Below the pieces are notes generated by a model, which worked only from the letters and a program-made list of their open reading frames with translations, was not told where the DNA came from and ran no database searches. A stretch of 64,000 bases of DNA, taken from the IMG/VR virus record IMGVR_UViG_2772190661_000001, positions 1 to 64,000 of that record. One strand, given 5' to 3'. Each line of letters opens with the position of its first letter. Position 1 is the first letter of the stretch. This document shows, piece after piece, positions 1 through 64,000 of the stretch. Origin of the DNA: a virus. Taxonomy: Duplodnaviria; Caudoviricetes. Made by a program: the position numbers and the translations under genes.

Positions 1-110
1 GCGTACACGCTAGGGGCGGCCCTAACTCTACCCACTGGCACGCTCGGGCAGGCCAGTTGATTAAGTCCGGGCCGCCCCTGATCGAGCGGATGGTGCAGGT
101 CAGGCGACGG

Positions 111-503
111 TCAGTCTTCCTCGTCGAACGTGACGGTCGGCTCGGTTGGCTGGCCGCGCCGCAGCCACTTCGGGTTGATCCGGGCGGGCTTGGGTCGGTC
201 GTCTTCGCCCTGGGTGAGGACGGGCAGGAGCGCCCGGTAGGCGGGCTCTTTGTCGTGGTGGTGAATGCCGGCGGCGATGACGATCGCAGCGCTGCCGGGT
301 AGCGGGATGGCCCAGATGCGGCGGGAGCTGGCGGCGACCGCCCCGAAGTGCGCCCGCTTGGTGACCTTGTCGAGTCTCAGCTCGTTGAAGTAGAGCCGCA
401 GCCACCGGTTCGCGGCCCGGAGACCACGCCACCCGTAGTAGCCGGCGAAGGCCAGGACCGGGAAGGCTGCGATCCCGGCGAGGACGAGCATCCAGTCGGT
501 CAC
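111..503 (-). CDS. hypothetical membrane protein
   Basis: GTG start overlapping stop of upstream ORF (GTGA); N-terminal hydrophobic helix. Confidence 0.7.
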   Translation of the reverse strand: MTDWMLVLAGIAAFPVLAFAGYYGWRGLRAANRWLRLYFNELRLDKVTKRAHFGAVAASSRRIWAIPLPGSAAIVIAAGIHHHDKEPAYRALLPVLTQGEDDRPKPARINPKWLRRGQPTEPTVTFDEED

Positions 504-742
504 GCCGCCTCCTCGCCGTCGAGCCCGAAGTGGTCCACGATCGCGTCGGCGAGCGCGCCCGCGCCCATGGTCTTGTCCGGGTTGGTCGCCTCGACGAACG
601 CGATCACGTCGTCGCCGTACAGGTCGAGGCGCAGCGGTACGACCCGAACCGCGATCTCCATGCCCAGCTCGTGGGCGGTGAGCTTGTTGCCGCCGTCGGT
701 CCGGCGAATGTGCTCGGCCAGGTCGTTGCGGATGTTGGTCAT
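500..742 (-). CDS. hypothetical protein
   Basis: 80 aa, 4-bp overlaps on both sides. Confidence 0.75.
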   Translation of the reverse strand: MTNIRNDLAEHIRRTDGGNKLTAHELGMEIAVRVVPLRLDLYGDDVIAFVEATNPDKTMGAGALADAIVDHFGLDGEEAA

Positions 743-1137
743 CGCTTCCCTCGCTTTGTCGGCTTGCCCTTGGTCGGTGCTGGCTCACGCCGGTCGTCGC
801 CGGACACGCGTGTGGGCGCGCTCCTGGCGGGCGCGACGGTGACGGCCGGCCGCTGCTCGGCCGCCGCACTCCAGCCGCGCGGCGGTGTCGTACGGCCCGC
901 TGCCACCCACGTCCACTCGCGGTAGACGCCGCGGTCGTACCAGCCGCAGTCGGGCAGCTCGCGCCGGCGCCGGTCCTCGGCGTCGCAGTCTGGTACGTCG
1001 GTGTCGTCGGCGCCCGCGATCGGCACCTCCAGGGCGGGCGGGTCGGCGGGCTCGGGTTGCGGGTCGGGGGCGGTGGTGCAGCCGGCCAGCGCGAGCAGCA
1101 CGACGAGCGGGGCCAGGCGCTTCACGTCGGAACGCAT
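739..1137 (-). CDS. putative lipoprotein
   Basis: Signal peptide KRLAPLVVLLALAG-C with lipobox. Confidence 0.7.
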   Translation of the reverse strand: MRSDVKRLAPLVVLLALAGCTTAPDPQPEPADPPALEVPIAGADDTDVPDCDAEDRRRRELPDCGWYDRGVYREWTWVAAGRTTPPRGWSAAAEQRPAVTVAPARSAPTRVSGDDRREPAPTKGKPTKRGKR

Positions 1138-1304
1138 CAGACGCTCCCGACCTGCTTGTTCCGGGCCTGGTAGACCCACTGCCCGTCGTAGCTGCGGTGC
1201 CCGCGGACCGTCTGGCGGCGGCCGAGTAGCCGGGCGTAGGTCATGTGGGCGTAGTTCATCGCGTCGGCCCACGACTTCGGCGGGTAGACGGGTGTGTCGC
1301 TCAC
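1137..1304 (-). CDS. hypothetical protein
   Basis: Coupled small ORF MSDTPVYPP... Confidence 0.65.
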   Translation of the reverse strand: MSDTPVYPPKSWADAMNYAHMTYARLLGRRQTVRGHRSYDGQWVYQARNKQVGSV

Positions 1305-1621
1305 GCGGCACCGTCCTGGACGTGCTCGAACTCGGCCACGAGCCGGGACAGGTAGATCACGCCGTGGCCGACCTCCTTGAGCGGGCCGCCGGTGTCGAAG
1401 TACCGGACGACGCTCACCTGCCAGCCGGAGACGGTGTTCCCTGCCGACACGACGTGGACGAGTTCGCGGTCGTCGTCGGTCAGCCAGCTGCCGGAGTCCT
1501 TGTCGTGCCAGACGGAGCCGATCAGGGCGGGCAGGTCGAACCCGGACGCGGCCAGCGCCTCGGTGAGCTGCTGCGAGGTGACGCCGTTGAGCGGCCAGGC
1601 GACGGACGGGACCGGGATCAC
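1301..1621 (-). CDS. hypothetical protein
   Basis: Coupled ORF MIPVPSVAW... Confidence 0.7.
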   Translation of the reverse strand: MIPVPSVAWPLNGVTSQQLTEALAASGFDLPALIGSVWHDKDSGSWLTDDDRELVHVVSAGNTVSGWQVSVVRYFDTGGPLKEVGHGVIYLSRLVAEFEHVQDGAA

Positions 1622-1980
1622 GCGGCACCGCCGAACACCTGGGCGTGGATGGTCTCCAACTGCCCGTACACGGCGTCGTCGGTCACGCCAGCGGCGGCGA
1701 TCTCGGCCCAGACCGGTCCGGCGGTCGCGTGGCCGAACGCGTCCTGGTCGTCGATGCCGTTGTGGCCCGCGCCGAGGACGTTGAACAGCCACGTGCCGGT
1801 GCGGGTCTCCGCGGTCAGGTCGCGGGCGGCCTTCGGGAGGCTCGCGATGCCGGGCAGGTCGAGCGCGGACTGGAGCGCGGACAGGGTGACAGTGTCGGAG
1901 CCGGCGGACACCGACCACAGGTGCCGGACCATGCCGGACTCCTCGGGGATGGTGTCGTGCTGGCGGGTTAGGGTCGTCAT
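1618..1980 (-). CDS. hypothetical protein
   Basis: 120 aa coupled ORF with RBS. Confidence 0.75.
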   Translation of the reverse strand: MTTLTRQHDTIPEESGMVRHLWSVSAGSDTVTLSALQSALDLPGIASLPKAARDLTAETRTGTWLFNVLGAGHNGIDDQDAFGHATAGPVWAEIAAAGVTDDAVYGQLETIHAQVFGGAA

Positions 1981-2225
1981 GCGGTCGCCTCCTGGACGAG
2001 GTTGTGGTCGATGAGGAGCTGGGCGGCGCGGACGTACTCGAAGGCGTCACGGTCGCCCATGAGCGGGTATCGCTCCGATAGCGCGGAGGCCGCGGACCGG
2101 ATCTCCCCGGCCGTGACCAGCTCGATCGCGGCGGCGAGACGTTCGGTGTTGAAGCGGTCCGGCGTGCGCAGCACCCCGGTGTAGACGATGGTCACGGCGA
2201 ACTTCCGCTCGACGGCCAGAGTCAC
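1977..2225 (-). CDS. hypothetical protein
   Basis: Coupled ORF MTLAVERKF... Confidence 0.7.
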   Translation of the reverse strand: MTLAVERKFAVTIVYTGVLRTPDRFNTERLAAAIELVTAGEIRSAASALSERYPLMGDRDAFEYVRAAQLLIDHNLVQEATA

Positions 2226-2485
2226 GCGGCACGCTCCAGCGGCTCGACGTCGAACTCGACCTGGTCGCCGACGGTGGTGAACGCGCCGACGATCCGGTAG
2301 CCGGCTGCTCGGACGGCCTGGTTGAGGCGGTAGCCGGTGCCGGTCCAGGGGATGCCGCCGTCGAACTCGGTATCGGGGATCGGGTGCTCGACGCCGTCGA
2401 TGGTGACGACGGAGCCGTTCGGGAGCGCGTCCCGGACTGCGGCGTCGATGCTGGGCGGGTTCGGGACGGTCGCGGTGATGGTCAT
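2222..2485 (-). CDS. hypothetical protein
   Basis: Coupled ORF MTITATVPN... Confidence 0.7.
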   Translation of the reverse strand: MTITATVPNPPSIDAAVRDALPNGSVVTIDGVEHPIPDTEFDGGIPWTGTGYRLNQAVRAAGYRIVGAFTTVGDQVEFDVEPLERAA

Positions 2486-3117
2486 CAGGATGCCTCCAGG
2501 GCGGTGGTCGGATTGGGGTCGGCGAGCAGCGCGGCGAGCTCGTCCTGGTGGATATGGATCGGGGCCTCCTGCCGGTAGATGCCGTCCGCGAGCGCGAGCT
2601 GCTGAAGCGCTTTCTCGACCCGCTCGCTGAGCTTCGGCCAGGCGCGGACATCGCCGGGATGCTGGGCGCCCCACTCGTGGTAGACGTCGGATGCGGTCGG
2701 GAGGTAGTCGCGCCGACCGAGCACGCGCATGATCTGCGCGACGCGGAGCAGGTCGTGGGCCGGGTCTGTGCGGTCCATCGGGCGGCCCTTGCCTGCGGAC
2801 TCGGCCCGGTACCCGTCCTCGGACCTGTCGGGCCAGAACGTGTGGAACAGGTCGGCGAGCACGCAGCGGATCCGCGCCCAGGCCGGGCCCTCCGCGCCGT
2901 AGATGCCAGCGAGGATGTCCGCGGCCTCGGCAACGGTGAGGACGAACTGGTGGTCGAAGCCGTCGCCGAGCAGCACCCGCTGCGTGGTCGGGTACTCGGC
3001 GTAGTCGTTGAGGAGCGCCGCAGCGTCGTCGTTAGCGACGAAGGTGATCTGGGCGGGCCGTTCCTCGTCGTCGAGGGCGATGTTGGTGATGCGAAAGATG
3101 GTGCGGTCGTGGATCAC
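2485..3117 (-). CDS. hypothetical protein
   Basis: 210 aa, GAGGA RBS. Confidence 0.75.
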   Translation of the reverse strand: MIHDRTIFRITNIALDDEERPAQITFVANDDAAALLNDYAEYPTTQRVLLGDGFDHQFVLTVAEAADILAGIYGAEGPAWARIRCVLADLFHTFWPDRSEDGYRAESAGKGRPMDRTDPAHDLLRVAQIMRVLGRRDYLPTASDVYHEWGAQHPGDVRAWPKLSERVEKALQQLALADGIYRQEAPIHIHQDELAALLADPNPTTALEAS

Positions 3118-3124
3118 GTTGTCC

Positions 3125-4039
3125 TCAGGCTTCGATCGCGGCGGGCCGCTTGGCGAGGAGAGCGCGGATCCTCTCCTTGCCGACGGCGGTGACGTAGAGG
3201 GTGGTGCGGTACTGGCCGTTGTGGTGGCGCGGCGCGTTCGGCTGGTCCTTAACGGAGAACCAGGTGGCGTAGCCGGCGCGCGCGAGCCACTGCCACTCGT
3301 CGACCATGGCCCGCCTCGACTTCGACCAGCGCTTCTCGACGAACCGCCGGTAGATGAGGCCGTGGCCTTCGAGCCAGGTGCGGAGGTCGCCCTCGGTCAT
3401 GCCGATCTGCTGGGCGAAGATCCGGACGAGGGTGGTGTCGCCGGTCGGGTTGACGAAGTTGTCGACGAACGCGGCCTTCGGGCGGGTCGTCGCCAGCTCG
3501 CGGGCTTGAATGGCGTTCGCCAGCTCCAGCGCCTGGTGCTCCTTGGCGAGTTCGAGCATCTGGCCGAGTACGTCCACGGCCACTGCGGTGTCCCGGAAGT
3601 CGGGCACAGCCGGAGGCGCTGGCGGCGGGACGACCAGTCGTGCGGCCCTCTCCGCCTCGATGAGGTAGGTGCGCACGTCCACGGCAACGGGGCTGTCGCG
3701 CAGGAGCATGCCGACCCGAAGGACCGCTGGGCGCGGGAACAGCGCCAAGCTCGGGCTACGTGTGGCGATTCCACTGAGCTCCTTAAGACGGCTCAGTGGC
3801 TGGCCGGTAATCACCTGGTAGCCGCTGATCTCCAGCTCGGCGCGGTGGTCGACAACCACGGAGCGCACGGTTTTGATCGGGACCTCGTAGTACGCGGCAA
3901 CCATCTCGGTCGTGGCGTGGACGTCGTCCGGCAGGAGAACGAGCGCTTTGACCTTGTCGAGGGCGTCGACCCGGCCGGCGTAGCGGTCCCGGTCGTGGCG
4001 GTTGTCGACGAGGGTGTCGGGCTGACGGGTGATCTGCAT
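3125..4039 (-). CDS. phage antirepressor, KilAC (ANT) C-terminal domain
   Basis: C-term PKAAFVDNF...AQQIGM..DLRTWL..HGLIY...TTLYVTAVGKERI; N-term DNA-binding-like domain (VAAYYEV...LFPRPAVLRVGMLLRDS). Confidence 0.85.
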   Translation of the reverse strand: MQITRQPDTLVDNRHDRDRYAGRVDALDKVKALVLLPDDVHATTEMVAAYYEVPIKTVRSVVVDHRAELEISGYQVITGQPLSRLKELSGIATRSPSLALFPRPAVLRVGMLLRDSPVAVDVRTYLIEAERAARLVVPPPAPPAVPDFRDTAVAVDVLGQMLELAKEHQALELANAIQARELATTRPKAAFVDNFVNPTGDTTLVRIFAQQIGMTEGDLRTWLEGHGLIYRRFVEKRWSKSRRAMVDEWQWLARAGYATWFSVKDQPNAPRHHNGQYRTTLYVTAVGKERIRALLAKRPAAIEA

Positions 4040-4076
4040 TGGGCTCCTTGCGCTGGACGGCTCCAGGAAGCGTTAA

Positions 4077-4126
4077 TGTCTCTGCTGAGACAGTAACGGC
4101 CAAAGGGGGTTGTATCAAGTGAGACA
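4077..4126. promoter_or_regulatory. divergent promoter with two TGTMTC-N4-GAGACA operators
   Basis: TGTCTC-tgct-GAGACA (4077-4092) and TGTATC-aagt-GAGACA (4111-4126); minus-strand TTGATA-N17-TACTGT toward the antirepressor. Confidence 0.7.
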
Positions 4127-4148
4127 CGACAGTGGTACGTTGAGCGCC

Positions 4149-4385
4149 GTGATCCGCCCGACCTGGACCCCCGCGACCGCCGAGCAGCGAAACGCCGTTC
4201 AGCGCGCGGCCGCCCTCGCCGAGCAGAAGATCCGTATCGAGGCGGAGATGTGGGCGGCGATCAAAGAGGCCCGCGACCTGGACGTGCCCGACACTGTGCT
4301 GTGCGAGCAGACGGGCCAGAGTCGGGCCACGCTCAACCGGAAGTACGGCTCCCGCTCTACACAAGCGGGCGCGACCGAGGCTTAG
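4149..4385 (+). CDS. small HTH DNA-binding protein (probable repressor)
   Basis: AIKEARDLDVPDTVLCEQTGQSRATLNRKY HTH; likely leaderless after TACGTT. Confidence 0.75.
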   Translation: MIRPTWTPATAEQRNAVQRAAALAEQKIRIEAEMWAAIKEARDLDVPDTVLCEQTGQSRATLNRKYGSRSTQAGATEA

Positions 4386-4613
4386 CTACGGCCGGGAGAC
4401 GGACGCGTAGTGCCGAACGAAGGTTCCGAAGTTCTCTGCGGCGACCGTAGACTTTCCAGCCGCCTCGGCCGAAAGCCGAGCAGCCTCCAGCTCGGCGAGC
4501 GCCGCCAGCAGGCGTGCTTGGGCGACCGTCGTCGGATCAGGATTGGCTCGTTGTTCCTCAAGACGCACGTACATCTGCCGCAGCAGGTCGAGCGTGTCAG
4601 GTAGCGAGGCCAT
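4386..4613 (-). CDS. hypothetical protein
   Basis: 75 aa, GAGGAGG RBS. Confidence 0.6.
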   Translation of the reverse strand: MASLPDTLDLLRQMYVRLEEQRANPDPTTVAQARLLAALAELEAARLSAEAAGKSTVAAENFGTFVRHYASVSRP

Positions 4614-4707
4614 GGACCCTCCTCATGCCTGGCGAATAGGGCTCACGGAACATAAGCCCGCCGGTCGCCAGCTTCTTGCATTCCTGCAAGTTCTCGTTAA
4701 ATGAGGG

Positions 4708-5208
4708 CTACGTCACCCGCTCGACAACCCGCCGCACTGGATCAACCCACACGATCGGCAGCCCGATTTTCCGCGCGTACCGGACCGCCTGCCACGTCCC
4801 GCCGCGTTCCCTGCCGTCCCAGACCGCGATGCATCCGGCGCTCGGCGGGTCCAGCAAGACCTGGTTGCGGTAGTGCAGCGCGGCGACCGTCCTTACGTAG
4901 TCGCGTGGGTTCGGCCCGACGACGGTCTCGGCGTGCGCGCCGGCGCGGAGCCGCTCCCAGCGGAGCCTGGCGTGCGCCGGCCACTGGTCGGCTTGGGCCT
5001 CGAACGGCACGACGGCGTGCAGCTGCAGCCCGGCGTCGAGGATCTCTTCGGCCCAGATCGTGTCCGCGCCGAGCGCCATACCCGACCGGCCGGTGTGCGT
5101 GCCTTGGTCGCGGAGCCGGGCGATCCCGGCGGCGAGCTGGGCGCGGACCCACTCCTCGGCCGCTCCCAGCTTCCAGTGCCCGGTGAGGGCGACGACGGGC
5201 CAGGTCAT
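4708..5208 (-). CDS. SLOG-family protein (YspA/DUF1273-like)
   Basis: VALTGH, SGMALGAD, VVPFEAQA..W, RN..L, AVWDG..GGT..V.YA motifs. Confidence 0.85.
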   Translation of the reverse strand: MTWPVVALTGHWKLGAAEEWVRAQLAAGIARLRDQGTHTGRSGMALGADTIWAEEILDAGLQLHAVVPFEAQADQWPAHARLRWERLRAGAHAETVVGPNPRDYVRTVAALHYRNQVLLDPPSAGCIAVWDGRERGGTWQAVRYARKIGLPIVWVDPVRRVVERVT

Positions 5209-5292
5209 AACTCGCCTTTCTTCGGTTTGGCCAACGACGGCGCCCTCCGGGTGGTCTGCTTGGGGCAGTCGATTCTGGGGGTGCAGGCCGTG

Positions 5293-5412
5293 ATGTCGAC
5301 GTGGCACTGGGCGGTGCTTGCCTGCCCTGTCATTGCTCTGATCGCTATCGGGGCACTCGTAGGCGTGATCGTGTACTTGGTCCGCCGGAAATCTTCGCCG
5401 CCTCCGACCTGA
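5293..5412 (+). CDS. small single-TM peptide
   Basis: MSTWHWAVLACPVIALIAIGALVGVIVYLVRRK: hydrophobic helix plus basic tail. Confidence 0.5.
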   Translation: MSTWHWAVLACPVIALIAIGALVGVIVYLVRRKSSPPPT

Positions 5413-5430
5413 TCTCTTCGGTCGCGGCGT

Positions 5431-5889
5431 TCATTCCCGCCACCAGCGCAGCCCGGCCCGCTCCTGCACGGGCTCGCCTTCCTCGACATCCATGACCGCG
5501 GTCCGCCGGGTGACCGCGTCGGCGGCGGCTTCGCGCTGCTCGGTGGTCATGTTCCGGGTCAGCCACCGCCAGTCGCCGTGGAGCCAGACGGAGCACATCG
5601 CCTCGTCAAGATCCTCAGCCGACGGAAGCCGGGGCGCGTCGACGCCGATGCCGCCGAGGACGGCCTGGGCACGAACGCCGAGCTGGGCTGCATCCTCCAG
5701 CTCGCCGAGCACCTCGGCCAGCAGCACCTCGTAGTCACCGAACGTCGGGTCGAGCGGGACGACGATCGAGCGTTGCCGGTCGGAGCCGGGCTGCCGGAGC
5801 CGGACGTAGAGGCCAGCGCGGCGGCCGGCCTCGATCCAGCCGTGGGTGACGAGGGCGGCGATGAGCTGCTGCGGCTCGACGGCGGTCAC
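5431..5889 (-). CDS. hypothetical protein (N-terminus weakly HicA-like)
   Basis: LVTHGW....RAG.YVRL..PG...IVVP pattern; coupled. Confidence 0.7.
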   Translation of the reverse strand: MTAVEPQQLIAALVTHGWIEAGRRAGLYVRLRQPGSDRQRSIVVPLDPTFGDYEVLLAEVLGELEDAAQLGVRAQAVLGGIGVDAPRLPSAEDLDEAMCSVWLHGDWRWLTRNMTTEQREAAADAVTRRTAVMDVEEGEPVQERAGLRWWRE

Positions 5890-6365
5890 GGCGTGTCCTC
5901 CCAGGTGGCCGGGTCACGGACCGCGTCTGCGGCTTCCTGTAGCGCGATGACCTGCATGTGCTCGGCGGCGGGGTAGCCGGTCGGGAACCCGTCTGCGATC
6001 CGCTGCTTCGACGCGGCCATCCGGTCGAGGTACGCCGCGATCCGCTTCCTCTCGGCGTCACGCACGTACTCGTCTCGGGCGCGGCGCCCAACCTTGATGG
6101 CATCGTTCTCGTTCTGGAGTTCCTGTTGCCGGTCAACGGCAGCCTTCAGCGCAACCGGGGTCCATGCCTGGTCCACGCCCATCGCCGCGGCGCCAGCCTG
6201 GTTGGGGTGGAGGCATCCTCGGCATTCGTCGAGGCCGCCGGGCCAGCGTTCGGGGCCTGCGGTTCTGAAGCGGTGGGCTTCGGCGGCGAGCCCGACCTTG
6301 ATGTCGAGGGCGTCCATCTGCGCGTCCATCTCGGCGCGGTCGGCGTCGCCCTCTGGGTCGGTCAC
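5886..6365 (-). CDS. hypothetical protein
   Basis: 159 aa coupled ORF. Confidence 0.7.
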   Translation of the reverse strand: MTDPEGDADRAEMDAQMDALDIKVGLAAEAHRFRTAGPERWPGGLDECRGCLHPNQAGAAAMGVDQAWTPVALKAAVDRQQELQNENDAIKVGRRARDEYVRDAERKRIAAYLDRMAASKQRIADGFPTGYPAAEHMQVIALQEAADAVRDPATWEDTP

Positions 6366-6550
6366 CGGGGGCTCCTTCTCCGCACGACGGCGTGCCGGTC
6401 GCCGATCCGGATGGCCGGAGGGTAGATGCCGTCGGCCCAGGTGAGGCCGTCACGGAGCCTGGGCCGGACGGGCTTGCCGGTGGCGGTGTCCCACAGCCAC
6501 AGCGGCACCCAGACGGCGACCGCGAACGCGCGGCGCAGCACGCGGGTCAC
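6362..6550 (-). CDS. hypothetical protein
   Basis: 62 aa coupled ORF. Confidence 0.6.
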   Translation of the reverse strand: MTRVLRRAFAVAVWVPLWLWDTATGKPVRPRLRDGLTWADGIYPPAIRIGDRHAVVRRRSPR

Positions 6551-6747
6551 GTAGCCTCCTGCCCACCGGTCGGGACCAGGCCCATCCGGTCGTCGAAGTG
6601 AATTTCAACGTCGCAGTCCCGATGGCGCTCCAACCATGCCATGACGTCGGGTACCGGCAGACCGTCGGTCCACAGGTCCTCGCCGTGCCCGTCGCAGACG
6701 ATCAGGCAGATCCGGGACACCTCGTCCGGTGTGAGCGTGTCGCTCAT
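6547..6747 (-). CDS. hypothetical protein
   Basis: Coupled ORF MSDTLTPDE... Confidence 0.65.
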   Translation of the reverse strand: MSDTLTPDEVSRICLIVCDGHGEDLWTDGLPVPDVMAWLERHRDCDVEIHFDDRMGLVPTGGQEAT

Positions 6748-7253
6748 GCCGCCGCCTCCCGGAACGCCTCGACCAGGCCGGGCGCGATGTCGTCGCCTTC
6801 GCCGAGGTGGACGCCGTCCTCGTCGTAGCGTTGCGGGACGAGCTGGTACCCGGCCTCGATGACGGCCAGGATGGCGGTGACGAAACCCGCGATGACCTCG
6901 GACAGCGGGCCGGTCGCGTCGTGCCGGGCGATCTCCTGGGCGCGGATCGCGTCGATGAGCGTGAGCGTGTCCGCCGGGATCTTGGCCCGGTCGGTGTCGT
7001 CGGGTGGGTACGCGTACCGCGGGGATTGGTCGATGTCGAGCAGGTCCAGGTCGGGGTTGCCCTTCGGGGAGAGGCGGTGGGGCATCACGCCGCCGTCGCC
7101 TTGGAGCTCGACGAACAGGCTGTGGACGACGCCGCCGAGTCGGGCGGGGACCGTGTCGAGGTGGAGCAGGTCGGCGGGGAGCGGCCCGGCCCAGTTCGGG
7201 ACGATCACGTAGGCGAGCTGCTCGGCGAGCTCGCGCTGTTCGTCGCTGCTCAC
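6744..7253 (-). CDS. hypothetical protein
   Basis: Coupled ORF MSSDEQREL... Confidence 0.7.
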   Translation of the reverse strand: MSSDEQRELAEQLAYVIVPNWAGPLPADLLHLDTVPARLGGVVHSLFVELQGDGGVMPHRLSPKGNPDLDLLDIDQSPRYAYPPDDTDRAKIPADTLTLIDAIRAQEIARHDATGPLSEVIAGFVTAILAVIEAGYQLVPQRYDEDGVHLGEGDDIAPGLVEAFREAAA

Positions 7254-7555
7254 GCCGGTACCGCCTTGCAGGCCGGGCACAGGTCGAGGGTGCCGGACGT
7301 GTCCCACCGCTCGTTGTCGGCGAGGTGCTGCCGGGCTGCCGCGAACCTCGTGTGCTTGTCGGCGCCGGTGTAGTCGGCCCGGTGCTCGACGCCGCAGCCG
7401 TCGCAGAAGACGACGACCTGGGCGACGTGCCCGGCGTCGATCGCGGCGCGCATGTCGTCGGTGAGCGGCTGGCCCTCGTCGGGGTCCGGGATCCGGAGCG
7501 CACGGCCGGGCGCGTAGCCAGGGGTCATCTGGCCGGTGACGAACGGGTCGCTCAC
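7250..7555 (-). CDS. putative zinc-binding protein
   Basis: CDGC and CPAC motifs. Confidence 0.7.
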   Translation of the reverse strand: MSDPFVTGQMTPGYAPGRALRIPDPDEGQPLTDDMRAAIDAGHVAQVVVFCDGCGVEHRADYTGADKHTRFAAARQHLADNERWDTSGTLDLCPACKAVPA

Positions 7556-7770
7556 GCCGCGTCCCCGGGGTGCTCGGCGGTGTGCCGGTCGGCGAGGGCG
7601 AGGATCTCGTTCGGGTAGGCGCGGATGGCCCAGATGATCCGATAGGCGCGGGCGATCGCAGCCCGGTGGTCCTCCTCGGCGATGTCGTCGTTCTCGTTGA
7701 GGTCGTCCTCGGCGGTGGATTCGGCGCCGTCGGTTACCACGGAGATCGCGTACTCGTCGATGCTCAGCAT
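7552..7770 (-). CDS. hypothetical acidic protein, first gene of operon
   Basis: 72 aa, GGAGGA RBS. Confidence 0.7.
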   Translation of the reverse strand: MLSIDEYAISVVTDGAESTAEDDLNENDDIAEEDHRAAIARAYRIIWAIRAYPNEILALADRHTAEHPGDAA

Positions 7771-7792
7771 TCAGTTCCTCCAGCTAGAAACA

Positions 7793-7878
7793 TGTGGTCC
7801 AGTTCTGCGCCCAGTCTACCGATCGGCGCATGCGCGGGCGAGTGGCTGCGGTTCACGGATGGCGGAAACTGGACCACA
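7793..7878. promoter_or_regulatory. 12-bp inverted repeat in divergent intergenic region
   Basis: TGTGGTCCAGTT (7793-7804) and AACTGGACCACA (7867-7878). Confidence 0.65.
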
Positions 7879-7896
7879 AGCTGGCACACTGATCAC

Positions 7897-8130
7897 GTGC
7901 CCCACCCCGACCCGCACCGCGACTCCCGCGTCAACGTCCGCGCGCCCGCCGACGAACAGGACGCGGCACGCAACGTGCTCGTGCCGGCGGGCTGGACGCT
8001 GCAGCAGTTCATCCAGGCATGCCTGCGCGCCGTCGCGTCCGAATCGGGCCCCGAGTTGCTACCGAAGTTGCTCCCGTACCGCACCGAGGTAAGCAAGGGC
8101 GGCCGGCCACCGAAGACCCCTGCCGGCTGA
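7897..8130 (+). CDS. ribbon-helix-helix-like regulator
   Basis: RVNVRAP.DEQDAAR..L...GWTLQQFIQACL; C-terminal GRPPK. Confidence 0.7.
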   Translation: MPHPDPHRDSRVNVRAPADEQDAARNVLVPAGWTLQQFIQACLRAVASESGPELLPKLLPYRTEVSKGGRPPKTPAG

Positions 8131-8426
8131 ACAACACACCACGCTACCGATCGCACCGGCCCAGAACGGCATGCTCAGCCGCTCGCCCTAGAAGTCCCAG
8201 GCCGGTTGACTACATACATGCGACTGGACCCCATCACGGACATCCCAAAGGAAAATGCCCAACCTCAAGCCGCCCGAGACCTCCGGTTCAAAACTCCTGA
8301 CGCCTGCAACCAGCCGGCACCGCACCCGAGAGTGGAACACGTCCGCGTGACCGAGACTTTTTTCCCGATACCGAAATCGCGGCGGGCGATGCCGCCCGCG
8401 GACGCGGACGCTGGCAAGTGAATGCA

Positions 8427-8464
8427 AACGGCCCGCACTCGACCTTTCGGGAGTGCGGGCCGTT
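8427..8464. terminator. intrinsic terminator-like hairpin
   Basis: AACGGCCCGCACTC / GAGTGCGGGCCGTT 14-bp stem between convergent units. Confidence 0.75.
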
Positions 8465-8534
8465 CCACCTCGGCTGGCGATCAGAGCGTAGCGGCGGGGT
8501 GCGACAGCCGCCGCCCCGCAGTCACCCTGTGGAG

Positions 8535-9086
8535 CTATGCCGCGGTGACGATCATGTCCAGTCCGCTGTCGGGGTGATACGTCCACGACGCGCTGAAGTC
8601 CCCCCACGTCGCCTGCTGCCGGCCGTCAAGCGCTCGCGTCTGCGCGATCTGCGACCGGACCGACTCCGGCGCCTTCAACTCGTCGAGGACGCACGACAGG
8701 ATGGTCTGGTCGTAGGCAGCCCCGGTGTCGACGATCAAGGTCTTGTTGCCGTCGGCGACGGTAACGCCGTACCGACCGCGGTCGCAGGTGTTCGCGGCGA
8801 CGATCAAGGGCTTCTCGGGGGCCTGCTGCTCGGCGGCCCATCCGGTGAGCGCGGTCGGAGAGGCTGTGGGGGCGGGTGTTCCAGCGCTGCCGACCGCGGC
8901 TGCGGTGATCACCGCGGTGCCGCCGATGACGGCGAGCAGAGCCACTCCCCCGACGACGAGCAGGAGCCACTTCCGGCCGGCGGGGCGCGGGGCCGGGCGC
9001 GGGGTTGGAGGCGTGGCCGACGGCGGGTGCGTGTCCGGGCCGGGGGTGGTCAGCTGCGACGCGTCGGGTGAGGTCGGCTGGGTCAT
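8535..9086 (-). CDS. membrane-anchored protein
   Basis: Pro-rich N-term, one TM helix, globular domain ending TRALDG...SWTYHPDSGL. Confidence 0.8.
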   Translation of the reverse strand: MTQPTSPDASQLTTPGPDTHPPSATPPTPRPAPRPAGRKWLLLVVGGVALLAVIGGTAVITAAAVGSAGTPAPTASPTALTGWAAEQQAPEKPLIVAANTCDRGRYGVTVADGNKTLIVDTGAAYDQTILSCVLDELKAPESVRSQIAQTRALDGRQQATWGDFSASWTYHPDSGLDMIVTAA

Positions 9087-9301
9087 GGTCGCCTCCGTGT
9101 GCGGGCCGAGGTGGGCTGATGGGTGCGGCCGAGCTCAGCCCGAACCCGGCCGCCCTGGGAGTGTCCTGTGTGGCGGCTGTGCGCGGGGGCAGTGACGGCG
9201 CGATCCGGCCGTTCGGGCGGTAGGTGTGCCATCCCGGGCGTGGGTGGCGGTCCGGCTGGCGCTGGTACCCACCGGTTCCGTTGTTGATCTAGTCTGCGTG
9301 G

Positions 9302-9688
9302 GTGAGCGCCATCAACCCAGGAACCGACCCCATTCCGGACGCGACCGAGGACGCCGCCGCCCTCGTCCTCGCCGCGTTCGTCACCGCCATCCAGGAGCAC
9401 GGCGCCGTCCTGGCCGGCGAACCCATCCGCACCCCCGAACTCGACGTGCAGCTGCTCCGCGGTGACACGGAGCCGTCCGCGGACGGCCGGTTCGGATGGA
9501 CGCTGACCGGCGCGAACGGGGCCGAGGTACCGGTCCGGATCCCCGGCGCCCCGCTCGACATCGTCATCGGCAGAGCCGCGCTCGCCCGCGGCGACGGCTC
9601 CACCGCCCCGATGCTGTACGTGTGCGGGCATCCGAACTGGTGGCCGTACGCGGTCACGCGCGCCACCGGGGATCTGACCAGTTCCTGA
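9302..9688 (+). CDS. hypothetical protein
   Basis: 128 aa; TAGTCT -10 just upstream suggests leaderless start. Confidence 0.7.
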   Translation: MSAINPGTDPIPDATEDAAALVLAAFVTAIQEHGAVLAGEPIRTPELDVQLLRGDTEPSADGRFGWTLTGANGAEVPVRIPGAPLDIVIGRAALARGDGSTAPMLYVCGHPNWWPYAVTRATGDLTSS

Positions 9689-10201
9689 TCAAGGCTGGGA
9701 AGGGTCCTCGGAGATAGATTCCAAGTCTTCAGACCATTCGCCCATCGGAGGAAGGGCCGGCTCCTCGCCTTGATCGCTGCCAGGCTGCGGGTTGTCCGGG
9801 TGCCAGTCGTCCGTAATGTCTCCATAGTCGATGTCGATCTTGCTCGGAAAGTCGGAGTAATTTTCGTCGCACATCAGATCCTCCTCCTGCCGCCTTTGTT
9901 TCAGCCTGCCAAAGTCAACTCGCCAGCGGCAGGGCCTGCGAGAGTTGTTCGGTGGCCACGGCTGCGGTTTCGCCCACTGCATCGTCCAGCCTGACGGCAG
10001 GTCGGCGTCGGGTGCGACGAGCAGGGCCCGACGGCAGTCGGCCGGGATCCGCCGGGACGCCTCGGCGTGGGTTTCGTCGTCGAACCAGGGCAGGATCACG
10101 TCTCCGGCGTCGCCGTCGAAGCCGAGCAGGGCCAGGCGCTCGCGAACCTCGGGCTTGCGCAGGTCGCGGGCGAAATCGAACGCAATACCGCGGCCGGTCA
10201 C
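9689..10201 (-). CDS. hypothetical protein with acidic C-terminus
   Basis: GTGA-coupled; 3' half has lower GC. Confidence 0.55.
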   Translation of the reverse strand: MTGRGIAFDFARDLRKPEVRERLALLGFDGDAGDVILPWFDDETHAEASRRIPADCRRALLVAPDADLPSGWTMQWAKPQPWPPNNSRRPCRWRVDFGRLKQRRQEEDLMCDENYSDFPSKIDIDYGDITDDWHPDNPQPGSDQGEEPALPPMGEWSEDLESISEDPSQP

Positions 10202-10416
10202 CGTGCCTCCTCGGCGAGGAGCTTGGTGCACTCGGCGACGACGTCGTCCAGGCCGGCCGCTTTCGCCACGTCCCGGCACGCGCCGATGACGTGCTCGGCG
10301 ACGAAGCTACGGATACGCGGGTCCTCGATGGTCCGCCACGCCCCGGTGTAGGCGATACCGGAGAGTTCCTCGGCGGCGCGTTCGAGCCGCTCGGTGTCGG
10401 TGCGGGTGTCGGTCAT
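10198..10416 (-). CDS. hypothetical protein
   Basis: Coupled, GAGGAG RBS. Confidence 0.7.
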   Translation of the reverse strand: MTDTRTDTERLERAAEELSGIAYTGAWRTIEDPRIRSFVAEHVIGACRDVAKAAGLDDVVAECTKLLAEEAR

Positions 10417-10997
10417 CGGTTCTCCTCGGCGTTCAGGTCTTCCAGGTCGGCGTCGGTGACGTGCTCGTCGGCGTACACGCTCGCGCTGCACGACTTCGGG
10501 AACCGGCAGCAGCGCGGGTCGTAGTCGCCGGTCTCGGCCTCGGGCCACGCCTCGACGCACGCTTTCAGCCGGCGGCGCCGCGGCGGCAGGCTGGCCACGA
10601 TCCCCTGCCTCTGCCGGGCGATGTGCGCCCGGATCGCGCTGGCCCTCTCGTGCTGGCTCTCGGCCCACAGCGTGCCGTCGCGCTTCCAGAACTGGAGGGT
10701 GAAGCACTGCTCGTACGGGTGGTCGCAGTCGACCGGCATAAGCCGCGTGACGGTCAGCCCGGCGCTGTTCGCCTCGCGGGCGAGGGTGACGTGCAGGTGG
10801 TCCTCGGTTGGCGGCGGCCAGCCGGCCGGGATGCACGTCGGGCAGGTCCAGGCGTCGTCGACGAGCACCCAGCCGCATTCGCGGATGTGCGGCAGGTCGA
10901 CGGGCCGGATCGGGCCGGACGCGTTCAGGGCGATGGTCGTACCGCAGTTTCCGGCGCAGCGAAGCACGCCGGTGGCGGTGTCGACGTTGCTGGGCAT
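10413..10997 (-). CDS. Cys-rich hypothetical protein
   Basis: CAGNC, CPTC and CCRFPKSC motifs. Confidence 0.7.
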   Translation of the reverse strand: MPSNVDTATGVLRCAGNCGTTIALNASGPIRPVDLPHIRECGWVLVDDAWTCPTCIPAGWPPPTEDHLHVTLAREANSAGLTVTRLMPVDCDHPYEQCFTLQFWKRDGTLWAESQHERASAIRAHIARQRQGIVASLPPRRRRLKACVEAWPEAETGDYDPRCCRFPKSCSASVYADEHVTDADLEDLNAEENR

Positions 10998-11218
10998 CAG
11001 TTCTCCTCGGTGCTGGTCGTGCTGTTCAACGGGCTGCCCTGCGGGTTCTGGACCGGCCCGATTCGGGTGATGGCGAGCGACCAGCTCCGGCTGCCGACGA
11101 TTTGGGTGATCCGGAGGGGCTGCCAGGCGCCGTTCGGTGGCTCGCCGTGGAGGCGGAAGCTGCGCCACTGGAACGTCGGCCCGTACGTCCACCACAGCTT
11201 GCGCAGGCGGGCGGCCAT
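10997..11218 (-). CDS. hypothetical protein
   Basis: TGATG coupling on both sides. Confidence 0.6.
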   Translation of the reverse strand: MAARLRKLWWTYGPTFQWRSFRLHGEPPNGAWQPLRITQIVGSRSWSLAITRIGPVQNPQGSPLNSTTSTEEN

Positions 11219-11613
11219 CAGCCTCTCCCCCACGCGCATTCCAGGTCGTCGAATGGGGTCTCGGACTCGAACGTCTCGTTCCACCAGTGCTTGAGCGCGA
11301 ACGGGCGCACGGTCAGCCGCTCGCACAGCGCGATGGCGTGCGGGGTCCGGACCAGCTCGTACGGCCAGATGTGCTTGGCGAACGCGCTGTCCGGCCCGAA
11401 CTCGCGGATCATCCTGGCGAGGTCGTCGTGGTGGAGCTGGACGAACGCCCGCAGCGTGGTCGGGTAGCCGGCCAGCTCGTCCGGGTCGAGCGTGGCCGTG
11501 ACGACGTCGAGGAGCAGGCCGCCCCACTCCGGGTCGACGTCGGGCCGGCCGCCGCCGCACGTCTCGTACAGGTCGGCGAGAAGCGCGGTCAGGGCGTCGT
11601 GATCCACGGTCAT
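11218..11613 (-). CDS. hypothetical protein
   Basis: Coupled 131 aa ORF. Confidence 0.7.
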   Translation of the reverse strand: MTVDHDALTALLADLYETCGGGRPDVDPEWGGLLLDVVTATLDPDELAGYPTTLRAFVQLHHDDLARMIREFGPDSAFAKHIWPYELVRTPHAIALCERLTVRPFALKHWWNETFESETPFDDLECAWGRG

Positions 11614-11807
11614 GCCGGCACCCACTCGCTGTGCGCAGGGCAGCGGTCGAGCTTCGCGCCCTCGCTGCTCTCGGCCCGTGTCCAGCCAGCGGCCTTCGCC
11701 CCAGCGCGGGTATCGCGTAGGGAGTCAACCTGCTCGACGCTGGCCTGGTAGGCGGTGAAGCAGCCCGGGTGGTCGCAGGCCAGCTCGTAGTGCTTGAAGA
11801 CCGTCAT
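11610..11807 (-). CDS. small zinc-binding protein
   Basis: CDHPGC...AGW...CPAH. Confidence 0.7.
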   Translation of the reverse strand: MTVFKHYELACDHPGCFTAYQASVEQVDSLRDTRAGAKAAGWTRAESSEGAKLDRCPAHSEWVPA

Positions 11808-12214
11808 GCCGTCGTCCTTGCCGCTCGCCTCGCCCGCATCCGGGCCAGCCTGGTCTGGTCGTCCGGGGCGACCCAGCCCTTCCGGTCGGCGCCCTGGTGG
11901 CCGGCGAAGAAGTGCTGGGCGTGCTGACGCTCGACAACACCGCAGAGGGCGCACCCGTCGGGGCCACCGGTCTCGGTGGCAGCGGCGTAGAGCACCTCCA
12001 GCTCGGCCCAGAGCGCCTCGGCACCGTTCTGGTGGGCGCGGGCGCAGTCGAGCGCGTATCCGGCTGCGACGGTCCACGGGGGCAGGTCGCCGTCGGCGGA
12101 GAGCGTGGCGTCGGTAAGGCGCTGGCCGATGCGGGGAGGCGTGTAGGTGAGCGTCCCGGCGGGGCCGGTGAGCTCGTACCGGCCGTCCTCGACGGTGCGG
12201 GTCAGATCGGTCAT
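11804..12214 (-). CDS. hypothetical protein
   Basis: Coupled; C-terminal CxxC...H domain. Confidence 0.7.
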   Translation of the reverse strand: MTDLTRTVEDGRYELTGPAGTLTYTPPRIGQRLTDATLSADGDLPPWTVAAGYALDCARAHQNGAEALWAELEVLYAAATETGGPDGCALCGVVERQHAQHFFAGHQGADRKGWVAPDDQTRLARMRARRAARTTA

Positions 12215-12459
12215 GCCGGCTCGCAAATGAGGCAGTCGACCGCCGACCACGAGGGGTGAAGGTGACACACCTGCAAGATCTCGAAGTCCTCTGGCTTACG
12301 GGCGAGCTTGGCCGCTGCCGCTCCCCGGATCGCGGCGATGCCTTCCGGCGACGTCGAGTCGGCGGCGTCCGGCACGAGGTCGATGACGTAGCCGTCGAGG
12401 CAGACAGCGAGTGGCATGTGCGCGGACGCGTCCTGACGGCGAATGCTCGGGCTGGTCAT
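12211..12459 (-). CDS. hypothetical protein
   Basis: Coupled ORF. Confidence 0.65.
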   Translation of the reverse strand: MTSPSIRRQDASAHMPLAVCLDGYVIDLVPDAADSTSPEGIAAIRGAAAAKLARKPEDFEILQVCHLHPSWSAVDCLICEPA

Positions 12460-12734
12460 CGGGTCGTCTCCAGTCCGGTGATGGGCTCGACGGGCGCGGT
12501 CCAGTCGCCGGAGTAGTCCCCGGTCGGCGCGTCGTTGTCGATCGTGGGCGTCCACGGTCCGGTCCGGCCCCAGCCGAGCGCGATGAGGACACCATCGGCG
12601 GCGTTCTCGCAGTCCGTGCCGGGCGTGTTCCAGAGGACGTTCGTGCCCCGGCGGCCCGGCCGCCTGATGTCGTCGGTCACGTGGATGGCGGTCGACCAGG
12701 CGGAGACGCGCAGCAGCGCGGTCTGGGCGGTCAC
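12456..12734 (-). CDS. hypothetical protein
   Basis: Coupled ORF. Confidence 0.65.
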   Translation of the reverse strand: MTAQTALLRVSAWSTAIHVTDDIRRPGRRGTNVLWNTPGTDCENAADGVLIALGWGRTGPWTPTIDNDAPTGDYSGDWTAPVEPITGLETTR

Positions 12735-13186
12735 GCCGCGTCCCGCTTGTGGTGGAGGGCGAGGTCGTAGAGCCGCACGAGTTCGTCGTCGTCCAGCCTG
12801 TCGCGGTCGTCCTCCATCGACAGCGCGTGGTCGCAGGCGTCATCGGGGTCGAGCGCGGTCAGGCGCGGGTCGTCGATGAACTCGGCCGGGTAGTGCTCGG
12901 CGGCGTACGCCCGGCCCTCGTTCTCGCACTTCGCCAGGTGCATGAGGGCGGCACCCTTGTCGAGGTCGGATAGGTCGTTCCAGCGGGGCAGGCTACGGAT
13001 CATGTCGGCGTGCTCGGCGTTGACCGCGTCGAGGACTGCCTGCCGGACGGCCGGGTCGTTGAGGACGGCGGACAGGCCGGCGCGGGTCACCTCGGCGGTC
13101 CGGGTGGCGGGCGGGTGCGTTCCGGCGGTGGCGGCGCCGCTGGTGAACGCGGCGATCATCTCGTCGGTGATGTCGATCGTGGTCAT
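12731..13186 (-). CDS. hypothetical protein
   Basis: 151 aa, GAGGAG RBS. Confidence 0.75.
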   Translation of the reverse strand: MTTIDITDEMIAAFTSGAATAGTHPPATRTAEVTRAGLSAVLNDPAVRQAVLDAVNAEHADMIRSLPRWNDLSDLDKGAALMHLAKCENEGRAYAAEHYPAEFIDDPRLTALDPDDACDHALSMEDDRDRLDDDELVRLYDLALHHKRDAA

Positions 13187-13195
13187 GTGGTCTCC

Positions 13196-13726
13196 TCAGT
13201 TCGTGGCGAGCAGGTGGCGGAGGCAGCGCTCGGCCGCCCGTGCGTCGTAGAGCGGGTGGTGCGGGGACCCGTCTGGGAGCGGCAGGCCGTGCCGGGTCAG
13301 ATAGTCGTCGACGGACAGCGGCGGCTCGCCCTTCGCGAGCAGCACGGACGACACGTCGTAGAGCGGGTACGGGCCTTCCCAGACCCGTTCGTGCGAGTAC
13401 ACGTCCAGGAGCAGGCGGGCCTCGACCGGCCAGGCCACGTGCGCGGCGAGCGGGATCTCCCGGCCGCCCCACTTTTCGATCTGCATGCCGATCTGGGCGA
13501 GCATCTGCGGGTAGCCGCCGGGGCAGTTGACCGGGATGTCCGTGATGACGGGCAGGACGTTGTCGGCGACCCAGGCGTTCGTGACGGCCTCGCCGATTCC
13601 GCAGCGGCGGACGAAGGTGTCCAGCTCGCCGGACGGGTCGGAGAGAGTCATGGCGACGGCGAACGCGCGGCCGGCGAGGCCGTTCGTTTCGGCGTCGATG
13701 CTGATCAGGCGGTCGAGCGCGGTCAC
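13196..13726 (-). CDS. DEDDh 3'-5' exonuclease (DnaQ/RNase T-like)
   Basis: ExoI SIDAETNG; ExoIII HHPLYDA. Confidence 0.85.
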   Translation of the reverse strand: MTALDRLISIDAETNGLAGRAFAVAMTLSDPSGELDTFVRRCGIGEAVTNAWVADNVLPVITDIPVNCPGGYPQMLAQIGMQIEKWGGREIPLAAHVAWPVEARLLLDVYSHERVWEGPYPLYDVSSVLLAKGEPPLSVDDYLTRHGLPLPDGSPHHPLYDARAAERCLRHLLATN

Positions 13727-13968
13727 TGGTTCTCCTCGGTGCCGGTGTTCGGGGTCTCGGCCAGCCACTCGACGCGCAGCCGGTCGGCGATCGCGTCGTT
13801 CTCCTGGGCCTGGCCGTCGAGCCAGCGCAGGTGGCAGCGGAGCGTGCACGTCACGGTCAGGGCGCATCCGGAGCGCGGGTCACCGCCGATGACGGGGTCG
13901 TTCGTGCAGTCCTCGTCCGGGTGGAACGGCTCGGCAGCCGGGTGGCTGGCGGCGGGCTGGTGGAGCAT
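13723..13968 (-). CDS. hypothetical protein
   Basis: 81 aa, GAAGGAG RBS. Confidence 0.6.
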   Translation of the reverse strand: MLHQPAASHPAAEPFHPDEDCTNDPVIGGDPRSGCALTVTCTLRCHLRWLDGQAQENDAIADRLRVEWLAETPNTGTEENQ

Positions 13969-13984
13969 TCGGCGTCTCCTTCGG

Positions 13985-14242
13985 TCAGTAGGTCAGGGCT
14001 CGGTACTCGGCCCACCGCTCGCGCTCGTACTTGGCCTCTTCGTTGGCGCAGTCGGTCTCGAACTGGGCGCGGATGCAGCCGTCGGCGGTGCATGGCCACG
14101 GGTCGACGATTCGGCTCTTCGGGGTGTGTTCGTTCAGCCACGGGGCGTTCGGGTCGGGCTCGACGATCCGGTGCCCGTGGGTGCACCAGGTGCCCCAGCG
14201 GTCGGCGGGGACGTCGTTGATCAGGGCGGGCAGCGCGGTCAT
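13985..14242 (-). CDS. hypothetical protein
   Basis: GAGGAG RBS; Cys/His residues. Confidence 0.7.
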   Translation of the reverse strand: MTALPALINDVPADRWGTWCTHGHRIVEPDPNAPWLNEHTPKSRIVDPWPCTADGCIRAQFETDCANEEAKYERERWAEYRALTY

Positions 14243-14271
14243 GTGGGTCTCCTCGGGTGCGGTCGGGATGG

Positions 14272-14670
14272 TCAGAGCTGGCCGAGCCGGTTCATGCGCC
14301 GGAACTTCGGCAGGTCGGCGCACGCGCCGCACAGGTGCCAGTTCTCGCGTCGGCCGACGGAAAGCTGCGCGGGCGCGAGGCAGTCCTGGGCCTGGTCGCC
14401 GGTGGCGCGCATCTGGGTGCCGGGCGACCACTCGCACAGCTCGGTGCCGGTGGGCTGGACGACGTCGACTTGGGTCCAGCCGCGGCCGATGACCGCGTAG
14501 ATCTGGACGGTCGTCCGGCGGCGGTTCGCGGCCTGCCAGGCGGTCGCGTACGCGGCGGTCTTCGAGGTGGCGCGGACGACGTTGAGGCCGCCGGCGAACG
14601 TGCCCCAGGTCGTGTTGTCGGGGGCGGCGACGGACTCGGCGATGTCCTTGGCGAAGCTGATGCCGATCAT
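14272..14670 (-). CDS. hypothetical protein with C-terminal zinc finger
   Basis: C...C...HLCGAC. Confidence 0.7.
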   Translation of the reverse strand: MIGISFAKDIAESVAAPDNTTWGTFAGGLNVVRATSKTAAYATAWQAANRRRTTVQIYAVIGRGWTQVDVVQPTGTELCEWSPGTQMRATGDQAQDCLAPAQLSVGRRENWHLCGACADLPKFRRMNRLGQL

Positions 14671-14755
14671 CTGGGTCTCCTCGGGTTGTGGTTGAAGGTC
14701 AAGAGCGCACCGACGGAAGGTGGGCTCGGATTTCTCATCTACGACTTGCGGTAGT

Positions 14756-14990
14756 AGTTCGCCACTTTTAGTTCGCCACCTCGCCGGGCCGGTCTGTAGT
14801 TCGCCAGTTCGCCACCTCCTTTAGGGGTGGCGAACTGGCGAACAGCGGTGACCTGCGGAAATGAAGATCAAATGCCGGATTAGGGGTGGCGAACTGACAA
14901 ACTGGCCCTGACCTGCAAAAACGCAAGATCACTGTCCGGCTCGCCAGTTCGCCACTTCAAGGTGGCGAACTGCGGCGAACTGGCGAACTA
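14756..14990. repeat. iteron array, putative replication origin 1
   Basis: About 11 copies of (A)GTTCGCC(AC) in both orientations; two ~59-bp units starting TTAGGGGTGGCGAACTG; immediately downstream of the helicase gene. Confidence 0.8.
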
Positions 14991-14994
14991 GCGC

Positions 14995-16344
14995 TCACGC
15001 CGCCTCCTGTTCGATTCGGCAGGCCCGGCACAGCACGTGCCCGGCCGCCACGTCCGCCGGTGTGATGTGGGCGCGATCCTGCTGGCACCACGTCCGCTCA
15101 TCCGGCGTGGACATGTCCACATCGTCCGGGTCCGCGCCCGACAGGAGCGCCAGCGTGGCCCGGCCCGTTCCGGTGATGTCGTGCAGGCGCGAGTTCGACC
15201 GGCCCGGCACGACCAGCACGTAGCCGCGCGACACCGCGTCCGCGAGCGCCTTCCGCACGTCGTTGCGGCCGACGCCCTGGACCTTCAGCTTCTTCTCGAT
15301 CGCGTCCGCCGACTGACCCTGGTTGTCGCGCACGTAGACCAGCAGCTTCGCCAGCGCCTCGGACTGCTCGGTCGCCTTCCGCCCGCCCTCGACAAACGTC
15401 AGGTGCCGAGTCCGGGAGTCGTGCAGCAGTCGGCCCTCGCGCACGTCCACATCACGGCCGTACGCGGAGAAGAACCGCGGCGAGTCCGGCGCCGGCTCGG
15501 CATTCGGGTCCTTCTCGTCGCGCTGGCGCAGAATCCGCCAGTTCACGTCCGGCCAGCCGATCAGCCGCGACGCGCCACGCGACCGCTCGGCCCCGTGACC
15601 CATGTGGTGGATCAGCAGCACCTCGTCCACGTCCGCCTCGGCGGCGGCCGAGGTGAGCCCGTCGAGGAGCTGCCCGACCTCGGTGTTGTCGTTCTCGGAG
15701 ATGCCGAGCGCGGACAGGACCGGCGACAGGCAGTCGATGATCCAGACCTTGACGTTGGCGGCCTTCAAGCGCTCGACCCACTTCGCGCGGATCTCGACGT
15801 CCCGCAGGTCGAACCGGGCAGCCTTGCCTCGCTCGGTCCACACAGCCACGCAGTGCTTGTTGATGATGCCCTGGTCGGCCAGCCACCTCTTGACCCCGCG
15901 GCGTGGCATCTCGAAGTCGAGGACCGCGACGGTTTCTTCGTCGCGGACTGGCTCGACCGGGTAGATGCCGAGAAAGGGGGCGCCGTCGACCAGGACCCGG
16001 ACCGTGTTCCCGGTCGTGGTGGTCTTGCCCGCCTTCGCGCCGGCGGCGAGGAGCACATGCCCGCCGCGCGGCCAGACACCCTGGATCCGCCACGCCTCGG
16101 TCTCATCCTCCTCGTCGAGGAGCGTGGTAAGCAGGGTCGGCTCGGGGACCTCGACGGTCTTGCCGTCCTCGGAGTCGAGGAGGCGGCGGGCGTCGCGGCG
16201 GGCACGCTGCCGCATGACCTCGTCGTCGAGGTACGCCCGGTAGCGCTCGGCCTTGAGGGTTTCCCGCATGTCGTCGGACTCGTCGTCGGCGAGGGTCGCC
16301 GCCCAGGACGCTTCGAGGTCGTCGACATCCGGTGGGTTCGTCAC
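14995..16344 (-). CDS. AAA_25/RepA-like replicative helicase with C-terminal wHTH
   Basis: Walker A AGAKAGKTT, Walker B WIIDCLS, LLIHH..GAERSRGAS motif; GTGA-coupled start. Confidence 0.85.
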   Translation of the reverse strand: MTNPPDVDDLEASWAATLADDESDDMRETLKAERYRAYLDDEVMRQRARRDARRLLDSEDGKTVEVPEPTLLTTLLDEEDETEAWRIQGVWPRGGHVLLAAGAKAGKTTTTGNTVRVLVDGAPFLGIYPVEPVRDEETVAVLDFEMPRRGVKRWLADQGIINKHCVAVWTERGKAARFDLRDVEIRAKWVERLKAANVKVWIIDCLSPVLSALGISENDNTEVGQLLDGLTSAAAEADVDEVLLIHHMGHGAERSRGASRLIGWPDVNWRILRQRDEKDPNAEPAPDSPRFFSAYGRDVDVREGRLLHDSRTRHLTFVEGGRKATEQSEALAKLLVYVRDNQGQSADAIEKKLKVQGVGRNDVRKALADAVSRGYVLVVPGRSNSRLHDITGTGRATLALLSGADPDDVDMSTPDERTWCQQDRAHITPADVAAGHVLCRACRIEQEAA

Positions 16345-16853
16345 GCCGCAGTCCGTCGCTCGGAGGCTCGCTGGGTGCGGCGCAGCCAGGCGCACGCCGA
16401 TCCGACCGGCATGCCGGTCTCCCAGTCGACGGGGCCGCCGCGGTAGCGATAGCCGGCGGGGAGGCCGAGCCGTGCGTTGAGGCGTTCCCGGGCCGCCTCA
16501 GACTCGGCCGCGCGCAGGGCGACCTGCTCGGCGTGAAGCGCTCGGACGGTGTCGGCGCTGAGGTCGGCGCAGCGCACCTCAGCGCAGCCGATCAGGTGGG
16601 TGGCGGTCCGCCCGGACTCGTAGGCGAGGTGCATGAGGTAGGCGACCTGCTCGCGGGTGAACGTGTCCTGCGTGGCGAGCGCGTCGACGGCCTGGAGAGT
16701 GACACCCGCAGTGAGGACCGTCTGCGCGGATGGCGCGTTTGGGCTGTCGCGTTCCTTGACGTTCTGGCAAGCTGTCGGCATGTGATGGCCTTCCAAGGTC
16801 ATGGACAGCGCCGGGGTCTCGACACCCTGGCGCTGTTTCTTTTCCGGGGTCAT
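16341..16853 (-). CDS. hypothetical protein
   Basis: Coupled between Xis and helicase; start uncertain. Confidence 0.65.
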   Translation of the reverse strand: MTPEKKQRQGVETPALSMTLEGHHMPTACQNVKERDSPNAPSAQTVLTAGVTLQAVDALATQDTFTREQVAYLMHLAYESGRTATHLIGCAEVRCADLSADTVRALHAEQVALRAAESEAARERLNARLGLPAGYRYRGGPVDWETGMPVGSACAWLRRTQRASERRTAA

Positions 16854-17035
16854 GCGGCTGCTGTGCCTTGCCGCTCCCGGTCGACGTACGCGCGCAGGTC
16901 GGTGCCCTCGAACCGGAGACGGCCGCCCAGCTTGAACGGGGTCAGCTGGCCCGTTTTGATCAGCTCGAACAGTCGGGTCTTGCCGATCCGTAGGTACGTC
17001 TGCGCTTCGCGCGAGGTGTAGTACGACGAGGTCAA
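16850..17035 (-). CDS. excisionase/HTH_17 DNA-binding protein
   Basis: YYTSREAQTYLRIGKTRLFELIKTGQL.PFKLGGRLRF; TTG start with GGAGG RBS. Confidence 0.85.
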   Translation of the reverse strand: MTSSYYTSREAQTYLRIGKTRLFELIKTGQLTPFKLGGRLRFEGTDLRAYVDRERQGTAAA

Positions 17036-17045
17036 TGCCAACCTC

Positions 17046-17123
17046 CAAGAGTTGGGCGTATTTCTTGCCGACCCCATCTGATCACGGTCCGGAACAGTTC
17101 GCAAGAGTTCGGCCCGGTTCTTG
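17046..17123. promoter_or_regulatory. two CAAGA-N12-TCTTG operators in divergent region
   Basis: 17046-17067 and 17102-17123. Confidence 0.65.
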
Positions 17124-17174
17124 CCGGGGATCGTCCCCGATGATCACCCGAACGTGAGCTGATACCGTCCACCC

Positions 17175-17819
17175 GTGCCCGACCAGCCCGTCTTCATCGA
17201 CGCCAACGTCCTCGCCCAGCTACTTCGTGAGCAGGCGGACGGCGAGTGGATGCGATGGGAAGGCGGCCCCGCCGGCATCCCCGACGCCACCCTCTGGGCG
17301 CATTTCAAGCCGGACGCGGACGGTCGAAAGGTCATGGTCGGGATGGTGCTGCTCACCGACGGCATCACCTCAGCGGACCTACGACGCATCCCGGTCGGCG
17401 AGCTCGAAAAGGCGTACGCAAACAGGACTGCCGAGCCGGACGACGACCCCGCCACGCTGCCGCCGCTACGCCGCGGCGATTCGTCGTACGACGAGTTCCT
17501 GCGCCTGCTCGCTCGGCATTACCTCGCGCACGCACAGCGCACAACCCGGCCAGCGGCGGCAATCGTAAAGGAGAGCGGGGAGAAGTCGGCGACGGTCCAC
17601 GGCTGGATCCACGACGCACGGCAACGCGGAATCCTTCCGGAGGCACAACGAGGGAAGCGCATCCGGGAGATAGACGTTGCGGAGAGCGTCCGGGAAAAAG
17701 ACTGGGCAGACTCTCTTCGGCGGGCGGGGTTCGACCTGGGTCCGCAAATCGAGTGGTCGCCGGAAACACGGCGCCGGTTCGCGGAGCACGAGGCTCGCCG
17801 CAAGGCCGACGAGGCGTAG
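17175..17819 (+). CDS. DUF6214-like HTH regulator
   Basis: GITSADLRRIPV...YLAH...PAAAI...SATVHGWIHDARQRGIL. Confidence 0.7.
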   Translation: MPDQPVFIDANVLAQLLREQADGEWMRWEGGPAGIPDATLWAHFKPDADGRKVMVGMVLLTDGITSADLRRIPVGELEKAYANRTAEPDDDPATLPPLRRGDSSYDEFLRLLARHYLAHAQRTTRPAAAIVKESGEKSATVHGWIHDARQRGILPEAQRGKRIREIDVAESVREKDWADSLRRAGFDLGPQIEWSPETRRRFAEHEARRKADEA

Positions 17820-17830
17820 CCGGACACGAC

Positions 17831-17868
17831 GAAGGCCCGCCGCTCCCATCAGAAGCGCGCGGGCCTTC
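17831..17868. terminator. terminator-like hairpin
   Basis: GAAGGCCCGC / GCGGGCCTTC between convergent genes. Confidence 0.65.
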
Positions 17869-17878
17869 AGCGTTTCGG

Positions 17879-18214
17879 TCAGGCGTTCCAGTTGAGGTGC
17901 GACGCGCCGGCCTTCCGGAGGCGCCGGGCGGCCAGCGTCAACCGACCGGCATGGACCCGCCACTCGCCGCGCCACGACCACAGAACGGGCTTCTTCTGCT
18001 CCCTCGCGCCCGTGCAGGCCGCCCCCGGCGCCGCACCGCACTTCGGGCATTCCAGTGCTTCGACCAGGGCGATCGTCGCCAGGCTGTACCTGAGTTCGAT
18101 CTCTTTGATCTCGGGTGTGACGCCGCCGGTACCGGCTTCCTGGTTCGCTCGCTGCGCGGCCACGAACTCCGGCAACGCGGCGTCGAACGCTTTCGTGGGG
18201 GACGCTTCTGTCAT
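17879..18214 (-). CDS. phage zinc-finger protein
   Basis: CPKCGAAPGAAC...VHAGR. Confidence 0.7.
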   Translation of the reverse strand: MTEASPTKAFDAALPEFVAAQRANQEAGTGGVTPEIKEIELRYSLATIALVEALECPKCGAAPGAACTGAREQKKPVLWSWRGEWRVHAGRLTLAARRLRKAGASHLNWNA

Positions 18215-18333
18215 GGCTCGGCATCGTAGCCGCGTGTCCAGGATGGTGTCCGATCCACGAGCGGGCGGGGTCCAGACGATCCACTGCCGCCGGCGGGCGG
18301 GACAACTGGCGTCCGATTGCTACGGTCGCCCAC

Positions 18334-18618
18334 ATGCGTCAGTGGATCGTCATCGGCCTATCCGTTGTGGGTGGCGGGCTCGAACTCGCCGCCGTCATTC
18401 TCGCCTGGACCGGCGCACGCCGCGAATATCTGAAGGCCCAGAACGGCCCCGGCGAGCAGGAGCGGTTCACCTACGCGGACCTGAAACGCACGCCGCGCAT
18501 CATCCGCATCCACATCGCCGCCTCCACCTGGCGCGGAGCAACGACAGCTCTGATCCTGCTCGGCGCCGGCGTCATTCTCAGCACCGCGGCGAACGTAGTC
18601 GGCGCGATCGGCAGCTGA
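18334..18618 (+). CDS. two-TM membrane protein
   Basis: Two hydrophobic helices; probably leaderless. Confidence 0.7.
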   Translation: MRQWIVIGLSVVGGGLELAAVILAWTGARREYLKAQNGPGEQERFTYADLKRTPRIIRIHIAASTWRGATTALILLGAGVILSTAANVVGAIGS

Positions 18619-18622
18619 CCGC

Positions 18623-19039
18623 CTATCGGTCCGCGGCCGCTGTCGGCCCGTAGACGATGCCCAGGCCGGGGACCTCCTGGGCGACGCGGGCGACGACTGC
18701 CCGATGCCAGGCCGCGGGCAGGTCTACGCCGGGATGCGCGGCCCGGTAGTCGGCGTCGGTGCGGTAGACGATGACGGCCGGGTCGGGCACGTCGGCCAGC
18801 GCTTTCACGATGCCGTCGACGAATTCGGCGGTGCGCTGTTCCAGGTCTTCAACGGCGAGCCGGACCCCGTCCGGGACCTCGTATTTGCCATGCTCCCAGT
18901 GGCGGACGGTCCGGCCGGACACGCCGAGGTGCGCGGCGAGGGCGTCGCCGGTGAGGCCGAGGTGTTCGCGGACGACGCGGAGTTCGGCGTCGGTCATGCG
19001 TTCGTCGTCGGGCATTCCGGGCGGGTCGGCGTAGTCCAC
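18623..19039 (-). CDS. Aca2/YdiL-like (DUF1870) XRE-HTH protein
   Basis: MTDAELRVVREHLGLT..ALA..LGVS.RTVRHWE.G..EVPDGV plus C-terminal VYRTDADY...WHRAVVARV. Confidence 0.75.
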   Translation of the reverse strand: MDYADPPGMPDDERMTDAELRVVREHLGLTGDALAAHLGVSGRTVRHWEHGKYEVPDGVRLAVEDLEQRTAEFVDGIVKALADVPDPAVIVYRTDADYRAAHPGVDLPAAWHRAVVARVAQEVPGLGIVYGPTAAADR

Positions 19040-19109
19040 GGTGGCTCCTGGATATGGGTCAGCCCCGGCTGGTCGGCCGGGGCTGGACGGGTGGTTCGGG
19101 TGGGGGCGG

Positions 19110-19280
19110 TCAGCCGCGGTAGACGCCGTCGTCGTCGGTGTTGGTGAGCAGGTCGCGGAGGTGGGTCTCGGTGGTGTCGTCGAGCTCGGCGGTCTGCGGG
19201 GTGTCGTTGAGGTCGGCGAGGGCCTGGACCTCGTGGGGCTGCATGTTGTATTCGGCGGCGAGGCTGGCGATGGTGGTCAT
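19110..19280 (-). CDS. small acidic protein, anti-CRISPR/anti-defence candidate
   Basis: 56 aa, 12 D/E versus 2 R; GAAGGA RBS; directly upstream of the Aca2-like gene. Confidence 0.7.
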   Translation of the reverse strand: MTTIASLAAEYNMQPHEVQALADLNDTPQTAELDDTTETHLRDLLTNTDDDGVYRG

Positions 19281-19330
19281 GTCCGGTTCCTTCCGGCGGT
19301 GGCTGGGGCTGTTCCCCTGCCGACACCCCA

Positions 19331-19360
19331 AACGCTAGCTTCCTAAATTAGGAAGCGCAA
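19331..19360 (-). promoter_or_regulatory. housekeeping-type promoter with palindromic operator in the spacer
   Basis: TTGCGC-N17-TAGCGT; GCTTCCTAA-A-TTAGGAAGC perfect 9-bp inverted repeat at 19338-19356. Confidence 0.85.
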
Positions 19361-19446
19361 GCGACATCACTCCGAAGTGGCCAGAACGCGCAGACGCCCG
19401 CGGCCGTCACGGAGACGGCACAGCGGGCATCGGGCGCGAGCAGGAG

Positions 19447-19863
19447 TCAGTACCCGCCGGCGTCAATCAGCCACACCTGCCCACCGTTGGCGTGAACGTT
19501 GCCCGGGTTGAAGTCGGCGGCGCCTTCGAGAATCGGGTACGGGCGGGCCACGGATCCGTCGTCGGGCAGGTACGGCATCGCAACCACGGTGGCCGTCTCC
19601 TCGTCGCCGTAGACGGTCAGCGTCACCTCGAACAGGCTGACCTCGGGCGCGTGTCGGTGACCATCGGCGCGGAGCCGGGTCAGGGTGGCGACCTCGCGCC
19701 GGTTGGCGCCGTCGACGCCGACCTTGTAGACGGTGGTGCCGTCGGCGGACAGGTAGACGGTGCGGTGGGCGCCCTGGCCGATCTGCTCGACGCCGTCCGG
19801 GAGGTCGAGGTCCAGGTAGTGGGCGGAGGCGATCACAGTCGCTTCGGCGCGGGTGCCGGGCAT
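19447..19863 (-). CDS. miniature protein-kinase-fold protein
   Basis: IGQGAHRTVY, VYK, NRRE, DFNPGNV, LIDAG; TAATG-coupled to upstream gene. Confidence 0.8.
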   Translation of the reverse strand: MPGTRAEATVIASAHYLDLDLPDGVEQIGQGAHRTVYLSADGTTVYKVGVDGANRREVATLTRLRADGHRHAPEVSLFEVTLTVYGDEETATVVAMPYLPDDGSVARPYPILEGAADFNPGNVHANGGQVWLIDAGGY

Positions 19864-20111
19864 TAGGCGGCGTCCTTGGGCGACTTGCGGCGGGCTCGGA
19901 CCGCCTCACGCGCTTCGGGTTTGAGTGCCTGGCGGACGGTCTCGCGGCTGTAGCCGGTGACGCGGATGATGTCGACCTGCCGCATGCCCTCGTCGGCGGC
20001 GCGCTGGATCTCGGCGTCGCGGGTGTCGCGGCGCTGCGTTTCGAGTCGCGCGATGTGCTCGCCGGCTTGGTCGTAGGCGGCTACGACGGCGCGGAGTTCG
20101 TCTTCTGTCAC
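19863..20111 (-). CDS. small HTH repressor
   Basis: RDAEIQRAADEGMRQVDIIRVTGYSRETVRQAL; leaderless (TTGCTA-N17-CAAGAT). Confidence 0.8.
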   Translation of the reverse strand: MTEDELRAVVAAYDQAGEHIARLETQRRDTRDAEIQRAADEGMRQVDIIRVTGYSRETVRQALKPEAREAVRARRKSPKDAA

Positions 20112-20135
20112 GTCTCAATCTTGGCACGTCAGGGT

Positions 20136-20195
20136 TGGCCTAGCAAGTCATGGCCTAACGTGGCTTGACATCCAATCCTCGCTTGGCCTAACGTT
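20136..20195 (+). promoter_or_regulatory. strong promoter overlapped by three TGGCCTARC direct repeats
   Basis: TTGACA (20165)-N18-TAACGT (20189); repeats at about 20136, 20151 and 20184. Confidence 0.8.
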
Positions 20196-20210
20196 GGTTG
20201 CAGCAAGGCA

Positions 20211-20299
20211 CCGGGGTTCCCGCCCCGGACAGCAAGAAGCCCCGGCAGGGTTCCCGCCCCGCCGGGGCACGCGAGACAGGGTTCCCGCCCCGCCTCGCG
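20211..20299 (+). ncRNA. triple stem-loop leader with identical GGG-UUCCCG-CCC apices
   Basis: GGGTTCCCGCCCCG at 20214, 20248 and 20279, each closing a different stem. Confidence 0.55.
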
Positions 20300-20333
20300 A
20301 AGACCGACCCTGACGCAACAGGAGCCGATCACC

Positions 20334-20951
20334 ATGCAAGGTACCAACCAGGCCGGCACCGTCATCGCCGAGCGCACCTACGGCACCCTCACGCTCTCCC
20401 TGACCACCGCGATCGACGGATTCACCGTCAACGCCCGGTCCGGGATGAACCGCCACGACGAGCTGACCAAGGGCTTCGGCGCCATCCCGGCCGCCCGCGA
20501 CTACTGGGGCCGGGTCGCCTACCTCGCCCAGGCCCAGATGCCCGCCTCGCAGATCATCGAGAAGCTCGGCCAGGCCGACGGCAGCTACGAGTGGAACGCC
20601 CCCGCCCCCGCGCCGGTCGAGCCGGCCGCCACGCTGGCCGACTTCGCCGTCGACCGCGGCCGCCAGGTCCCCGTCCGCCGGTCCGGCGCCCACACCAAGC
20701 CGCCGACCCCGGCCACGATCCGCGCCCTGCTCGTCGCCCTGGAGCACGGCCGCGTCTGGCGAGCCGGCAGGCACAACAACAAGCACATCACCGCCCGTCG
20801 GGACAGCCTCGACGCCGCCGGGTCGAAGCTGCTGCTCAAGCTCACCCCCGCGCCCGGCACCCGCCGCGGTGACTGGCTGTACGGCGAGCTGACCGACGCC
20901 GGCCGCAAGCTCCTCGCCCAGCTAGGGCACGCCGCGGCGCTCGCCGCCTAG
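20334..20951 (+). CDS. hypothetical protein
   Basis: 205 aa, AGGAG RBS, strong GC3 bias. Confidence 0.8.
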   Translation: MQGTNQAGTVIAERTYGTLTLSLTTAIDGFTVNARSGMNRHDELTKGFGAIPAARDYWGRVAYLAQAQMPASQIIEKLGQADGSYEWNAPAPAPVEPAATLADFAVDRGRQVPVRRSGAHTKPPTPATIRALLVALEHGRVWRAGRHNNKHITARRDSLDAAGSKLLLKLTPAPGTRRGDWLYGELTDAGRKLLAQLGHAAALAA

Positions 20952-21052
20952 TTCTTTCCTCTCCCCCGTAATGGCTGGCCGGGCGTTGTCCCGGCACAGG
21001 ACAGCGTCCGGCCAGCCGCCCCTGATCTCCCCTTCCAGGACTGGAGTCCGCC

Positions 21053-21472
21053 GTGAGCACGCCGACCATCGACACGAACGTCTTCCACATCTCGCACAAC
21101 ACGTTCCGCCCGATCCTCGTCTGCCTCGCCGACGGGACCCGCCGCGCCGGCCTGGCCCTCGGCTTCGACGTCACGTCGACCGGCCAGCGGAAGCTGTACG
21201 TCGGCGACCGTTTCTCCTGCCCCGCCCCGGTCGACCTGGCCGACGTCGTCCACGTCGAGTTCTGCGACTGGACGACCGTCGCCGAGGTCCGTGCCGACGA
21301 GCAGGCCGAGGCCGAGCTGCGCGCCGAGGAGCTGCAGGCGTCCAGGGTTCGGCCGGTCCGGCAGCCGCGCCGCAAGCGCCCGTCCCGGACGGTCCTGCGC
21401 CACGAGGCGATCGACGAGTCCGCGGGCCGCCGCCGGCACCGGACCGCGGGCCGCGCCCGGATCGCCGCCTGA
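21053..21472 (+). CDS. hypothetical protein
   Basis: 139 aa, GGAG RBS. Confidence 0.75.
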   Translation: MSTPTIDTNVFHISHNTFRPILVCLADGTRRAGLALGFDVTSTGQRKLYVGDRFSCPAPVDLADVVHVEFCDWTTVAEVRADEQAEAELRAEELQASRVRPVRQPRRKRPSRTVLRHEAIDESAGRRRHRTAGRARIAA

Positions 21473-21564
21473 TCTTTACTCCCTCCCCGCTGGCCGGGCG
21501 CGTCACAGACCCCCCGCTGGACGCGCCCGGCCAGCCCTCCCGCATCTGAAAGCGAGACCACCGC

Positions 21565-21837
21565 ATGAGCGACATCCGTGCCGCGTTCCGCCGCGACTAC
21601 GCCCTCAAAGCCGCCCGCCGGGACGCGGAGTCCAGCCTGAACGTCACCATCTGGGCCAGGGAGAACGGCGAGCACCCGACGATCGGGTTCACCGCCAGCC
21701 TCCAGGGCGGGGAGAGCATCCTCGGGATCGTCACCGCCATCGACGGCGACCTGGTGACCGTCGTCCAGGACTCCGACCGGGGCACCACCAAGTTCGACAT
21801 CAACGAGATCGTCTCGACGAACACCTACAACCGATGA
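21565..21837 (+). CDS. hypothetical protein
   Basis: 90 aa, beta-rich. Confidence 0.75.
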   Translation: MSDIRAAFRRDYALKAARRDAESSLNVTIWARENGEHPTIGFTASLQGGESILGIVTAIDGDLVTVVQDSDRGTTKFDINEIVSTNTYNR

Positions 21838-22049
21838 GCGGCATCATCGACGAGCTCGCCCCTGACGTCGCCGATGTGTTTGCGCAGGCGGAGCGGGTCG
21901 CCGTCGAGGTCAACGCCTACCTTGCGGTCATGGATCACGGCCCGTTCAGCCTGACGATCGGCCTCGGGGTCTTCGTTCTCGGCATCGACCGCCGGGAGCA
22001 GATCATCGGATACGCGGCCGCGCTCGGCGTCGAGGTCACCTTCCGCTGA
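21834..22049 (+). CDS. hypothetical protein
   Basis: ATGA-coupled. Confidence 0.65.
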   Translation: MSGIIDELAPDVADVFAQAERVAVEVNAYLAVMDHGPFSLTIGLGVFVLGIDRREQIIGYAAALGVEVTFR

Positions 22050-22143
22050 CCGGCCCGCCTCCGTCCAGCCCGAGCGCACGACCGGCCGGGCTGTGGCGGT
22101 GGCAGGCCGGACAGCCCGGACCTCGACCAGCAGGAGCAGCAGC

Positions 22144-22332
22144 ATGCATGCCTACTACGTCACGTACACCTTCACCGGCCCGCGCGGTGGTGGCGGCGGT
22201 GCGGTCGACATCACCCGCCCGCAGCCGATCCGTACTGCGAACGACATCTACGGGGTCGCCGAATTCATCCGTGACCGGAACAACTTCGACACGGTGGTCG
22301 TCCAGAACTGGATCGAGATCGAGCCCGCCTGA
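22144..22332 (+). CDS. hypothetical protein
   Basis: AGGAG RBS, 62 aa. Confidence 0.7.
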   Translation: MHAYYVTYTFTGPRGGGGGAVDITRPQPIRTANDIYGVAEFIRDRNNFDTVVVQNWIEIEPA

Positions 22333-22453
22333 CCGCCGTGCTTCCGGCCCGCCCGATCGCGCCTGCTCGGGCGGGCACTCGGTGGCCGACCGGCCAGCCG
22401 CCGCCGTCCTCTTCCCCGGACGGCGGCGGACCCTCTCCCCGCAAGGAGCCCGC

Positions 22454-22723
22454 ATGACCGCACCCACCCTCGCCGACCTGGACTTCTTCATCACCGAGTC
22501 GGACCCCGGCCACGCCCACTACGAGTTCCCCGGCGGCCGCGGCGCGAACGTCACCGTCGACCCGGACAGCATCTGGCCGTACGAGCTGGAGGTCGACCCA
22601 ACCGACGACGAGCCCGCCACCGACAGCATGCGGGGCGTCATCGTCAGGTCCGGGCTGACCGCGGACGAGGTCATCGGCTGCCTGTCGAGGCTCGCCGCTG
22701 GCCAGCTGCTCGGCGCCGCGTGA
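22454..22723 (+). CDS. hypothetical acidic protein
   Basis: AAGGAG RBS. Confidence 0.7.
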   Translation: MTAPTLADLDFFITESDPGHAHYEFPGGRGANVTVDPDSIWPYELEVDPTDDEPATDSMRGVIVRSGLTADEVIGCLSRLAAGQLLGAA

Positions 22724-22920
22724 CCGCCACCCCGACCGTCCTGGACGCGGCTCAGTTGGCCGGCGCGGCCGAGGACGGCGAGTCCTGCCCTACCTGCGCT
22801 GCCCCGCCGACCACCGGGACGCTCTCGTTCGACGACCGCGGCCCGTACCAGCAGATCAGCGTCCGCACCTACGCGTGCCCCGACGGGCACACGTGGCGGT
22901 CCGAGACCGACGGCGGCTGA
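22720..22920 (+). CDS. small zinc-ribbon protein
   Basis: CPTC...YACPDGHTW. Confidence 0.7.
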   Translation: MTATPTVLDAAQLAGAAEDGESCPTCAAPPTTGTLSFDDRGPYQQISVRTYACPDGHTWRSETDGG

Positions 22921-22931
22921 CCGCGCCCAGC

Positions 22932-22968
22932 AAGAAGCCCCGCCCGGTGATCCGGTGCGGGGCTTCTT
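22932..22968. terminator. bidirectional terminator
   Basis: AAGAAGCCCCGC / GCGGGGCTTCTT between convergent operons. Confidence 0.8.
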
Positions 22969-22979
22969 CGCGCCTGCGG

Positions 22980-23234
22980 TCAGAGGTCCAGGAACTCGAC
23001 CGCCCATGTGACGTGCGGTCTGGTCTCGGCGGACTCCCGCTTGCTGCAGTCCTCGACCGCGCCGGCCTCCGTGTCGTGGCTGGCCACGATCCGCTCAGCC
23101 GGGCTGGTCCGGACCGCAGCCGCGCATTCGAGCAGGCCCGGCTCGTCGTACGAGGCCGTCTCGTATCGGTGCTCGTACCGGCCGGCCAGGTGCTCCCGGT
23201 CGACGTGCTCGACGACCTGCCACGGGCCGGTCAC
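22980..23234 (-). CDS. hypothetical protein
   Basis: Coupled ORF. Confidence 0.65.
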   Translation of the reverse strand: MTGPWQVVEHVDREHLAGRYEHRYETASYDEPGLLECAAAVRTSPAERIVASHDTEAGAVEDCSKRESAETRPHVTWAVEFLDL

Positions 23235-23491
23235 GACACCACCTCGAACCCGGCCCGGAACGCGGCCGGAGCCACGACCTCGACCTCACCGGACGGGCGG
23301 CGGACCGCCCACCAGCCCAAACCCACCGGCACGACACCGTCGCCGAAGACCAGGTCCAGGGTCGGCGACCACCAGCGGCGCTCCCACCGGCCCGTACCCA
23401 GCGCGGCGACCTGGTCGGCGTTCCGACCCGTCCAGCGCACGGCGGTCACCGTCGTGCCCGGGAAGCCACGCCGGACGTAGACGCCGCTCAT
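23231..23491 (-). CDS. hypothetical phage protein
   Basis: V.AVRWTG.N...F...FE pattern. Confidence 0.65.
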   Translation of the reverse strand: MSGVYVRRGFPGTTVTAVRWTGRNADQVAALGTGRWERRWWSPTLDLVFGDGVVPVGLGWWAVRRPSGEVEVVAPAAFRAGFEVVS

Positions 23492-23820
23492 GACGGGCCG
23501 CCTTCCGCAGCCAGCCGTACCGCCTCGGCGTCCATAATCCCGTCGATCAGCCCGGCCCACTCCGGCGTCAGCTCGTCGAACAAGTCGGTGCCCTGCCGGC
23601 GCTCCCCGCCCTCGACCGCGTCGATCCAGCACCAGCCGTCATCGTCCGGCGGCGACACCGACCGGACGGTCAGCCGGTCCGGGCCGCCGTACGAGTCGTC
23701 TCGCCACACGACCATCCCGGGTCGCATGTCCGGCCACACGTGTGTGACCCGGTCCCAGTCCGGAACCCGCTGCGCCAGGTCGCGCCAGTCGGTGCGTTCG
23801 CGCTGCCACGGCCACTTCAC
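23488..23820 (-). CDS. hypothetical protein
   Basis: Coupled ORF. Confidence 0.7.
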   Translation of the reverse strand: MKWPWQRERTDWRDLAQRVPDWDRVTHVWPDMRPGMVVWRDDSYGGPDRLTVRSVSPPDDDGWCWIDAVEGGERRQGTDLFDELTPEWAGLIDGIMDAEAVRLAAEGGPS

Positions 23821-24134
23821 TCGTCGTCCTCCTCGTCCTCGGGCACGCCGTCGAACGCGGCGTGAAAGGCACGGATGGTGGTGGCGTCCGCGACCTGGGC
23901 GGGCTCAACCGTCTCGTCATGCCAGCCGTCGCTCGCCTCAGCCATCTCCGCGGCGAAGAACTGTTGACCGCCGTGGTAGCGGCCGGCGCCGAGCGGTAGG
24001 CCGGACAGGCGGTCCAGGTCGGCGTCACGGGCCTCGACGGTGTCGTACGGGCCGATGATCAGCCGGGCCTCCATCTCCTCCCGGCCGGACATGTAGTTGA
24101 TGAAACGGATCGCGGGACGGTCGTCGCGGGTCAC
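23817..24134 (-). CDS. hypothetical protein
   Basis: Coupled ORF. Confidence 0.7.
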   Translation of the reverse strand: MTRDDRPAIRFINYMSGREEMEARLIIGPYDTVEARDADLDRLSGLPLGAGRYHGGQQFFAAEMAEASDGWHDETVEPAQVADATTIRAFHAAFDGVPEDEEDDE

Positions 24135-24340
24135 GGCGTCCACCTCAGCGGGTAGGCGACCCGGGCGAGCTCGTGCAGGACGTGCGCCTCCGTCGTCGAC
24201 TCCACCGGGCCGACAGCCGGCCGCGGCGAGTCGACGTGCACGCACACCGTGCCGTCGTCCAGCTCGCACGACACGACGATGCCCTCCGCAGCCAGGCTCA
24301 CGCGCACGGCGTCGACCCGGTCCATCACCGGCGCGGTCAC
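24131..24340 (-). CDS. hypothetical protein
   Basis: Coupled ORF. Confidence 0.65.
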   Translation of the reverse strand: MTAPVMDRVDAVRVSLAAEGIVVSCELDDGTVCVHVDSPRPAVGPVESTTEAHVLHELARVAYPLRWTP

Positions 24341-24558
24341 CACGGCACCTCGTCGTACACCGGCACCGCGGTCAGCTCGACCGTCGCCGAGTCCGAGACA
24401 GTCACGATCTTGCCCAGCCGATCCAGGACCAGGCCGGCCGTCTCGTCCCGGGTCTGCGGCTCGTCGACGATCACGACCCCGGAGTGCGTCGACCAGTCGC
24501 CCTCGACCACCCGATACCGGTACTCGCCCGCCTCCAGCACCTCGTCGGGCGCGGTCAC
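24337..24558 (-). CDS. hypothetical protein
   Basis: Coupled ORF. Confidence 0.65.
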   Translation of the reverse strand: MTAPDEVLEAGEYRYRVVEGDWSTHSGVVIVDEPQTRDETAGLVLDRLGKIVTVSDSATVELTAVPVYDEVPW

Positions 24559-24770
24559 GACGCCACCCGCGGGGCGACGTCGGCGGGCCGGACCTGGAAC
24601 TCGTACATCTGCCACTCGGAATACGCCTGCGACCACTCCTGCACGTCGTAGCGGCCGTCCGCGGCCTGGCCGGCGATCCAGTCGTGGGCGGCCTGCTCCG
24701 TGTCGTGCTCTACCGGTCCGGTGTTGCCGGACGTGTCGACGGTCCGCCACATGCTGCCTTTCAAGGTCAT
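24555..24770 (-). CDS. hypothetical protein, paralog of 25005-25199
   Basis: VEHD...WIAGQ...RYDVQE. Confidence 0.75.
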   Translation of the reverse strand: MTLKGSMWRTVDTSGNTGPVEHDTEQAAHDWIAGQAADGRYDVQEWSQAYSEWQMYEFQVRPADVAPRVAS

Positions 24771-24825
24771 GTAGTCCTCCTCGGGACGTGAAGAGGGCCC
24801 GGCACAGATGGCCGGGCCCGAGGGG

Positions 24826-25008
24826 TTAGTGCAGGTAGTCGATGTGGTTGCCCGCGGCCTCGACCACGTCGTTCAGCGAGCGCCGCCCGTCCGTGTCGAG
24901 CAGGCCATGCCGGTCGCAGCGGGCCGCGTAGCCCTCCCCGTCGTCGGACAGGACGATCTCGACCAGCGGCGTCGTGCCGTCGTCGGCGGTCACCCAGGTG
25001 CGGCTCAC
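24826..25008 (-). CDS. hypothetical protein
   Basis: Coupled ORF. Confidence 0.65.
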   Translation of the reverse strand: MSRTWVTADDGTTPLVEIVLSDDGEGYAARCDRHGLLDTDGRRSLNDVVEAAGNHIDYLH

Positions 25009-25199
25009 GCCGCCTCCCCGATGTCCTCGGGCGTGACGCCCTGCTCGTGCAGGTCCCAGCCGATACAGCCCGGCCGGCGCTCCTGGACCTCGAACCGGGA
25101 CCCGGCAGGCTGGCCGGCGATCCACGCATAGCAGGCGTCCTGGCCGTCGTGCTCGACCTCAACACCCAGCTGGTCGATCGTCTTGAACGCGGCGGTCAC
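25005..25199 (-). CDS. hypothetical protein, paralog of 24555-24770
   Basis: VEHD...WIAGQ...RFEVQE. Confidence 0.75.
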   Translation of the reverse strand: MTAAFKTIDQLGVEVEHDGQDACYAWIAGQPAGSRFEVQERRPGCIGWDLHEQGVTPEDIGEAA

Positions 25200-25390
25200 G
25201 GCGCTGGCCTCCACTCGACCAGGCCGTCCGGTGTCGGCTGCGACACGACCCCGCCCGGACCGAGGGTGATGTCCGGCTCGGTAACGATCTCGGTCAAGAG
25301 CCCCTCGTCGACCTCCAACAGCAGGTCACCGCGGCCGTCCGTGCGGATCATCGGCAGGTAGCGGGCCGGCGCCTCACCGGCGGCGGTCAC
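25196..25390 (-). CDS. hypothetical protein
   Basis: Coupled ORF. Confidence 0.65.
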   Translation of the reverse strand: MTAAGEAPARYLPMIRTDGRGDLLLEVDEGLLTEIVTEPDITLGPGGVVSQPTPDGLVEWRPAP

Positions 25391-25560
25391 GACCGGCTCC
25401 GCGGCTGCCGCTGGGTTGCGACCCGGTCCTCGGTCTGCTGCCGGGCAGCGGCAGCCTCAGGCGTTGCGCGCAGCGCTGCCGCGGTCGACGCAACCAGGGT
25501 CTGGTCCCCGGACCGCTGGGCGGCTTGGAAGTCCTGGGCGAGCTGGGAGAAACTAGCCAT
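25387..25560 (-). CDS. hypothetical Ala/Gln-rich protein
   Basis: AAGGAGG RBS. Confidence 0.65.
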   Translation of the reverse strand: MASFSQLAQDFQAAQRSGDQTLVASTAAALRATPEAAAARQQTEDRVATQRQPRSRS

Positions 25561-25640
25561 GCTGATCCCCTCCTTCGTGGGGGTTCGGTAGGTGGGGAGC
25601 GGCGTCGCTTTCCAGGGCTGGAGCCGCTCCCCGCGCATCG

Positions 25641-25886
25641 TCAGTTCGTCTTGCGGTTGACCTGGTACGTCACGTCAGCCCACAACGACCGCCTGCGGGC
25701 CGGACCCTCGCCGTCGTCGAGCCACACCCACGCCATCGGACGACCGTGGTCCTGGTCGCCGGGGCAGTTGAAGTCCCCGACCGGACTGACCTCGACGACG
25801 AACCCGCCGCGGGCCGGCTCGTCACCGGAGTCCAGGAACAGGAAGTCGCCGGGCTGCACGTCGGCGAGACTGACGGTGTCGCTCAC
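25641..25886 (-). CDS. hypothetical protein
   Basis: Coupled ORF. Confidence 0.65.
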   Translation of the reverse strand: MSDTVSLADVQPGDFLFLDSGDEPARGGFVVEVSPVGDFNCPGDQDHGRPMAWVWLDDGEGPARRRSLWADVTYQVNRKTN

Positions 25887-26089
25887 TGCCCCTCCTTCGG
25901 ATAGGCCGCCGCATGCAGCCGGGCGTGCTCCTCGGTCTGCCGGAACGCTTCTGCGCCGCCTGTGTGGTCGCCGCCGTGGTCGAGACGCCACGCGGCGATG
26001 AAACGGTCGTGCGCCTCGGCCCACGCCCACCACTCCGCGCTGACACCGTCCGGCCGCGGCCGGTCGTAAACCTCCAGCGAATCGCTCAC
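25883..26089 (-). CDS. hypothetical protein
   Basis: Coupled ORF. Confidence 0.65.
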   Translation of the reverse strand: MSDSLEVYDRPRPDGVSAEWWAWAEAHDRFIAAWRLDHGGDHTGGAEAFRQTEEHARLHAAAYPKEGQ

Positions 26090-26292
26090 TGCGGGTCCCC
26101 GATCCGCGACCGAATCGCCTCGTCGAGACTGTCGAACCCGGTGCCGTCCGGCTCCTGCCCGTCGTCCCAGGCGACGAACCCGCCCAACTGGCCCGGCCCG
26201 ACGTAGACGACGCCGTTGCCTCCGTCGACCTTGACGCAGCCGTGCCCGCAGACCAGAACGGTCACCCGCGAGTCGTTCGCGTAGGCGCTCAC
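26086..26292 (-). CDS. hypothetical protein
   Basis: Coupled ORF. Confidence 0.7.
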   Translation of the reverse strand: MSAYANDSRVTVLVCGHGCVKVDGGNGVVYVGPGQLGGFVAWDDGQEPDGTGFDSLDEAIRSRIGDPQ

Positions 26293-26522
26293 TGCGGGAT
26301 CTCCGCGAGGAACCGGTCCAGGGCCTCGTCCGGGCTGGCGTGCTGCTGCCGCTCCGGGTCACCCTCCGTCCAGTACGACTCGGCCTCCACGCCGTTCGCG
26401 CCGGCGAACAACTCGACGCGTGCGTGCGTATGGGCGGCGCCGGGCCAGCACAGCACGTCCCAGCCGTTGCCGTTCCAGGCCAGGTTCTCGTGGCCGTCGT
26501 ACTTCGTCTTCGGGGCGGTCAC
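26289..26522 (-). CDS. hypothetical protein
   Basis: Coupled ORF. Confidence 0.7.
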   Translation of the reverse strand: MTAPKTKYDGHENLAWNGNGWDVLCWPGAAHTHARVELFAGANGVEAESYWTEGDPERQQHASPDEALDRFLAEIPQ

Positions 26523-26710
26523 GCCGGCACCTCCGCCGACGCCTCACGGGCAACGATCGGGAACGGCCAGCCGTCCAGGGGCACGCCAGGGAACTCGGAC
26601 GCCGCCCCCGTCTCCCGCCGCAGCCCGGCCGGGATCGGCAGGTCGCACATGCAGCAGTTCTCGCCCGTGCCGCGGCCGACACAGCCGGGGCACTCGGTGC
26701 GGCCGTTCAC
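26519..26710 (-). CDS. small Cys-rich protein
   Basis: CPGC...CCMC. Confidence 0.65.
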   Translation of the reverse strand: MNGRTECPGCVGRGTGENCCMCDLPIPAGLRRETGAASEFPGVPLDGWPFPIVAREASAEVPA

Positions 26711-26907
26711 GCCGCCACCATGTTCAGCGCCACACCGACCGCGTCGTCCTCGGACGCCCAGCCGATCGCTGCCCCGCCGTCGGCGATGGACAGGTCCGGG
26801 CCGGTGTAGATACCCCAGCCGAGCACGGGGTTCGGCAGGACCCGCAGGTCACCAACCTTGTAGCCGTCGCCGGAACGCTCGACGGCCGGGTTGTCCAGGT
26901 TGCTCAC
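26707..26907 (-). CDS. hypothetical protein
   Basis: AAGGAG RBS. Confidence 0.7.
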   Translation of the reverse strand: MSNLDNPAVERSGDGYKVGDLRVLPNPVLGWGIYTGPDLSIADGGAAIGWASEDDAVGVALNMVAA

Positions 26908-26987
26908 GATGGTTCTCCTTGTCTCCGCTGAGCGGGATGCTCTGGCGGTCTCCTTGACGCACCCCGTGGGATGCGTCGCGGACACCG

Positions 26988-27233
26988 TCAGCGCGCAGCC
27001 ACAGGTCGCTGCTCGTAGGCTTCGCCGGCGGTCGGGAAAATCCCACTGCCGGCCTCGATGAGCACCCTGTCGCCGCCGGCCGCCTCCGCGAACCAGGTCG
27101 ACGTCCAGGTGCCGTCCGGGAAACCGGATCGCTGTAGCACCCCGCAGGTACGGGTGCCGTCGGCGTTGTCCTGCTCGAACAGGTAGCGGCCGTCCTCGGT
27201 CGCCGTCACCCGCTGGTCGTCTTGCAAGCCCAT
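26988..27233 (-). CDS. hypothetical protein
   Basis: GAGGAG RBS. Confidence 0.7.
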   Translation of the reverse strand: MGLQDDQRVTATEDGRYLFEQDNADGTRTCGVLQRSGFPDGTWTSTWFAEAAGGDRVLIEAGSGIFPTAGEAYEQRPVAAR

Positions 27234-27310
27234 GTGGATCTCCTCTTCTGGCCGGGCATGTCCCGGTCCCCACGGCCGCCCACACGCGTTGGGCGGCCAC
27301 CAGGCACCGG

Positions 27311-27751
27311 TCAGGCCACGACCGCGGTCAGGACACCGGCCAGCGGCGCCGCGAACAGCAGCACGATCGACATCTGGATGAAGCGGTTCTTCGCGAGACC
27401 GGTCTGGGACAGGTCCACCACCGCGCGCGTGCTGACCGGCGGCGCCTCGGCCAGCTCGACGGCCAGGGCGTCCGGGTCCATGCCCGCCCAGCGAACGAAG
27501 CCGTGATCGCCGCCGAGGCGCGGCCACAGGCTCGCCAGTACCGCGCCGAGCGCAAAGAACCCGCCCACGCACGCCGCCACGAACCCGGCCCGGACGTCGC
27601 CGTGCGCGATTCCGGCCGCACCCGCGAACACGGCGATCTCCGCGACCGCGGCGGCGGACGCAATCCCGGCCTTCCCGTCTGCCTTGGCCGTCTGCGCCTC
27701 GGCAGTGGCGTGCGCGGCCTTGACCGCGCTGGTGTCGACGGCGGCCGTCAT
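27311..27751 (-). CDS. Pycsar effector-family (DUF5706-like) membrane protein
   Basis: AKADGKA N-terminal motif, TM pair, LWPRLGGDHGF, LS..GLAK..FIQ plus final TM. Confidence 0.75.
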   Translation of the reverse strand: MTAAVDTSAVKAAHATAEAQTAKADGKAGIASAAAVAEIAVFAGAAGIAHGDVRAGFVAACVGGFFALGAVLASLWPRLGGDHGFVRWAGMDPDALAVELAEAPPVSTRAVVDLSQTGLAKNRFIQMSIVLLFAAPLAGVLTAVVA

Positions 27752-27981
27752 CGGGCGATCTCCTCGGCGGCCAGCACCGTCAGCTCCTGCGCGACGGAGT
27801 CCGGAACCGGGGCCGGGTCGATCCGGTACTGCTCCCACGCGTTCGACTGCTGCGGGTGAAGGCGGTCGGTGACGAGCAGCCAGGTGTTGCCGTGCCACTC
27901 GTAGACGCGGTGCGTGAGCGGGTTGTCCTCGACCATCACGGTCAGGACGCCGGAGAACCAGGCCGACCACAGCAGCTTCAC
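27748..27981 (-). CDS. hypothetical protein
   Basis: Coupled ORF. Confidence 0.65.
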   Translation of the reverse strand: MKLLWSAWFSGVLTVMVEDNPLTHRVYEWHGNTWLLVTDRLHPQQSNAWEQYRIDPAPVPDSVAQELTVLAAEEIAR

Positions 27982-28099
27982 CGGGCCACCTCGATCCGGC
28001 GGGTACGGACCCGGCGCCGGCCGAACGCGACCGGGACGATGTCGCGGCGGAGGGCGAGCGGGGCCCGGCGGGTGAAACCGTCGGACAGCCGGGTCGGGG

Positions 28100-28318
28100 T
28101 CATCGTCCACCGCCGGCCAGGAACGGGGTGGTGGCGAGCCGGTCCCGCTGCTCGCGGGCGGCCGCCCCCTGCTCCCGCACCCACTCGCCCGCGTCGCCGC
28201 GGACGGCGGAGAGCAGGTTGTCGGCGGCACGGTGCGGGCTGCCGTCGGTGGTGGTGCTGGCGGTGAACGTCTTGGTCTGCCCGTCGACCTCGACGGTGAT
28301 CGTGACGGTGGCGTCCAT
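28100..28318 (-). CDS. hypothetical protein
   Basis: AAGGAG RBS. Confidence 0.7.
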   Translation of the reverse strand: MDATVTITVEVDGQTKTFTASTTTDGSPHRAADNLLSAVRGDAGEWVREQGAAAREQRDRLATTPFLAGGGR

Positions 28319-28400
28319 GCGGTTACTCCTTCTCTCGGCGTTCCGTCTGGTCGGCCGCCCAAGCGCTCAGCCGCGGGGCTGAGCACAAGGGAGCGGTCGG

Positions 28401-29000
28401 TCAGGCGTTCGCCGCGGTCAGGTCGCCCCAGCCCAGGTGGTCGAGCATCTCGGCGCGGTCCGGCAGCAGGTAAACGACCTGATTGAGGCCGGTGAACGAC
28501 ACCACCGGCTCGTCGTGCGCGCTGGTCCGCTGCGCCTCGACCCGGCCGTCGATCGCATCGGCGAGCGCCCGGTAGACGACCCACTCGCGGTACTCGTTGC
28601 GCTCGCAGATCGCGAAGAAGTCCCCGGTGTGGAGCTGGCTGAGGACCGTCGAGGTCACAGCCCGGTCGCCGTGCTCGGTGCGCAGATCGACGCCGCCGCG
28701 ATCGCCGGTGAGACGGATCGCTCCGGCGGTGGCGTCCTGGCCGGCCCAGACGGTGACCTCGATGGTCTCGCCGGCGGCGATCGCGGCGAGGACGGCCTGG
28801 GTGGGGAGGATCATGTAGGCGGGCCGGTCGGCGGCGAGCTGGTCGCGGACCTGGGCGGCCGCGTCGGTCTCGGTGTCGACGGCCATGGCGAACTGGACCT
28901 GCTCGTGGGAGCAGGTGAGGACGTTGCCGGTGTTGAGTAGGGTCCGGAGTTCGTCGGGGACGGCGATCCACATGCGGTGGAAGTCAGTCGGCTTGATCAT
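28401..29000 (-). CDS. hypothetical protein
   Basis: 199 aa, AGGAG RBS. Confidence 0.75.
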   Translation of the reverse strand: MIKPTDFHRMWIAVPDELRTLLNTGNVLTCSHEQVQFAMAVDTETDAAAQVRDQLAADRPAYMILPTQAVLAAIAAGETIEVTVWAGQDATAGAIRLTGDRGGVDLRTEHGDRAVTSTVLSQLHTGDFFAICERNEYREWVVYRALADAIDGRVEAQRTSAHDEPVVSFTGLNQVVYLLPDRAEMLDHLGWGDLTAANA

Positions 29001-29080
29001 GTGATTTCTCCTGTCTCGGCGGGCCCGGTCTGGCCCGGCCGCCCCGGTCCTCGCACCATGTCGAGGGCCAGAGCCGCCGG

Positions 29081-29272
29081 TCAGACCTCAGCGAGGTGCC
29101 GCAGCGGTTCGTACGTGTGCACCCCGGGCATGTCGTCCCACCACACGGCCACGTGGTGATCGATCTCCGGGTTCTGGGATCGGGCCTCGTCCAGCTCCTT
29201 CGTCTCGACGCGCCCATAGCGGGTGCCGGCCGAACCGAGCCACATGCTGACCGGAGTCATCGCGTCGCTCAT
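29081..29272 (-). CDS. hypothetical protein
   Basis: Coupled ORF. Confidence 0.6.
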   Translation of the reverse strand: MSDAMTPVSMWLGSAGTRYGRVETKELDEARSQNPEIDHHVAVWWDDMPGVHTYEPLRHLAEV

Positions 29273-29399
29273 GACGGCCGCCGTGCCGCGGACTCGCGGT
29301 TCGCGCGCCGTTCCGGGGACTTCTGCTCGGCGCGCAGCCGGTCCAGGCCAGGATCCGGACGCCGGTCGTAGTCGGGCTCAACGCGCTGCTGGGCGGCCG

Positions 29400-29687
29400 T
29401 CATCGTGCACCTCCGGCCGTGACAACCTGGGTGACCGCGGTGCCCGCCGGAATCTGCTGGGAGCGCTTCTCACCGTCGTCGGACGTGGCGGTTGCGGTGT
29501 CGCCGGCCCAGCCGTCCAGCGTCCAGACGGTGCCGCGCGGCTGTCCGTACCCGCTGCCGCGGACCCGGCCGTCGGGCGACACCCAGCAGACCGTGAACGC
29601 GGCGAGCGTGATCCACCTGTCTCCGGGCTGCAGGTCACGGAGCGGCACTTCCCGCAGGTCGTCCCACGTGATCTGGGCGGCCGTCAC
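29400..29687 (-). CDS. hypothetical protein
   Basis: Coupled ORF. Confidence 0.65.
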   Translation of the reverse strand: MTAAQITWDDLREVPLRDLQPGDRWITLAAFTVCWVSPDGRVRGSGYGQPRGTVWTLDGWAGDTATATSDDGEKRSQQIPAGTAVTQVVTAGGAR

Positions 29688-29911
29688 GAGCCCGGCTCCG
29701 CGGCACGGTCCCGGCCGGACGCGTCACGCAGGTGCTCCTGCAGCACGTCCGGCGGGTACCCGGCCAGCACGGCGATGACCGCCTCGGCCTGGACGATCAG
29801 GTTGTCGCACCACGTGCAGTCACCGTCTTGGCAGCCGTCGGCGTGCGCGGACAACGCGGAGATGATCCGGGCCTTCAGCGGCGGGTCGTACGGGAAGAAC
29901 GTGGCCATCAC
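29684..29911 (-). CDS. hypothetical protein
   Basis: H..GC..G.C..C motif; coupled. Confidence 0.65.
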   Translation of the reverse strand: MMATFFPYDPPLKARIISALSAHADGCQDGDCTWCDNLIVQAEAVIAVLAGYPPDVLQEHLRDASGRDRAAEPGS

Positions 29912-30165
29912 GCACCCACCGGAGTCAGCGCGCACGCGACCGGCCCGACCGGGCCGCCAGGGATCCGCGCACCCGAAGCCAGCGCGGCGGCGAACACCGG
30001 CCGGAGCACCTGCAAGGCGACGATGTCCGCGAACAAGGTCGGGACGTCCACGGTCACCTCGCCGGCACCGTCGACGTCCGGGCCTGCGGTCCAGATCGTC
30101 GCCGTGTACCGGTAGACACCCGGGGCGACGACCGTCTCCAGGAGCGGATGCTGCGGGGCGCTCAT
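29908..30165 (-). CDS. hypothetical protein
   Basis: Coupled ORF. Confidence 0.65.
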   Translation of the reverse strand: MSAPQHPLLETVVAPGVYRYTATIWTAGPDVDGAGEVTVDVPTLFADIVALQVLRPVFAAALASGARIPGGPVGPVACALTPVGA

Positions 30166-30410
30166 CGGGTACCGCCCGCGGCATGCAAGTCCAGCTCGGC
30201 CGCACGATTCGTGCCGTCCGCGGTCAACTGCAGCTGCGTGCCGACCTCACGGACCAGACCGCGCTCGGCCAGGTCCAGGGCGGTGTTCTCGTCCGCGACC
30301 GGCATACTGTCGGCCCACACCCACCCGGCCTCGACCAGCACGGTCCGGCCGGCGGCGAGCGCGAAGAGGACGTCGGTTTCGGCGGCCGCGGCCAGCTCGG
30401 CGGCGCTCAC
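30162..30410 (-). CDS. hypothetical protein (wHTH-like)
   Basis: LAERGLV...LTADG. Confidence 0.6.
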   Translation of the reverse strand: MSAAELAAAAETDVLFALAAGRTVLVEAGWVWADSMPVADENTALDLAERGLVREVGTQLQLTADGTNRAAELDLHAAGGTR

Positions 30411-30661
30411 AGCGTCCAGCCGATCTCGCGCAACCGCTCCCGGCCCGCAGCGGAAATCCGCCACGACCAGTCACCGGTGCGCTCCAGCAGATCGCCGAGA
30501 TCCTGGACATGCTCCATCTGGACCCAGCCCTGGGCGTCGACCGCAACGTAATCGTCTCCGGTCGGCGTCAGGACGATCTCTGCGGTCTCGGCGGACTTGA
30601 GGATCTCGACCAGGTTCGCGGCGTGCGCCGCATCAAGGTCGGTCGGCTGCCAGACAGCCAT
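30407..30661 (-). CDS. hypothetical protein
   Basis: Coupled ORF. Confidence 0.65.
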   Translation of the reverse strand: MAVWQPTDLDAAHAANLVEILKSAETAEIVLTPTGDDYVAVDAQGWVQMEHVQDLGDLLERTGDWSWRISAAGRERLREIGWTL

Positions 30662-30813
30662 CAGCGTCCCCTCTCGGCGTTGCGAGCGGCGGCCTGCCCG
30701 GCCGCTGCGGCCATCTGCGCGGCACGGGTGCTCGACGCGCGGGCCGCAGCCAGTGCGGCAGCCTTCGCCGCGACCTGCTGCTGGGTCTGCTCCGGGGTCA
30801 GTGCGGCGCTCAC
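30661..30813 (-). CDS. small Ala-rich helical protein
   Basis: Coupled ORF. Confidence 0.6.
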   Translation of the reverse strand: MSAALTPEQTQQQVAAKAAALAAARASSTRAAQMAAAAGQAAARNAERGR

Positions 30814-31076
30814 CGGTTCGCCTCCGCACTCTGGCGGGCGACGCACGCGGAGATGTCGGCGCAGGTGAACAGGGCCGAGTCGTCGGTCAGCTCGCTGAGG
30901 GAGCGGAGGTTAGCGTACGGCTGCTCGATGCCGCAGAACCCACACTGGCCGGGCGGGCACGTGATGTGCCGCATGACCGGCTCGACGCCGGGGGCGCTGG
31001 TGACGCCGGGGACCTCTTCGGCCTGCCACGGGTCACCGAGCGGCCGGTAGCAGGTGAAGCAGTCGTCACGGGTCAC
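30810..31076 (-). CDS. zinc-binding protein
   Basis: CFTC, H..C, CGFC, C...C. Confidence 0.65.
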   Translation of the reverse strand: MTRDDCFTCYRPLGDPWQAEEVPGVTSAPGVEPVMRHITCPPGQCGFCGIEQPYANLRSLSELTDDSALFTCADISACVARQSAEANR

Positions 31077-31342
31077 CGGCTCGCCTCCGCCATTCGGGCC
31101 GCGGCGGCGCGCAGCTGCACGATGTACGCCTCGACGCCGGCCAGGTCGAGCTCCACGTTGCCGACGTCGACAGACAGGAGCGGCTCGCCGTCGGCGGCCT
31201 TCTCTACGGTCAGCTGCCCGAAGTGGTCGCTGCTCAGGTCCGGGATCAGGTCGGGTGCGGAGTAGCAGGTGCCGTTCACGTGGCGGGCGCACCACGGCTG
31301 GTGGTCGCCGGTCGCGGCGGCGGTCAGGGCCGGGGCGGTCAT
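31073..31342 (-). CDS. hypothetical protein (DUF6907-like)
   Basis: HQPWC..H....C motif and C-terminal helix. Confidence 0.65.
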   Translation of the reverse strand: MTAPALTAAATGDHQPWCARHVNGTCYSAPDLIPDLSSDHFGQLTVEKAADGEPLLSVDVGNVELDLAGVEAYIVQLRAAAARMAEASR

Positions 31343-31587
31343 CGGACACCCCGGGCACGCCGCAGGCTCAGGTCCAGCGGTGTCACCGCAGCCCGGTCGA
31401 CGCCCATCGCGTCCGTGAACCGGCCGGTGAGCAGGTCGCGGATGTCGTCGAACGTCTGGCCGTCGCCGATCGTGACCACGCCCGCGAACTGCTCGCTGCT
31501 GTTGTGGCCGGCGATCTGGTAGGTGGCGGTGAACGTGCGGGCGCCGGGGGTGAGGGGCTTGACGGGTGCGGGTGCGGGGGCGGTCAT
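31339..31587 (-). CDS. hypothetical protein
   Basis: Coupled ORF. Confidence 0.65.
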   Translation of the reverse strand: MTAPAPAPVKPLTPGARTFTATYQIAGHNSSEQFAGVVTIGDGQTFDDIRDLLTGRFTDAMGVDRAAVTPLDLSLRRARGVR

Positions 31588-31778
31588 CGGGCCACCGCCT
31601 GCCGGCGCAGGAGCCGGGCGAGCATCGCGTCGAGACCGGCGCCGGACTCGGTGAGCCAGGCGAAAGCCTCGGTGTCGGAGCTGAAACCGTCAGCCGGGTC
31701 GCCGCCGGTGAACGGCGGCGGGACGGGCTTGAAGTCGTCGCCCGGGAAGTCCTCGGTAGCGGTGGCCGTGATGGTCAC
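31584..31778 (-). CDS. hypothetical protein, first gene of operon
   Basis: GAAGGAG RBS. Confidence 0.65.
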   Translation of the reverse strand: MTITATATEDFPGDDFKPVPPPFTGGDPADGFSSDTEAFAWLTESGAGLDAMLARLLRRQAVAR

Positions 31779-31893
31779 GGGCTCTCCTTCAGGCTGGCGC
31801 GGCCAGATCGGCGGCGCGACGAGGAAGGTCAGGAGCAGCGGTCCGCTAGTTTCTCGCTACGGACTTGCTGCTTGCTCTGATCGTCCACCCGAC

Positions 31894-31929
31894 CGAGAAA
31901 CTTGGCAAGCAATTGCTCGAAATTTCTCG
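31894..31929. promoter_or_regulatory. nested inverted repeat (operator candidate)
   Basis: CGAGAAA...AGCAATTGCT...TTTCTCG in AT-rich divergent region. Confidence 0.55.
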
Positions 31930-31961
31930 TAAGATGACAGGGCCAGGTTCCCGCAGCACGC

Positions 31962-31997
31962 CAATAACCCCCTCCCGCAACGCGGAGGGGGTTATTG
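31962..31997. repeat. 14-bp perfect hairpin
   Basis: CAATAACCCCCTCC / GGAGGGGGTTATTG. Confidence 0.75.
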
Positions 31998-32076
31998 CGT
32001 AGCAAGACACGCCGATGACACCATCGGGTCAAGAAGATTGCGGCAACTCCTGGCAACCCACGGAAAGGTCACGCCC

Positions 32077-32280
32077 ATGCGCAACCTCACGTTCCTGTGG
32101 AAAGACGCCGGCTCCGGCATGAACGGCTGCCCCGCCCTCTACGAAACCGAAGGCGGCTACGTCGTCCAGGGCATCCAACTCACCGACGACGAGCGCGCCC
32201 AACTGCGCAACCTCGCCGACAACGAAGACGCCATCTTCGTCCCCGCCAACGTTCTCGACCGCCTCCGCGGCAACGCCTGA
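32077..32280 (+). CDS. small partner protein of the DUF6879/XRE cassette
   Basis: LTFL.K..S...GCPALY......YVVQG...VP..VL. Confidence 0.8.
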   Translation: MRNLTFLWKDAGSGMNGCPALYETEGGYVVQGIQLTDDERAQLRNLADNEDAIFVPANVLDRLRGNA

Positions 32281-32282
32281 CC

Positions 32283-32807
32283 ATGCGCGCCATCACCGAG
32301 GCCGAGCTCGAGCACATCTTCCGCAGCGTCCGACACTCCGCGTTCCGGCTCGAACTCCAGCCGGCCTACAACGAGCCCGTCGAGCGCGCCTCGGTGGAAG
32401 CGTTCCTCGCCGGACACCCGGAACCCCCCGACACCAACATGGAGGGGTTCCGGGGCTGGTACGACCGCACCCAAGCACTCACCGCCAGCGGCATCACCAT
32501 CACACGCGTCCGCGTCCACCAAGACCCGCCCACCGACTACCAGCGCTGGCTGCGCTGGTTCGGACAGTGGGCGACGCGCGCCGGCGAGCAACACATCTAC
32601 CTAACCCCCGAACAAGCCACCCAAGCCGGCCTCAACAACGGCAGGGACTTCTGGCTGTTTGACGACACCCACCTGATTTTCCTGGCCTTCGACGACCAGG
32701 GACGCCGCACCAACCAGCTCAGCACCGACCCGGACGACCTAGCACAAGCTCGCGCTACGCGGGACCTGGCGGTCCGCCTGACGCGAGGAGACATCCATGT
32801 CCAGTAA
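32283..32807 (+). CDS. DUF6879 family protein
   Basis: SAFRLE.Q..Y, RVRV..PPTDYQRW, DFWLFDD. Confidence 0.85.
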   Translation: MRAITEAELEHIFRSVRHSAFRLELQPAYNEPVERASVEAFLAGHPEPPDTNMEGFRGWYDRTQALTASGITITRVRVHQDPPTDYQRWLRWFGQWATRAGEQHIYLTPEQATQAGLNNGRDFWLFDDTHLIFLAFDDQGRRTNQLSTDPDDLAQARATRDLAVRLTRGDIHVQ

Positions 32808-33657
32808 CCCACCCATCACCCAGTGGCTCGCCCAACCCGGAGGTGTCGCCGACACCCTCCGGCACGCCCGCACCACCGCTGGCGTCACCGGCAAGGAACT
32901 CGCCGTCGCCGCCGGCTGGCCCCCGTCGAAGGTCTCGAAGCTCGAGGCCGGCAAGCAGATGCCCACCAGCGACGACATCGCCGCGTACGCGCGGATCGCC
33001 GGCCTCGACGACACCGCCGTCCAACACCTGCAAGACCTGGCCCGGATCGCCGAGGACGCACGCACCAGCCACCGGCGCCGCTACGCCGGCGGCCGCGGCG
33101 CCGCCGTCCAGGACGAGTTCCTGCAGCTGCTCGCCGACGCCACCAGCATCGTGTTCTTCGACGTCGCCTACGTGCCAGGCATGCTGCAGACCGCCGACTA
33201 CTGCCGGGCCGTGTTCGCGGACGGCTACCGGCTGCACGAGCTCGACCCGTCGGACATCGGCGAGGCGGTCGCGAAGCGCATGCGGCGCGCCGACCACCTC
33301 TACGACAGCAGCAAGCGCTTCAACCTGCTCATGACCGAACAAGTGCTGCGCACCTACGCCTGCGAGCCCGCAGTGATGCGCGCCCAGCTGGACCGCCTGC
33401 AGACCGTCATCGGCGTGCCCCACATCCGGTTCGGAATCATCCCGTTCGGCAAGGTCAGTACGTGGCCGCAGGCGTCGTTTCAGATGTTCGACGGCGAATC
33501 CGTCCTGGTCGAAAACCTGTACGGGGACGTCAAGTACGTCGGCGACGAGGCCGCCATATTCGCCAGGGCGCTCGACCTGATGTGGCAAGACGCTGTCGAG
33601 GGTGACGAGGCCCGGCGGCTGCTCGTCGCTGCCGCGGACGCGCTGACGACCTCGTAG
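32797..33657 (+). CDS. XRE-HTH + DUF5753 transcriptional regulator
   Basis: HTH (TGKELA..AGW..SKVSKLE.G) plus VPGMLQT.DY...QLDRL...FGIIPF. Confidence 0.9.
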   Translation: MSSNPPITQWLAQPGGVADTLRHARTTAGVTGKELAVAAGWPPSKVSKLEAGKQMPTSDDIAAYARIAGLDDTAVQHLQDLARIAEDARTSHRRRYAGGRGAAVQDEFLQLLADATSIVFFDVAYVPGMLQTADYCRAVFADGYRLHELDPSDIGEAVAKRMRRADHLYDSSKRFNLLMTEQVLRTYACEPAVMRAQLDRLQTVIGVPHIRFGIIPFGKVSTWPQASFQMFDGESVLVENLYGDVKYVGDEAAIFARALDLMWQDAVEGDEARRLLVAAADALTTS

Positions 33658-33673
33658 CTCCGCCAGCTACGAC

Positions 33674-33704
33674 AAACGCCCGGACCGCGAAGGTCCGGGC
33701 GTTT
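33674..33704. terminator. bidirectional terminator
   Basis: AAACGCCCGGACC / GGTCCGGGCGTTT. Confidence 0.8.
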
Positions 33705-33724
33705 TGCTGTGCGCTCGTCGGCGG

Positions 33725-34033
33725 CTATGCGTCGAAGATCCGGCAGGTGACAGTACGGGTTGCGCGGTCTACGTCGTAGGTCACCGTCACCGAGGTCCCG
33801 GGGATGCGCGCGTGAAAGAAGCCGTCGAAGTCGGGCTCCGCCTCCCCGTCGGGAAGTGTCATGCCAATGTGCCCGGACACGGGAGCGGCGCCGGAGGGTG
33901 CTGGCTCGGCCTCGAGGTCGAGGATCCACGCGCTGACTCGCTGCAGCTCGGTGCCGGGCGGATTCTTCTCCTTGATCCAGCGGTCGATCCAGAACTCGAA
34001 CCCGCTGACGGTCCATCGGTCGTCAGTCGACAC
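33725..34033 (-). CDS. putative toxin (RelE-like topology) paired with Panacea antitoxin
   Basis: 102 aa overlapping the antitoxin stop; W.V...helix...L..P...ARIPGT.V.VTY.V. Confidence 0.6.
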   Translation of the reverse strand: MSTDDRWTVSGFEFWIDRWIKEKNPPGTELQRVSAWILDLEAEPAPSGAAPVSGHIGMTLPDGEAEPDFDGFFHARIPGTSVTVTYDVDRATRTVTCRIFDA

Positions 34034-34541
34034 GGCCGGCCGCCCAGGCGGCGAGTCGGTCCCGGTTGTCTGGTGGTGGCGCGGATCGTCCTCGTTCGGT
34101 CCGGACGCGGCTGACGAGATGTGCCCGGTAGCCGGGGTCGGTGAGCCGCGGGTCGGTGTCGTCGGGCGCTCCAGCGCCGGTGAAATAGGCGCGCATCTTG
34201 TCGGGGTCGATGATCGCCCCGTCGGCGGTTTTCTCCCAGGGGGTCTCGCCTCGGCTGAGGACGCCGATGTCGTTGGCGGTGAGGCGTCCGTACCTGCCGA
34301 TGACGGATAGCAGTACGAGGTCGTGGTCGTGGCTGAGCTTGCCGTCCGCGGGCTCGTATGGGAACACCGCGGGGGCTGGCCCGTCCGGATCGGCGACGAT
34401 ATGGGTGTCGAACATGGGCTGGCCGGTGAGTGCCAGGTGGTGCGCCTGGCAGTAGTAGAGGAGCCTGCGGAGTTTGGAGTCCGGCAGGCCGGGGAGCTCG
34501 CTGCGGAGAGCGGCGGCAACCTGGTGCACGGTGGTGGTCAT
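34023..34541 (-). CDS. Panacea/SocA (DUF4065) antitoxin
   Basis: KL.RLLYYCQ.HHL..G.PMF....A...GP, YG.LT..D....S..E.PW. Confidence 0.85.
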   Translation of the reverse strand: MTTTVHQVAAALRSELPGLPDSKLRRLLYYCQAHHLALTGQPMFDTHIVADPDGPAPAVFPYEPADGKLSHDHDLVLLSVIGRYGRLTANDIGVLSRGETPWEKTADGAIIDPDKMRAYFTGAGAPDDTDPRLTDPGYRAHLVSRVRTERGRSAPPPDNRDRLAAWAAGRVD

Positions 34542-34701
34542 CGGCCGACCGTAGCGACCTTCGGTTGATGATCGGGAGGGGTGTTCGGGATCTGAGTTTT
34601 CATACACCCGTTCGGGTCGCTGTCCGACTGCGATGACCATGGGTTGCCTCCGCGTGGATAGACCAGCATCAACCACTCACGGTATTTGGATCGTTACTCG
34701 A

Positions 34702-35184
34702 TCAGGAGTGTCGGTTTTCGCGACTGCTGTCCGTCGGGTCGTCTCGCTCGGCGTTCATCTTGGCGAGGATGTCGGCCCGGAGCTTGTCGATGTGCGCCAA
34801 CAACTTCTCGGGGGTGTCCGGTTTGGCGGGCGCCTTTAAGCGCTCCTCGGTGCCGACCAGCATCTTCTGGATCTGTAGCCGCTGGTCGGCGGCGATGGAA
34901 AACCACGCTGACAAATCCTCGCCCGCGACGGCTGCGACCCTCGCGGCAAGGTCGTCAGGAATGTCGATCGTCAGCCTGGCCATGCCGGCCGCCACGCCCG
35001 TCCGGCGCGAACGTAGGCCGAGCTGCTTGCGGATCTCGGCGCTCTTTGCCGGATCAGGCCGGTGGGAGAGTACCTCCCGTGCCCAGGCGCGTGACTTGGC
35101 CCGCTGCTCGGGCGTGGCGTCCGGCGCGTTCGGAAGCGGCTCGTTGGCGGTTGCGGGCTCGCCGCCTTCTGCGGGTGTCGTCAT
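34702..35184 (-). CDS. RHH-containing protein (possible internal start at 34983)
   Basis: MARLTIDIPDDLAARV...AGEDLSAWF. Confidence 0.65.
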   Translation of the reverse strand: MTTPAEGGEPATANEPLPNAPDATPEQRAKSRAWAREVLSHRPDPAKSAEIRKQLGLRSRRTGVAAGMARLTIDIPDDLAARVAAVAGEDLSAWFSIAADQRLQIQKMLVGTEERLKAPAKPDTPEKLLAHIDKLRADILAKMNAERDDPTDSSRENRHS

Positions 35185-35242
35185 CGGGCGAAGGTACCGC
35201 TGCGTGGGGCGCCGGTCACTCGAACGGGCGCCCCACCGCTGG

Positions 35243-35764
35243 TCAGAGCTGCCAGTAGCCGTAGGCCGAGTTCTCGAACAGGCTGGTCACCCGTAGTTGG
35301 ATCTTCCCGGACTCGGCTGCTTCCTTCGACACGTCGAAGACGACCCAGCCGTCGGTGTTCTGGCCGGCCTTGAGGCTCGCCGTCGTGTAGTCGGGCTTCC
35401 CGTCGAACGAGCCATAGCCGACCTCGTAGACCTTCCCGCCGGCGTCGACGACGGACAGGTCACACGAGCACACGTATGCCTCGCCCTTGGTGACCTCGGT
35501 CTTGAGATGTACGAGCAGGTAGCGGCCCTGCTCGGGCTTCGAGTCGAAGTCGTCGGCGGTCTTGATCTCCGGCTTCGACAGGGTCCAAGTCGCGCCCAGC
35601 GTGTCGCTACTGACGGAGAGCGGCTGGCCGACCTCGACGGACTTCGGTGACGCGGACGGCGTGGGCGCGGGTGCTGCGGCGCCGCCGGTGATGCTGGTCC
35701 CTGACCCGCAGCCGAGCGCAACGAGCGCGGCGGTGATGAGCAGGGCGGTGGTGGTCTTGCGCAT
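35243..35764 (-). CDS. DUF4352-like lipoprotein
   Basis: Lipobox ALGC; Ig-like domain ending LKAGQNTDGWVVFDV. Confidence 0.85.
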   Translation of the reverse strand: MRKTTTALLITAALVALGCGSGTSITGGAAAPAPTPSASPKSVEVGQPLSVSSDTLGATWTLSKPEIKTADDFDSKPEQGRYLLVHLKTEVTKGEAYVCSCDLSVVDAGGKVYEVGYGSFDGKPDYTTASLKAGQNTDGWVVFDVSKEAAESGKIQLRVTSLFENSAYGYWQL

Positions 35765-35909
35765 GCGTGGACTCCAGTGGCGGACTGCGCTCGGACTGCA
35801 GCAGCCCCGCCGGGCAGTCCGATGCCGGCGGGGCGCGCATGCGAGAGTCCGGGAGTCGTGCGGTGTTACGCGCGGGTAGCCGATGGTTGATCAGGGCTGG
35901 CCGAGACGG

Positions 35910-36299
35910 CTAATCCGTTCCGGGTGGCCCGTTTTTGAAGTGCGGCATGATCCCGCCGTCGGGCTGCACGAGGTCGTGATTGTGATAGGTGCCCTTGGTG
36001 TCGTCGGCGAACGCGTGCGTGAAGTTGTTCGCCAGACTCTTGACGAAGTCGCGCATCTCCTGACAGAGGTCCATCCAGCCGTCGGACTGGGGGTAGAACA
36101 CGTCGAGGATCGCCTCGACGGCGCGGGCGCACCGCTTGTGGGAGACGAACAGCGGCGACGACTGGCGCCTATCGCCGACCCACCGGTCCCGGTAGTAGAT
36201 GTTGCCACTGCCAACGACCTGCTCGCGGCAGGCATCACAGATGAACGCGGGGCAGAGCATGGCTTCGGGCGGGCCGTCACGGGCCACCATTTCGATCAT
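35910..36299 (-). CDS. hypothetical Cys/His protein
   Basis: CDAC...HKRC. Confidence 0.65.
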   Translation of the reverse strand: MIEMVARDGPPEAMLCPAFICDACREQVVGSGNIYYRDRWVGDRRQSSPLFVSHKRCARAVEAILDVFYPQSDGWMDLCQEMRDFVKSLANNFTHAFADDTKGTYHNHDLVQPDGGIMPHFKNGPPGTD

Positions 36300-36360
36300 G
36301 CGGGGGGATTCCTATCTCTCGGTTCGCGGGCCACGCCCAGGGCTTGCCGATTTTCGCGGC

Positions 36361-36647
36361 TTTATCCGTGATTTAAAAACAGCGCCTGACCTGCATTTTT
36401 AGTTTCCCTCGTTTCTTTCGTACCCCCGGGAGGGGGTACAAGGACCTCCACGGGACAAAATCCGCCCCCACCTGGAACTATATATAAATATAAATAGATC
36501 GAGAAAATGCACATTCCTGCGCGAGGGCGTCCGCACCCACCCACAAGCCCCTACGAAAGAAACGAAGAAAACGAGGAAAGCCCCGAGCGGGGGGATTTTC
36601 CCAGCTCAGGGCCTATCTACTTACCTCGTACGTAAATACAGGGAAAC
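36361..36647. other. putative replication origin 2
   Basis: AT-rich core ACTATATATAAATATAAATAGA flanked by 14-bp IR TCGTTTCTTTCGTA / TACGAAAGAAACGA; GAAAACGA repeats; directly downstream of DUF3987 gene. Confidence 0.75.
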
Positions 36648-38630
36648 CTACGAGGAATCCCCCACCCAGCGCACCTCCAGCCGCGGACGACCACGGCCAA
36701 GGCTCACCTTCTCCAGCGTGTACTCCCCCGTAGCCACCAGCTCGCCAACCCACCCATCGATGTCATCGGCCTTCTCGTTGTTGCTGAACACCTGCTTGCC
36801 AATCTCCGTCCGGCCAGCCCGCCGGCCTTCACAGCCGTCCACGTACTCCTTGATCCGACCCGCATTGCGCGACACCCCTACCACCCGTCCCGCCGCCAGC
36901 AGATGCTCGATCGCCCACTCCCCAATCGCGATCGCGTCCCGCATCGTCGACTCCTCAATTCGATCGTCCGGGGTCATCCCGGCACCCAGATGCAACAGGG
37001 CTGCGACACGCAGAACTCGGGCCACGTGCTTGCCCGCCCACCCACGCACCTGACACAGGTCGCCGTCTCGCGACGGATCCATGCGCGGCTCGAGGACGTT
37101 CTGATAGTCAAGGTGCAGCTTCCACGCGCCACGGGTCAGGTCGATGACCGCCGACTCCGCCTCGATCGCCGCCTCCTCGGCTTGCCGGTCAACCAGCGCG
37201 TCATAGCCGACCAAGCTCTCCAGCAGCTCCGCCCACCAGCGCTTCAACCGCCGGCTCTGCGGCTCAGCCGGCACGTCGTCGATAAAGACCGACTCCCGCC
37301 CCTCACGCTTGCCGACCAGGTCGCCGGGCAACGAAACGAGAAAGCGGTTGATGAAGCCCGTCTCCTGCATGAGAGCGTTCTGCAGCATCTCGGCCACCAG
37401 TAGCGGCTGCGGCGAGATCGCCAGCGTCAGTGCGGCCCGACCGATCTGCCCGGCCTCGCGGGTGATCCGGGTCGGCTTGTACGGGGCGCAGTCGTAGCCC
37501 TTGAGGACAATCCCGAGGTTCGCCGTTCGGCCCGAGTACTGTCCACCCAGATTCCGCAGCAGCGTCCCCTCGTCGTCGATGACCGCGCCCGCGCCGAGGT
37601 TCGTCGACATGCGGTCGGCGAGCGCTTCCGGGCTGGTATCGCCGTCGAGCTCGACGACCGGCGCCGGTGGCGGGCTCTTCGCCAGGTCCTCGGCCTGCTG
37701 GCTGAGTCGTCGCGCGCGAGCCTTCAGGCCCTCTTTCTCCTCCAGGTCGGTCGTCACCGCCTTGCCTTTCGCTAGGACGTCCTCGATCTCGGCGGCGAGT
37801 CGCAGCTGCTCGCCCTCCACCCACTTTTCGTGCTGCTCGCGCAGCGTCCGGTTCGCCAGCCACAGCCCGTCGCGGAGTTCGGTGACCGGCGGCGACTTTG
37901 CGCTGCTGGACTCCATGCCGACCATCACGTACAGGTTCGTCGGCTGAATGAAGTCGTGGTCGCGGCGGACCAGAATGCGCGGGCCGGTCACGCCGGACAT
38001 GACACCGAGCATCATCAGGGCCGGCAGGTCCACCGGGACCTGCTTGCGCTCGGCCAAGTCGACCACGTACTCGCGCATCATCGGCGGCAGGTGCTCCACC
38101 GGAAACCGGCGGGCATGCCCGTGCCCTGCCGTGAGCGGCGTCGCTCCGGATCCTCGCTTGGCTCCGGGGGCCGGCTCGCCAATTTCTCCCTGGGCGTGCA
38201 GCCGCGCGGCGTCCGCGAGTGCAGCGGCGAGCGCTTCAGCGTTCCCGGATTTGGCTGCCTGCTGGACGCGGATGCCGACTTCCTCCGCGCGCCTCGTCCG
38301 GGCGGTGTCGGCAACACTTCGAGCATGCCAGGTGGCCGACGCGACCGTGGGCACCTCGGCGACGCAGCGCAGCAGGTAGGGGGCTCCACCGACACGCAGC
38401 AGGTCACCTGACCTGTGGAGCGTGTCGCCGACCGCCACTGCATCGGTGGGAGCTCCGTCAGAGCGGTTGTTGAGGACCGCTCTGAAGATCTCGCCGTGGA
38501 TCGGGCGCGCGAAGTCGTCGAAGGTCAGAATCGCCGCGAGGCTCGGAACACAGTCCGACTGCAGCATCATCGCGCCGAGCACGATTCTCTCGGACGCCTC
38601 CGGGTCTAAGCCGGTTGCGTTGCCGCTCAT
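36648..38630 (-). CDS. DnaB N-terminal domain + DUF3987 (YfjI-like) replication protein
   Basis: ASERIVLGAMM...DDF.RP.HGEIF (DnaB_N); FP.E.LP, NLY...GMESSSAKS, IDDEG, GFINRFL. Confidence 0.85.
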   Translation of the reverse strand: MSGNATGLDPEASERIVLGAMMLQSDCVPSLAAILTFDDFARPIHGEIFRAVLNNRSDGAPTDAVAVGDTLHRSGDLLRVGGAPYLLRCVAEVPTVASATWHARSVADTARTRRAEEVGIRVQQAAKSGNAEALAAALADAARLHAQGEIGEPAPGAKRGSGATPLTAGHGHARRFPVEHLPPMMREYVVDLAERKQVPVDLPALMMLGVMSGVTGPRILVRRDHDFIQPTNLYVMVGMESSSAKSPPVTELRDGLWLANRTLREQHEKWVEGEQLRLAAEIEDVLAKGKAVTTDLEEKEGLKARARRLSQQAEDLAKSPPPAPVVELDGDTSPEALADRMSTNLGAGAVIDDEGTLLRNLGGQYSGRTANLGIVLKGYDCAPYKPTRITREAGQIGRAALTLAISPQPLLVAEMLQNALMQETGFINRFLVSLPGDLVGKREGRESVFIDDVPAEPQSRRLKRWWAELLESLVGYDALVDRQAEEAAIEAESAVIDLTRGAWKLHLDYQNVLEPRMDPSRDGDLCQVRGWAGKHVARVLRVAALLHLGAGMTPDDRIEESTMRDAIAIGEWAIEHLLAAGRVVGVSRNAGRIKEYVDGCEGRRAGRTEIGKQVFSNNEKADDIDGWVGELVATGEYTLEKVSLGRGRPRLEVRWVGDSS

Positions 38631-38685
38631 GCGGGGGACCCCTTCGCCATCAGTGGATGAATGCCTGCCTGCGGTGCGGCGGGGT

Positions 38686-38931
38686 TCATCCGGTGCCGAT
38701 CGCGGCGAGAGCGTCGAGGAGGTGCCGGTAGGTGATGGCGCGGGCCCGGTTGGGCTTGTTGAGGCCGCGTTCCCAGCGGGAGATGGTCATCGGGTCGACG
38801 CCGACCTCAGCGGCGACCTCGGCAAGGGTGGCGCCGGATCGCTGGCGGATAGCGCGGCATTCGCTCGGCGGGGGGAGTCGGGTGGCGCGGATCGTTTCCA
38901 CGAGCGGCGGAGATTCGGGGGCGAGGGTCAT
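38686..38931 (-). CDS. XRE/Cro-like HTH protein
   Basis: RAIRQRSGATLAEVAAEVGVDPMTISRWERG. Confidence 0.85.
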   Translation of the reverse strand: MTLAPESPPLVETIRATRLPPPSECRAIRQRSGATLAEVAAEVGVDPMTISRWERGLNKPNRARAITYRHLLDALAAIGTG

Positions 38932-38934
38932 GAA

Positions 38935-39000
38935 ACGATCCTAGCGAAATTCCAAGAAATTTCTAGCAACTTGCTAGCACGTGTGGCAAGATTGCTCGCA
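38935..39000. promoter_or_regulatory. AT-rich divergent promoter between replication and transfer genes
   Basis: CTAGCAACTTGCTAG palindrome; GAAATT repeats. Confidence 0.6.
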
Positions 39001-40622
39001 TGCCACCGACTGCCGTGAGCAACCTGTTCGCCCCCGACTACGGCACCGGCTCCCCGCCGGCGGCCCCGGCCGAGCCGAACGCTGTGCCGTGGTGGCAGCA
39101 GCTCGCGCCCGACGCACTCGGATACGCCACCGGCCACTGGCAGGCCGCCGCCGCAGTCGCCCTCCTCGCGCTCCTCGCCTGGAAGGTCACCGGCCGCTTC
39201 CGCCGGACCCGCACCGCCGGAGGCGCGCCCACCGAGCCCGGCGGACTCACCCCCACCGACCGGGCCATCACCCGCATCACGGCCCTGATCGCCACCGCGG
39301 TCCTCGCGACCGGCATGTGGAAGTTCTTCGCCGACGTCCTGTCCTTCCACTGGACGATCCGGCTCGTCCTCTTCGCATTCGCCGAAGCGCAGATCATCTC
39401 CGCGTTCCGGCGCACCCGACGGCACATCTACCGGCACGGCAGCCTCGGCCACGGCGCCCGCGTCATCTACGGCATCGCCGCCGGCTCCGCCTTCCTCGCC
39501 TCGATCCACGCGACCAGCACCGACGAAGGCGCGTTCCGCTGGTTCGTCGCCGCGGTCGCCGCGTACATGGTCGTCGAGGAGCTCGTCGAAGAGCTGGACA
39601 TCTGGCTCACCAAGCACCCGGAGAAGCGGCCCGCCGGGTCCCGGAAACCCGGCCAGATCCACTGGGCGCTCACCCCCGAACGGATCCTCGTCTGGCTGCG
39701 CCTGGCCGAGCCGACCTCACGCGGCATCGAAGACGTCGCCAAGGCTCGCCGCCTCGCCCGACTCGCCCGGACCGCGTACCGGCTCCACCTGCTCCAGGAG
39801 ACGAAGTCCGCGAAATGGCGGGTCCAGCTCGCCGCCCGCTCGCTGCGCCGGCAGGCCGAGGCCGCGAACGAGCACCTGCAGCTCGGCACCGACCAGGCCG
39901 CGATCCGCGCGGTCCGGGAGCAGCTGGCCCTGCTCTACCAGGTCGCCGACGGCACGACCCGGGCCGCGGTCGCGGACGTGTCCCCGTGGGGCGGCCAGGT
40001 CCGGCTCGCCATCACCGGACATCCGCACCGGACATCCGCACCGGACATGACCGGACACGCGCCGGACGCGGTGACCGGACAGCGCGGTGGACAGCCGTCC
40101 GGACATCAGGTGGACACGCGACCGGACACCGCACCCGACAGCCCGGTGGACACCGGACTCGACACGGTGACCGGACAACGGGTGGACATGGTTCCGGACA
40201 GCGCGGTGGACATCGTGACCGGACAAGCGCCGGACATCAGTCCGGACGCCGCACTGGACACCCGACCGGCCACCCGTCTGGACATTCGACCGGTCACCGC
40301 CGCCGTCGCTGACCGGACACCACGACCGGACACCCAGGCGCGCCGTGACCGGACATCCAACCGGACACCGCGACCGGACACCAAGACCACGTCCGCGCAG
40401 GCCAAGGCCCGGAAACTCCGCGACGAAGACGCCCTCACCCACGAGCAGATCGCCCGGCGGCTGAACGTGTCCACGAAGACCATCTCGCGGTGGCTGAAGA
40501 GCGACGAGCCGGACACCAGCACCGCGCCGGACATGCCGATCCCGATGTCGCCCATCCCCGAGCCGCGCCCGCCGGTCACCGCCGGGACCAACGGGCACTC
40601 TCACAGCACCGAGGAGAACTGA
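39000..40622 (+). CDS. Spd-like (DUF2637-type) membrane protein with C-terminal HTH
   Basis: Several N-terminal TM helices, low-complexity linker, LTHEQIARRLNVSTKTISRWL. Confidence 0.75.
   Translation: MPPTAVSNLFAPDYGTGSPPAAPAEPNAVPWWQQLAPDALGYATGHWQAAAAVALLALLAWKVTGRFRRTRTAGGAPTEPGGLTPTDRAITRITALIATAVLATGMWKFFADVLSFHWTIRLVLFAFAEAQIISAFRRTRRHIYRHGSLGHGARVIYGIAAGSAFLASIHATSTDEGAFRWFVAAVAAYMVVEELVEELDIWLTKHPEKRPAGSRKPGQIHWALTPERILVWLRLAEPTSRGIEDVAKARRLARLARTAYRLHLLQETKSAKWRVQLAARSLRRQAEAANEHLQLGTDQAAIRAVREQLALLYQVADGTTRAAVADVSPWGGQVRLAITGHPHRTSAPDMTGHAPDAVTGQRGGQPSGHQVDTRPDTAPDSPVDTGLDTVTGQRVDMVPDSAVDIVTGQAPDISPDAALDTRPATRLDIRPVTAAVADRTPRPDTQARRDRTSNRTPRPDTKTTSAQAKARKLRDEDALTHEQIARRLNVSTKTISRWLKSDEPDTSTAPDMPIPMSPIPEPRPPVTAGTNGHSHSTEEN
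40014..40533 (+). repeat. clt/TRS-like direct repeat array within CDS
   Basis: About 18 CCGGACA plus about 7 (G/C)TGGACA, all co-oriented and in all three frames. Confidence 0.8.
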
Positions 40623-40624
40623 CC

Positions 40625-41245
40625 GTGCGCGACCCACTCACCTACCTGTACCGCTGCTTCGACCGCGAAGGTCAGCTGCTGTACGTCGGGGTCGCCGACG
40701 ACGTCGAGCGCCGCAAGCGGCAGCACGCCGGCGAGAAGTACTGGTGGCACGACGTCGCCCGCGTTACCAAGATGGCGTTCCCGCGCCGGATCGAGGCGCT
40801 GTGGGCGGAGTGGGCGGTCATCACGACGTGCGCGCCGCTCTACAACGCCACCGCGACTATCCCGGCCGTGCCCGGTGAGACCACCCGGCCCGCCCCGACC
40901 GCGCGCCGCGACACGAACTACCAGCTCACGGCACCTGCGATCCGCGCAGGCATGACGGATGAGCAGGTTGAGCAGTACGCCGAGCAGCGCGCCCAGGCCG
41001 TCCTCGCGCACGGCGAGACGAAGGCGTCTGCGATGCGCGAGTACTGGCTGACCTGCGCATCTCTTGGCGTTGAGGCCCGGGGCACCCGGATGGCGAAGGC
41101 CGCGGGCAGCGCCGAGTCGAAGGGCCGAGACCTGGCGATCCGCTGGCGCCGCGACCTCCAGTCTGGCGCGTCTACGGCGGACATCGCCGCCGCGCTCGAA
41201 CGCGTCACCACCGACTTGAGCAGCACAAACACCGAGGAGAGCTAA
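40625..41245 (+). CDS. GIY-YIG nuclease family protein
   Basis: YLYRCFD.EG.LLYVG....ERR..QH...AE..I....PLYN. Confidence 0.85.
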   Translation: MRDPLTYLYRCFDREGQLLYVGVADDVERRKRQHAGEKYWWHDVARVTKMAFPRRIEALWAEWAVITTCAPLYNATATIPAVPGETTRPAPTARRDTNYQLTAPAIRAGMTDEQVEQYAEQRAQAVLAHGETKASAMREYWLTCASLGVEARGTRMAKAAGSAESKGRDLAIRWRRDLQSGASTADIAAALERVTTDLSSTNTEES

Positions 41246-41247
41246 CC

Positions 41248-41544
41248 ATGACCGACCTGCAGATCCGGACGACCGTCACCCCGGCCGTCACCGCCCCCCG
41301 TCACTACCTGGTGCCGTTCACGGAGAACCCACCCGGCCCGCCACCGCCCTTGCCGCCCGTGCCGAAGTCGACCGGGATCGGGGTGACGGTCACCGGCGCG
41401 TCCGCGTCCGCGCTCCTCATCGGCGCCGCGGCAGTCGCCTCTCAGGCACTCGATGGGACCGCTTGGGCGCTGCCGCTGGGAGCGGCCGTCGTCACCGCCG
41501 GGGCAACCCGGTTCGTCGCCCACCACCGCCGCCAGCAGCCGTAG
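41248..41544 (+). CDS. two-TM membrane protein (Spd-like)
   Basis: Pro-rich segment plus two TM helices. Confidence 0.75.
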   Translation: MTDLQIRTTVTPAVTAPRHYLVPFTENPPGPPPPLPPVPKSTGIGVTVTGASASALLIGAAAVASQALDGTAWALPLGAAVVTAGATRFVAHHRRQQP

Positions 41545-41570
41545 CCGGCCCTTCAACGACGGGAGAAACG

Positions 41571-42035
41571 ATGACTCAAAGTAGCGGAGCGGAGGATGTG
41601 CGTGCGCGCACGCACATCGGAAACCCCACCCGCCCCACGCGCTCCACCAGCGCAAACACGCCGGGACGGCCGCCGCTGCGAGTCATCCGCGGCGGAACGC
41701 ACATCACACCGGCCGTCACCGAACCCACCACCGATCACGCAGAGTCCGATCACTACACCGACGCCACCGATGCGCTCCGCGACCACCCGATCGCCGCCCA
41801 GCCGCTCCCCACGCCCGCCGACGCGCTCGACACCCTCTGGCTCGACCGCGACGACGTCCGTCACGGCCTCGCCGGGCAGCTGGCCGCCGCGGTCGCCGGG
41901 CTGCTCCAGCTCGCCTGGCTCGCCCTCGCTCACTCCATCGCGAAAACCGCCGGCGCGTCCAAGACGACTGCGGCGATCGCCACCCTCGCCCTGATCCTCG
42001 CCCTCACCGCCTGGGCCGTCGCCGCCCACGTCTAG
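41571..42035 (+). CDS. membrane protein (Spd-like)
   Basis: C-terminal TM pair. Confidence 0.7.
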   Translation: MTQSSGAEDVRARTHIGNPTRPTRSTSANTPGRPPLRVIRGGTHITPAVTEPTTDHAESDHYTDATDALRDHPIAAQPLPTPADALDTLWLDRDDVRHGLAGQLAAAVAGLLQLAWLALAHSIAKTAGASKTTAAIATLALILALTAWAVAAHV

Positions 42036-42053
42036 CCCGAAAGGAGCACACCC

Positions 42054-42983
42054 GTGATCGACTGGTTCAACTCGCACGCCTGGCACATCGCCGCGATCAT
42101 CGCCGGGTTCGGCATCCGCTGGTTCGCCATGCAGTTCCTCGCCACCGCCACCAAGGCCAGCCTGCGCGCCGGCGCCGGACGGGCCGGACAGCCCGGCACC
42201 GGCCAGGCCGGCGGCACCGCCACCGCCACCAAGTCGAAGAAGTGGAACAAGCTGCGGGTCATCAAGACGATGACGCTGGCGCTCGTCGTCGCATCCGGCC
42301 TCGCCCTTGCCTACGGCACCATCCCGGCCGCCCAATGGGTGATCAGCTGGGGGTCCGGGTTCGGCGGGATCGTCGCCGCGATCTTCGGGGTGCTGTCCGT
42401 CGTCGCCGGATGGCGGGCCATCGAGTCCGGCGCGCAGCTCGTCCACGACCTGTCCGACGGCACTCCCGACGACGCCGCGTTCAACGCCGGGTTCTGGATC
42501 CCGACCCTCGTCCCGATCGGCTGGGCCGCGATCGTCGCCCTGTTCACCAGCGCCGAGGGCGTCACCAACCTCGTCTCGGCGATCATCATCTCCGCGATCA
42601 CGATCTTCTACGGGCACCGGATCCTCAAGCAGGCCCACAACGCCGCCGGGCACAAGCCGCTCTGGATGTACTACGCCTTCATCGTGTCGATCTTCATCGG
42701 GCTCGTGCACATCGTTGCGTTCGCGTACATCGACACCGGAATCGCCGCCTACCTCGGCTCCGGTCTCCTGATCATCCTGCGGGTCGTCTTCGCCGTCACC
42801 GCCATCGGCTTCCTCATCGCCGGCGCCGGCGACTGGATCCGCGACTTCATCCCCGAGAAATGGTCCCAGTGGGCCGCCATGTACGCCATCCCGATCCTCT
42901 TCGTCCTCCCCCAGGCCGTCTACGCCGACATTCAGAACCGAGGCCAGGACACGATCACCGTCATCTTCGGAGCGTTCTCATGA
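42054..42983 (+). CDS. polytopic membrane protein of transfer cluster
   Basis: About 8 hydrophobic helices; AAGGAG RBS. Confidence 0.8.
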   Translation: MIDWFNSHAWHIAAIIAGFGIRWFAMQFLATATKASLRAGAGRAGQPGTGQAGGTATATKSKKWNKLRVIKTMTLALVVASGLALAYGTIPAAQWVISWGSGFGGIVAAIFGVLSVVAGWRAIESGAQLVHDLSDGTPDDAAFNAGFWIPTLVPIGWAAIVALFTSAEGVTNLVSAIIISAITIFYGHRILKQAHNAAGHKPLWMYYAFIVSIFIGLVHIVAFAYIDTGIAAYLGSGLLIILRVVFAVTAIGFLIAGAGDWIRDFIPEKWSQWAAMYAIPILFVLPQAVYADIQNRGQDTITVIFGAFS

Positions 42984-43783
42984 CCAAGCCCACCCAGCAG
43001 CCCGGCGGCGACGAGAACGCCAAGTCCGCCGTCGCCTTCACCGCCATCATGACCGCGGTCGCCGGTGGAGCCGGCCTGGTCGTCGCCGGCCTGATCCTCG
43101 GCTTCGACTACCTGATTCACGGCGACCCCGACGAACGCGAGCAGCTGGAGAAGACCCGCGAGCAGCGGCGCGCCGACCGGTACGCCGACGCCCTCTCCTG
43201 GCTCGACGCGGACCGCGCCGACCGGGACCGGCACCGGCGGGCCACCCGGGACTGGTTCAGCGCCGACCCCGCCACCCGCGGCGAGAAGCCCGACAGCGGT
43301 GAGACCGTCGGCCGGGTCGCCGCCCGCCTGTGGAACGGGGCGATCGTCGGCTGGCGCCGGTTCAAGACCGGCTGGGACGACGGCCGCGCCGACGCCCGCG
43401 ACCGCCGCGACGCCGGCGAGCCCGGCTGGTGGCGGCCCGGCACCACCAAGCCCCGCACCAGCGGCCACGACGACGGCAAGGAGCAGGCCGGCGGCGAGCC
43501 GGTCACCGCGACCGGCGAGCAGACCGACTGGGACGGGCTCACCCCCGGCCCAGCGCCGGCCAGCACCGACGACGGCATCCTCGACGCCGAGGTCATCCCC
43601 GACCCGCCGGCCGTCGACCGGGACCTCGTTCCCGTCGGCCAGGACGCCACGCCCGGCCCGGACCCGCGGACCGCCAGCTACGACGCCAGGCTCGCCGACC
43701 TCGAAGCCGAGGTGTCCAGCAGCGCCGGCCAGCCGCGGCCCGGCTACCGCAACGGCCAGGCGCTCCGGGACGCGGACGCGTAA
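42980..43783 (+). CDS. membrane-anchored protein of transfer cluster
   Basis: ATGA-coupled; one TM; RRFKTGWDDG. Confidence 0.75.
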   Translation: MTKPTQQPGGDENAKSAVAFTAIMTAVAGGAGLVVAGLILGFDYLIHGDPDEREQLEKTREQRRADRYADALSWLDADRADRDRHRRATRDWFSADPATRGEKPDSGETVGRVAARLWNGAIVGWRRFKTGWDDGRADARDRRDAGEPGWWRPGTTKPRTSGHDDGKEQAGGEPVTATGEQTDWDGLTPGPAPASTDDGILDAEVIPDPPAVDRDLVPVGQDATPGPDPRTASYDARLADLEAEVSSSAGQPRPGYRNGQALRDADA

Positions 43784-43840
43784 GCGACCGCTTCGTCCAC
43801 ATCACCGACATCGACATCTTCTGAGCGAAGGAGAACATCC

Positions 43841-44281
43841 GTGAGCAACCTGGCGAACATCGGCGGCGGGGGTATCGCGCCCCGGTCCGGCGGGGCGATG
43901 GCCATGCCGTCCGGGACCGGCGCGGCCGGCGCCGCGAACGTGTCCATGGTCCGCATGATCGTCCTGCTCGGTCAGGCGGTCCGCGCCCTCGACGTCCTCG
44001 AAGACGTCGGCCGGGACCTGCTGGCCGAGGCCACCACGACCGAGGAGATGGCGAACTACCTCACCGCGTCGTTCGGGGAGCGCATCTCCCTGGAAGAGAT
44101 CCGGATCATCGCGCAAATGCTGACCCAGATCGTCGACGGCAGCAAGAAACTCGTCCACAAGGGCGCCGAGTCCGTCCGGGCCGCGACCATGGCGAACTTC
44201 CAGGTCCGCGTCGCCCAGGAGCAGCTGCACTCCCTCGGCGCCGACGGCGCCTGGGTCGACTCCCAGCGACGGGCCGGCTGA
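43841..44281 (+). CDS. helical protein upstream of TraB (TraA-like position)
   Basis: 146 aa, AAGGAG RBS. Confidence 0.75.
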   Translation: MSNLANIGGGGIAPRSGGAMAMPSGTGAAGAANVSMVRMIVLLGQAVRALDVLEDVGRDLLAEATTTEEMANYLTASFGERISLEEIRIIAQMLTQIVDGSKKLVHKGAESVRAATMANFQVRVAQEQLHSLGADGAWVDSQRRAG

Positions 44282-44360
44282 CGGCCGTGGAGCCCCGCGC
44301 CGCCCGGACCCGCGCCGGGCGGCGCCGAGTTTCCCGGACCAGCCCCGGAAGGAGAACCCG

Positions 44361-47318
44361 ATGACCAACACCATCACCGCCCCGGCCACGACAGCCCGGC
44401 CACCGGCGCCCGCGAAGAACGCCCTCCCGGCCGGGGTCGTCATGACCCGGCACTGGCGCGAGACCGACGGCGGCCCGATCGTCAAGCACGACCACGAACG
44501 CCCCGTCGACGACAGCCGCGACCTGCCCGTCGGCGTGTGGTGGCTGTGCCCGGCCTCCGAGACGTGCAAGACCGGCGAGTGGGTGTTCCCCCGCGACGAC
44601 GACCCCGGCATGCCGAAGAAGCAGTTCTGCGCCGACCACGGCGCCCGGCTGCTTCCCGGCCGGGCCGAGGCGTCCGACGGTGATCCGAAAGCCGCTGCAC
44701 GCGGCTGGCTGGAGGGCTGGCTCGCCGACGCGGCCGCCGCTGGCCGCCAGCGGATCGCGGATGCGACAAGCACCCGCATCGCCCAGATCCGCGCGGCCGG
44801 CCGGGCCGAGGCCGAACGTGCCGGCCGGGACCTGCGCGAGCACGTGCCGTCCCTGACCGTGTCCGCCGGCGCGCTCGTCGCGGACTACTCGCTCCTGACG
44901 AACCTCGACACGCTGCCCGGCATCGCGGTCGGCACGTGCCTGGCCGTCGGCGGAACCGTCCTCGCCTACCTGACCGTGTACGCGGGCGAGCTCGTCTACG
45001 CCCGCCGCATGGGCTACACCCTCCGCGAACTGCCCCGGCACCTGCGCGCCCGCGCCCGGTCCCGCGCCCGCTGGATCGCCTCCGGAGTCCTCGCGACCGG
45101 TGTGTGGCTCGTCATCGCCGAGGCGATCGGCGCGGACCTCGCGAACTTCCGCGGGTTCCTCATGTCGATGCTCGGCGCCCTGCTCATCGCCGTCGTCAAC
45201 TACCGGCCGTGGGCCGACATGGTCGCCCGCCGGCAGGCCGCCGCCCGCGCGGCCGCCGTGCACGCCGAAGCGCAGGCACGCGCTGAGGAGGAGCGGATCG
45301 AGGCCGAGCGTGCCGAGACCGCCCGGCAGGAGCACGAGGCCGCCGAAGCGCAGCGTGCCGCGGAGGAGTCCGCGGCCGCCGAGGCACGGAAGATCGCCGC
45401 CGAGCACGACACCCCCGACGACGCCGGCCGGAAGTTCGCCGAGCGTTGGCAGCACGTCATCGCCGCGTCCCGGGCCGCGAACGGCGCCGCCGGATTCGAC
45501 ATCGCCCGGACCGAGGTCGTCGCCGGCCAGACCCGGAAGCTGACCGCCGCCGACGGTGACGGTGAGGTCGTCATCGGCTGGGAGTACCTGGTCAAAGCCG
45601 CACCCGGCGTCCTCACCCCGCGCAACGGGGACGTGTCGCCGTTCGTTGGTATGAAGCGGTGGCTTGCCGACGTCTTGGAGATCGACGTGGCGATGCTCGA
45701 CCTGCAGTACCAGCCGAACCGGGTCGGTGAGGGCGACAAGCCCGAACCGCTGATCAATCACGGCCTCGTCATGATCTCCGAGACGTTCCCGCTCGCGGAA
45801 GCCGTCACGCACCCGGGCGCGAGCGGCGTGTTCGTCGACCGCAAGGGCGTCCGGTGGGCGTTCGCCGGCCGGGGCGTCCGCGGCGAAGGCGTCTACAAGC
45901 GGCACTTCACCCCCGGGCAGGCCGGGGGCGGGAACACCGTCGGTGTGACCGGCACCGGCAAGTCCGTCCTCGTACAGGGCACCGTGTACGGCGACCTGCT
46001 CCTCGGGATCCTGCCGATCCTCCACGACGCGGGCAAGAACGCCATGGACTACGTCGACTTCTACGGCATCGTCCCGGTCGGGCACACCATCGAACACCGG
46101 GAGATCATCCGCGAGTCGCTGTGGGCGGAGATGAAACGCCGCCAGGCGTGGATCAACATGCGGACCACAACCGGTCTCGGCGGCATGGAGGTCGTCGCCG
46201 ACCCGACCTGGGACTGCGACGCTGGCGGCCCGCCGATCCGGGCGATCTGGGACGAGTTCCACATGCACATGAAGGACCCGAAGTTCGTCACCATGCTCAC
46301 CGAGATGGTCCGTCTCCAGCGCGCCACCGCGATCATGGCCGAGACGGCGACGCAGGGCGGCGGCCTGGCCGACATGGGCGACAACAACCTCCGTGAGCAG
46401 CTCAACGAGATCCGCTCCCAGCTCATGCGGGTCACCGACCACACCGCCCGCCTGACCGGCTACACCGGCGGGATCAAGCCGTCCGACCTGCCGACCCTGC
46501 CCGGCATGGTCGTCATGCAGGAGATGCGCGGCACGCCGGTGGCGTACCGGGCCGCGTTCATCCCCCGCGATCCGCAGAACCCGGACTCGCTCGTCTACCG
46601 GATGCGCCGTCCGAACGGTACCCCCGAGGGCGAGCAGATCCTGTTCGCCCCGACCCTGCCGCCGGAGACGATCGCCGTGTTCGAGGAGCACGGGCTGATG
46701 GACCTGTGGGAGCTCGGCAAGACGAAGTCCGGCCGGGAACGCCTGCAGTCCGAGTCCGACCCGGTCGAGTCGACCGCGTTCCCCGCCGACCTCGCCGCCA
46801 TGTTCGGTGCCGCCGGTCAGGGCGTGCAGCCGTCGCAGAAGCCGCACATGCGCGCCGAAGACCTGATCCTGGCCATGCTCAAGCACGAGTCCGACCAAGG
46901 CCGGCCCGGCTTGACCATCGCCGAGATCCAGGAGTCGGCGTGGTGGGTCCACATCGCCGGCCCGTGGTCCAAGAGCGACAGCGGCAGCCCGTCGCACACT
47001 ACGATCGGGCACGCCTGCAAGCGCATGTCCACCGTCACCGACCAGCAGGCCGCAGCCGGTGCGGCACCGCTGGTCGGCAACGACGGCGGCAAACCGGCCG
47101 TCCGCTGGTCTCTGCTCGCCGCCGGCACGGAGCGCGGCGAGCAGATGCTCAACCTGATCCGTTCCACCGGTGCCCTCGGCAAGGAGGGCCGGGCCCAGGC
47201 CGCGGCGTCCGGCATGGACGTCGGCCAGATGGAGCGGGAGGCGATGCTCCGCGCCGAGCAAGAGGCGCTCATCGCCGAGCTTGTCCGCGAGGCCGCCAAG
47301 GCTGCGGGTGGCGCATGA
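44361..47318 (+). CDS. traB: TraB-like FtsK/SpoIIIE conjugal DNA translocase
   Basis: TM bundle, coiled coil, Walker A GVTGTGKS, Walker B IRAIWDEFH, RLQRA..I...ATQ, C-terminal wHTH-like region. Confidence 0.85.
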   Translation: MTNTITAPATTARPPAPAKNALPAGVVMTRHWRETDGGPIVKHDHERPVDDSRDLPVGVWWLCPASETCKTGEWVFPRDDDPGMPKKQFCADHGARLLPGRAEASDGDPKAAARGWLEGWLADAAAAGRQRIADATSTRIAQIRAAGRAEAERAGRDLREHVPSLTVSAGALVADYSLLTNLDTLPGIAVGTCLAVGGTVLAYLTVYAGELVYARRMGYTLRELPRHLRARARSRARWIASGVLATGVWLVIAEAIGADLANFRGFLMSMLGALLIAVVNYRPWADMVARRQAAARAAAVHAEAQARAEEERIEAERAETARQEHEAAEAQRAAEESAAAEARKIAAEHDTPDDAGRKFAERWQHVIAASRAANGAAGFDIARTEVVAGQTRKLTAADGDGEVVIGWEYLVKAAPGVLTPRNGDVSPFVGMKRWLADVLEIDVAMLDLQYQPNRVGEGDKPEPLINHGLVMISETFPLAEAVTHPGASGVFVDRKGVRWAFAGRGVRGEGVYKRHFTPGQAGGGNTVGVTGTGKSVLVQGTVYGDLLLGILPILHDAGKNAMDYVDFYGIVPVGHTIEHREIIRESLWAEMKRRQAWINMRTTTGLGGMEVVADPTWDCDAGGPPIRAIWDEFHMHMKDPKFVTMLTEMVRLQRATAIMAETATQGGGLADMGDNNLREQLNEIRSQLMRVTDHTARLTGYTGGIKPSDLPTLPGMVVMQEMRGTPVAYRAAFIPRDPQNPDSLVYRMRRPNGTPEGEQILFAPTLPPETIAVFEEHGLMDLWELGKTKSGRERLQSESDPVESTAFPADLAAMFGAAGQGVQPSQKPHMRAEDLILAMLKHESDQGRPGLTIAEIQESAWWVHIAGPWSKSDSGSPSHTTIGHACKRMSTVTDQQAAAGAAPLVGNDGGKPAVRWSLLAAGTERGEQMLNLIRSTGALGKEGRAQAAASGMDVGQMEREAMLRAEQEALIAELVREAAKAAGGA

Positions 47319-47346
47319 CCGGCGCGGATGCCGCTACCGTGGACGG

Positions 47347-47577
47347 ATGCCCCGCTACGAGGACAACGCCGTCGGCAACTACCAGCGCGCCGGCGACCGG
47401 CTCAACAACGTCGAGCAGCACGTCGACTCCATCGCCGACCAGATCGCACTCGCCCAAGCCGACCTGCTCCGGTCGGCCGTCGGCTACCTGCACACCCTCG
47501 TCGAGAACACCGGCCGGATCGCGGCCGCACTCGAAGCCCGCAACGACGCCGACACGAAGGCGTCCGCACGCCGCTGA
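47347..47577 (+). CDS. hypothetical protein
   Basis: 76 aa; TACCGT -10 suggests leaderless start. Confidence 0.65.
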   Translation: MPRYEDNAVGNYQRAGDRLNNVEQHVDSIADQIALAQADLLRSAVGYLHTLVENTGRIAAALEARNDADTKASARR

Positions 47578-47598
47578 CCAGCACCGGTCCGGTGCGGC

Positions 47599-48264
47599 AT
47601 GACCACAGCACCGGACCGGCTCTCCTCGGTCGTCCGTCGCGGCATCGTCTACGGGATCACCACCCTGACGCACGAGTGCGCGCTGGCCATGCTCCGCGGC
47701 GAGCCCATCACCGCCGGGACCGAGTTCGGGTATGCGGGCAAGACCCGGCAGCGACTGGCCGCCCGGGAGCGCCAGCACCGCGACACCCAGCCGTGGTCGG
47801 ATCTGATCGTCGGTGAGGCGTTCGTCGTCGAGCAGGGCATGTGGGACGAGCCGGAACTCGACGCCCGCGAACTGGCGGTCATCGCCGGATGGCGGCCGCG
47901 GTACAACATCAGCGGCAACTGGGACAACCCGGGCCGGGTAAAGCCGTGGGATGCGGTCGCGCAGCGCCACGCGCGTGATGATGCGGCGGGCCGGCCTCGG
48001 TGGGTTCCGCCAGTCGAGCGTGCGCCCGTCGTGTTCGCGACGCCGCCGTGGTGGCGGCGCGCGCTGGCCGCTTGGCCTCCATGGTCGGCGAAGCTGGTGG
48101 TATGGGCTGTGGCGTGGCTGCTGCTGTGGGCTCTGGTCCAGGCTGTGCTGACCGAGATGGGAGTGCCGGACAGCGGCGCTCTGGCGGTCCCCGTGTCCGG
48201 CGGCCTGCTCGGGTGGGGCCTACGCCGGGGTGGTGCCCGGTTCGCATGGAAGCGCCGCCGCTAA
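47599..48264 (+). CDS. GIY-YIG-like protein with C-terminal TM helices
   Basis: GIVYG...GYAGKTRQ.LA.RE.QH...E..I...RPRYN plus 2 TM. Confidence 0.75.
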   Translation: MTTAPDRLSSVVRRGIVYGITTLTHECALAMLRGEPITAGTEFGYAGKTRQRLAARERQHRDTQPWSDLIVGEAFVVEQGMWDEPELDARELAVIAGWRPRYNISGNWDNPGRVKPWDAVAQRHARDDAAGRPRWVPPVERAPVVFATPPWWRRALAAWPPWSAKLVVWAVAWLLLWALVQAVLTEMGVPDSGALAVPVSGGLLGWGLRRGGARFAWKRRR

Positions 48265-48292
48265 CCTACCGACCCTTGATCGGCTGAACGTA

Positions 48293-48327
48293 CGAGCCCG
48301 GCCCGGAAACTCCTCCGGCCGGGCTCG
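48293..48327 (+). terminator. terminator-like hairpin
   Basis: CGAGCCCGGCC / GGCCGGGCTCG. Confidence 0.6.
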
Positions 48328-48398
48328 CACCGTCTCATCCTGGAGTGCGTCCCTCGGGCTGCTGGCGCCCGCATCTCTCCCGGACGGGAGTGTTCCCC

Positions 48399-48818
48399 AT
48401 GACCTACCGCGCGTACGTCACGCCCCGCGGCGACGACGAGCCGCTCATCATCTTCGGCTCCGTCACGGATCGGCGCGCCGATCTCAAAGCGATCGCGCAG
48501 AGTTGCGGGTTCGACCCGACCAATCAGAGCCACAAAACTCTGGTCACGGTCGATCTGCTCGACGACCCGCGATCGCTTCGTCTCGCGAACGGGCACTGGA
48601 CGGTGCTCGGCCCGAACGCTTTCTTCATGCAGCGCTACTGGGAGATGGCGGAGGGGCGTGCGCTGCAGGGCCACGCTCCGACGCTACCGATCAAGATCGT
48701 GTTCGGGCCGTTGTCTGCTGCCCAACCGGACCTGGCCGAGCACCAGGACGGAATCATCGGCCGCGCCGTATTGACGAGTCACATGGACGGCATTCACGAC
48801 GACCTGAGGCTTCCCTGA
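48399..48818 (+). CDS. hypothetical protein
   Basis: GGGAG RBS, 139 aa. Confidence 0.65.
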   Translation: MTYRAYVTPRGDDEPLIIFGSVTDRRADLKAIAQSCGFDPTNQSHKTLVTVDLLDDPRSLRLANGHWTVLGPNAFFMQRYWEMAEGRALQGHAPTLPIKIVFGPLSAAQPDLAEHQDGIIGRAVLTSHMDGIHDDLRLP

Positions 48819-49001
48819 CCCCCGGTCGGCCGTCAGATGATCGGCGGATGCTGATTCGTCCGATCAACCATGGTCGTTGTGTCGCTCCCCGACTGGCACG
48901 CACGAGCGTGCCAGCATGATCGGTAAGCCCGGGTGTACGGCTGGCCGCCCGGCACGCGGCCACCCCCGCCGCACACCCGGGCCAACCCTGGGGAGGGCAA
49001 C

Positions 49002-49292
49002 ATGGACGAACCGAGCTGGTGCGACCCGCAGCAGTGCACCGCACACGAACAGGACTTCCCACCCGGCCGGGCCGCACACCGATCCGCGCCACAACTCATC
49101 GAAGGCACGACCGGCCGGGTCTCACTCCAGATCGTCCAACGCGCCAGCATGGACGGCCCGCACCTGGTCGCCGGCGTCACCGCGACAGGGCCCGGCGGCA
49201 GCTCCCAACACCTCGCCGTGCACCTGCCCATCAGTCAGGCACCGCACCTCGAGGCGGCGATACATCACCTGGCCGCGGCCGCCGATGCCTGA
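49002..49292 (+). CDS. hypothetical protein
   Basis: PSWCD...C.......HRS motif; GGAGG RBS. Confidence 0.7.
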   Translation: MDEPSWCDPQQCTAHEQDFPPGRAAHRSAPQLIEGTTGRVSLQIVQRASMDGPHLVAGVTATGPGGSSQHLAVHLPISQAPHLEAAIHHLAAAADA

Positions 49293-49446
49293 CCCGGACG
49301 TGCGCGACGAACGGGCATGGTGGACGGTCTCGCCGAACGCGATTCCGTACCGGCCGCCGGCACCCGGGCGCGACGAAGCGCCCCGCCCTCGGCCCGAAGG
49401 CCAAGAGCGGGGCGAACGAAAGATGGGCAACGAGCCCGGGGCGTGA

Positions 49447-49779
49447 CTACTCCAGCAGCGCCGGCCGCGGGCGGGGATCCCGGCCGGTCACGCCGACGTT
49501 CGCCTGCACGAACCCGGCCACACCCGTCGGGCTCCACAACCCGAAGTGCATCGCGACCGCGACCATGAACGTGCCAAGCCACGTCAGGCCGACCGTGCCC
49601 CAGCCGAACACCTGCGCGGTGTTCAAGGCGACCAGGTACTCGGTCAGGAACCCGGACACCGCGGACAGCAGCGCGAGCAGCACCGCCTTGACGCCCGGAC
49701 TGGTCGACTTGGACGTGACGACGCCGACGAGGATCGGCAGAATGATGCCGACCACCAGGGAAAGGATCTGCACCTGCAC
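49447..49779 (-). CDS. putative holin
   Basis: Three TM helices; LPILVG.VT...S.GVKAVLL...HFGLW.PTGV. Confidence 0.8.
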   Translation of the reverse strand: MQVQILSLVVGIILPILVGVVTSKSTSPGVKAVLLALLSAVSGFLTEYLVALNTAQVFGWGTVGLTWLGTFMVAVAMHFGLWSPTGVAGFVQANVGVTGRDPRPRPALLE

Positions 49780-49822
49780 GGCAGGCCTCCAATCGGTGTA
49801 AGAGCAGCGCTACGCTGCCGGA

Positions 49823-50191
49823 ATGAAAGATCAGGTCCGGGTCGGGCAGTGGTGGTGCAACACCTGCGGCAGCACCGTCACCCCGCGCTGGAACGAGGTC
49901 GTTCCGACCTGCCCCGCCTGCACGGCGATGCCGCTCGAAGTCGTCGACGGGCCGCAAGGCGTCATCTACCGCGAACCGACACCAGCCCGATGCGACACCG
50001 GACACCCGCTCGGCCCGGGGACCGTGTTGCTCGGCTGGACCGGATGCGGCTGCAACCCCGCCCACGGACACCGATCCTGGGCTTGCCAGGCCGCGGGCTG
50101 CGGCGACGTGCAAATGTGGCCGCCACACCGGCCGGTCGACGACGCCCCGTACTTTGGGCCCGGCCGCGACGATGCGTGGCGGGCCGGCTAA
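49823..50191 (+). CDS. double zinc-finger protein
   Basis: CNTC..CPAC; C..GH...CGC...H...C...C. Confidence 0.7.
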   Translation: MKDQVRVGQWWCNTCGSTVTPRWNEVVPTCPACTAMPLEVVDGPQGVIYREPTPARCDTGHPLGPGTVLLGWTGCGCNPAHGHRSWACQAAGCGDVQMWPPHRPVDDAPYFGPGRDDAWRAG

Positions 50192-50580
50192 GCCCGCCCG
50201 TTCTGCTGCTGCCCGCGGGCGACGAGAAGCCGCAAATGCTCGAGCGTCGCGTCCGGGGCCAGGATCGCCGTCCGTAACTGATGCAGTTCCGTCGCGAGCG
50301 CCCGCGCCTCCGCCGTCACCCGCTCCATCTGCTCCTGCGCCGCCGACATCTGCTCCCGGGCCTTCGACGCCTGCACCTGCGCCGCCTCGGCCTGCGCCTG
50401 CGCGGACTCGGCCGCCTTCTCGAACTTCCCGATCCACTCCATCGCCGTGCCCGTGATCACCTGCGCGGCGTCCGCGCGAGTCTTACGCCGGCCGAACGCC
50501 GCATTCAACAGCGCCCCGAGCCCGCCCAGCCCGCCGACCACCGCGACCGCGAGCATCAGCCACTCCGCCGTCCCGTTCAC
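50188..50580 (-). CDS. TM plus coiled-coil lysis-cassette protein
   Basis: N-terminal TM, RK..ADAA, long coiled coil. Confidence 0.8.
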   Translation of the reverse strand: MNGTAEWLMLAVAVVGGLGGLGALLNAAFGRRKTRADAAQVITGTAMEWIGKFEKAAESAQAQAEAAQVQASKAREQMSAAQEQMERVTAEARALATELHQLRTAILAPDATLEHLRLLVARGQQQNGRA

Positions 50581-51035
50581 CGGTCGCCGTCCTCGACCAG
50601 CAGCGGTATGAACTCCGCCCGCCGTGCCCGGTCCACACGCCGCAGGTCCAGGACGATCTGGACAACACGCGCCCACCCGCCGACCGCGATCGCCGCCACG
50701 AACCCGCCCGCGACCAGCGCCGCCCAGCCGCTGACCGTGAACACCGCGATCACGTACATCGTCACGCCGCCCGCCAGGAGAAGCACGCCGGCCATCTCCA
50801 CCCGCAGGCCCGTCTCGACCCGGCCCCGCCACCACGCCCCGACCAGCGAGACCAGGCCCGCGGCGGCGAGCATCGTCATCCACACCACGATCAGCTCGTG
50901 CGGCATCGTCTTCTCCGCCGACTTCGGCACCTGCCCCGTCGTGGCCAGGACCAGGCCGACGAATATCGTCGCCACCATGATCGCGGCCTCGAACGGGTGC
51001 CGGCCGCTGGTCACCTGGATAGGGCGGGACGTCAC
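50577..51035 (-). CDS. four-TM lysis-cassette membrane protein (holin-like)
   Basis: GRHPFE plus four TM helices; coupled to endolysin. Confidence 0.8.
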   Translation of the reverse strand: MTSRPIQVTSGRHPFEAAIMVATIFVGLVLATTGQVPKSAEKTMPHELIVVWMTMLAAAGLVSLVGAWWRGRVETGLRVEMAGVLLLAGGVTMYVIAVFTVSGWAALVAGGFVAAIAVGGWARVVQIVLDLRRVDRARRAEFIPLLVEDGDR

Positions 51036-52072
51036 GCCCGCGCCTCGTCCAGGCCGCCCAAGACCCGGCGCAGCGCGGTCTCCTGCGCGGCGACGAGCGC
51101 ATCCGGCGCCACCTGCCCGACCAGCTGCTGCCCGACCGCGGCGACCAGGAGCGGGGCGAGCTCGGACGCGATCTGCGCCCGCATCGCATGCAGCACCTGC
51201 AGCTGCTCGGCCGCCCGCTGGTCAATCCGGGCCAGCACCTCCGCCGCGCCCGCCCGGCCCTGGACCGCGGTCAGGATCGCCTCGTCGCGGAGCTTCTGCC
51301 GACCCGCCTCCGCCTGCCAGTCCTGGGCCATCGCCAGCAGCAGCATCAGCGGAGAGCCGCCCTGCGGCAGGTTCACGATCCCGGGAGTCCCGACCCGCTG
51401 GGTCAGGAAGTCACGCAGGTTCGAGTCGTCGACGACCCACTGGCCGACCGTCCGGCCGGGGTTGGACGTGGCTCCGGGGAGCCGGTCGGTGAACTGCATG
51501 GTCGCTCCTGTGCTGGTGATGATGGTGCGGGCCCGCCACGCCTCCAGGGTTTCGCCGCGCAGGATCGACAGGATCCGGTCGGCGAGGTCCGGGAGGGTCA
51601 CGAACCTACGGATGATCGACCCGTGCAAATGCCAGAGATGGCTGTCGTCCCGGCCCGAATCCGGGCCCGCATCAGCGCCGACACCCAGCGCCCGCCCGCC
51701 GGTCAGGACGTAGCAGTAGACGACCCGGCTGTCCTTCGTCCCGATGAACTCCCGCAGAATCGGCCGGCCCGCCACGTACAGCCGTGAGTCCCGGGCGCGG
51801 GCCGCCACGTCAAGCCGGGAGGTGTAGAGCCGCATCGCCGCCGCCGACATCGTGAAGTCGAACGCCGCCGCCTTGTCCTTCGGCCCGGCCAGGTCGTCCG
51901 CCAGCTGCAGCGAATAGTCGTCCTCGTCGAGACGGGACGGCCACGAGTGGTAGCCGGGCTTCTCCGCGACGATCCCGCCGAGGACCGCGGTCGGTTCCAG
52001 TCCGTCCATGCCGATCCACAGCTGCCACACCGGCTCGGTGATCCGCAGCGGGTTCGGGTTCCGTGCCGCCAT
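51032..52072 (-). CDS. endolysin (zinc peptidase-like)
   Basis: LGGI..KPGYH...YS...AFD...DSHLWHLH; lies between tail and holin genes. Confidence 0.75.
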   Translation of the reverse strand: MAARNPNPLRITEPVWQLWIGMDGLEPTAVLGGIVAEKPGYHSWPSRLDEDDYSLQLADDLAGPKDKAAAFDFTMSAAAMRLYTSRLDVAARARDSRLYVAGRPILREFIGTKDSRVVYCYVLTGGRALGVGADAGPDSGRDDSHLWHLHGSIIRRFVTLPDLADRILSILRGETLEAWRARTIITSTGATMQFTDRLPGATSNPGRTVGQWVVDDSNLRDFLTQRVGTPGIVNLPQGGSPLMLLLAMAQDWQAEAGRQKLRDEAILTAVQGRAGAAEVLARIDQRAAEQLQVLHAMRAQIASELAPLLVAAVGQQLVGQVAPDALVAAQETALRRVLGGLDEARA

Positions 52073-52329
52073 CAGCCCTCCCCTGCGGCCGCGATCACGT
52101 CGTACTCGTCACCAAGCGCCGCGTGCAGGGCGCCGACCTCGGAGTACCAGCGGTTGTCGCCGGCATGCCCGCCCGGGTCGACCCGCCACACCGACCCGTC
52201 CCACCGGTAGACCCAGGCCATGTGCCGGGGCTTGTCGACGAGGACGAACCCGGCAGGGAACCGCGACAGCTGGATCTGGCCGTGCAGCGGCCCACCCATG
52301 CAGGCCGCTTCGTAAGGCTGCTCGGGCAT
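52072..52329 (-). CDS. hypothetical phage protein
   Basis: CMGGPLHG motif; GAGGGG RBS. Confidence 0.7.
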   Translation of the reverse strand: MPEQPYEAACMGGPLHGQIQLSRFPAGFVLVDKPRHMAWVYRWDGSVWRVDPGGHAGDNRWYSEVGALHAALGDEYDVIAAAGEG

Positions 52330-52340
52330 GACCACCCCTC

Positions 52341-52859
52341 TCAGTTGATCAGCGAGCGGTAGAGGGACACCTCGAAAACGCACGTGATCGTGGACGTCTC
52401 GCTGCCGGTCCCGAGCATGTTCAGCGCGCCGCCGGACGTCTGCCAGCCGAACAGCTCCACGAAGTCCGTCGTGCCGTTGCACTCGATCAGCCGCTGCACC
52501 GACACGGACATCGGCGTCGCCGTCAGGTTCGCGATCCGCTCCGACGGCGCCATCAACGTCCCGTTCCGGGCGATGATCGCCCGCCGTTCCCCCGTCGCAT
52601 TCGACGCCCACCACACCGTCCCCTGGCACAGATACGTGCCAGGCACCGACGGCGTCACCCTGGACGGGTTGACGGTCGTCGAATGAAAGTCGTGGGTGTC
52701 GTACACCTCCACCGACGTGCCGCCGAAAACGACCGGGAACCCTGACCCGGACGTCGGATGGGACTGGTCAGCGCCCAGGATCAACCTGGTCACCGGCCGG
52801 TCCGCCATCAGATTCAGGCGGGCCGGGGTCAACTTCATGCCGGCGAGAAACGTCGCCAT
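52341..52859 (-). CDS. minor tail protein
   Basis: F.AG.KLT.ARLN N-terminus plus beta-sandwich (D.HDFH...NPSR.T...PG.Y...NG.TDFVEL). Confidence 0.8.
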   Translation of the reverse strand: MATFLAGMKLTPARLNLMADRPVTRLILGADQSHPTSGSGFPVVFGGTSVEVYDTHDFHSTTVNPSRVTPSVPGTYLCQGTVWWASNATGERRAIIARNGTLMAPSERIANLTATPMSVSVQRLIECNGTTDFVELFGWQTSGGALNMLGTGSETSTITCVFEVSLYRSLIN

Positions 52860-52896
52860 CGCCAGCCTCCTATCGAAGCCGGGATGGACGGGAAGG

Positions 52897-55776
52897 TCAG
52901 AGCGGCAGGTAGGCGGGGTCGGCCACGTCAACCGGCTCCAGAGCGAAGTGCGCGACCGCAGCGGTCCCGTCGACCCCGCGCGCGACCAGCGAGATCGTCT
53001 GCACGCCGGAGACCGGCAGCGCCGCCGACGTCGCCGTGACGAGCTCGTCACCGATCCGCAACTGCATCGGATAGTCGGCCGGGTCCGTCGTCCAGTACGC
53101 GCCCACATTGGAGACGCGGGCGGACATCCCCGACGACGTCATCCCCGACGCCAACTGCGACCCGTCCGTGGCCAGGCGGATGTCGGAGTCGAGAACAGCC
53201 ACATCCCACGGGGAGTAGGTGCTGCAGTTGGCCTTCACCTGCCACGACCGCGGCGCCAGGGTCTCCGAATAGCCGTCCAAGACCTGCGAGATGATCCCCG
53301 GCGTAGCCACGGACGGGGCGTTGATCCGGTCGATGCGGCAGCCGATGTCCGCGGCCAGCCACGCCGAGATCAGGCCAGGGTTCGACGACAGGTCGATCGG
53401 CAGATCGGGGTAGCGGACCTCGTCGATCGTGCCCAGCCGGACGTCCCACGACGCGTGCAGAACGGCCTGGGAGTCCGTGGCCACGTTCGCCTGCCGGCTG
53501 TTCGTGTAGCGGCCGTTCGCGTCGATGTGCGCCTTGTCCTCGTACCGGCCCTCAGACCCGGACGGGCGCGTCACCGTCGCCTCGTTGACCACACCCTCGT
53601 CGTCCCAGACCGGCCGGAGCACATCCGCCTGCTGGCCGCCCTCCACCCGGTACGTGGCCAAGTCGATGACCATCGCCGGGGTCAGGTTGTAGCGGGCACC
53701 GCGCGGCAGATAGGCGAGCGCGAAAGCCTTCTCGTACCTGATCCCGCCGTCGGTCTCGGCCGCATCCTTGAGCAGGTCCATCAGTGCGGCGTCCGCCTGC
53801 GCGCCCATCGGCGTCCCCACGCCGGCGTCCGTCACCGCGGTGATCGCCACCGGCACCCCGGCCTCCGCGCACAGGCGCAGAATCCGGCGGTGCGCGGGCT
53901 CACCCGCCCACGCCTGCCACACGGTGGCTTTCAGGCCGGTCAGCGGGTCCGTCGTCGAGTCCGATCCGATCGGGATGTCCTTGGTGTCCCACACCTGGAC
54001 GTGCCCGGCACCCCACTGCTTGCCGAGGTCGTTGCTCGCGGCGTTGTTGACGACCCCGGCGGGGTTGACCGTGACCTGCCCGATCCGGCCCAGCGTGCCC
54101 ACGATCGTCGACGGCACAAAACCGGCGGTCGACGAGTCGCCCAGCCACAGCCTGACGTTGACGTTGCCGCCGGACTGGACCGCGTCGACCTGGTACTGGG
54201 CCAGGCCGGACGTGCCGAACGTCAGGATCTCGCCGGTCTTCGTCCCGTCGGCCGTGAAATACTCCAAGATCAGGTTGCCGTCGGAGCGGGCCGTGACCAG
54301 CCACCGCGCCCACGAGCCCGTCACGAACCGGATCTCGTACAGCGGAATATCAGCCCCGAACCCCGGGGCGAACACCGCGGCCAACGCACGGACCGCCCAC
54401 TCCACCGGCGACGACGTACCCCGCCGGACCGTGCCCGTCAGCCGCCCACCCGACGACATGTCCGCGATCGGGGCAGTCCCCCACCGGCGCGTCGACGGCA
54501 CCGGCGGCGGAGGCGTATACCCCGCCCAGCCGACCTTGAGACTGCCGCGCTGCATCGGAAAACTCTCGTCGACCGCGCTCGCACCGCGGGTCGCGTCCTG
54601 CCCGTCCTCCAAGGGCCAATAGCCGATCAACGGCTGACCGGACGCCCGATACCGCTCGGCCGCCGCCCGGATCGGCGAATACGCCGCCCGCTGGCCCCGC
54701 TGCAACCTGCGGGAGATCCCGGAGATCCGCACCTTGACCGTCGACCACGTGTACCCGCCCGTGGACGGCAGAAAGCCGGGCTGCCAGTCGTCAGCGAACC
54801 CGGCGAGCCTGGTCGAGTACGGGATGATCGACACGTTGTCCCAGGCAATCGCCGGGAACGTCGTCGACGTGTCCGTGATCCCCGACCGGACCCCGTGCCC
54901 CACACCCACCGCGGTGATCGCCGTATCCGTCGCCGCGACCATCCACCCCGACGGCTCCGGATCCGTACCCGTCCACAACCGCAGACCGAGCTCACCATCA
55001 CCACACCGGCCACGCATGTGCAACGGCATCCCGACCGTATAGATGATCCCGGTCAGCACCTCCGCCAGCACCGCGTCCACGTTCCCGACCCGGCGGATAA
55101 TCTGCGCGATCACCTGCCCCGTCGACGAGATGATCCGCGCCCGCATCTGGTAGTAGTCCACATACGTCGCCGAAATCCGCGACGCGAAACCCGCATGCAC
55201 CGCCCCGTTGTCCGGCAGACCGGACAGCGTCACCGTCCCGAACAGCTCGACCTCGGGAGCCAGCACCTGCAGGTGCGAAATCCGATACCCGCCCGCCGCC
55301 TGGACCCGATGCAGGCCCTGGGTGCCGTTGAGGGCGAAGTCCGTGCTGGTCGTATACGGAACGGTCGCAGCCCAGAACCAGGGCATGCCCGACGACGACG
55401 TCCCCCACCGGATGTCCCCCGCCGGCGGCCGGTCAAAGGTGTCCTCGGCGTCCGCGACGTGCGGGTAGACGCGAAGCCTGGCCGGGACCGCGCGGGTGAT
55501 CGGATACGCGCCGGGCCGCTTTGGGGTCAGCTTTCCGTCGTCGTTGACGAGGGTGACCGTGCCCGACTGTGCCTGCGCCTCCGCGGCGCCCGCGGACCGG
55601 CCGCGCTGGATCGTGATCGGGTCCGCGAGCAGTCGCGGTGTCAGGTCCGTCCACGACCACGTGTGCGGCAGTTGCGTGAGGTCGGCGCCGAACGCGACCT
55701 CCAGGGCGGCATCCAGCTCGGCGTCGGGAAACGGGCTGCCGGTCCTCGACGTGGCCGGCGTGACGAACAGCGGCAT
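52897..55776 (-). CDS. large tail tip/baseplate protein (LamG-like region)
   Basis: WTDLT...ITIQRGR...LVN.DG.LTP; GYWPLEDG; RILRLCAEAG; N..TV.R. Confidence 0.85.
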   Translation of the reverse strand: MPLFVTPATSRTGSPFPDAELDAALEVAFGADLTQLPHTWSWTDLTPRLLADPITIQRGRSAGAAEAQAQSGTVTLVNDDGKLTPKRPGAYPITRAVPARLRVYPHVADAEDTFDRPPAGDIRWGTSSSGMPWFWAATVPYTTSTDFALNGTQGLHRVQAAGGYRISHLQVLAPEVELFGTVTLSGLPDNGAVHAGFASRISATYVDYYQMRARIISSTGQVIAQIIRRVGNVDAVLAEVLTGIIYTVGMPLHMRGRCGDGELGLRLWTGTDPEPSGWMVAATDTAITAVGVGHGVRSGITDTSTTFPAIAWDNVSIIPYSTRLAGFADDWQPGFLPSTGGYTWSTVKVRISGISRRLQRGQRAAYSPIRAAAERYRASGQPLIGYWPLEDGQDATRGASAVDESFPMQRGSLKVGWAGYTPPPPVPSTRRWGTAPIADMSSGGRLTGTVRRGTSSPVEWAVRALAAVFAPGFGADIPLYEIRFVTGSWARWLVTARSDGNLILEYFTADGTKTGEILTFGTSGLAQYQVDAVQSGGNVNVRLWLGDSSTAGFVPSTIVGTLGRIGQVTVNPAGVVNNAASNDLGKQWGAGHVQVWDTKDIPIGSDSTTDPLTGLKATVWQAWAGEPAHRRILRLCAEAGVPVAITAVTDAGVGTPMGAQADAALMDLLKDAAETDGGIRYEKAFALAYLPRGARYNLTPAMVIDLATYRVEGGQQADVLRPVWDDEGVVNEATVTRPSGSEGRYEDKAHIDANGRYTNSRQANVATDSQAVLHASWDVRLGTIDEVRYPDLPIDLSSNPGLISAWLAADIGCRIDRINAPSVATPGIISQVLDGYSETLAPRSWQVKANCSTYSPWDVAVLDSDIRLATDGSQLASGMTSSGMSARVSNVGAYWTTDPADYPMQLRIGDELVTATSAALPVSGVQTISLVARGVDGTAAVAHFALEPVDVADPAYLPL

Positions 55777-55789
55777 CAGCGCACCCCCG

Positions 55790-57559
55790 TCACGTGGCCG
55801 TGAAGATCTGGTAGCGGGAGACGCGCCAGCGCTGGTTCGCCCCGTGGTAGACGGCGGTGATCTCCGCTGTGGACCCGGACGCGATCGCGGACACCGTCAC
55901 CGTCGGCGTACCGGACGCGAGCACGAACCCGCCCGTACCGGTCGCGAGCGTCGGCGTGCGCGCGCCGCCCGACGCGGTCAGGCGCCACGTGCACTCCTGA
56001 CCATCACTGGCGTTCGTCGGCACACCGAGCGTGCGGTTACCGGCCATCGCCGCCACCGCGAAGTACGAGCCGAGGCTAGCGTCGGTGGCGATCGCCGCCG
56101 CGTCCGTGAGCGCGATCGTCGGCGCCTGCATTTTCACGCCGGGGCCGACCTTGAGCGCGGCCGCGACCGTACCCGGCCCGGCGTACGTGCAGTCGCGGAC
56201 GACCGCGAAGTCGGCGACGTCGGCATTGACGGTGCTGCCGGTGTCGGCGTAGATGCTGATCGGCCCGGCCACGTTCGGCTTCGCGCTGTACGTGTTGTCG
56301 TCGTCGATGAGCAGCACCGTCGCCGACGGCTCCACATACGCGAGTCCGCAGCGGACCCGAGAGCCGTAGCCGTCCAGGTCGGCGAGCACGGACCCGTTCT
56401 TCAGCGTGACGTGGACGAAGTCGATGTCAATGTCGTAGGCGGCCGAGGCGATCGCGGCCGCGGTCCCGAACTGCTCCACATTGCAGTTGACCAGCCGGAT
56501 GTGGGCGGTCGCGCCGATGAACCGCCATGCGATCATGCCCGTTGTGGCCGGGTTCGCAATGCTATGGCATGTAAGAAACAAATTCTGATTCTGCTGGCCC
56601 GCATTGCTCTCCAGCGAATACGCGGCCCCGCCCGCCGCACCCGTATACAGGTCGACGAAGCACCGGCTGACGGTCATGTCGCCCGGGTTGAAGTCCGCGT
56701 GCGACGAGGAGAACCGCATCCCGTTCGTGGTGCCGTTGACCTCGATGTCGGAGATCGTGGCCCGGAACATGTTGTCGAGGTCCAACGCCCAGCCGCTGTC
56801 GGTGCCCGCGAACGAGCCGAGCACCTGGATCCGATGGATCGTCGACATCCACGCCGACCGGTGGCCGGCCGCGGGCGTCGCGGTCGCGACCGCCTGGATG
56901 CCGTCGGACGTACCGCCGATCGTCAAGCCCAGATCCCAGACGTGCGCCCTCACGCACTTCGTCAGCCGGACGCCGCAGTTGACGCCGCCAGCCACGTTCA
57001 GGGTCGTGTTCTTCGGGCCCGCGCCGCGCAGGTACAGATCCTGCTCGACGTCCACGTCATCGAAACCCTCGACGAGGATCGGCGCCGCCAGGTTGTAGAC
57101 GCCCGCGGTCAGCAACACCGTCCCGCCCGCCCCGGCCCGGAGCGCGGCCAGCGCAGCATTGATCTCGACGTCGTCCGCGGTCCCGTCACAGTTGTAGGCG
57201 CCGACGATCCCGGACCCGTTCGCCGACACCACCAAGGTGTTCGGCAGCGACGCCCCGCCCGCGCCGCCCGACGTGCCCCGAATCCGGTAGCGGACGCCCG
57301 AGTTCGGATCCTGGACCCAGATGTCCGCCGTGAAGCCGTCAGGGCCATAGAACAGGACCCGCCCGTTCACATCCGCGGTCACCACCGCAGAAGCCGCACC
57401 GACCGCTGTCTGCAGGTCCGTCAGCGCCGACCCGCCCGTCAACGCCGACCAGGCCGTCAGAATCATGCCCGGTGCGATCGCCGGCACCTGATACCCGCCG
57501 ACCGACTGCGCGGTCGCCACGTAGTCGGCGGGCGCGCCACCGTAGAGCGTCCGGGCCAT
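55790..57559 (-). CDS. tail spike/fibre with parallel beta-helix (depolymerase-like)
   Basis: CDGTADDVEINAAL...GGTVLL.AG.YN...LRGAG. Confidence 0.8.
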   Translation of the reverse strand: MARTLYGGAPADYVATAQSVGGYQVPAIAPGMILTAWSALTGGSALTDLQTAVGAASAVVTADVNGRVLFYGPDGFTADIWVQDPNSGVRYRIRGTSGGAGGASLPNTLVVSANGSGIVGAYNCDGTADDVEINAALAALRAGAGGTVLLTAGVYNLAAPILVEGFDDVDVEQDLYLRGAGPKNTTLNVAGGVNCGVRLTKCVRAHVWDLGLTIGGTSDGIQAVATATPAAGHRSAWMSTIHRIQVLGSFAGTDSGWALDLDNMFRATISDIEVNGTTNGMRFSSSHADFNPGDMTVSRCFVDLYTGAAGGAAYSLESNAGQQNQNLFLTCHSIANPATTGMIAWRFIGATAHIRLVNCNVEQFGTAAAIASAAYDIDIDFVHVTLKNGSVLADLDGYGSRVRCGLAYVEPSATVLLIDDDNTYSAKPNVAGPISIYADTGSTVNADVADFAVVRDCTYAGPGTVAAALKVGPGVKMQAPTIALTDAAAIATDASLGSYFAVAAMAGNRTLGVPTNASDGQECTWRLTASGGARTPTLATGTGGFVLASGTPTVTVSAIASGSTAEITAVYHGANQRWRVSRYQIFTAT

Positions 57560-57562
57560 CGG

Positions 57563-60500
57563 CTACCTCCGTCGTCCGTCGCCGAGCGCGACCTGCGCGT
57601 CTCCGCCATAGCGGATCGCGACCATGCCCCGGATCGCGTCTAGGATCTGGTCGCCCGTCGCATTCCGGGCCCACGCCAGCTCCGGGCTCGGCGGCGCCTG
57701 CAGGGTCATGCCGGCCGAGAACGCGGCCTCGGCCTGGGCGTAGATGCCGTGCGGGTCGGCGACAATCGACGACGCGATGTCGTCCGAGATGCCGCCCAGT
57801 TCCGAGCCGAGCAGCCCACGCCGCGAGGCGATGCCCTCGATCAGGCCGTCCATGATGGCCGCGCCCTCGGGGATGAGGAGCTTGCGGTCTTTCTCGATCG
57901 GACCCTTGTTGTTCTTGATGAAGGTGGCGACGCCGCCGAGGTAGCCGCCCAGCGTGGAGAGCATCGAGCCGATACCCGAAATCAGGCCCGACACGATCGC
58001 ACGCCCGGCGCTGTAGAGCAGGTTCCCGGTTGCTCCGAGCCCGTTCGCGACGCGGGTGCGCAGCCCGGACGCGGTCGACTGCAGCGATCCGGCCAGGCCG
58101 GAGATCCCGGATTGGAGCCCGGAGACGAAGTCCCGGCCCTTCTGCACCAGCGTGCTGCCGGCGTTCCCGACCGCGTCCCGGACCTTCCCCGGGATCTCGC
58201 GGGCCTTCGACGACAGCGACCCGAACAGGGACCCGATCCCGTTGATCAGGCCCTGGATGAGGTCCTTGCCGATCTGCATGAACACGGTCGACGGCGAGGC
58301 GATCCCGAGCCCGGACTTGACCTTGCCGACCAGGCTGTTCGGGCCCGACCACAGCAGGCTCGCCGCCGCCGACGCCAGCAGCGACCCGAGGGCTTTCGCG
58401 CCCTCCACGACACCCTCGACGATCGCCCCGCCGACCGACTTGGTCCTCTCCTTGACCGTCGTGCCGATCCCGGACCAGTCGATCTCGCCGATCCACTTGC
58501 CGATGTTGTAGAGCAACTCGTACTGGCCGAGGAAGGTGGCGTCGTCGCCGGGATCAAGGGAGCTGAAGAAGTTCGAGATCGACTCGGCCTTGCCGACCAG
58601 GTCGCCGACCGACTTCGCAAACTCTTTGAAGTCCTCGATGTAGCCGCGGATCCGCTCCTGCGTCTCCGGATCCTTTAGAGACGTCGCCAAGTCGTCCATG
58701 AACGCCTTGAACTGCTTGAAGGGCGACTCCTCGTCCTTCTGCTCCGACCCGGTCAGGATCTCAAAGAACGAGCCGACGATCGAACCGGCATCCTTAGCGA
58801 TGTCCTTCAAATCGTTGAAGTAGCCGGTCGCGTCCTGGAAGAACTGCTCCAGGCGGCCGTCCTCCGCCATCGAGTTGATTTTGTCGGAGAACTTCTGCAG
58901 CCCGTTCGCGATCGACGACCCGACCGCGTCCAGGAACGGCTTCGCCTCCGCCGCCAGCGACGCGAACGCCTCCACCAGCGGGCCGGTGACAACCTTGCCG
59001 ATCTTCTCGAAGTTCGACCGGATCGTCTCCGCGCCAGTGATCAGATCGTCGATGACCTGTGGCTTCTGCAACGTCTGGCTGAGGTTCTTGAACAGGCCGT
59101 TGAACGTGTCCGCGTACGAGCCGAGAGACTCCTCCAGCCGCGGCAGCCACGCATTCGCCAGATTCGTGATCTCCACGCCGAGGCCGGCGAACAACCGGTT
59201 CTGCACACCCAGGCGCAGCTCCTCGAACGCCGGCCCCAACGCCTTGATCGCATCGACGAACTTCTGCGCCTCAGGCGCCAGCTTGATCGTGTCGTCCAGG
59301 CCGCCGCCGCCACCCCCGCCACCGGCGGACGCGGCACGCTCCCTCGCCTGCGCCAGCGCATCCTGCGCCGAGATCAGCGAGTCATACGACGCCTTGACGC
59401 CATCGTTCGCGCTGGCCAGCCTGTCCTGGGCGTCGATGATCCCGTTCGCGGCATCCTCGACGGCCTTACGCGCGTCGGACTGCTCCTTCAGCGCGGCAAC
59501 AACCTCTTCGGAGCCCTCGATGCCCTTGCGGTTCGCCTCCCCGGACTCCTCGCCCAGATCCTCGACCGCATCCTTGGCGTTCTCGACCGCGAGCTTCGCC
59601 CGCTCGTAGCGGGACTCCGCCTCCTCGATCAGCTCCGGGTTGAACGTCGTCTTGGCCGCCGCCAGGTCCCGCTGCGCGTTCCGTAGCTCCCGCTCCGCGT
59701 CGCTCTGGTCCAGAACCGCGCCGCGTAGCGAGCGGCCCAAATCCTCGAACCGCTCCTGCGCCTGCTTCCGCGCCCGATCGACGATCCCCTGCAGGCGCGC
59801 CTCGGCGGCCAGCGCGTCCGTGTACGAACGGTTCGCCTCGGCCAGGCCGCGCTGCGCCTGCTGCAAACCACGCGACGCCGCCGCGATCCCGCGACGGGCC
59901 GCCTCCACCCCGCGCTCAGCCGCGGCGACACGGCGAGCACGGTCCTCGGCGGACTCGCCACCACCGCCACCCGAACCGCCGCCGCCGACCTTCTTTTTGA
60001 ACGCGTCGCCGATGCCCGAGAAGCCGAGCTTCAGCGTTGCGAAACCCGCGCCGATACCGGCAATCAGGCCCGGCAGCGACGCCAGCACGCCCGCGAGCGT
60101 GTAGACCAGCGGCACCGCGGCGCTAGCCGCGAAACCGATCCCGGCGACGATCCCGGCCGCGATCGCCGCCACACCAGCAGCCGACCCGACAGCGCCCAGC
60201 GACCTGGCCACCCCGCCGACGCTGCCAACCACATCCGACGCCACCCCAGCCAGCTGCGAGAGAGCAGCCGAGATCGCGCTCGTCTTTGGCGGGTCGACCT
60301 CGACCTTCGCCTTCACCCGCGCCGACGCTGCCGCGACCAGCGCCCGCAGCTTCAACTCGAACTCCCGGCGGCCCTCAGGGTCGACCGGGATCTTCGCCTT
60401 CAACTGCTGCTGAATCGCGCCCAGCTCGGCCCCGAGCTCCTGCCGGAAACCGGCCGTGTCCGCGTTGACCGGCACCTTCGCGTTCACGGTCTTCGCCAGC

Positions 60501-60901
60501 CCGGCCACCTGCACGCCCAGCTCACGCCGAAACGCGTCGAAGACCGGGTCGACGACGACCGGGACCGTGACCGGTTCCGGCTTCGGAACCTTCGGCAGCT
60601 TCTCCGGCTTCGGCTCCGAAGACCTCGGCGCCCGAGGCGCCCGCGGGGCAGGCTGGCCGCCGGACGGTTCGGCCGGCACCTTCATCCGGGCCTTGCCGAG
60701 CTGCTCCTTGAGCCTGCTCGTGTCGAGCACCGGCGTGACGGTGACCGTCAGCTTCTCGCCGTTGATCGCCTTCTGCAGGACCGACTTGAAATCGACGCCC
60801 TTGAACGCACCCTCGATCTCGCGCTTCAGGGACTTCGCGAGCTTCCGGGTGTCCGCGACGACCTCGACGCTGACTTGCCCCACGGAAATCGGAGCGGTCA
60901 C
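57563..60901 (-). CDS. tape measure protein
   Basis: 1112 aa Ala/Gly-rich helical; GIASPS.VF..IG..LIQGL; follows tail chaperones. Confidence 0.9.
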   Translation of the reverse strand: MTAPISVGQVSVEVVADTRKLAKSLKREIEGAFKGVDFKSVLQKAINGEKLTVTVTPVLDTSRLKEQLGKARMKVPAEPSGGQPAPRAPRAPRSSEPKPEKLPKVPKPEPVTVPVVVDPVFDAFRRELGVQVAGLAKTVNAKVPVNADTAGFRQELGAELGAIQQQLKAKIPVDPEGRREFELKLRALVAAASARVKAKVEVDPPKTSAISAALSQLAGVASDVVGSVGGVARSLGAVGSAAGVAAIAAGIVAGIGFAASAAVPLVYTLAGVLASLPGLIAGIGAGFATLKLGFSGIGDAFKKKVGGGGSGGGGGESAEDRARRVAAAERGVEAARRGIAAASRGLQQAQRGLAEANRSYTDALAAEARLQGIVDRARKQAQERFEDLGRSLRGAVLDQSDAERELRNAQRDLAAAKTTFNPELIEEAESRYERAKLAVENAKDAVEDLGEESGEANRKGIEGSEEVVAALKEQSDARKAVEDAANGIIDAQDRLASANDGVKASYDSLISAQDALAQARERAASAGGGGGGGGLDDTIKLAPEAQKFVDAIKALGPAFEELRLGVQNRLFAGLGVEITNLANAWLPRLEESLGSYADTFNGLFKNLSQTLQKPQVIDDLITGAETIRSNFEKIGKVVTGPLVEAFASLAAEAKPFLDAVGSSIANGLQKFSDKINSMAEDGRLEQFFQDATGYFNDLKDIAKDAGSIVGSFFEILTGSEQKDEESPFKQFKAFMDDLATSLKDPETQERIRGYIEDFKEFAKSVGDLVGKAESISNFFSSLDPGDDATFLGQYELLYNIGKWIGEIDWSGIGTTVKERTKSVGGAIVEGVVEGAKALGSLLASAAASLLWSGPNSLVGKVKSGLGIASPSTVFMQIGKDLIQGLINGIGSLFGSLSSKAREIPGKVRDAVGNAGSTLVQKGRDFVSGLQSGISGLAGSLQSTASGLRTRVANGLGATGNLLYSAGRAIVSGLISGIGSMLSTLGGYLGGVATFIKNNKGPIEKDRKLLIPEGAAIMDGLIEGIASRRGLLGSELGGISDDIASSIVADPHGIYAQAEAAFSAGMTLQAPPSPELAWARNATGDQILDAIRGMVAIRYGGDAQVALGDGRRR

Positions 60902-60923
60902 GGGGATTCACCCCGATCCCGTC

Positions 60924-61325
60924 TCACGCTGCAGGGATCAGGCCCAGATTCCGCATCCGGCGCGCGAGGTCTTCACCGCGCTGCGCCGCCGACTTCTTCG
61001 GCTTCCCGTCTGGGATTTCGATCGGCTTCGGCCTGCGGCCCTTGCCGCCGCCGCGCTGCCAGTTCCCCGCGTTCACCGCGTGCAGGATGTTCCGCAGCAG
61101 GATCTCCGCCAGGCCCCACTCCGCGCGCTCGCCGAGCAGCTTCCGGTGTAGGGCCGACTCGCGCGGCAGCCCGCGGATCAGAACGATCAGCTCCCGGGAG
61201 CTGCGGCGGTCCCGGCCCTCGCTGAAGAGCGCTGCCGAGAGCCGGACTTGGTAGAACCGCGCGAGGTCTGCTTCGATGGCCTCCCCGTGCTCGTCGAGGA
61301 GTCGGAGGAGGCCTCCGATTCCCCC
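60924..61325 (-). CDS. tail assembly chaperone, -1 frameshift extension (gpGT-like)
   Basis: GEAIEADL.RFY...R.L.VLIR.LP.ESAL in the -1 frame after the slippery site. Confidence 0.8.
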   Translation of the reverse strand, partial: GGIGGLLRLLDEHGEAIEADLARFYQVRLSAALFSEGRDRRSSRELIVLIRGLPRESALHRKLLGERAEWGLAEILLRNILHAVNAGNWQRGGGKGRRPKPIEIPDGKPKKSAAQRGEDLARRMRNLGLIPAA

Positions 61326-61627
61326 GGCTGCACGCCGTCCCATTCCTGCCAGGCGTGGAACAACTCCTTGATCGCAGACGTAGGCTTCGGCGCCTCGGCC
61401 CACGCCTCGTCCTGACCGGCCAGCTCGAATGCGATCTCGAACGCCTGCCGGAGCGCGGTGACGTCCTCCGCCTCGCACGCCTCCAGCACCCGCAGGTCGA
61501 TGTCCTGGATGTACGGCAGCGTCCAGTCGCGGTCCTTGCCGTCGCCGCCGGGCCAGACGAACTCGAACGGCTCCTTTTTGATCTCGGCGTACCTGGCCGT
61601 CAGGTTGAACTTCACGCGCTCAGCCAC
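61187..61627 (-). CDS. tail assembly chaperone (gpG-like)
   Basis: PFEF...W.LP...LF.AW...G..PGES.ASS. Confidence 0.8.
   Translation of the reverse strand: MAERVKFNLTARYAEIKKEPFEFVWPGGDGKDRDWTLPYIQDIDLRVLEACEAEDVTALRQAFEIAFELAGQDEAWAEAPKPTSAIKELFHAWQEWDGVQPGESEASSDSSTSTGRPSKQTSRGSTKSGSRQRSSARAGTAAAPGS
61319..61325 (-). other. programmed -1 frameshift site GGGGGAA
   Basis: CCG GGG GAA TCG near the end of the chaperone ORF, followed by Ser/Thr-rich tail. Confidence 0.75.
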
Positions 61628-62075
61628 GGCCGACCGCCTCGTCCACCGCGGCGCCGATCGGGTCCGCGGCCGGCGGCGTCCAGCCCGGGATCTCCTCGCG
61701 CGGATCCGGGCCCTCGCCAGCGCCCCACACAGACCGCGGCCGCTTCTCCGGCTTCGGCAGCAGACCCATCGCGTCGAGCTTCTCGACGACCTCGGGCCGC
61801 ACACCCGCCGCCTCGTTCACAGCAGCCTGGACCTCGCGGCGAATCATCGCCACGATCTCGGCCATCGCATCCTCGGGGACGTCGACCTCGGGGTCCGGGT
61901 CAACGTCGACCTCGTGCTCGGTGGCGATCAGCGCCCGGGCGCCGCAGCCGCGGGCGAACTTGTCCCAGTCGCTGCCGGCGAACACGGCCGGGGCGCAGCG
62001 GTCGAGGACGAGCGCGAACGGCGAGCCGTCGTCGGACTCACCGCGCGGCAGGTACAGAAAGCGGAGTCGTGCCAT
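61620..62075 (-). CDS. hypothetical protein between major tail and chaperone genes
   Basis: MARLRFLYLP...PFALVLD...GAR.L; AAGGAG RBS. Confidence 0.7.
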   Translation of the reverse strand: MARLRFLYLPRGESDDGSPFALVLDRCAPAVFAGSDWDKFARGCGARALIATEHEVDVDPDPEVDVPEDAMAEIVAMIRREVQAAVNEAAGVRPEVVEKLDAMGLLPKPEKRPRSVWGAGEGPDPREEIPGWTPPAADPIGAAVDEAVGRG

Positions 62076-62119
62076 GTGCGGGTTCTCCTTGCGGGATGTG
62101 CGGGTCGGATGGTTCGAGA

Positions 62120-62153
62120 CGCTGGCGGCCAACCCGCACGGTGGCCGCCAGCG
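62120..62153 (-). terminator. hairpin after major tail gene
   Basis: CGCTGGCGGCCA / TGGCCGCCAGCG. Confidence 0.6.
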
Positions 62154-62164
62154 CCGGTCTGGGG

Positions 62165-62719
62165 TTAGAGCGCGAGGTCGTCGTCGAGGTAGTAGCGGTA
62201 GACCCAGAAGCCATTGACGTCCATGTATGCGGACAGCTCCCACTCATACACGGTGATACCGCCGGCCGACCACAGGACGTCACCCCTGTTCGTAACCTCA
62301 CCGCTCGGCACCACGAGCCGCAGCGCGCGGTTACCGTCGATGCCGTGCAGGACCCACGGCCGCACGTCGGTGCCCGGCGGGCGCTCGGCGACCGACACGC
62401 CCTCGGACGTCTGCGTGATGACCGACCCGGAGTACTGAATGCCCAGGGTGGTCAGGTTCGTCTCAGCAGCAGCAAAAGTGAAGACTTTCGATGCCTGGCC
62501 GGGGATGCGGCGGGCCAGCGCGTTCTTCTGCCACACAAATACATCGGTTCGGTCCTGAGAAGTCGCCTCGGAGATGCCGTCCTCCGAGATCGCGCCCACC
62601 GGGTTCGCGCCCGACGGTAGCGGCGACGACGCGTTGGTCGGGAGCGTGAAGCTGCCGCCCTCGACGGAGGTGGCCACAAGGCCATCCGTGTAGGCCCTGA
62701 TCAGGCTGACGTCGACCAT
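62165..62719 (-). CDS. major tail tube protein
   Basis: G.ISEDG........D...WQ...F...ETN...VP.GEVT.RGD; position before chaperones. Confidence 0.85.
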   Translation of the reverse strand: MVDVSLIRAYTDGLVATSVEGGSFTLPTNASSPLPSGANPVGAISEDGISEATSQDRTDVFVWQKNALARRIPGQASKVFTFAAAETNLTTLGIQYSGSVITQTSEGVSVAERPPGTDVRPWVLHGIDGNRALRLVVPSGEVTNRGDVLWSAGGITVYEWELSAYMDVNGFWVYRYYLDDDLAL

Positions 62720-62792
62720 GGGTCACTCCTTGAGCATGGTGATGGACCCGACGGCCGCGCCGGGCAAGAAAGGACGAAGAGGTGCTTCGCGG

Positions 62793-63122
62793 TCAGGCGG
62801 TCCGGAAGGCCTGGAGCTTCACGTCCGCGTGGTCGACGCCGACCTCCAGCGAAGCGCCGTAGCGGGTCGTGTCGAACGGTCCGACGTAGCGGGTCCCGGA
62901 TGCCGGCACGGACACGCTTCGGGCCGTGATGGGCTGGCCGTCGACCGAACCCTTGAGGTTGATCGTCATGGTCCGGGGTGTCACGCCGTTGTTGCGTGCG
63001 ACGATGAACGTCGATCCACTGTTGGCGACGGAATGCGCATTCACGGGATCGCCGTTGACCTCGGTGGCAGGCGCTACGCCCGCCTTGGTGATCACGGTGA
63101 CGGGTACGGCAACGCGCGCCAT
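62793..63122 (-). CDS. small virion structural/decoration-like protein
   Basis: beta-rich, GD..N.H..N.G...VDG...R.V.VPA....GPF; GGAGG RBS. Confidence 0.7.
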   Translation of the reverse strand: MARVAVPVTVITKAGVAPATEVNGDPVNAHSVANSGSTFIVARNNGVTPRTMTINLKGSVDGQPITARSVSVPASGTRYVGPFDTTRYGASLEVGVDHADVKLQAFRTA

Positions 63123-63174
63123 GGCTACCTCCGGGCATGGTGAAGTGGCCGAGCCCCGAGGCGGGTCGGCTGGA

Positions 63175-63762
63175 TCAGATGGGTGGGATCCGTTGGAAGC
63201 GTTCGCGGTAGACGGCGGATTGCGCCTGCTCAAGATCCTTAATCGGATCATCGATAAGAATCAATTCTGCGGGCCGTCCGGTCACACTGCCAGCCACGCC
63301 GGCACAGAACACCCCGCCCTTACGTCCCTCGATCTGCCAGCGCCCCGCAGCACGCGAATCCGCGCGCAGCCGCACACCGAGGTCCACCGTGCCCTCGTCG
63401 CCGTTGAAGGTCTCGAAGTCCCGCTTGATGTCCGCGCCCCAACGCCTGGCGATCTCGTCGGAGTAACTGATGATGATCGTCCGGAGGTCTTGATCAACGT
63501 CGGCCATCAGCCACGTCGGGAACCGGTACGACACCGTGCTCGACTTCGCCTCCTGTGGCGGCATCGAGATGATGAGCCGGTCCTCGCGGCCCTCGGCCAC
63601 GTCGACCAGCGACGCGTTGATCAGTTCCAGGGCAGGCGTGCGCACGATCGTCGGGTCGAGCGCCTGAGCCATGTCCAGCGGCGACGCCCAGCGCCGGGTC
63701 CGCGGCTTCATCAGCCGCGCCGCCTCGCGCATCGCGGCGCGCACGTCGAGGAGCCCGGACAC
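63175..63762 (-). pseudogene. terL: truncated terminase large subunit (ATPase N-terminal half)
   Basis: RLIISMPPQEAKS, SYS..IA..WG, GV.GS.TG.PA.LILIDDP.KD; stops about 20 aa after Walker B, no nuclease domain. Confidence 0.85.
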
Positions 63763-64000
63763 GCTCACCTCGCAGGTGGGTGTCCGGCCGTACCGCGGGG
63801 AGTAGAGCGGCACGGCCGGACGCGCGATCCCCCACAGGACACGCCACTCGCCACGGCCCGATCTGCCGCGGTGAGAGTCAGGGTTGCCCGGTCGTCTTCA
63901 CGGGCGCGAGCGGGACCACACGGTCACCACTTCTTAGCCTCGGAGTGAACAGCTGATATAGCCCCCAGTCAAGCAGGCGTCGTCCGGCGGTGCGGTCTGC

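Follow-up and report, generated by a model that had tools for sequence, protein, structure and literature searches.

An Aca2-type regulator gene behind an exchangeable small acidic gene: a candidate autoregulated accessory operon in an actinobacterial mobile element

The best described operon of the type considered here is acrIF8-aca2 of Pectobacterium phage ZF40 (structures 7B5J, 7VJO–7VJQ and 8W35; PMC6765145, PMC8434428, PMC8633003). Aca2 owes its definition to its position beside acrIF genes, and it is a repressor of acr operons that acts on the promoter (PMC6765145). Repression at both the DNA and the mRNA-leader level is described in PMC13551039, which also cites Birkholz et al. [quoted passage not shown] As presented in that text, the actino-motif operons combine an Aca2 homologue with a promoter DNA motif, the RNA motif starts just past the predicted transcription start, and the position of the start codon is conserved. 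An enrichment of anti-defence candidates, many of them unannotated, has been reported for operons under Aca control (PMC13551039), and a known acr gene is found upstream of only about 3% of the Aca2-like genes of bacterial genomes (PMC9410906). The Acr domain may also be fused to its own HTH regulator, as in AcrIF24 (PMC9638941).

An operon resembling these systems was analysed on the minus strand of a stretch of DNA of 64,000 nucleotides, hereafter the window, and its parts are listed in Table 1. As in ZF40, a cargo gene comes first and an aca2 gene follows, the promoter contains an inverted repeat, and the 5' leader is structured. The arrangement differs from that of ZF40 in the spacing between the two genes, which is about 10 nt in ZF40 and 70 nt with a strong GC hairpin here, in the cargo, which is unrelated to AcrIF8, and in the host, which is an actinomycete. 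The sequence-only reading had described a promoter TTGCGC-N17-TAGCGT with a perfect 9-bp inverted repeat in its spacer, a very acidic 56-aa ORF (12 D/E, 2 R) and an HTH protein of Aca2/YdiL type, and all of these were found on the minus strand as described.

Table 1. Positions of the operon parts and of neighbouring genes in the window
Feature	Positions	Strand	Remarks
-35 hexamer TTGCGC	19355–19360	-	from sequence; TTG and fixed operator spacing kept in 46 aligned loci
Operator, perfect inverted repeat GCTTCCTAA-A-TTAGGAAGC in promoter spacer	19338–19356		presumed site of Aca2-like dimer
-10 hexamer TAGCGT (TAnnnT type)	19332–19337	-	from sequence; TA..(G)T conserved right behind operator (alignment A3)
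Leader hairpin 1, GGC-A-GGGG / AACAG / CCCC-A-GCC	19301–19321	-	in minimum-energy and centroid folds
Leader hairpin 2, CCGG / AAGGAA / CCGG	19283–19296	-	Shine-Dalgarno in loop, 2 nt 5' of ATG; in predicted fold
Cargo gene, 56-aa acidic protein	19110–19280	-	ATG at 19280, stop at 19110; predicted three-helix HTH-like domain
Intergenic GC hairpin, no U-tract	19058–19088	-	between cargo stop and aca2 ribosome site
aca2-like gene, 138-aa HTH repressor of Aca2/YdiL family	18623–19039	-	GTG start, AGGAG ribosome site; PF08965
Excisionase-type HTH gene	16850–17104		close to operon
Primase/helicase-like ATPase gene	14995–16395		close to operon
KilAC antirepressor gene	3125–4039
Tape measure gene	57563–60901

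Phage-type genes are present in the window. Those for a tape measure protein and a KilAC antirepressor lie elsewhere in it, and those of an excisionase-type HTH protein and a primase/helicase-like ATPase lie close to it. Many of the homologous loci were found on IMG/VR contigs of 27–133 kb, and one in Streptomyces phage Gilgamesh. The operon appears to sit in a region of mobile DNA that derives at least in part from a phage and belongs to a large actinomycete genome.

The 138-aa product of the second gene is a member of the Aca2 family. It matched PF08965 (Aca2_YdiL, formerly DUF1870) at 26.5 bits, above the cut-off of 23.8, with its residues 15–103 covering positions 1–92 of the 118-position profile, and it also matched HTH_31 at 31.9 bits. 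By BLASTP it was 33% identical over 118 residues to gp30 of ZF40 (E 7e-16), and the same protein, annotated as a hypothetical protein, was hit directly by tblastn of the regulator against phage records. This gp30 is Aca2 itself, and the gene before it, recorded likewise as a hypothetical protein, is acrIF8. Upon comparison with solved Aca2 chains, a profile built from 24 actinobacterial homologues matched 8W35, 7VJO and 7B5J with E values from 7e-12 to 1e-10. The AF2 model of the regulator (pLDDT 84) carries helices and two strands in the order known for Aca2, with an N-terminal HTH and a C-terminal alpha/beta dimerisation domain, and superimposes on 7B5J with a TM score of 0.80 and an rmsd of 2.5 Å. 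The top ten Foldseek matches of this model were all Aca2, YdiL or SO3848 (117–138 aligned columns, target-normalised TM 0.53–0.80), whereas ordinary HTH proteins aligned over about 56 columns only. The membership of the regulator in this family is well supported.

The regulator is homologous to ZF40 Aca2 over nearly its full length, but is extended by 14 residues at the N-terminus and is also longer at the C-terminus. Among the residues by which ZF40 Aca2 reads DNA, Arg30, Tyr34 and Arg39 (PMC8633003), the first is retained here as R43 and the other two are replaced conservatively, by H47 and K52, respectively; all three positions are invariant in the actinobacterial group. The replacements at H47 and K52 fit an operator sequence different from that of ZF40, and the half-sites do differ, being GTTC in ZF40 and TTCCTA/TAGGAA here.

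For the analysis of the control region, relatives were gathered from species genomes, IMG/VR contigs, metagenome contigs and GenBank phages. The palindrome core TTCC(T)A-N-T(A)GGAA was found 84–1270 nt upstream of aca2-like genes at 63 loci, which gave 49 distinct promoter-leader sequences, and 46 of these were aligned (alignment A3). The alignment keeps, in this order, TTGnnn, the palindrome, TAnnnT, the element GGUC-A-GGGG/loop/CCCC-A-GACC, and CCGG-AAGGAa-CCGG right before the ATG. The 17-nt spacer of the window promoter is occupied by a perfect palindrome of 9+9 bp (19 bp in total), putatively the operator of the Aca2-like dimer. In the window the pattern has a single occurrence, 0.01 being expected with up to three mismatches. 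It is likewise present once in the whole 11-Mb genome; the genome-wide search for further Aca2-controlled operons gave no second site. An E. coli-type consensus scan of 18500–19500 called neither promoter nor terminator, and the promoter is weak by E. coli consensus. It is assigned because TTGnnn-N17-TAnnnT and the palindrome are conserved together in the 46 aligned loci. Between this promoter and the cargo ORF lies a leader of about 45 nt. An alternative TTG start upstream would fall within the promoter, and the start conserved in the alignment is the ATG behind GGAAGGA.

The two leader hairpins are conserved as structures. In the 46 sequences, 98% of all cells were paired and four of the 12 pairs had changed on both sides, to which helix 1 (97% paired) contributed two pairs and hairpin 2 (100% paired) compensatory changes in two of its four pairs (UCGG..CCGA, CUGG..CCAG). 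This level of pairing and covariation was attained by none of 500 shuffles, and controls with slid positions dropped to 56–63% paired. Most of the pairs never vary, and the support for the leader structure comes mainly from conservation, plus a few compensatory changes. The fold energy of the window leader alone is unremarkable (z −1.4), and both hairpins are nonetheless present in its predicted fold. An Rfam search with the leader detected no family, giving a single chance match to ALIL (E 0.33). The two-hairpin consensus presumably represents the published actino-motif. The loop of hairpin 2, AAGGAAC, resembles the operator half-site TAGGAAG. One and the same Aca2-like protein could, judging from the letters of these two sites, read both of them.

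The 70-nt spacer between the cargo and aca2 genes contains the GC hairpin that had been noticed before at about 19060–19085. Its presence was confirmed, with a centroid energy of −24.1 kcal/mol (z −3.4 against shuffles). The accompanying hint that this hairpin might be an RNA site of the Aca2 leader type was not borne out, since the conserved leader hairpins lie instead upstream of the small ORF. In 77 distinct loci an equivalent GC hairpin precedes the aca2 start by 15–30 nt (median −26 kcal/mol), with stems unrelated in sequence and no U-run. By the T-run rule the hairpin of the window is not terminator-like. Most likely it is a read-through attenuator, or a message-stabilising 3' structure, that would set the ratio of cargo to repressor. 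A comparison made to see if the hairpin travels with the type of cargo gave mean local scores of 15.4 for the same and 13.5 for different cargo, which differ too little for such a claim.

The gene slot between leader and aca2 is highly variable. At 63 loci it holds one to three genes each, falling into a total of 18 sub-families, and the proteins frequently combine a small set of acidic modules in a mosaic manner; most of the proteins contain 17–24% D/E and 3–5% K/R. A few are non-acidic, including an HTH_17 (excisionase-like) protein. Ten slot representatives were searched against Pfam, and no known domain family was found among those ten. At two loci (L090, L091) the slot is empty and the operator lies 84–91 nt before aca2. 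Exchange of the cargo is rapid: of 35 pairs of loci with Aca2 proteins 85–95% identical, 23 differ in their cargo, and so do the two loci of one pair with 97% identity. The nearest relatives of the window regulator, a Salinispora protein (P0004) and the product of an IMG/VR locus (L023), are 81% identical to it, and where their slot is readable they lack the cargo of the window; L023 holds another sub-family. The survey of this slot had been proposed together with the sequence-only reading, and it turned up no invariant partner upstream of the regulator but a variable slot, the outcome that had been named there in advance as supporting an acr locus.

The same holds for described phages. Streptomyces phage Gilgamesh gp87, 61% identical to the regulator, is preceded by TTCCAAATTTGGAA, a leader and a 107-aa acidic gene (gp86), which is different from the window cargo. 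Thermobifida phage P1312 also carries the leader core GGGGAACAGCCCC, again with a different cargo and with its regulator gene annotated as a longer protein. The regulators of P1312 and of Mycobacterium phage Typha are only about 40% identical to that of the window, and their cargo proteins differ. Judging from these comparisons, the 56-aa protein belongs to a large set of small, mostly acidic proteins that replace one another in the slot.

This protein contains 8 D and 4 E but 2 R and no K in its 56 residues, with a net charge of about −10. Its ORF is regarded as a real gene because of its GC3 of 0.95 and because of 48 representative homologues. These homologues, mostly of 50–90 aa, were recovered at E≤1e-3 by an exhaustive HMMER profile search, the initial homologous-protein search with the 56-aa ORF having returned the query alone, and they share the consensus M-x-T-I-x-x-L-A-A-E-x-x-M-Q-P-Y-E-L-A-A-F-x-D-L ... 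E-L-D-A-x-T-E ... R. The cargo matched no Pfam or PHROG family and, by tblastn, none of 50,697 phage records. The family is rare, a sample of 400 further genomes of the phylum having yielded no member, and ESM Atlas gave scores of 0.81–0.83 to unnamed clusters that provided no lead. Within the same genome, a decayed second copy of the cargo-aca2 pair is present on contig C67.

The AF2 model of the cargo, based on 45 sequences, is confident (pLDDT 94.4) and predicts a compact HTH-like domain of three helices (residues 4–10, 15–21 and 35–47) without known relative. Foldseek of the model against PDB and BFVD gave nothing at E≤1e-3. The neighbours listed by VIA were the N-terminal domain of IF2 (Z 6.1), pSK1 Par (Z 5.5, rmsd 1.4 Å), RacA and an Arthrobacter phage HTH protein, none of them significant, and an assignment to a fold family was discarded, all Foldseek and VIA matches being too weak. 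The helix matching a recognition helix has no basic residue, and this, together with the net charge, makes DNA binding by the modelled domain unlikely. Searches by PHROG/Pfam, by Foldseek against PDB and BFVD, and by VIA linked the cargo to none of the known Acr proteins or DNA mimics; Acr families are so diverse that an Acr could escape such searches.

The cargo domain is also used outside the present arrangement. Its genomic context was read for eight viral contigs. On IMG/VR contigs the gene that encodes it comes first after promoters whose palindromes are of other kinds (such as TTGCCGCACGTGCGGCAA and CCTGCGCAGG), and either a terminator or a small HTH gene of a different type lies downstream, aca2 being absent from the surrounding 2.5 kb; a second scan of sub-family contexts added nothing new. 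Some of these contigs are low in GC. At the protein level, one representative (P0125) has the cargo domain fused in frame to an Aca2-like protein, PF08965 covering residues 58–152. In other proteins the domain is joined to slot module A (P0124) or to other C-terminal HTH segments (P0140, P0143, P0158 and P0131), and it is embedded at residues 555–606 of a 1573-aa phage protein of phrog_2922, a family of unknown function. A 1525-aa SNF2 helicase and methyltransferase (P0138) was rejected as a relative, having only five weak stretches, none significant alone. AcrIIA1 is another example of an Acr domain fused to its HTH regulator. Known Acr proteins likewise associate with several regulators, or are joined to the regulator of their own operon (for AcrIF24, PMC9638941); P0125 is alike to the AcrIF24-type fusions in joining cargo domain and regulator, which in the window itself are separate genes.

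These observations altogether favour an Aca2-type autoregulated accessory operon of actinobacteria, the cargo of which likely blocks a host protein early, and this we consider reasonably probable. Upon entry or induction, with no repressor yet present, the promoter would fire and the cargo would be made, together with the Aca2-like protein whenever transcription passes the intergenic hairpin. A dimer of the Aca2-like protein would then bind the palindrome in the promoter spacer and shut off transcription. By analogy with ZF40 Aca2, it may also bind the two-hairpin leader, with the ribosome site in the second loop, and so block translation of the cargo. The GC hairpin between the genes, by attenuating read-through or by stabilising the cargo message, would leave the cargo in excess of the repressor. 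Early in infection the cargo would bind and block its host protein, for which a component of a defence system is the foremost candidate. That the cargo counters some host defence, whatever its type, is judged to be about as likely as not.

The same regulatory design could serve a cargo with another task, such as host take-over (as an inhibitor of transcription, replication or a nucleoid protein), superinfection exclusion, or a lysogeny-related moron function. The non-acidic slot proteins, with HTH_17 among them, the proximity of the cargo fold to small DNA-binding domains and to the IF2 N-terminal domain (Z 5.5 and 6.1, respectively), and the location of most Aca2-like genes away from known acr genes (PMC9410906) are all in line with such a task. 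The fast turnover of the cargo under a tightly repressed promoter and the prevalence of very acidic small proteins would, however, fit counter-defence best, as would the reported enrichment of anti-defence candidates in Aca-regulated operons (PMC13551039), and a cargo without anti-defence function is rated as rather unlikely. The narrower proposal of the sequence-only reading, an anti-CRISPR working by DNA mimicry, draws on the definition of Aca2 next to acrIF genes (PMC6765145), on the net charge of the cargo, and on the Acr-HTH fusions of AcrIF24 type (PMC9638941), to which the fusion in P0125 may be compared. Nothing ties the cargo to CRISPR-Cas, however. The host genome, 100% complete by marker genes, contains no detectable Cas1 (PF01867) and no Cas3 above cut-off (TIGR01587), so that an anti-CRISPR would be without target in this lysogen. 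The strongly acidic composition is indeed present, but the searches above matched the cargo with no known Acr or DNA mimic, its model shows a three-helix HTH-like domain instead of a recognised DNA-mimic or Acr fold, and 56 residues are few for a DNA mimic. An anti-CRISPR function is therefore improbable, and the DNA-mimic form of it equally so; a broader anti-defence or host-targeting role is more likely. The acr-aca2-like operon as first proposed thus stands in its aca2-type organisation, its palindromic operator and its variable slot, and falls short in the anti-CRISPR DNA mimic.

Two further readings place the cargo in a closer relationship with the regulator. It might be a partner of Aca2, an anti-repressor or co-repressor that tunes it, rather than an effector directed at the host; the HTH-like fold, the in-frame fusion to an Aca2-like protein in P0125 and the fusions to other HTH segments would all suit this role. 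Most Aca2 loci of this type, however, carry unrelated cargo, and some genes for the domain have no aca2 within 2.5 kb, leaving such a partnership still less probable than an anti-CRISPR. The pair might also be a toxin-antitoxin module with a HigA-like HTH antitoxin and a small toxin, because the HTH region weakly matches HigA2 antitoxins (profile E 1e-3) and has Pfam matches to YdaS and Xre antitoxin, all below the cut-offs. Against this, the full-length fold and sequence are those of Aca2 and not of HigA, the acidic three-helix partner has no toxin fold, and there is no fixed cognate partner, the neighbour differing among close relatives and being absent from the two loci with an empty slot. 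A toxin-antitoxin module is accordingly regarded as very improbable. The reading that we prefer thus remains that of an autoregulated accessory operon with a cargo directed at a host protein.

The operon type is already published and the cargo family is uncharacterised. The value of the present locus lies in the list of cargo genes and not in a new mechanism, because the regulatory principle has been described. Actinomycetes are rich in defence systems, which hamper phage work and genetic manipulation, and to our knowledge almost no inhibitors of these systems have come from their phages. For candidates of this kind, an operator plus leader of Aca2 type may be used as a cheap bioinformatic beacon, marking a slot of fast-swapped small acidic genes, and the cargo of the window is easy to test, being small, confidently folded and traceable as a family. 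It is a tentative and still doubtful proposal that this cargo is the founding member of a novel family of effectors by which phages counter defence or take over the host, namely a decoy with the shape of an HTH that is unable to bind DNA and occupies a host protein in its place. If so, phages would deploy the decoy in three forms: alone, as an early protein controlled by various repressors; fused to its own Aca2; and as part of a very large phage protein, which may be carried along with the virion. The other families of the slot (a minimum of 18) would then represent a largely untapped actinobacterial anti-defence repertoire.

The cargo domain, a 56-aa acidic three-helix HTH-like protein in the window, was also identified within larger proteins. 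One representative, P0125 (187 aa), is an in-frame fusion of the cargo domain with an Aca2-like protein. In P0135, a very large phage protein of 1573 aa belonging to phrog_2922 (a family without assigned function), the domain occupies residues 555-606 and is flanked on either side by Gly/Arg-rich linkers. At three loci, L135, L136, and L137, an N-terminal cargo domain opens acidic proteins of 270-277 aa. The promoters upstream of these genes carry palindromes that differ from the operator of the window type, and a GGGG..CCCC leader hairpin is present in the same regions. Within the first 120 nt past each gene is a stretch, GGGGGTTCGACTCCCC, resembling the 3' half of a tRNA, which is possibly a remnant of an attachment site.

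Two genes, together spanning 19447-20111, are located immediately 5' of the operon in the window. In the representative homologues P0140, P0143, and P0158, the C-terminal HTH segments joined to the cargo domain seem to have a layout like that of the 82-aa product of one of them. Elsewhere in the window, the gene for a 959-aa protein adjoins that for the tape measure protein (1112 aa).

Features of the window and related loci
Feature	Position	Strand	Remarks
82-aa coiled-coil + HTH protein	window 19863-20111	minus	upstream of operon
138-aa protein	window 19447-19863	minus	phrog_28435 match; upstream of operon
660-aa protein	window 36648-38630	minus	DnaB N-terminal domain (PF00772) and DUF3987 (PF13148) in one chain
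959-aa protein	window 52897-55776	minus	phrog_5313 match, E 3e-122 (family function unassigned)
Promoters of 270-277-aa genes	L135:976-1105; L136:1957-2086; L137:2129-2258		
Decayed cargo and aca2-like pair	L009:1143-1662	minus	contig C67
352-aa ORF	L009:2072-3130		immediately upstream of decayed pair
Operator to aca2	L090:1372-1463; L091:2411-2495		metagenome loci

The 11-Mb genome containing the window carries a second, decayed pair, in which an 80-aa paralogue (54% identity to the window cargo) is followed downstream by an aca2-like gene that a frameshift has broken in two. This pair lacks the TTCCTA..TAGGAA operator. The neighboring 352-aa ORF looks like an IS transposase.

An aca2 module of the typical actinobacterial kind (72% identical, high GC) is carried by L016, a contig of 2.7 kb that binning assigned to the MAG of a planctomycete (labelled Fimbriiglobus); for this label, mis-binning is more likely than transfer.

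The operator and aca2 are separated by just 84-91 nt at two metagenome loci, L090 and L091, with no gene between them. The slot at these loci is thus empty, leaving aca2 alone and putatively autoregulated.

Follow-up and report, generated by a model that had tools for sequence, protein, structure and literature searches.

A 138-residue kinase-like protein of actinophages that ends at the DFG position

The stretch of DNA analysed here (the window, 64,000 nucleotides; positions 1 to 64,000 of IMG/VR record IMGVR_UViG_2772190661_000001, a virus of the Caudoviricetes) is a mosaic of mobile-element genes, among them those for an AAA_25 replication-type ATPase, an HTH_17 excisionase-like protein, a phage zinc-finger protein, a KilAC antirepressor, a DnaB-N/DUF3987 protein and a tape-measure protein of 1112 aa. 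On its minus strand, at 19447..19863 with the stop codon included, lies an ATG-to-TGA ORF of 138 codons plus stop, the product of which was described in a first-pass annotation, made from the letters alone, as a miniature kinase and is referred to here as the mini-kinase. The GC content at its three codon positions (0.73/0.47/0.91) fits a real gene in DNA of 70 % GC, and an opposite-strand ORF at the same place fails the same codon-statistics filter. Besides the ORF itself and its codon statistics, the assignment of this coding sequence draws on its conservation, the structural model, the fold matches and a profile match to the Salmonella kinase SteC, all of which are set out below.

Directly upstream is a gene of 82 aa (19863..20111, minus strand; GC3 0.84) with a weak C-terminal HTH, which matches HTH_28 (20.5 bits, E 5e-4, below the cut-off of 25) and phrog_836 (1e-4). 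Its stop codon TAA overlaps the mini-kinase ATG (TAATG), so that the two genes probably form one operon, and a Shine–Dalgarno-like AAGGA lies 9 nt upstream. The overlap is in line with the translational coupling proposed in the first-pass annotation; the HTH assignment of the upstream gene is weak, and its part as a repressor is putative. Upstream of the 82-aa gene, in the divergent promoter region, there are two copies of TGGCCTAACGT and three copies of GGGTTCCCGCCCCG (20151-20200 and 20212-20294). On the other side, 115 nt separate the mini-kinase stop codon from the next annotated ORF, and this gap contains a 17 bp palindrome, CTTCCTAATTTAGGAAG (19339..19355), and the conserved leader of the next operon. 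The first gene of that Aca2-type operon is an acidic ORF of 56 aa (19110..19280, minus strand), the conserved leader of which is also found at the related locus L002; it also encodes an Aca2/YdiL-like HTH protein (18623..19039, minus strand; PF08965 at 26.5 bits against a cut-off of 23.8, HTH_31 at 31.9 bits). The mini-kinase thus does adjoin an acr/aca-like operon, as had been claimed, and the palindrome is assigned to this neighbouring operon and not to the mini-kinase.

A search of 5.8 billion proteins recovered 52 relatives of the mini-kinase, mostly from Micromonospora, Salinispora, Plantactinospora and Verrucosispora and from soil metagenomes. About 50 of these are 122-157 aa long, and the two exceptions, of ~229 aa, are extended at the N-terminus only. 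Conservation was read from a narrow alignment of 29 of the 52 relatives and from a wider one of relatives at about 30-40 % identity. Every one of the 29 aligned homologues terminates at WLIDAGG plus one or two residues. A HMMER search of 1.84 billion cluster representatives gave 37 matches, of which the true relatives, partial sequences aside, are 142-239 aa in length, and a dedicated search of proteins of 243-2000 aa yielded no longer relative. Four long representatives (P0072, P0077, P0083 and P0087) were rejected as chance matches to RCC1-like or other repeat proteins; such spurious matches arise via a GxxHTVFLxxDGTVYxVG-like motif. The first-pass annotation had recommended checking whether the homologues are short too, a truncated copy being expected if all of them were longer; instead, the relatives are all short, with one shared end point, and neither search brought up a longer one. 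Canonical kinases run ~120 residues past the DFG motif, which is what could suggest that the gene is the decayed fragment of a longer kinase gene. We consider this extremely improbable: the homologues share one end position, the 115-nt downstream gap is occupied by the palindrome and leader of the neighbouring operon, and the codon statistics are strong. The shared end and the ownership of the gap also led us to reject truncation, readthrough and a split gene.

Named families offer little to compare the protein with. Scans against Pfam, NCBIfam and PADLOC gave no informative match, phmmer against the PDB gave none at all, and a scan of PHROGs returned only phrog_28435 (3.9e-5, function unknown) and phrog_4301; a protein atlas places the mini-kinase among unnamed viral clusters of 121-186 aa.

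The kinase motifs on which the first-pass annotation was built are all present where it put them, namely, in the numbering of the 138-aa protein, IGQGAHRTVY (28-37), VYK (45-47), NRRE (54-57), DFNPGN (117-122) and LIDAG (132-136), the last followed by G137, Y138 and the stop codon, that is, two residues past LIDAG; to these we add MPYLP (96-100). In the glycine-rich loop, G29-Q-G31-A-H-R34 (19762..19779, minus strand), two of the three glycines of GxGxxG are present and the third is replaced by an arginine, R34, which like G31 is invariant in both alignments; the loop aligns to GSGSYG of SteC. The β3 lysine K47 of VYK (codon AAG, 19723..19725, minus strand) is likewise invariant in both, and the αC glutamate E57 of N54-R-R-E57 (19693..19695, minus strand) is invariant in the 29-sequence alignment. 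The catalytic loop, D117-F-N-P-G-N122 (19498..19515, minus strand), has D117, N119 and N122 conserved in at least 90 % of the 29 aligned homologues, and the metal-binding D134 of LIDAG, the DFG equivalent (19462..19464, minus strand), is invariant in both alignments and lies four residues from the C-terminus. The complete set of invariant positions in the narrow alignment is G31, R34, Y46, K47, N54, E57, M96-P100, D102, W131, L132, D134, A135 and G137; in the wider alignment G31, R34, Y46, K47, P73 and D134 are invariant and N122 is nearly so.

The AlphaFold2 model built with the alignment (pLDDT 95, pTM 0.88) has helices at residues 5-17 and 51-66 and strands at 26-30, 34-38, 44-49, 76-84 and 87-97, is without helix or strand over residues 98-119 and then forms a hairpin (123-126 and 129-132); K47 falls in the strand 44-49 and E57 in the helix 51-66. 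The order of parts is accordingly an N-terminal helix, a five-stranded N-lobe with αC, a short linker, the catalytic loop, a β-hairpin and the DAG motif. The model shows the N-lobe of a kinase and, after it, the catalytic loop and the β7-β8 hairpin, with αD, αE and everything past the DFG position predicted to be missing. The stretch from the hinge (M96-P100) to the catalytic loop is only 16 residues long and helix-free in the model, and the protein ends four residues past D134, αE and αF being absent, in agreement with the first-pass description of a very short segment before the catalytic loop and no activation segment or C-lobe.

Comparison of the model with known structures, a check that had been recommended along with the prediction itself, yielded a kinase-like fold throughout. 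Foldseek against the PDB matched APH(2''), PfPK5, CK2 and OspG, with APH(2'') enzymes at the top (E 1.7e-4). In a VIA-align search of 48,161 representative chains, the best 50 of 50 were kinase-like or related nucleotide-binding folds (Z 5.7-7.6, reaching 8.0 in a second-look list), including OspG (Z 7.1), NleH1, HopBF1, Bud32/PRPK, Rio1/2, YabT, PknB and PknE. In the second-look list, the alignment of residues 4-137 of the model to ALK2, PknB and CDK7 begins where the N-lobe begins and runs as far as the DFG motif (reaching residues 357, 159 and 158, respectively), and since the end of the model aligns to the DFG in these enzymes we take D134 to be the DFG aspartate. The structural Z-scores are moderate, and the case rests on the uniformity of the match list and the residue-level agreement. 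Near-invariance of the motifs in the 29 homologues, the SteC profile match and the 50/50 kinase-like structural matches put the motif pattern beyond chance, and the protein-kinase-like fold of the 138-aa protein is secure. The APH(2'') matches at the head of the Foldseek results could also speak for a kinase akin to the aminoglycoside phosphotransferases, with a small molecule such as an antibiotic or a nucleotide signal as its substrate. We think this improbable, as the APH match covers only the N-lobe and catalytic loops, the substrate-binding helical subdomain being absent, there is no Pfam APH match, and a protein kinase accounts for the one significant match at the level of sequence profiles.

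That kinase is SteC, an effector injected by Salmonella rather than a phage protein. The wider family profile matches SteC (chain 8jbi_D) with an E value of 4.2e-5 and 26.2 bits, profile positions 31-155 aligning to chain residues 33-173; it is the sole significant sequence-profile match in the PDB and spans the G-loop to the DGD motif. The narrow 29-sequence profile did not reach SteC and produced chance matches only in the PDB, the best being cofilin (E 0.31). D117, N122 and D134 are equivalent to SteC D344, N350 and D362, and the equivalent of K256 is present as well (PDB 8JBI). The two proteins differ in that SteC keeps the canonical GxGxxG where the mini-kinase has arginine at the third glycine, in that the second Asp of the SteC DGD motif is Gly in the mini-kinase, and in that SteC has N-terminal regulatory and targeting regions. 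The main difference is at the C-terminus: the mini-kinase ends at about SteC residue 366, whereas SteC goes on with αEF, S379 and αF. The SteC construct that was crystallized, 202-375, stops almost exactly at the mini-kinase end point. It formed a tight dimer in the crystal, one chain binding adenine and the other contributing N350, D362 and D364 (PMC11021425), and this raises the possibility that natural proteins of mini-kinase length are swapped dimers. SteC K256 and D344 are required for activity, which further needs the αEF/αF region, residues up to 429, and both SteC 202-375 and SteC 210-375 are inactive on substrate in vitro (PMC13395416). By analogy, then, the SteC truncation, the nearest experimental precedent, points against activity at mini-kinase length.

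Variation within the family bears on the same question. The nearest homologue (P0003, 74 % identity, from a JGI metagenome) has VGSKPSD in place of ADFNPGN, so that D117 and N122 are both lost; it is otherwise conserved, and either an error in the sequence or a naturally inactive variant could account for this. The spacing from D117 to N122 is one residue longer in many close homologues. In a distant subclade (P0060, P0065, P0068, P0069 and P0075), APQ stands where the catalytic Asp is expected, with Gln for Asp, and LIDG[VGE]D plus a tail of 10-25 residues replaces LIDAGG, while K47 and D134 are kept; judged by these residues, its members are candidate pseudokinases within the family. The mini-kinase itself might similarly be a nucleotide-binding pseudokinase or a partner-dependent ATPase, serving as a switch or subunit in the manner of Bud32, Rio or OspG, of which OspG needs a bound partner. 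Several observations are consistent with such a role: a SteC protein shortened to this end point has no activity (PMC13395416), the best fold matches include PRPK/Bud32, Rio and OspG, and P0003 and the distant subclade retain K47 and D134 without the catalytic Asp. A candidate for the partner is the small HTH-type protein encoded next door, since a gene of this kind adjoins the kinase at most loci, among them the window and the related loci L004, L005, L008, L009 and L010. These neighbours, however, show no demonstrable mutual homology, the 82-aa gene of the window having no significant similarity to the HTH-type neighbours elsewhere (E 0.14), and the retention of D117, N119 and N122 by at least 90 % of the clade suggests that a chemical step, and not nucleotide binding alone, is under selection. 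We therefore regard a role in nucleotide binding or ATP hydrolysis only as unlikely, though it is the alternative that we take most seriously.

Phage kinase domains that lack the whole C-terminal subdomain have been described before, by Iyer, Burroughs, Anand, de Souza and Aravind in 2017, as the Kinase-PolyVal domains of phage polyvalent proteins, a monophyletic group that corresponds to Pfam PF18762 (PMC5512222). The likeness is considerable: these too are phage or prophage kinase domains in which the C-terminal subdomain has been lost and the ATP-binding and phosphotransfer residues kept, and stand-alone versions exist. However, the window protein gave no match to PF18762 (a model of 160 positions with a Pfam gathering cut-off of 27 bits) at E values up to 1. 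Two members of the alignment and a distant relative, P0079, do match it, below the cut-off (best 19.9 bits versus 27), the match of P0079 running end to end (positions 27-154 of 160), and a bridge search from P0079 toward PF18762 members found only one relative. Three features mark the Kinase-PolyVal domains: a Glu on the N-terminal side of strand 2, a Gln in the final strand of the N-lobe and an insert that separates the catalytic His from the Asp. None of the three is found in the window protein, which has A32-H33 before R34 (no Glu), VVAMPYLP (no Gln) and AADFNPGN (no His and no insert); the GxGE glutamate is carried by distant relatives only. Moreover, the mini-kinase is ~20 residues shorter, has no helix before the catalytic loop (no αD/αE), is not part of a polyvalent protein and occurs in Actinomycetota, whereas Kinase-PolyVal is found in Bacteroidetes, Verrucomicrobia and Chlamydia; none of 401 Actinomycetota genomes sampled had a PF18762 match above cut-off. 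With the scores below cut-off and the three signature features absent, we have not filed the mini-kinase under PF18762. From their sequences the two appear to be the same kind of object, the mini-kinase being either a far-diverged branch or the outcome of a parallel reduction.

Another set of relatives is found in BK-cluster Streptomyces phages, the proteins of which belong to the same superfamily, stand alone, are about 159 aa long and end right after IDLGA. Alignment of profiles with hhalign firmly matched the mini-kinase clade to proteins of 159-162 aa, namely to Circinus gp242 (97.9 % probability, E 4.7e-13) and, over its full length, to P0079 (98.1 %, E 7.9e-14). The BK-cluster versions show an identity of only ~37 % and have, between hinge and catalytic loop, a Cys-rich insert and a helix that the window protein lacks; the insert (HCLDDCDCGERFNGTC) is possibly zinc-binding. 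Such genes occur in 38 BK-cluster phage records, with 1-3 matching places each (two or three in closer relatives); Circinus, for example, has two paralogous genes (L001:2995-3474 and MK620896.1 110246-110758). The carriers are large lytic phages with the copies located among early-type small genes. Most copies are annotated as hypothetical, the exceptions being Patelgo gp263 and Beuffert gp251 (serine/threonine kinase) and TunaTartare gp250 (kinase), and the top structural match in BFVD is a Wakanda protein that also bears the name serine/threonine kinase (TMq 0.71). A phage kinase without a C-lobe is thus already a predicted class, of which the Micromonosporaceae clade would, on the sequence comparisons, be a new and extreme variant.

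The mini-kinase also resembles T7 gp0.7, OspG, NleH and HopBF1, which are small kinases without a regulatory activation loop that are used in inter-genomic conflict, but all of these keep a reduced helical C-lobe that is wholly absent from the mini-kinase. OspG, NleH1 and HopBF1 match the model over 103-104 residues, as far as their DFG, with Z 6.2-7.1 and no sequence match. The T7 kinase is active, its kinase domain (residues 1-242) ending 27 residues past the DFG-like DPV, and is able to broadly disarm host defences (PMC13645617). The mini-kinase had no HMM match to the T7 kinase family (phrog_2828/PF27024) in PHROGs; a link to PF27024 in the protein atlas is a lead only.

The mini-kinase is present in a single copy in an ~11 Mb genome, which probably belongs to the Micromonosporaceae, the family in which the Plantactinospora locus L003/L014 also lies. 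The gene is sporadic, being found in 2 of 301 Micromonosporaceae genomes sampled, and it is present in IMG/VR phage contigs, including a complete phage of 104 kb. The contexts of the homologues were compared at 10 related loci, the wider alignment being too divergent for a locus scan. At L002 and L006 a small ORF is followed by an Aca2-like gene and then by the kinase, whereas in the window the kinase is upstream of that pair; the Aca2-like gene of the window (18623..19039) shares 68 % identity with its counterpart immediately before the kinase at these two loci. At five other loci, one of them the Plantactinospora locus L003/L014, a solo Cas7 gene of type I-B/I-C and of full length lies downstream of the kinase (PF05107, 255-265 bits; L003:4410-5312, L007:4393-5283, L004:5156-6004, L009:4765-5613 and L010:2487-3356); the Cas7 gene overlaps the kinase stop codon directly (two loci) or comes after one gene of ~110 aa; one carrier of this pair is a complete 104-kb phage with terminal repeats. 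No CRISPR-like repeats were found near the kinase-Cas7 cassettes, no other Cas7 in two tested host genomes, and no Cas7 in the genome of the window itself. A Cas7-centred scan found 49 viral contigs, only three of which, already known, had the kinase. The five cassettes being interrelated and 46 Cas7 loci being without a kinase, we regard the association as lineage-specific and as weak functional evidence. The ~110-aa gene goes with the cassette (L004:4824-5159, L009:4430-4768, L010:2137-2508 and L003:5768-6088). Its N-terminus (Y-x4-HEV-x-A) weakly resembles the start of the 56-aa ORF of the window (19110-19280) and its C-terminal HTH half weakly resembles the 82-aa gene at 19863-20111 (E about 1e-3 in a tiny database), and the window may therefore carry the two halves of the ~110-aa gene as separate genes. 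Regulators of 412-434 aa (HTH_3/HTH_31) adjoin the cassette at L002:4547-5818, L004:6073-7362, L007:5593-6897 and L009:929-2176, that of L004 also having weak TPR matches (XRE-TPR).

An HTH gene placed first and overlapping the next gene by stop and start codon is a layout typical of toxin-antitoxin operons, and the gene lies in a mobile element. It could accordingly encode a HipBA-like toxin or an abortive-infection toxin that phosphorylates an essential host protein, with the 82-aa gene as antitoxin or repressor. However, there was no match to HipA, Doc or zeta in Pfam or to any PADLOC model, the HTH assignment of the 82-aa gene is below threshold, partners and gene order differ between loci, and lytic phages carry two or more copies among their early-type small genes, all of which makes a toxin quite unlikely. 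The comparison of loci suggests that the mini-kinase is exchangeable cargo, carried by actinophages in their regulatory or early region beside anti-defence-type operons. A role in conflict would fit this setting, which does not separate counter-defence from exclusion encoded by a prophage; the carriage of mini-kinases by large lytic phages favours host takeover or counter-defence. The anti-defence use put forward in the first-pass annotation is thus plausible, from neighbourhood and analogy.

Taking as our observational basis the fold, the conservation of key residues, the shortness of all family members and the location in a mobile element, our current working hypothesis, to which we give a probability of roughly one half, is that the mini-kinase is a genuine phosphotransferase, a stand-alone PKL protein without a C-lobe, either promiscuous or aided by a partner or by dimerization, and carried as cargo for conflict. 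In this protein the 16-residue linker would stand in for αD and αE and the chain would end after D134-A-G; Mg-ATP would be bound in the usual cleft and phosphate transferred to protein hydroxyl groups. As there is no substrate-binding C-lobe, the protein is expected to be promiscuous or to rely on self-association or a partner protein. It would be an accessory cargo of actinophages and phage-derived elements, co-transcribed with the small HTH-like gene, and its most likely use would be the modification of host or rival-element proteins in phage-host conflict, comparable to that of the T7 kinase. Conservation of the ATP-anchoring pair, the catalytic loop and the Mg-binding Asp across a diverged family argues for activity, as does the activity of the T7 kinase, the domain of which ends so soon after its DFG-like motif; the loss of D117 and N122 in P0003, the subclade with Gln, the variable Asp-Asn spacing and the SteC truncation argue against it. 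More speculatively, and rather doubtfully, the protein may be half a kinase that is competent only in trans, as a domain-swapped dimer or with a partner encoded by a neighbouring gene, and with which actinophages phosphorylate components of host defence; the candidate partners would be the small HTH-type protein and, in sister phages, the coupled solo type I-C Cas7.

At 138 residues the mini-kinase is, to our knowledge, below the size of every kinase with demonstrated activity: OspG, NleH, HopBF1, Bud32 and the shortest active fragment of SteC all have about 160-220 residues. It is also without αE and αF, which are thought to be essential for the catalytic spine and substrate binding. An active mini-kinase would define the true minimal core of a kinase, an inactive one would show what a kinase N-lobe does alone, and in both cases nature provides a well-folding protein on which the disputed dimer mechanism of SteC can be tested. 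Should it prove to be half a kinase working in trans, no working protein kinase would be smaller, and it would exemplify a new, two-component way of building one. Both its activity and its role are directly testable. The mini-kinase would add an actinophage counterpart to the T7 kinase and, because its cargo slots adjoin anti-defence-type operons, may be the sign of a phage strategy, so far unstudied, in actinomycetes that produce antibiotics.

Follow-up and report, generated by a model that had tools for sequence, protein, structure and literature searches.

We propose that the stretch of DNA analysed here (64,000 nucleotides; the window) lies within a temperate siphophage-type prophage that probably became defective recently through one deletion of its head genes, that is perhaps still transferable, and whose plus-strand gene cassette is native to the phage lineage. 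The "headless tail" encoded by this element is most likely that of a broken phage rather than a weapon.

Element borders and missing head genes

The prophage element spans 91.9 kb (312341-404258 of host contig C4, equivalent to window coordinates -3699 to 88218), and the tail and lysis genes as well as the plus-strand cluster lie entirely inside this single element. It is bounded by a perfect 45-bp direct repeat (-3699..-3655 and 88174..88218), of which no third copy was found. On the right, the repeat forms the 3' end of an intact tRNA-Arg; on the left, it is a partial tRNA end adjoining tRNA-Pro. The insertion site is the 3' end of the tRNA-Arg(ACG) gene, and a tyrosine integrase (phrog_1, 1e-55) is encoded just inside the element border. 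The host is a Catenuloplanes-like actinomycete (the closest relative in the search was Catenuloplanes), with a 10.97-Mb draft genome in 133 contigs that is 100% complete by marker genes. Given the tRNA integration with an integrase and the lack of plasmid partition genes among the proteins scanned, plasmid status is unsupported.

The closest intact relative found, a 62,067-bp contig of Catenuloplanes indicus (G077:C2), is collinear with the window from 18.6 to 63.8 kb but has no counterpart to the studied element at 64-88 kb or from -3.7 to 18.6 kb, and it carries an IS element in its lysis region. Another intact prophage (G016) is collinear with window 62-85 kb, with genes for terminase, DnaB, a replication initiator, DUF5131, RecT, and RecE. 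Two features of the window mark the place of the missing head genes:

63175..63813, minus strand: terminase large subunit stump, approximately the first 205 residues, with the ATPase Walker A and B motifs only (phrog_4758, 6e-30; phrog_38, positions 267-414 of 760)
63183..63198, no strand assigned: deletion junction, with terminase coding sequence on the right side and, on the left, the intergenic DNA that follows the tail terminator gene in the relative

The match of the stump to the LuckyBarnes terminase (499 aa) covers residues 10-181 of the latter. Terminase similarity stops at 63198-63215, and window 63182 down to 63052 aligns at ~88% with G077:C2 16738-16867, such that the stump is fused to intergenic DNA just upstream of the 109-aa gene preceding the major tail gene, in a clean fusion that creates a new in-frame stop. 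Unlike the studied element, G077:C2 possesses a full terminase (516 aa); its interval matching the deletion measures 15.7 kb and encodes the terminase remainder, the portal (1e-48), a protease fusion (9e-69), the capsid or major head protein (4e-69), head-tail connectors, a tail completion protein, and the tail terminator (3e-11). These alignments indicate that the head genes were lost in a single deletion of ~15.7 kb, as measured on the intact relative. One such event would have taken everything from approximately codon 206 of the terminase gene through the stop of the tail terminator gene, removing the nuclease half of the terminase along with the portal, protease, major capsid, head-tail connector, tail completion, and tail terminator genes, and would leave the element unable to package DNA or build heads. 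Moreover, because the lost interval included the genes for the tail terminator and tail completion protein, the head-proximal genes of the tail module are gone too, and normal tail termination was probably lost as well. The surviving tail and lysis frames are still open, as would be expected if the loss were recent or if these genes had taken no hits yet. The Walker A motif of the stump reads PPQEAKS versus PPQEGKS in relatives, and this glycine-to-alanine change hints that some time has passed since the deletion.

A search for portal, major capsid protein, and terminase genes beyond the window, which the original prediction had proposed, recovered nothing but the stump across the whole genome. 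In particular, tblastn of all ORFs of the G077:C2 head region against the genome gave three matches, namely the stump, the 109-aa gene, and the major tail gene; six Pfam families (PF05065, PF04860, PF05133, PF20441, PF17289, and PF03237) and phrog_1650 had no match genome-wide; and the stump was the only match to phrog_38. Portal, capsid, and complete terminase were thus found neither in the element nor in the whole genome. The prediction of "no head genes" is upheld in this sense, with the qualification that the range for which it was made includes the terminase stump. No relative shares the deletion junction: head genes lie upstream of the major tail gene in all 11 relatives examined, and no second near-identical terminase stump was found among 5.8 billion protein clusters.

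As a fallback, the element had also been described as a recently decayed phage-plasmid. Recent decay agrees with the clean single deletion, the stump, the heads at that place in intact relatives, and the uniqueness of the stump-bearing genome; the plasmid component is unsupported, given integration in a tRNA gene, the integrase, and the failure to see partition genes among the scanned proteins. The element retains its integrase, att sites, and replication and recombination genes. With heads restored, it would reach about 107 kb, which is large for such a phage and counts against a single-prophage explanation; thus, the element may be a recombinant of two elements.

Tail and lysis genes

The siphovirus tail and lysis block occupies about 13.7 kb of the minus strand, from 49447 to 63122:

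49447..49779, minus strand: holin (phrog_8269, 4e-21; two hydrophobic segments)
50577..51035, minus strand: 152-aa membrane protein of the lysis cassette with four TM segments by hydropathy (phrog_5552, 8e-14; 80% identical to the G077:C2 gene)
51032..52072, minus strand: 346-aa candidate endolysin; VldE-like zinc-peptidase domain at the N-terminus, helical domain at the C-terminus (from fold and conserved residues)
52341..52859, minus strand: 172-aa distal tail or fibre-tip protein (C-terminus of virion structural protein phrog_13989, 1e-8; 61% identical to the G077:C2 gene)
52897..55776, minus strand: 959-aa tail tip protein, by position (phrog_5313, 3e-122; 65% full-length identity to G077:C2 24135-27002)
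55790..57559, minus strand: 589-aa distal tail protein, by position (63-66% identical to G077:C2 22190-24118; weak PHROG match)
57563..60901, minus strand: 1112-aa tape measure protein (phrog_4197, 2e-79, and many other tape-measure families; phage tblastn matches; 64% identical to the G077:C2 gene)
60924..61804, minus strand: two overlapping tail assembly chaperone ORFs, G/T-like (phrog_3656, 2e-23; phrog_8595, 1e-7)
62165..62719, minus strand: 184-aa major tail protein (phrog_117, 4e-20; PF25681, 2e-9)
62796..63122, minus strand: 109-aa small tail protein (phrog_38030, 3e-30; phrog_16194 "tail protein", 1e-6; 83% identical to G077:C2 16797-17126)

The 109-aa gene, located directly upstream of the major tail gene, is the first gene retained past the deletion, and relatives of the major tail protein (52-69% identity) are present in 11 Micromonosporaceae genomes. 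Judged against G077:C2, each of the 10 surviving tail and lysis genes has its full length, and identity to that relative ranges from 43 to 80% for the tape measure, distal tail, tip, lysin candidate, membrane protein, and holin. The tail had been predicted to be intact; this is so for the tape measure, chaperone-like, and major tail genes, but the genome has lost those for the tail terminator and tail completion protein. Two finer assignments are not confirmed: for the supposed beta-helix spike, i.e., the 959-aa protein, the only matches are to a function-unknown phage family and to a phosphodiesterase-like stretch, and the sole canonical slippery heptamer lies too far downstream to be the frameshift site of the overlapping chaperone ORFs. 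With respect to lysis, the holin is assigned by family, whereas the candidate endolysin has no match in Pfam, PHROG, or NCBIfam. Its assignment comes from the similarity to the VldE C-terminal domain (VIA-align Z 9.0, rmsd 2.6 over 104 residues), the invariance of H42, D72, H145, H148, and H150 across 37 homologues, and the presence of PG_binding_1 in some of these homologues.

The plus-strand cassette

Convergent with the tail and lysis block is a plus-strand cluster (39000-49292), which is divergent from a gene for a helicase-like protein:

36648..38630, minus strand: DnaB N-terminal domain fused to a DUF3987 NTPase, replication helicase-like (PF13148, 2e-60; PF00772, 2e-19)
39000..40622, plus strand: first cluster gene, 540-aa protein with a C-terminal helix-turn-helix (weak HTH matches, residues 467-508)
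40017..40533, plus strand: repeat array, 25 copies of GGACA on one strand (consensus CCGGACA) at 10-13 or 24 bp spacing
40625..41245, plus strand: GIY-YIG domain protein (PF01541, 5e-5)
42054..42983, plus strand: 309-aa integral membrane protein with about seven hydrophobic segments by hydropathy scan and no family match
42980..43783, plus strand: 267-aa cassette member with one N-terminal hydrophobic segment by hydropathy and no family match, found in the cassettes of Actinoplanes and Pseudosporangium
43841..44281, plus strand: 146-aa cassette member, corresponding to a 150-aa gene directly upstream of the ATPase in Actinoplanes and Pseudosporangium
44361..47318, plus strand: 985-aa TraB-like protein, P0001 (fold, membrane segments, and architecture)
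47599..48264, plus strand: 221-aa protein with one hydrophobic segment by hydropathy that flanks the ATPase (54% identical to G077:C2 33519-33875, beside the analogous ATPase)

This cluster is a cassette slot native to the phage lineage rather than a module of foreign origin that became attached to a tail. The C-terminus of the 540-aa protein is 40% identical to the same-position ORF of the G016 prophage, and the C-terminal half of the GIY-YIG protein is kept in G077:C2 (60% identical to 38933-39226). Between homologous flanking genes, the same slot of G077:C2 holds a membrane-anchored P-loop protein; this 682 aa ATPase and its neighbouring cassette genes have no sequence similarity to those of the studied element. 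Both the G077:C2 and the G016 slot proteins combine membrane segments, a P-loop, and a C-terminal winged-helix domain, in sequences that differ from P0001, and the recurrence of the same architecture in that slot of two intact relatives makes the layout a lineage trait. The "join" of transfer and tail-lysis genes is not a new junction but a layout that the intact relatives share.

P0001 has its membrane segments around residues 184-279; it also contains a coiled coil, a motor domain of FtsK type whose P-loop reads GVTGTGKS, and a helical C-terminal domain. A Foldseek search of PDB with its AlphaFold2 model (pLDDT 87 over residues 400-900) retrieved EccC (3e-13), the FtsK motor (5e-12), and TcpA (1e-11), with HerA-type defence ATPases at lower rank. 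Profile searches yielded YukB, FtsK, and TcpA matches, all below threshold; there was no match in Pfam (PF01580 included), NCBIfam, or PDB sequences, nor in 72,556 plasmids or the phage collection. The label "TraB-like" thus derives from fold, architecture, and context, and of the predicted Spd/TraB(FtsK) transfer cluster, the plus-strand placement, the FtsK/EccC/TcpA fold, and the membrane architecture stand but a sequence-family assignment does not. On architecture alone, the 309-aa protein, which has a homologue of similar size in the same cassette of Actinoplanes and Pseudosporangium, is a candidate Spd-like protein.

The repeats occur in all three reading frames within the 3' third of the 540-aa gene and are strongly concentrated there (23 copies in one 500-bp bin versus at most three in every other; 88 across the 64 kb). 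A Pseudosporangium relative has a comparable array (TGACGCAG, 16 copies) in its first cassette gene. We consider the array a candidate for clt, i.e., TraB recognition repeats, or for an iteron-type origin.

The 8-bp repeats of clt are where TraB assembles, and the protein transports double-stranded DNA (PMC4170104); transfer of the plasmid-phage pZL12 requires the major tra gene and two neighbouring genes (PMC3583192, PMC4487206). The slot in the studied element holds several small membrane proteins and a membrane-anchored FtsK-fold ATPase, with a one-strand array of 8-bp-class repeats upstream; its most likely role would be TraB-style dsDNA transfer of the element between hyphae, as in pZL12. 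In that case, excised copies of the element might still be mobile despite lacking heads. The Streptomyces elements pZL12 and its relative pSLE1 combine phage particle genes with TraB-type transfer by a major tra and adjacent genes (PMC3583192, PMC4487206), a combination that the studied element would share; unlike these circular plasmids with ParA/ParB (PMC4487206), it is tRNA-integrated, encodes a tyrosine integrase, and is headless, and no sequence similarity to them was found, its ATPase matching nothing in the plasmid or phage collections. With TraB/clt conjugation (pSVH1 and pIJ101) and AICEs it shares a membrane-anchored FtsK-fold ATPase with a C-terminal helical domain, small membrane proteins, a nearby array of short one-strand repeats, and a tRNA insertion site together with a tyrosine integrase. 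It departs from them in that its ATPase lacks PF01580 and its array, with 25 copies, lies 4 kb upstream inside another gene. AICEs are small elements, unlike this 92 kb element, which consists mainly of phage genes.

Alternative explanations

The cassette could serve a purpose other than conjugation, with the FtsK-fold ATPase acting in partition, DNA pumping during replication, exclusion, or defence, and the array being an iteron-type origin within an initiator gene. This is a serious but minority possibility. The array lies inside the HTH-protein gene, adjoining the divergent DnaB_N-DUF3987 helicase gene, and so also fits a lambda-type origin with iterons, the lambda ori being located inside gene O; the failure of P0001 to match TraB/FtsK sequence families or plasmids and the lower-ranked HerA-type fold matches point in the same direction. 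Against this, FtsK, EccC, and the conjugative coupling protein TcpA head the list of fold matches, and P0001 follows the TraB layout of membrane anchor, motor, and C-terminal helical domain. Furthermore, the four-gene cassette of Pseudosporangium resides in a small island beside a pair of GntR/UTRA regulators, an arrangement known from actinomycete conjugative elements, and, as a lead only, comparison of the G077:C2 slot protein with actinobacterial FtsK_SpoIIIE plus wHTH clusters gives scores of 0.96-0.99. Finally, iterons are 17-22 bp long, and the one-strand, 8-bp-class repeats with a 12-bp period are closer to clt repeats.

Regarding the tail, the original prediction favoured a bacteriocin-like weapon or tails lent to another element. 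A domesticated F-type tailocin, in which host or element would retain tail and lysis genes for headless killing particles while the element conjugates, is in our view unlikely. As in F-pyocins and monocins, siphovirus-type tail genes accompany a lysis cassette in the absence of heads, the frames of the tail and lysis block are open and full length, as would also be expected under selection for a tail-like product, and the holin, membrane protein, and peptidase-fold lysin candidate are available for release. However, the tail terminator and tail completion genes disappeared in the same deletion, and the terminase stump and a full prophage backbone, with integrase, att sites, two or three replication modules, and RecET, are still present, whereas established tailocin loci (R- and F-type pyocins, monocins) are stripped of such prophage genes; moreover, the headless state is seen in one genome only and is conserved in no relative. 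That the element lends tails to, or takes heads from, another phage in the cell is highly improbable: the only point in its favour is the combination of missing heads with intact tape measure and tip genes, but the connector and terminator genes for joining tails to heads are gone, and the head families tried disclosed no partner heads in the genome, phrog_38 finding only the stump. An equally slight chance attaches to an assembly artefact, whereby a head module present in the strain was collapsed or dropped by the assembler. The draft state of the genome would allow this, but the junction lies deep within a 453-kb contig and is a clean fusion with a new in-frame stop, and, apart from the three matches given above, the head-region proteins of the relative match no contig.

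Terminase stump and missing head genes

Directly upstream of the tail genes, on the minus strand, lies a 212-aa open reading frame (63175-63813) whose similarity to large terminases is confined to their ATPase part. In phrog_38 (760 positions) it spans 267-414, and it aligns with the 499-aa terminase of Brevibacterium phage LuckyBarnes over residues 10-181. In a terminase alignment, its Walker A motif reads PPQEAKS, as against PPQEGKS in both terminases compared. The terminase similarity runs from residue ~1 to ~205, and the frame stops at 63175. From 63182 downward, the DNA matches at ~88% the intergenic region behind the tail terminator gene of G077:C2, the Catenuloplanes indicus contig that holds the closest intact relative. 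This match continues into a 109-aa tail gene (83% identical to that of the relative), and the stop codon of the stump is itself supplied by the intergenic DNA. Given that the terminase similarity ends at about residue 205 and that the intergenic match occupies the sequence below 63182, a single junction at 63183-63198 stands in place of ~15.7 kb.

In G077:C2, a contig of 62,067 bp that is collinear, in reversed orientation, with the window at 18.6-63.8 kb, the genes for a 516-aa terminase and the major tail protein are separated by those for a portal and a protease fusion, a major head protein and a head-tail connector, and the tail completion and tail terminator proteins. A tblastn search with all ORFs of this head region against the 133 contigs of the host genome yielded hits in the stump, the 109-aa gene and the major tail gene but nowhere else. 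The six Pfam families tried for head proteins and terminases had no match in the genome; among them, PF05065, PF04860 and PF05133 detected no portal, protease/scaffold or capsid gene, and PF20441 and PF17289 no terminase nuclease domain. The broad terminase family phrog_38 detected the stump only. No match to phrog_1650 was obtained either, a weak result in that this profile is also silent in every control genome. The element accordingly lacks the portal, capsid protease/scaffold, major capsid protein and full-length terminase with ATPase and nuclease domains expected of a complete siphovirus-type prophage, and the original prediction of a headless element is borne out. Its description of the tail module as intact does not hold: the same deletion also removed the homologues of the tail completion (phrog_5) and tail terminator (phrog_123) genes, neither of which was found elsewhere in the genome, and the module is incomplete.

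The location of head genes just past base 64,000 was ruled out by reading 73 kb further, where early genes lie upstream of the stump. These encode an NlpC/P60 peptidase, proteins of unknown function, DnaB, a replication initiator, GIY-YIG and DUF5131 proteins, RecT and RecE, with no head gene among them; the proteins of 301, 225, 371 and 264 aa at 64-73 kb have no match to head families. The NlpC/P60 gene (64954-65673 in extended coordinates, L001:4954-5673) belongs to the early region that precedes the terminase, where phage cell-wall hydrolases are not usually located.

Using the major tail protein as query, we identified five relatives in the genomes of the family and nine in all species-level genomes (one genome per species), three of them shared, for a total of 11 distinct relatives. 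Upstream of the major tail gene, nine have C. indicus-type head genes or, at a distance of 18.5 kb, a full terminase, and one, from Micromonospora (G228/L035), has a different head module (terminase phrog_9, portal phrog_104, capsid phrog_10); at locus L036 a scan for C. indicus-type head genes saw none. Among 5.8 billion protein clusters, there is no second near-identical stump beyond this genome's own. The search for relatives sharing the junction was therefore negative, and the headless state appears not to be conserved among the relatives examined.

Tail and lysis genes in an integrated, mosaic element

The tail and lysis block claimed in the original prediction is real: PHROG and Pfam profiles match the holin, tape measure, chaperones and major tail protein, along with the other genes listed here.

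Tail and lysis genes identified with PHROG and Pfam profiles
49447-49779, minus strand: holin
50577-51035, minus strand: four-helix membrane protein
Minus strand: distal tail proteins of 959 aa and 589 aa
57563-60901, minus strand: tape measure protein, 1112 aa
60924-61804, minus strand: two overlapping chaperone ORFs
62165-62719, minus strand: major tail protein

A scan of IMG/VR with the major tail protein gave no match, and synonymous sites in the tail genes are saturated because the nearest relative is only ~64% identical in protein. The predicted endolysin, a 346-aa protein, lacks a family match and keeps the status of a candidate. In its N-terminal domain, His and Asp residues are invariant; alignment of its model to the zinc-binding C-terminal domain of VldE, a pneumococcal peptidase, gave a Z score of 9.0 and an rmsd of 2.6 over 104/107 residues, a match that comes from VIA-align only, Foldseek returning nothing significant; and some homologues carry a peptidoglycan-binding domain. 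Together, these features make the protein a plausible endolysin. Its closest metagenomic relatives (P0063 and P0064) are 70% identical. The peptidase-like N-terminal domain also occurs in a 415-aa paralogue (P0073) on contig C5 of the same genome, and is encoded by many Micromonosporaceae chromosomes, sometimes with PG_binding_1.

The window corresponds to positions 316041-380040 of contig C4 (coordinate + 316040) in a 10.97-Mb genome of ~70% G+C. Relatives of the element occur in a single genome of the same genus, one of whose proteins is labelled Catenuloplanes indicus in its source, and on this ground the host is taken to be a Catenuloplanes-like member of the Micromonosporaceae. A perfect 45-bp direct repeat occurs at -3699..-3655 and 88174..88218: on the right it forms the 3' end of a complete tRNA-Arg(ACG) gene inside a tRNA cluster, and on the left it is a tRNA fragment adjoining tRNA-Pro, with four further tRNA genes beyond. 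A tyrosine integrase gene lies just inside the left end. Given these borders, the tRNA site and the integrase, the whole finding falls within one 91.9-kb integrated element with the att duplication typical of a prophage. Two tandem elements, which would have left a third copy of the repeat, were ruled out since none was found. The element splits a cluster of ten tRNA genes (L004:5888-6345 and L002:8173-9232), with His, Val, Val and Pro on the left and Arg, Ser, Gln, Gly, Pro and Trp on the right. Outside both ends, there are inverted 40-43-bp repeats (-11397..-11355 and 92456..92580) and a 279-bp stretch at 74% identity (-10923..-10648 and 90213..90488), which are probably chromosomal paralogues.

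The part at 62-85 kb, with terminase, DnaB, initiator, DUF5131, RecT and RecE genes, is collinear with a chromosomal prophage in a genome of another genus (G016), and the middle corresponds to G077:C2. Because its parts resemble different relatives in this way, the element is mosaic, perhaps as the product of recombination. Its replication modules number two or three, and the three replication-type segments listed here would fit a recombinant of two elements.

Replication-type modules
14995-16344: primase/helicase-like gene
36648-38630: DnaB_N-DUF3987 gene
L001:13629-16060: DnaB and initiator genes

No ParA or ParB was seen among the element proteins scanned, which represent part of the gene set, and the copy here is integrated. 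A search of sequencing runs listed one DNA match, probably the source sample, and no RNA match.

The ATPase cassette and its repeat array

The plus-strand cluster originally taken for a TraB(FtsK) transfer module includes a 985-aa ATPase (44361-47318) for which searches of Pfam, NCBIfam, PDB sequences, 72,556 plasmids and 50,697 phage records gave no match. PF01580 does not detect it at E <= 0.01, and a profile search against the PDB gave sub-threshold matches only; of its ~60 homologues, none has Pfam domains, and those that are named belong to Actinoplanes, Pseudosporangium and Micromonospora. When residues 400-900 were modelled with AlphaFold2 (32 sequences, pLDDT 87), Foldseek matched the model to EccC (3e-13), to the motor of FtsK (5e-12) and to TcpA, a conjugative coupling protein (1e-11). 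By fold, though not by sequence family, the protein is predicted to contain an FtsK/SpoIIIE-type motor. Ahead of it, hydropathy reveals three hydrophobic segments (residues 184-279) of the kind expected for membrane association, and neighbouring genes encode a membrane protein with seven segments as well as several proteins that cross the membrane once. The TraB(FtsK) assignment is thus upheld by the motor fold and membrane segments but not by sequence family, plasmid or phage matches. One homologue, the 1410-aa P0009, contains a LAGLIDADG_3 domain (PF14528), which suggests an intein within this ATPase family.

The four-gene cassette is also found in Actinoplanes rectilineatus and Pseudosporangium ferrugineum, without tail genes nearby; in the latter, it forms a small island beside two GntR/UTRA regulators. 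In G077:C2, the same slot, flanked by homologues of the element's 221-aa and GIY-YIG genes and with two GntR/UTRA genes near it, is filled by an unrelated protein of 682 aa that combines membrane segments with a P-loop and has a winged-helix-like region at its C-terminus. Comparison of the ATPase family with this protein using hhalign aligned the P-loops, at a probability of 21% and E 0.001 that are suggestive only, and, as a lead only, language-model features liken it to actinobacterial FtsK_SpoIIIE + wHTH clusters. The G016 prophage has at the same position yet another protein of this architecture, dissimilar to the other two. Since differing proteins of one architecture occupy the same slot in the C. 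indicus and G016 prophages, the cassette is a lineage trait subject to module swapping, and the joining of transfer and tail genes loses the character of a special junction. As for a Kor-type GntR repressor of the ATPase gene, the element's only GntR-like HTH matches lie ~40 kb away, near the integrase end (-807..-99; 38-41% identical to the regulators of the relative). One candidate for this role, the 232-aa gene at 32959-33657, was rejected, having no similarity to the relative's GntR genes.

Within the cluster, GGACA occurs in 25 copies on one strand at 40017-40533 (consensus CCGGACA), with 23 in one 500-bp bin against at most 3 in any other, at spacings of 10-13 or 24 bp and in all three reading frames. 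An array of similar kind, TGACGCAG, with 16 copies about every 12 bp, is found in the Pseudosporangium relative, where it lies in the first cassette gene; the arrays of C. indicus and A. rectilineatus are weaker and could stem from peptide repeats. TraB assembles on 8-bp repeats at clt (PMC4170104), and, by this analogy, the CCGGACA array is a candidate clt. A fair alternative is an iteron-type origin inside an initiator gene, with which the adjoining DnaB_N-DUF3987 helicase gene is consistent. With respect to function, we infer double-stranded DNA transfer by the cassette to be plausible, with the chances about evenly balanced.

Readings of the element

The best-supported reading, which we consider probable, is a temperate siphophage-type prophage rendered defective by one deletion. 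The fallback in the original prediction, a recently decayed phage-plasmid, is essentially right, the single deletion with its stump being the trace of the decay, except that the element is integrated at a tRNA gene and is at most a putative plasmid. The closest known kind is pZL12, a Streptomyces plasmid-phage that combines particle genes with a tra gene (PMC3583192, PMC4487206); the present element is, by contrast, integrated. That the tails are kept as bacteriocin-like killing particles, as in F-type tailocins, was also proposed. Such loci have tail genes without head and packaging genes; in the element, head genes are absent but a terminase stump remains. F-type tailocins possess a self-sufficient tail set including termination, whereas the tail terminator and completion genes are lost here, which weakens the idea; the prophage backbone is retained; and conservation of a headless locus across strains or species is not seen among the relatives, surveyed at one genome per species, so that a second example is lacking. 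We regard the tailocin reading as very improbable.

A further reading, somewhat less doubtful but still unlikely, is that temperate siphophages of Micromonosporaceae natively carry a swappable TraB-plus-clt cassette and spread both as virions and by hyphal conjugation, the element being a headless snapshot of this lifestyle. It would then be on the way to becoming purely conjugative and tRNA-integrated, with tail and lysis genes that might still give tail-like particles.

Under the preferred reading of a defective prophage, the lack of heads is in itself ordinary decay of a prophage, and the noteworthy part is the context of the cassette slot. In three related Micromonosporaceae prophages, the same slot beside the lysis genes holds a P-loop protein that is anchored in the membrane, has a winged-helix-like C-terminus and differs from one prophage to the next (in the model of the element's ATPase, the last ~70 residues are helical and lack a match to the winged-helix fold). 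The fold, examined for the 985-aa ATPase alone, is that of an FtsK-type motor, in a family unrecognised by Pfam or NCBIfam models and accompanied by a one-strand repeat array. Should these cassettes prove to be genuine TraB/clt systems, a second, particle-free route of spreading would be routine among temperate phages of mycelial actinomycetes, and a phage that loses its head genes could persist as a conjugative element.

Some additional features of the relatives were recorded. The start of G077:C2 (terminase region) matches position 9169362 of C1, a large contig of the same genome, and its last 3 kb match C1:15702-18768, in both cases at 100% identity; with both ends also present in C1, the C. 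indicus prophage appears to span the ends of that contig, and may be both integrated and free, or else assembled twice. Its lysis region contains an IS-type transposase gene (phrog_157, 6e-100; G077:C2 30040-30954, L025:11040-11954) that is absent from the element. Finally, the terminase of the Plantactinospora relative (G280) aligns as two pieces ~1.5 kb apart (L020:2907-5750), which suggests an inserted homing endonuclease or intein.
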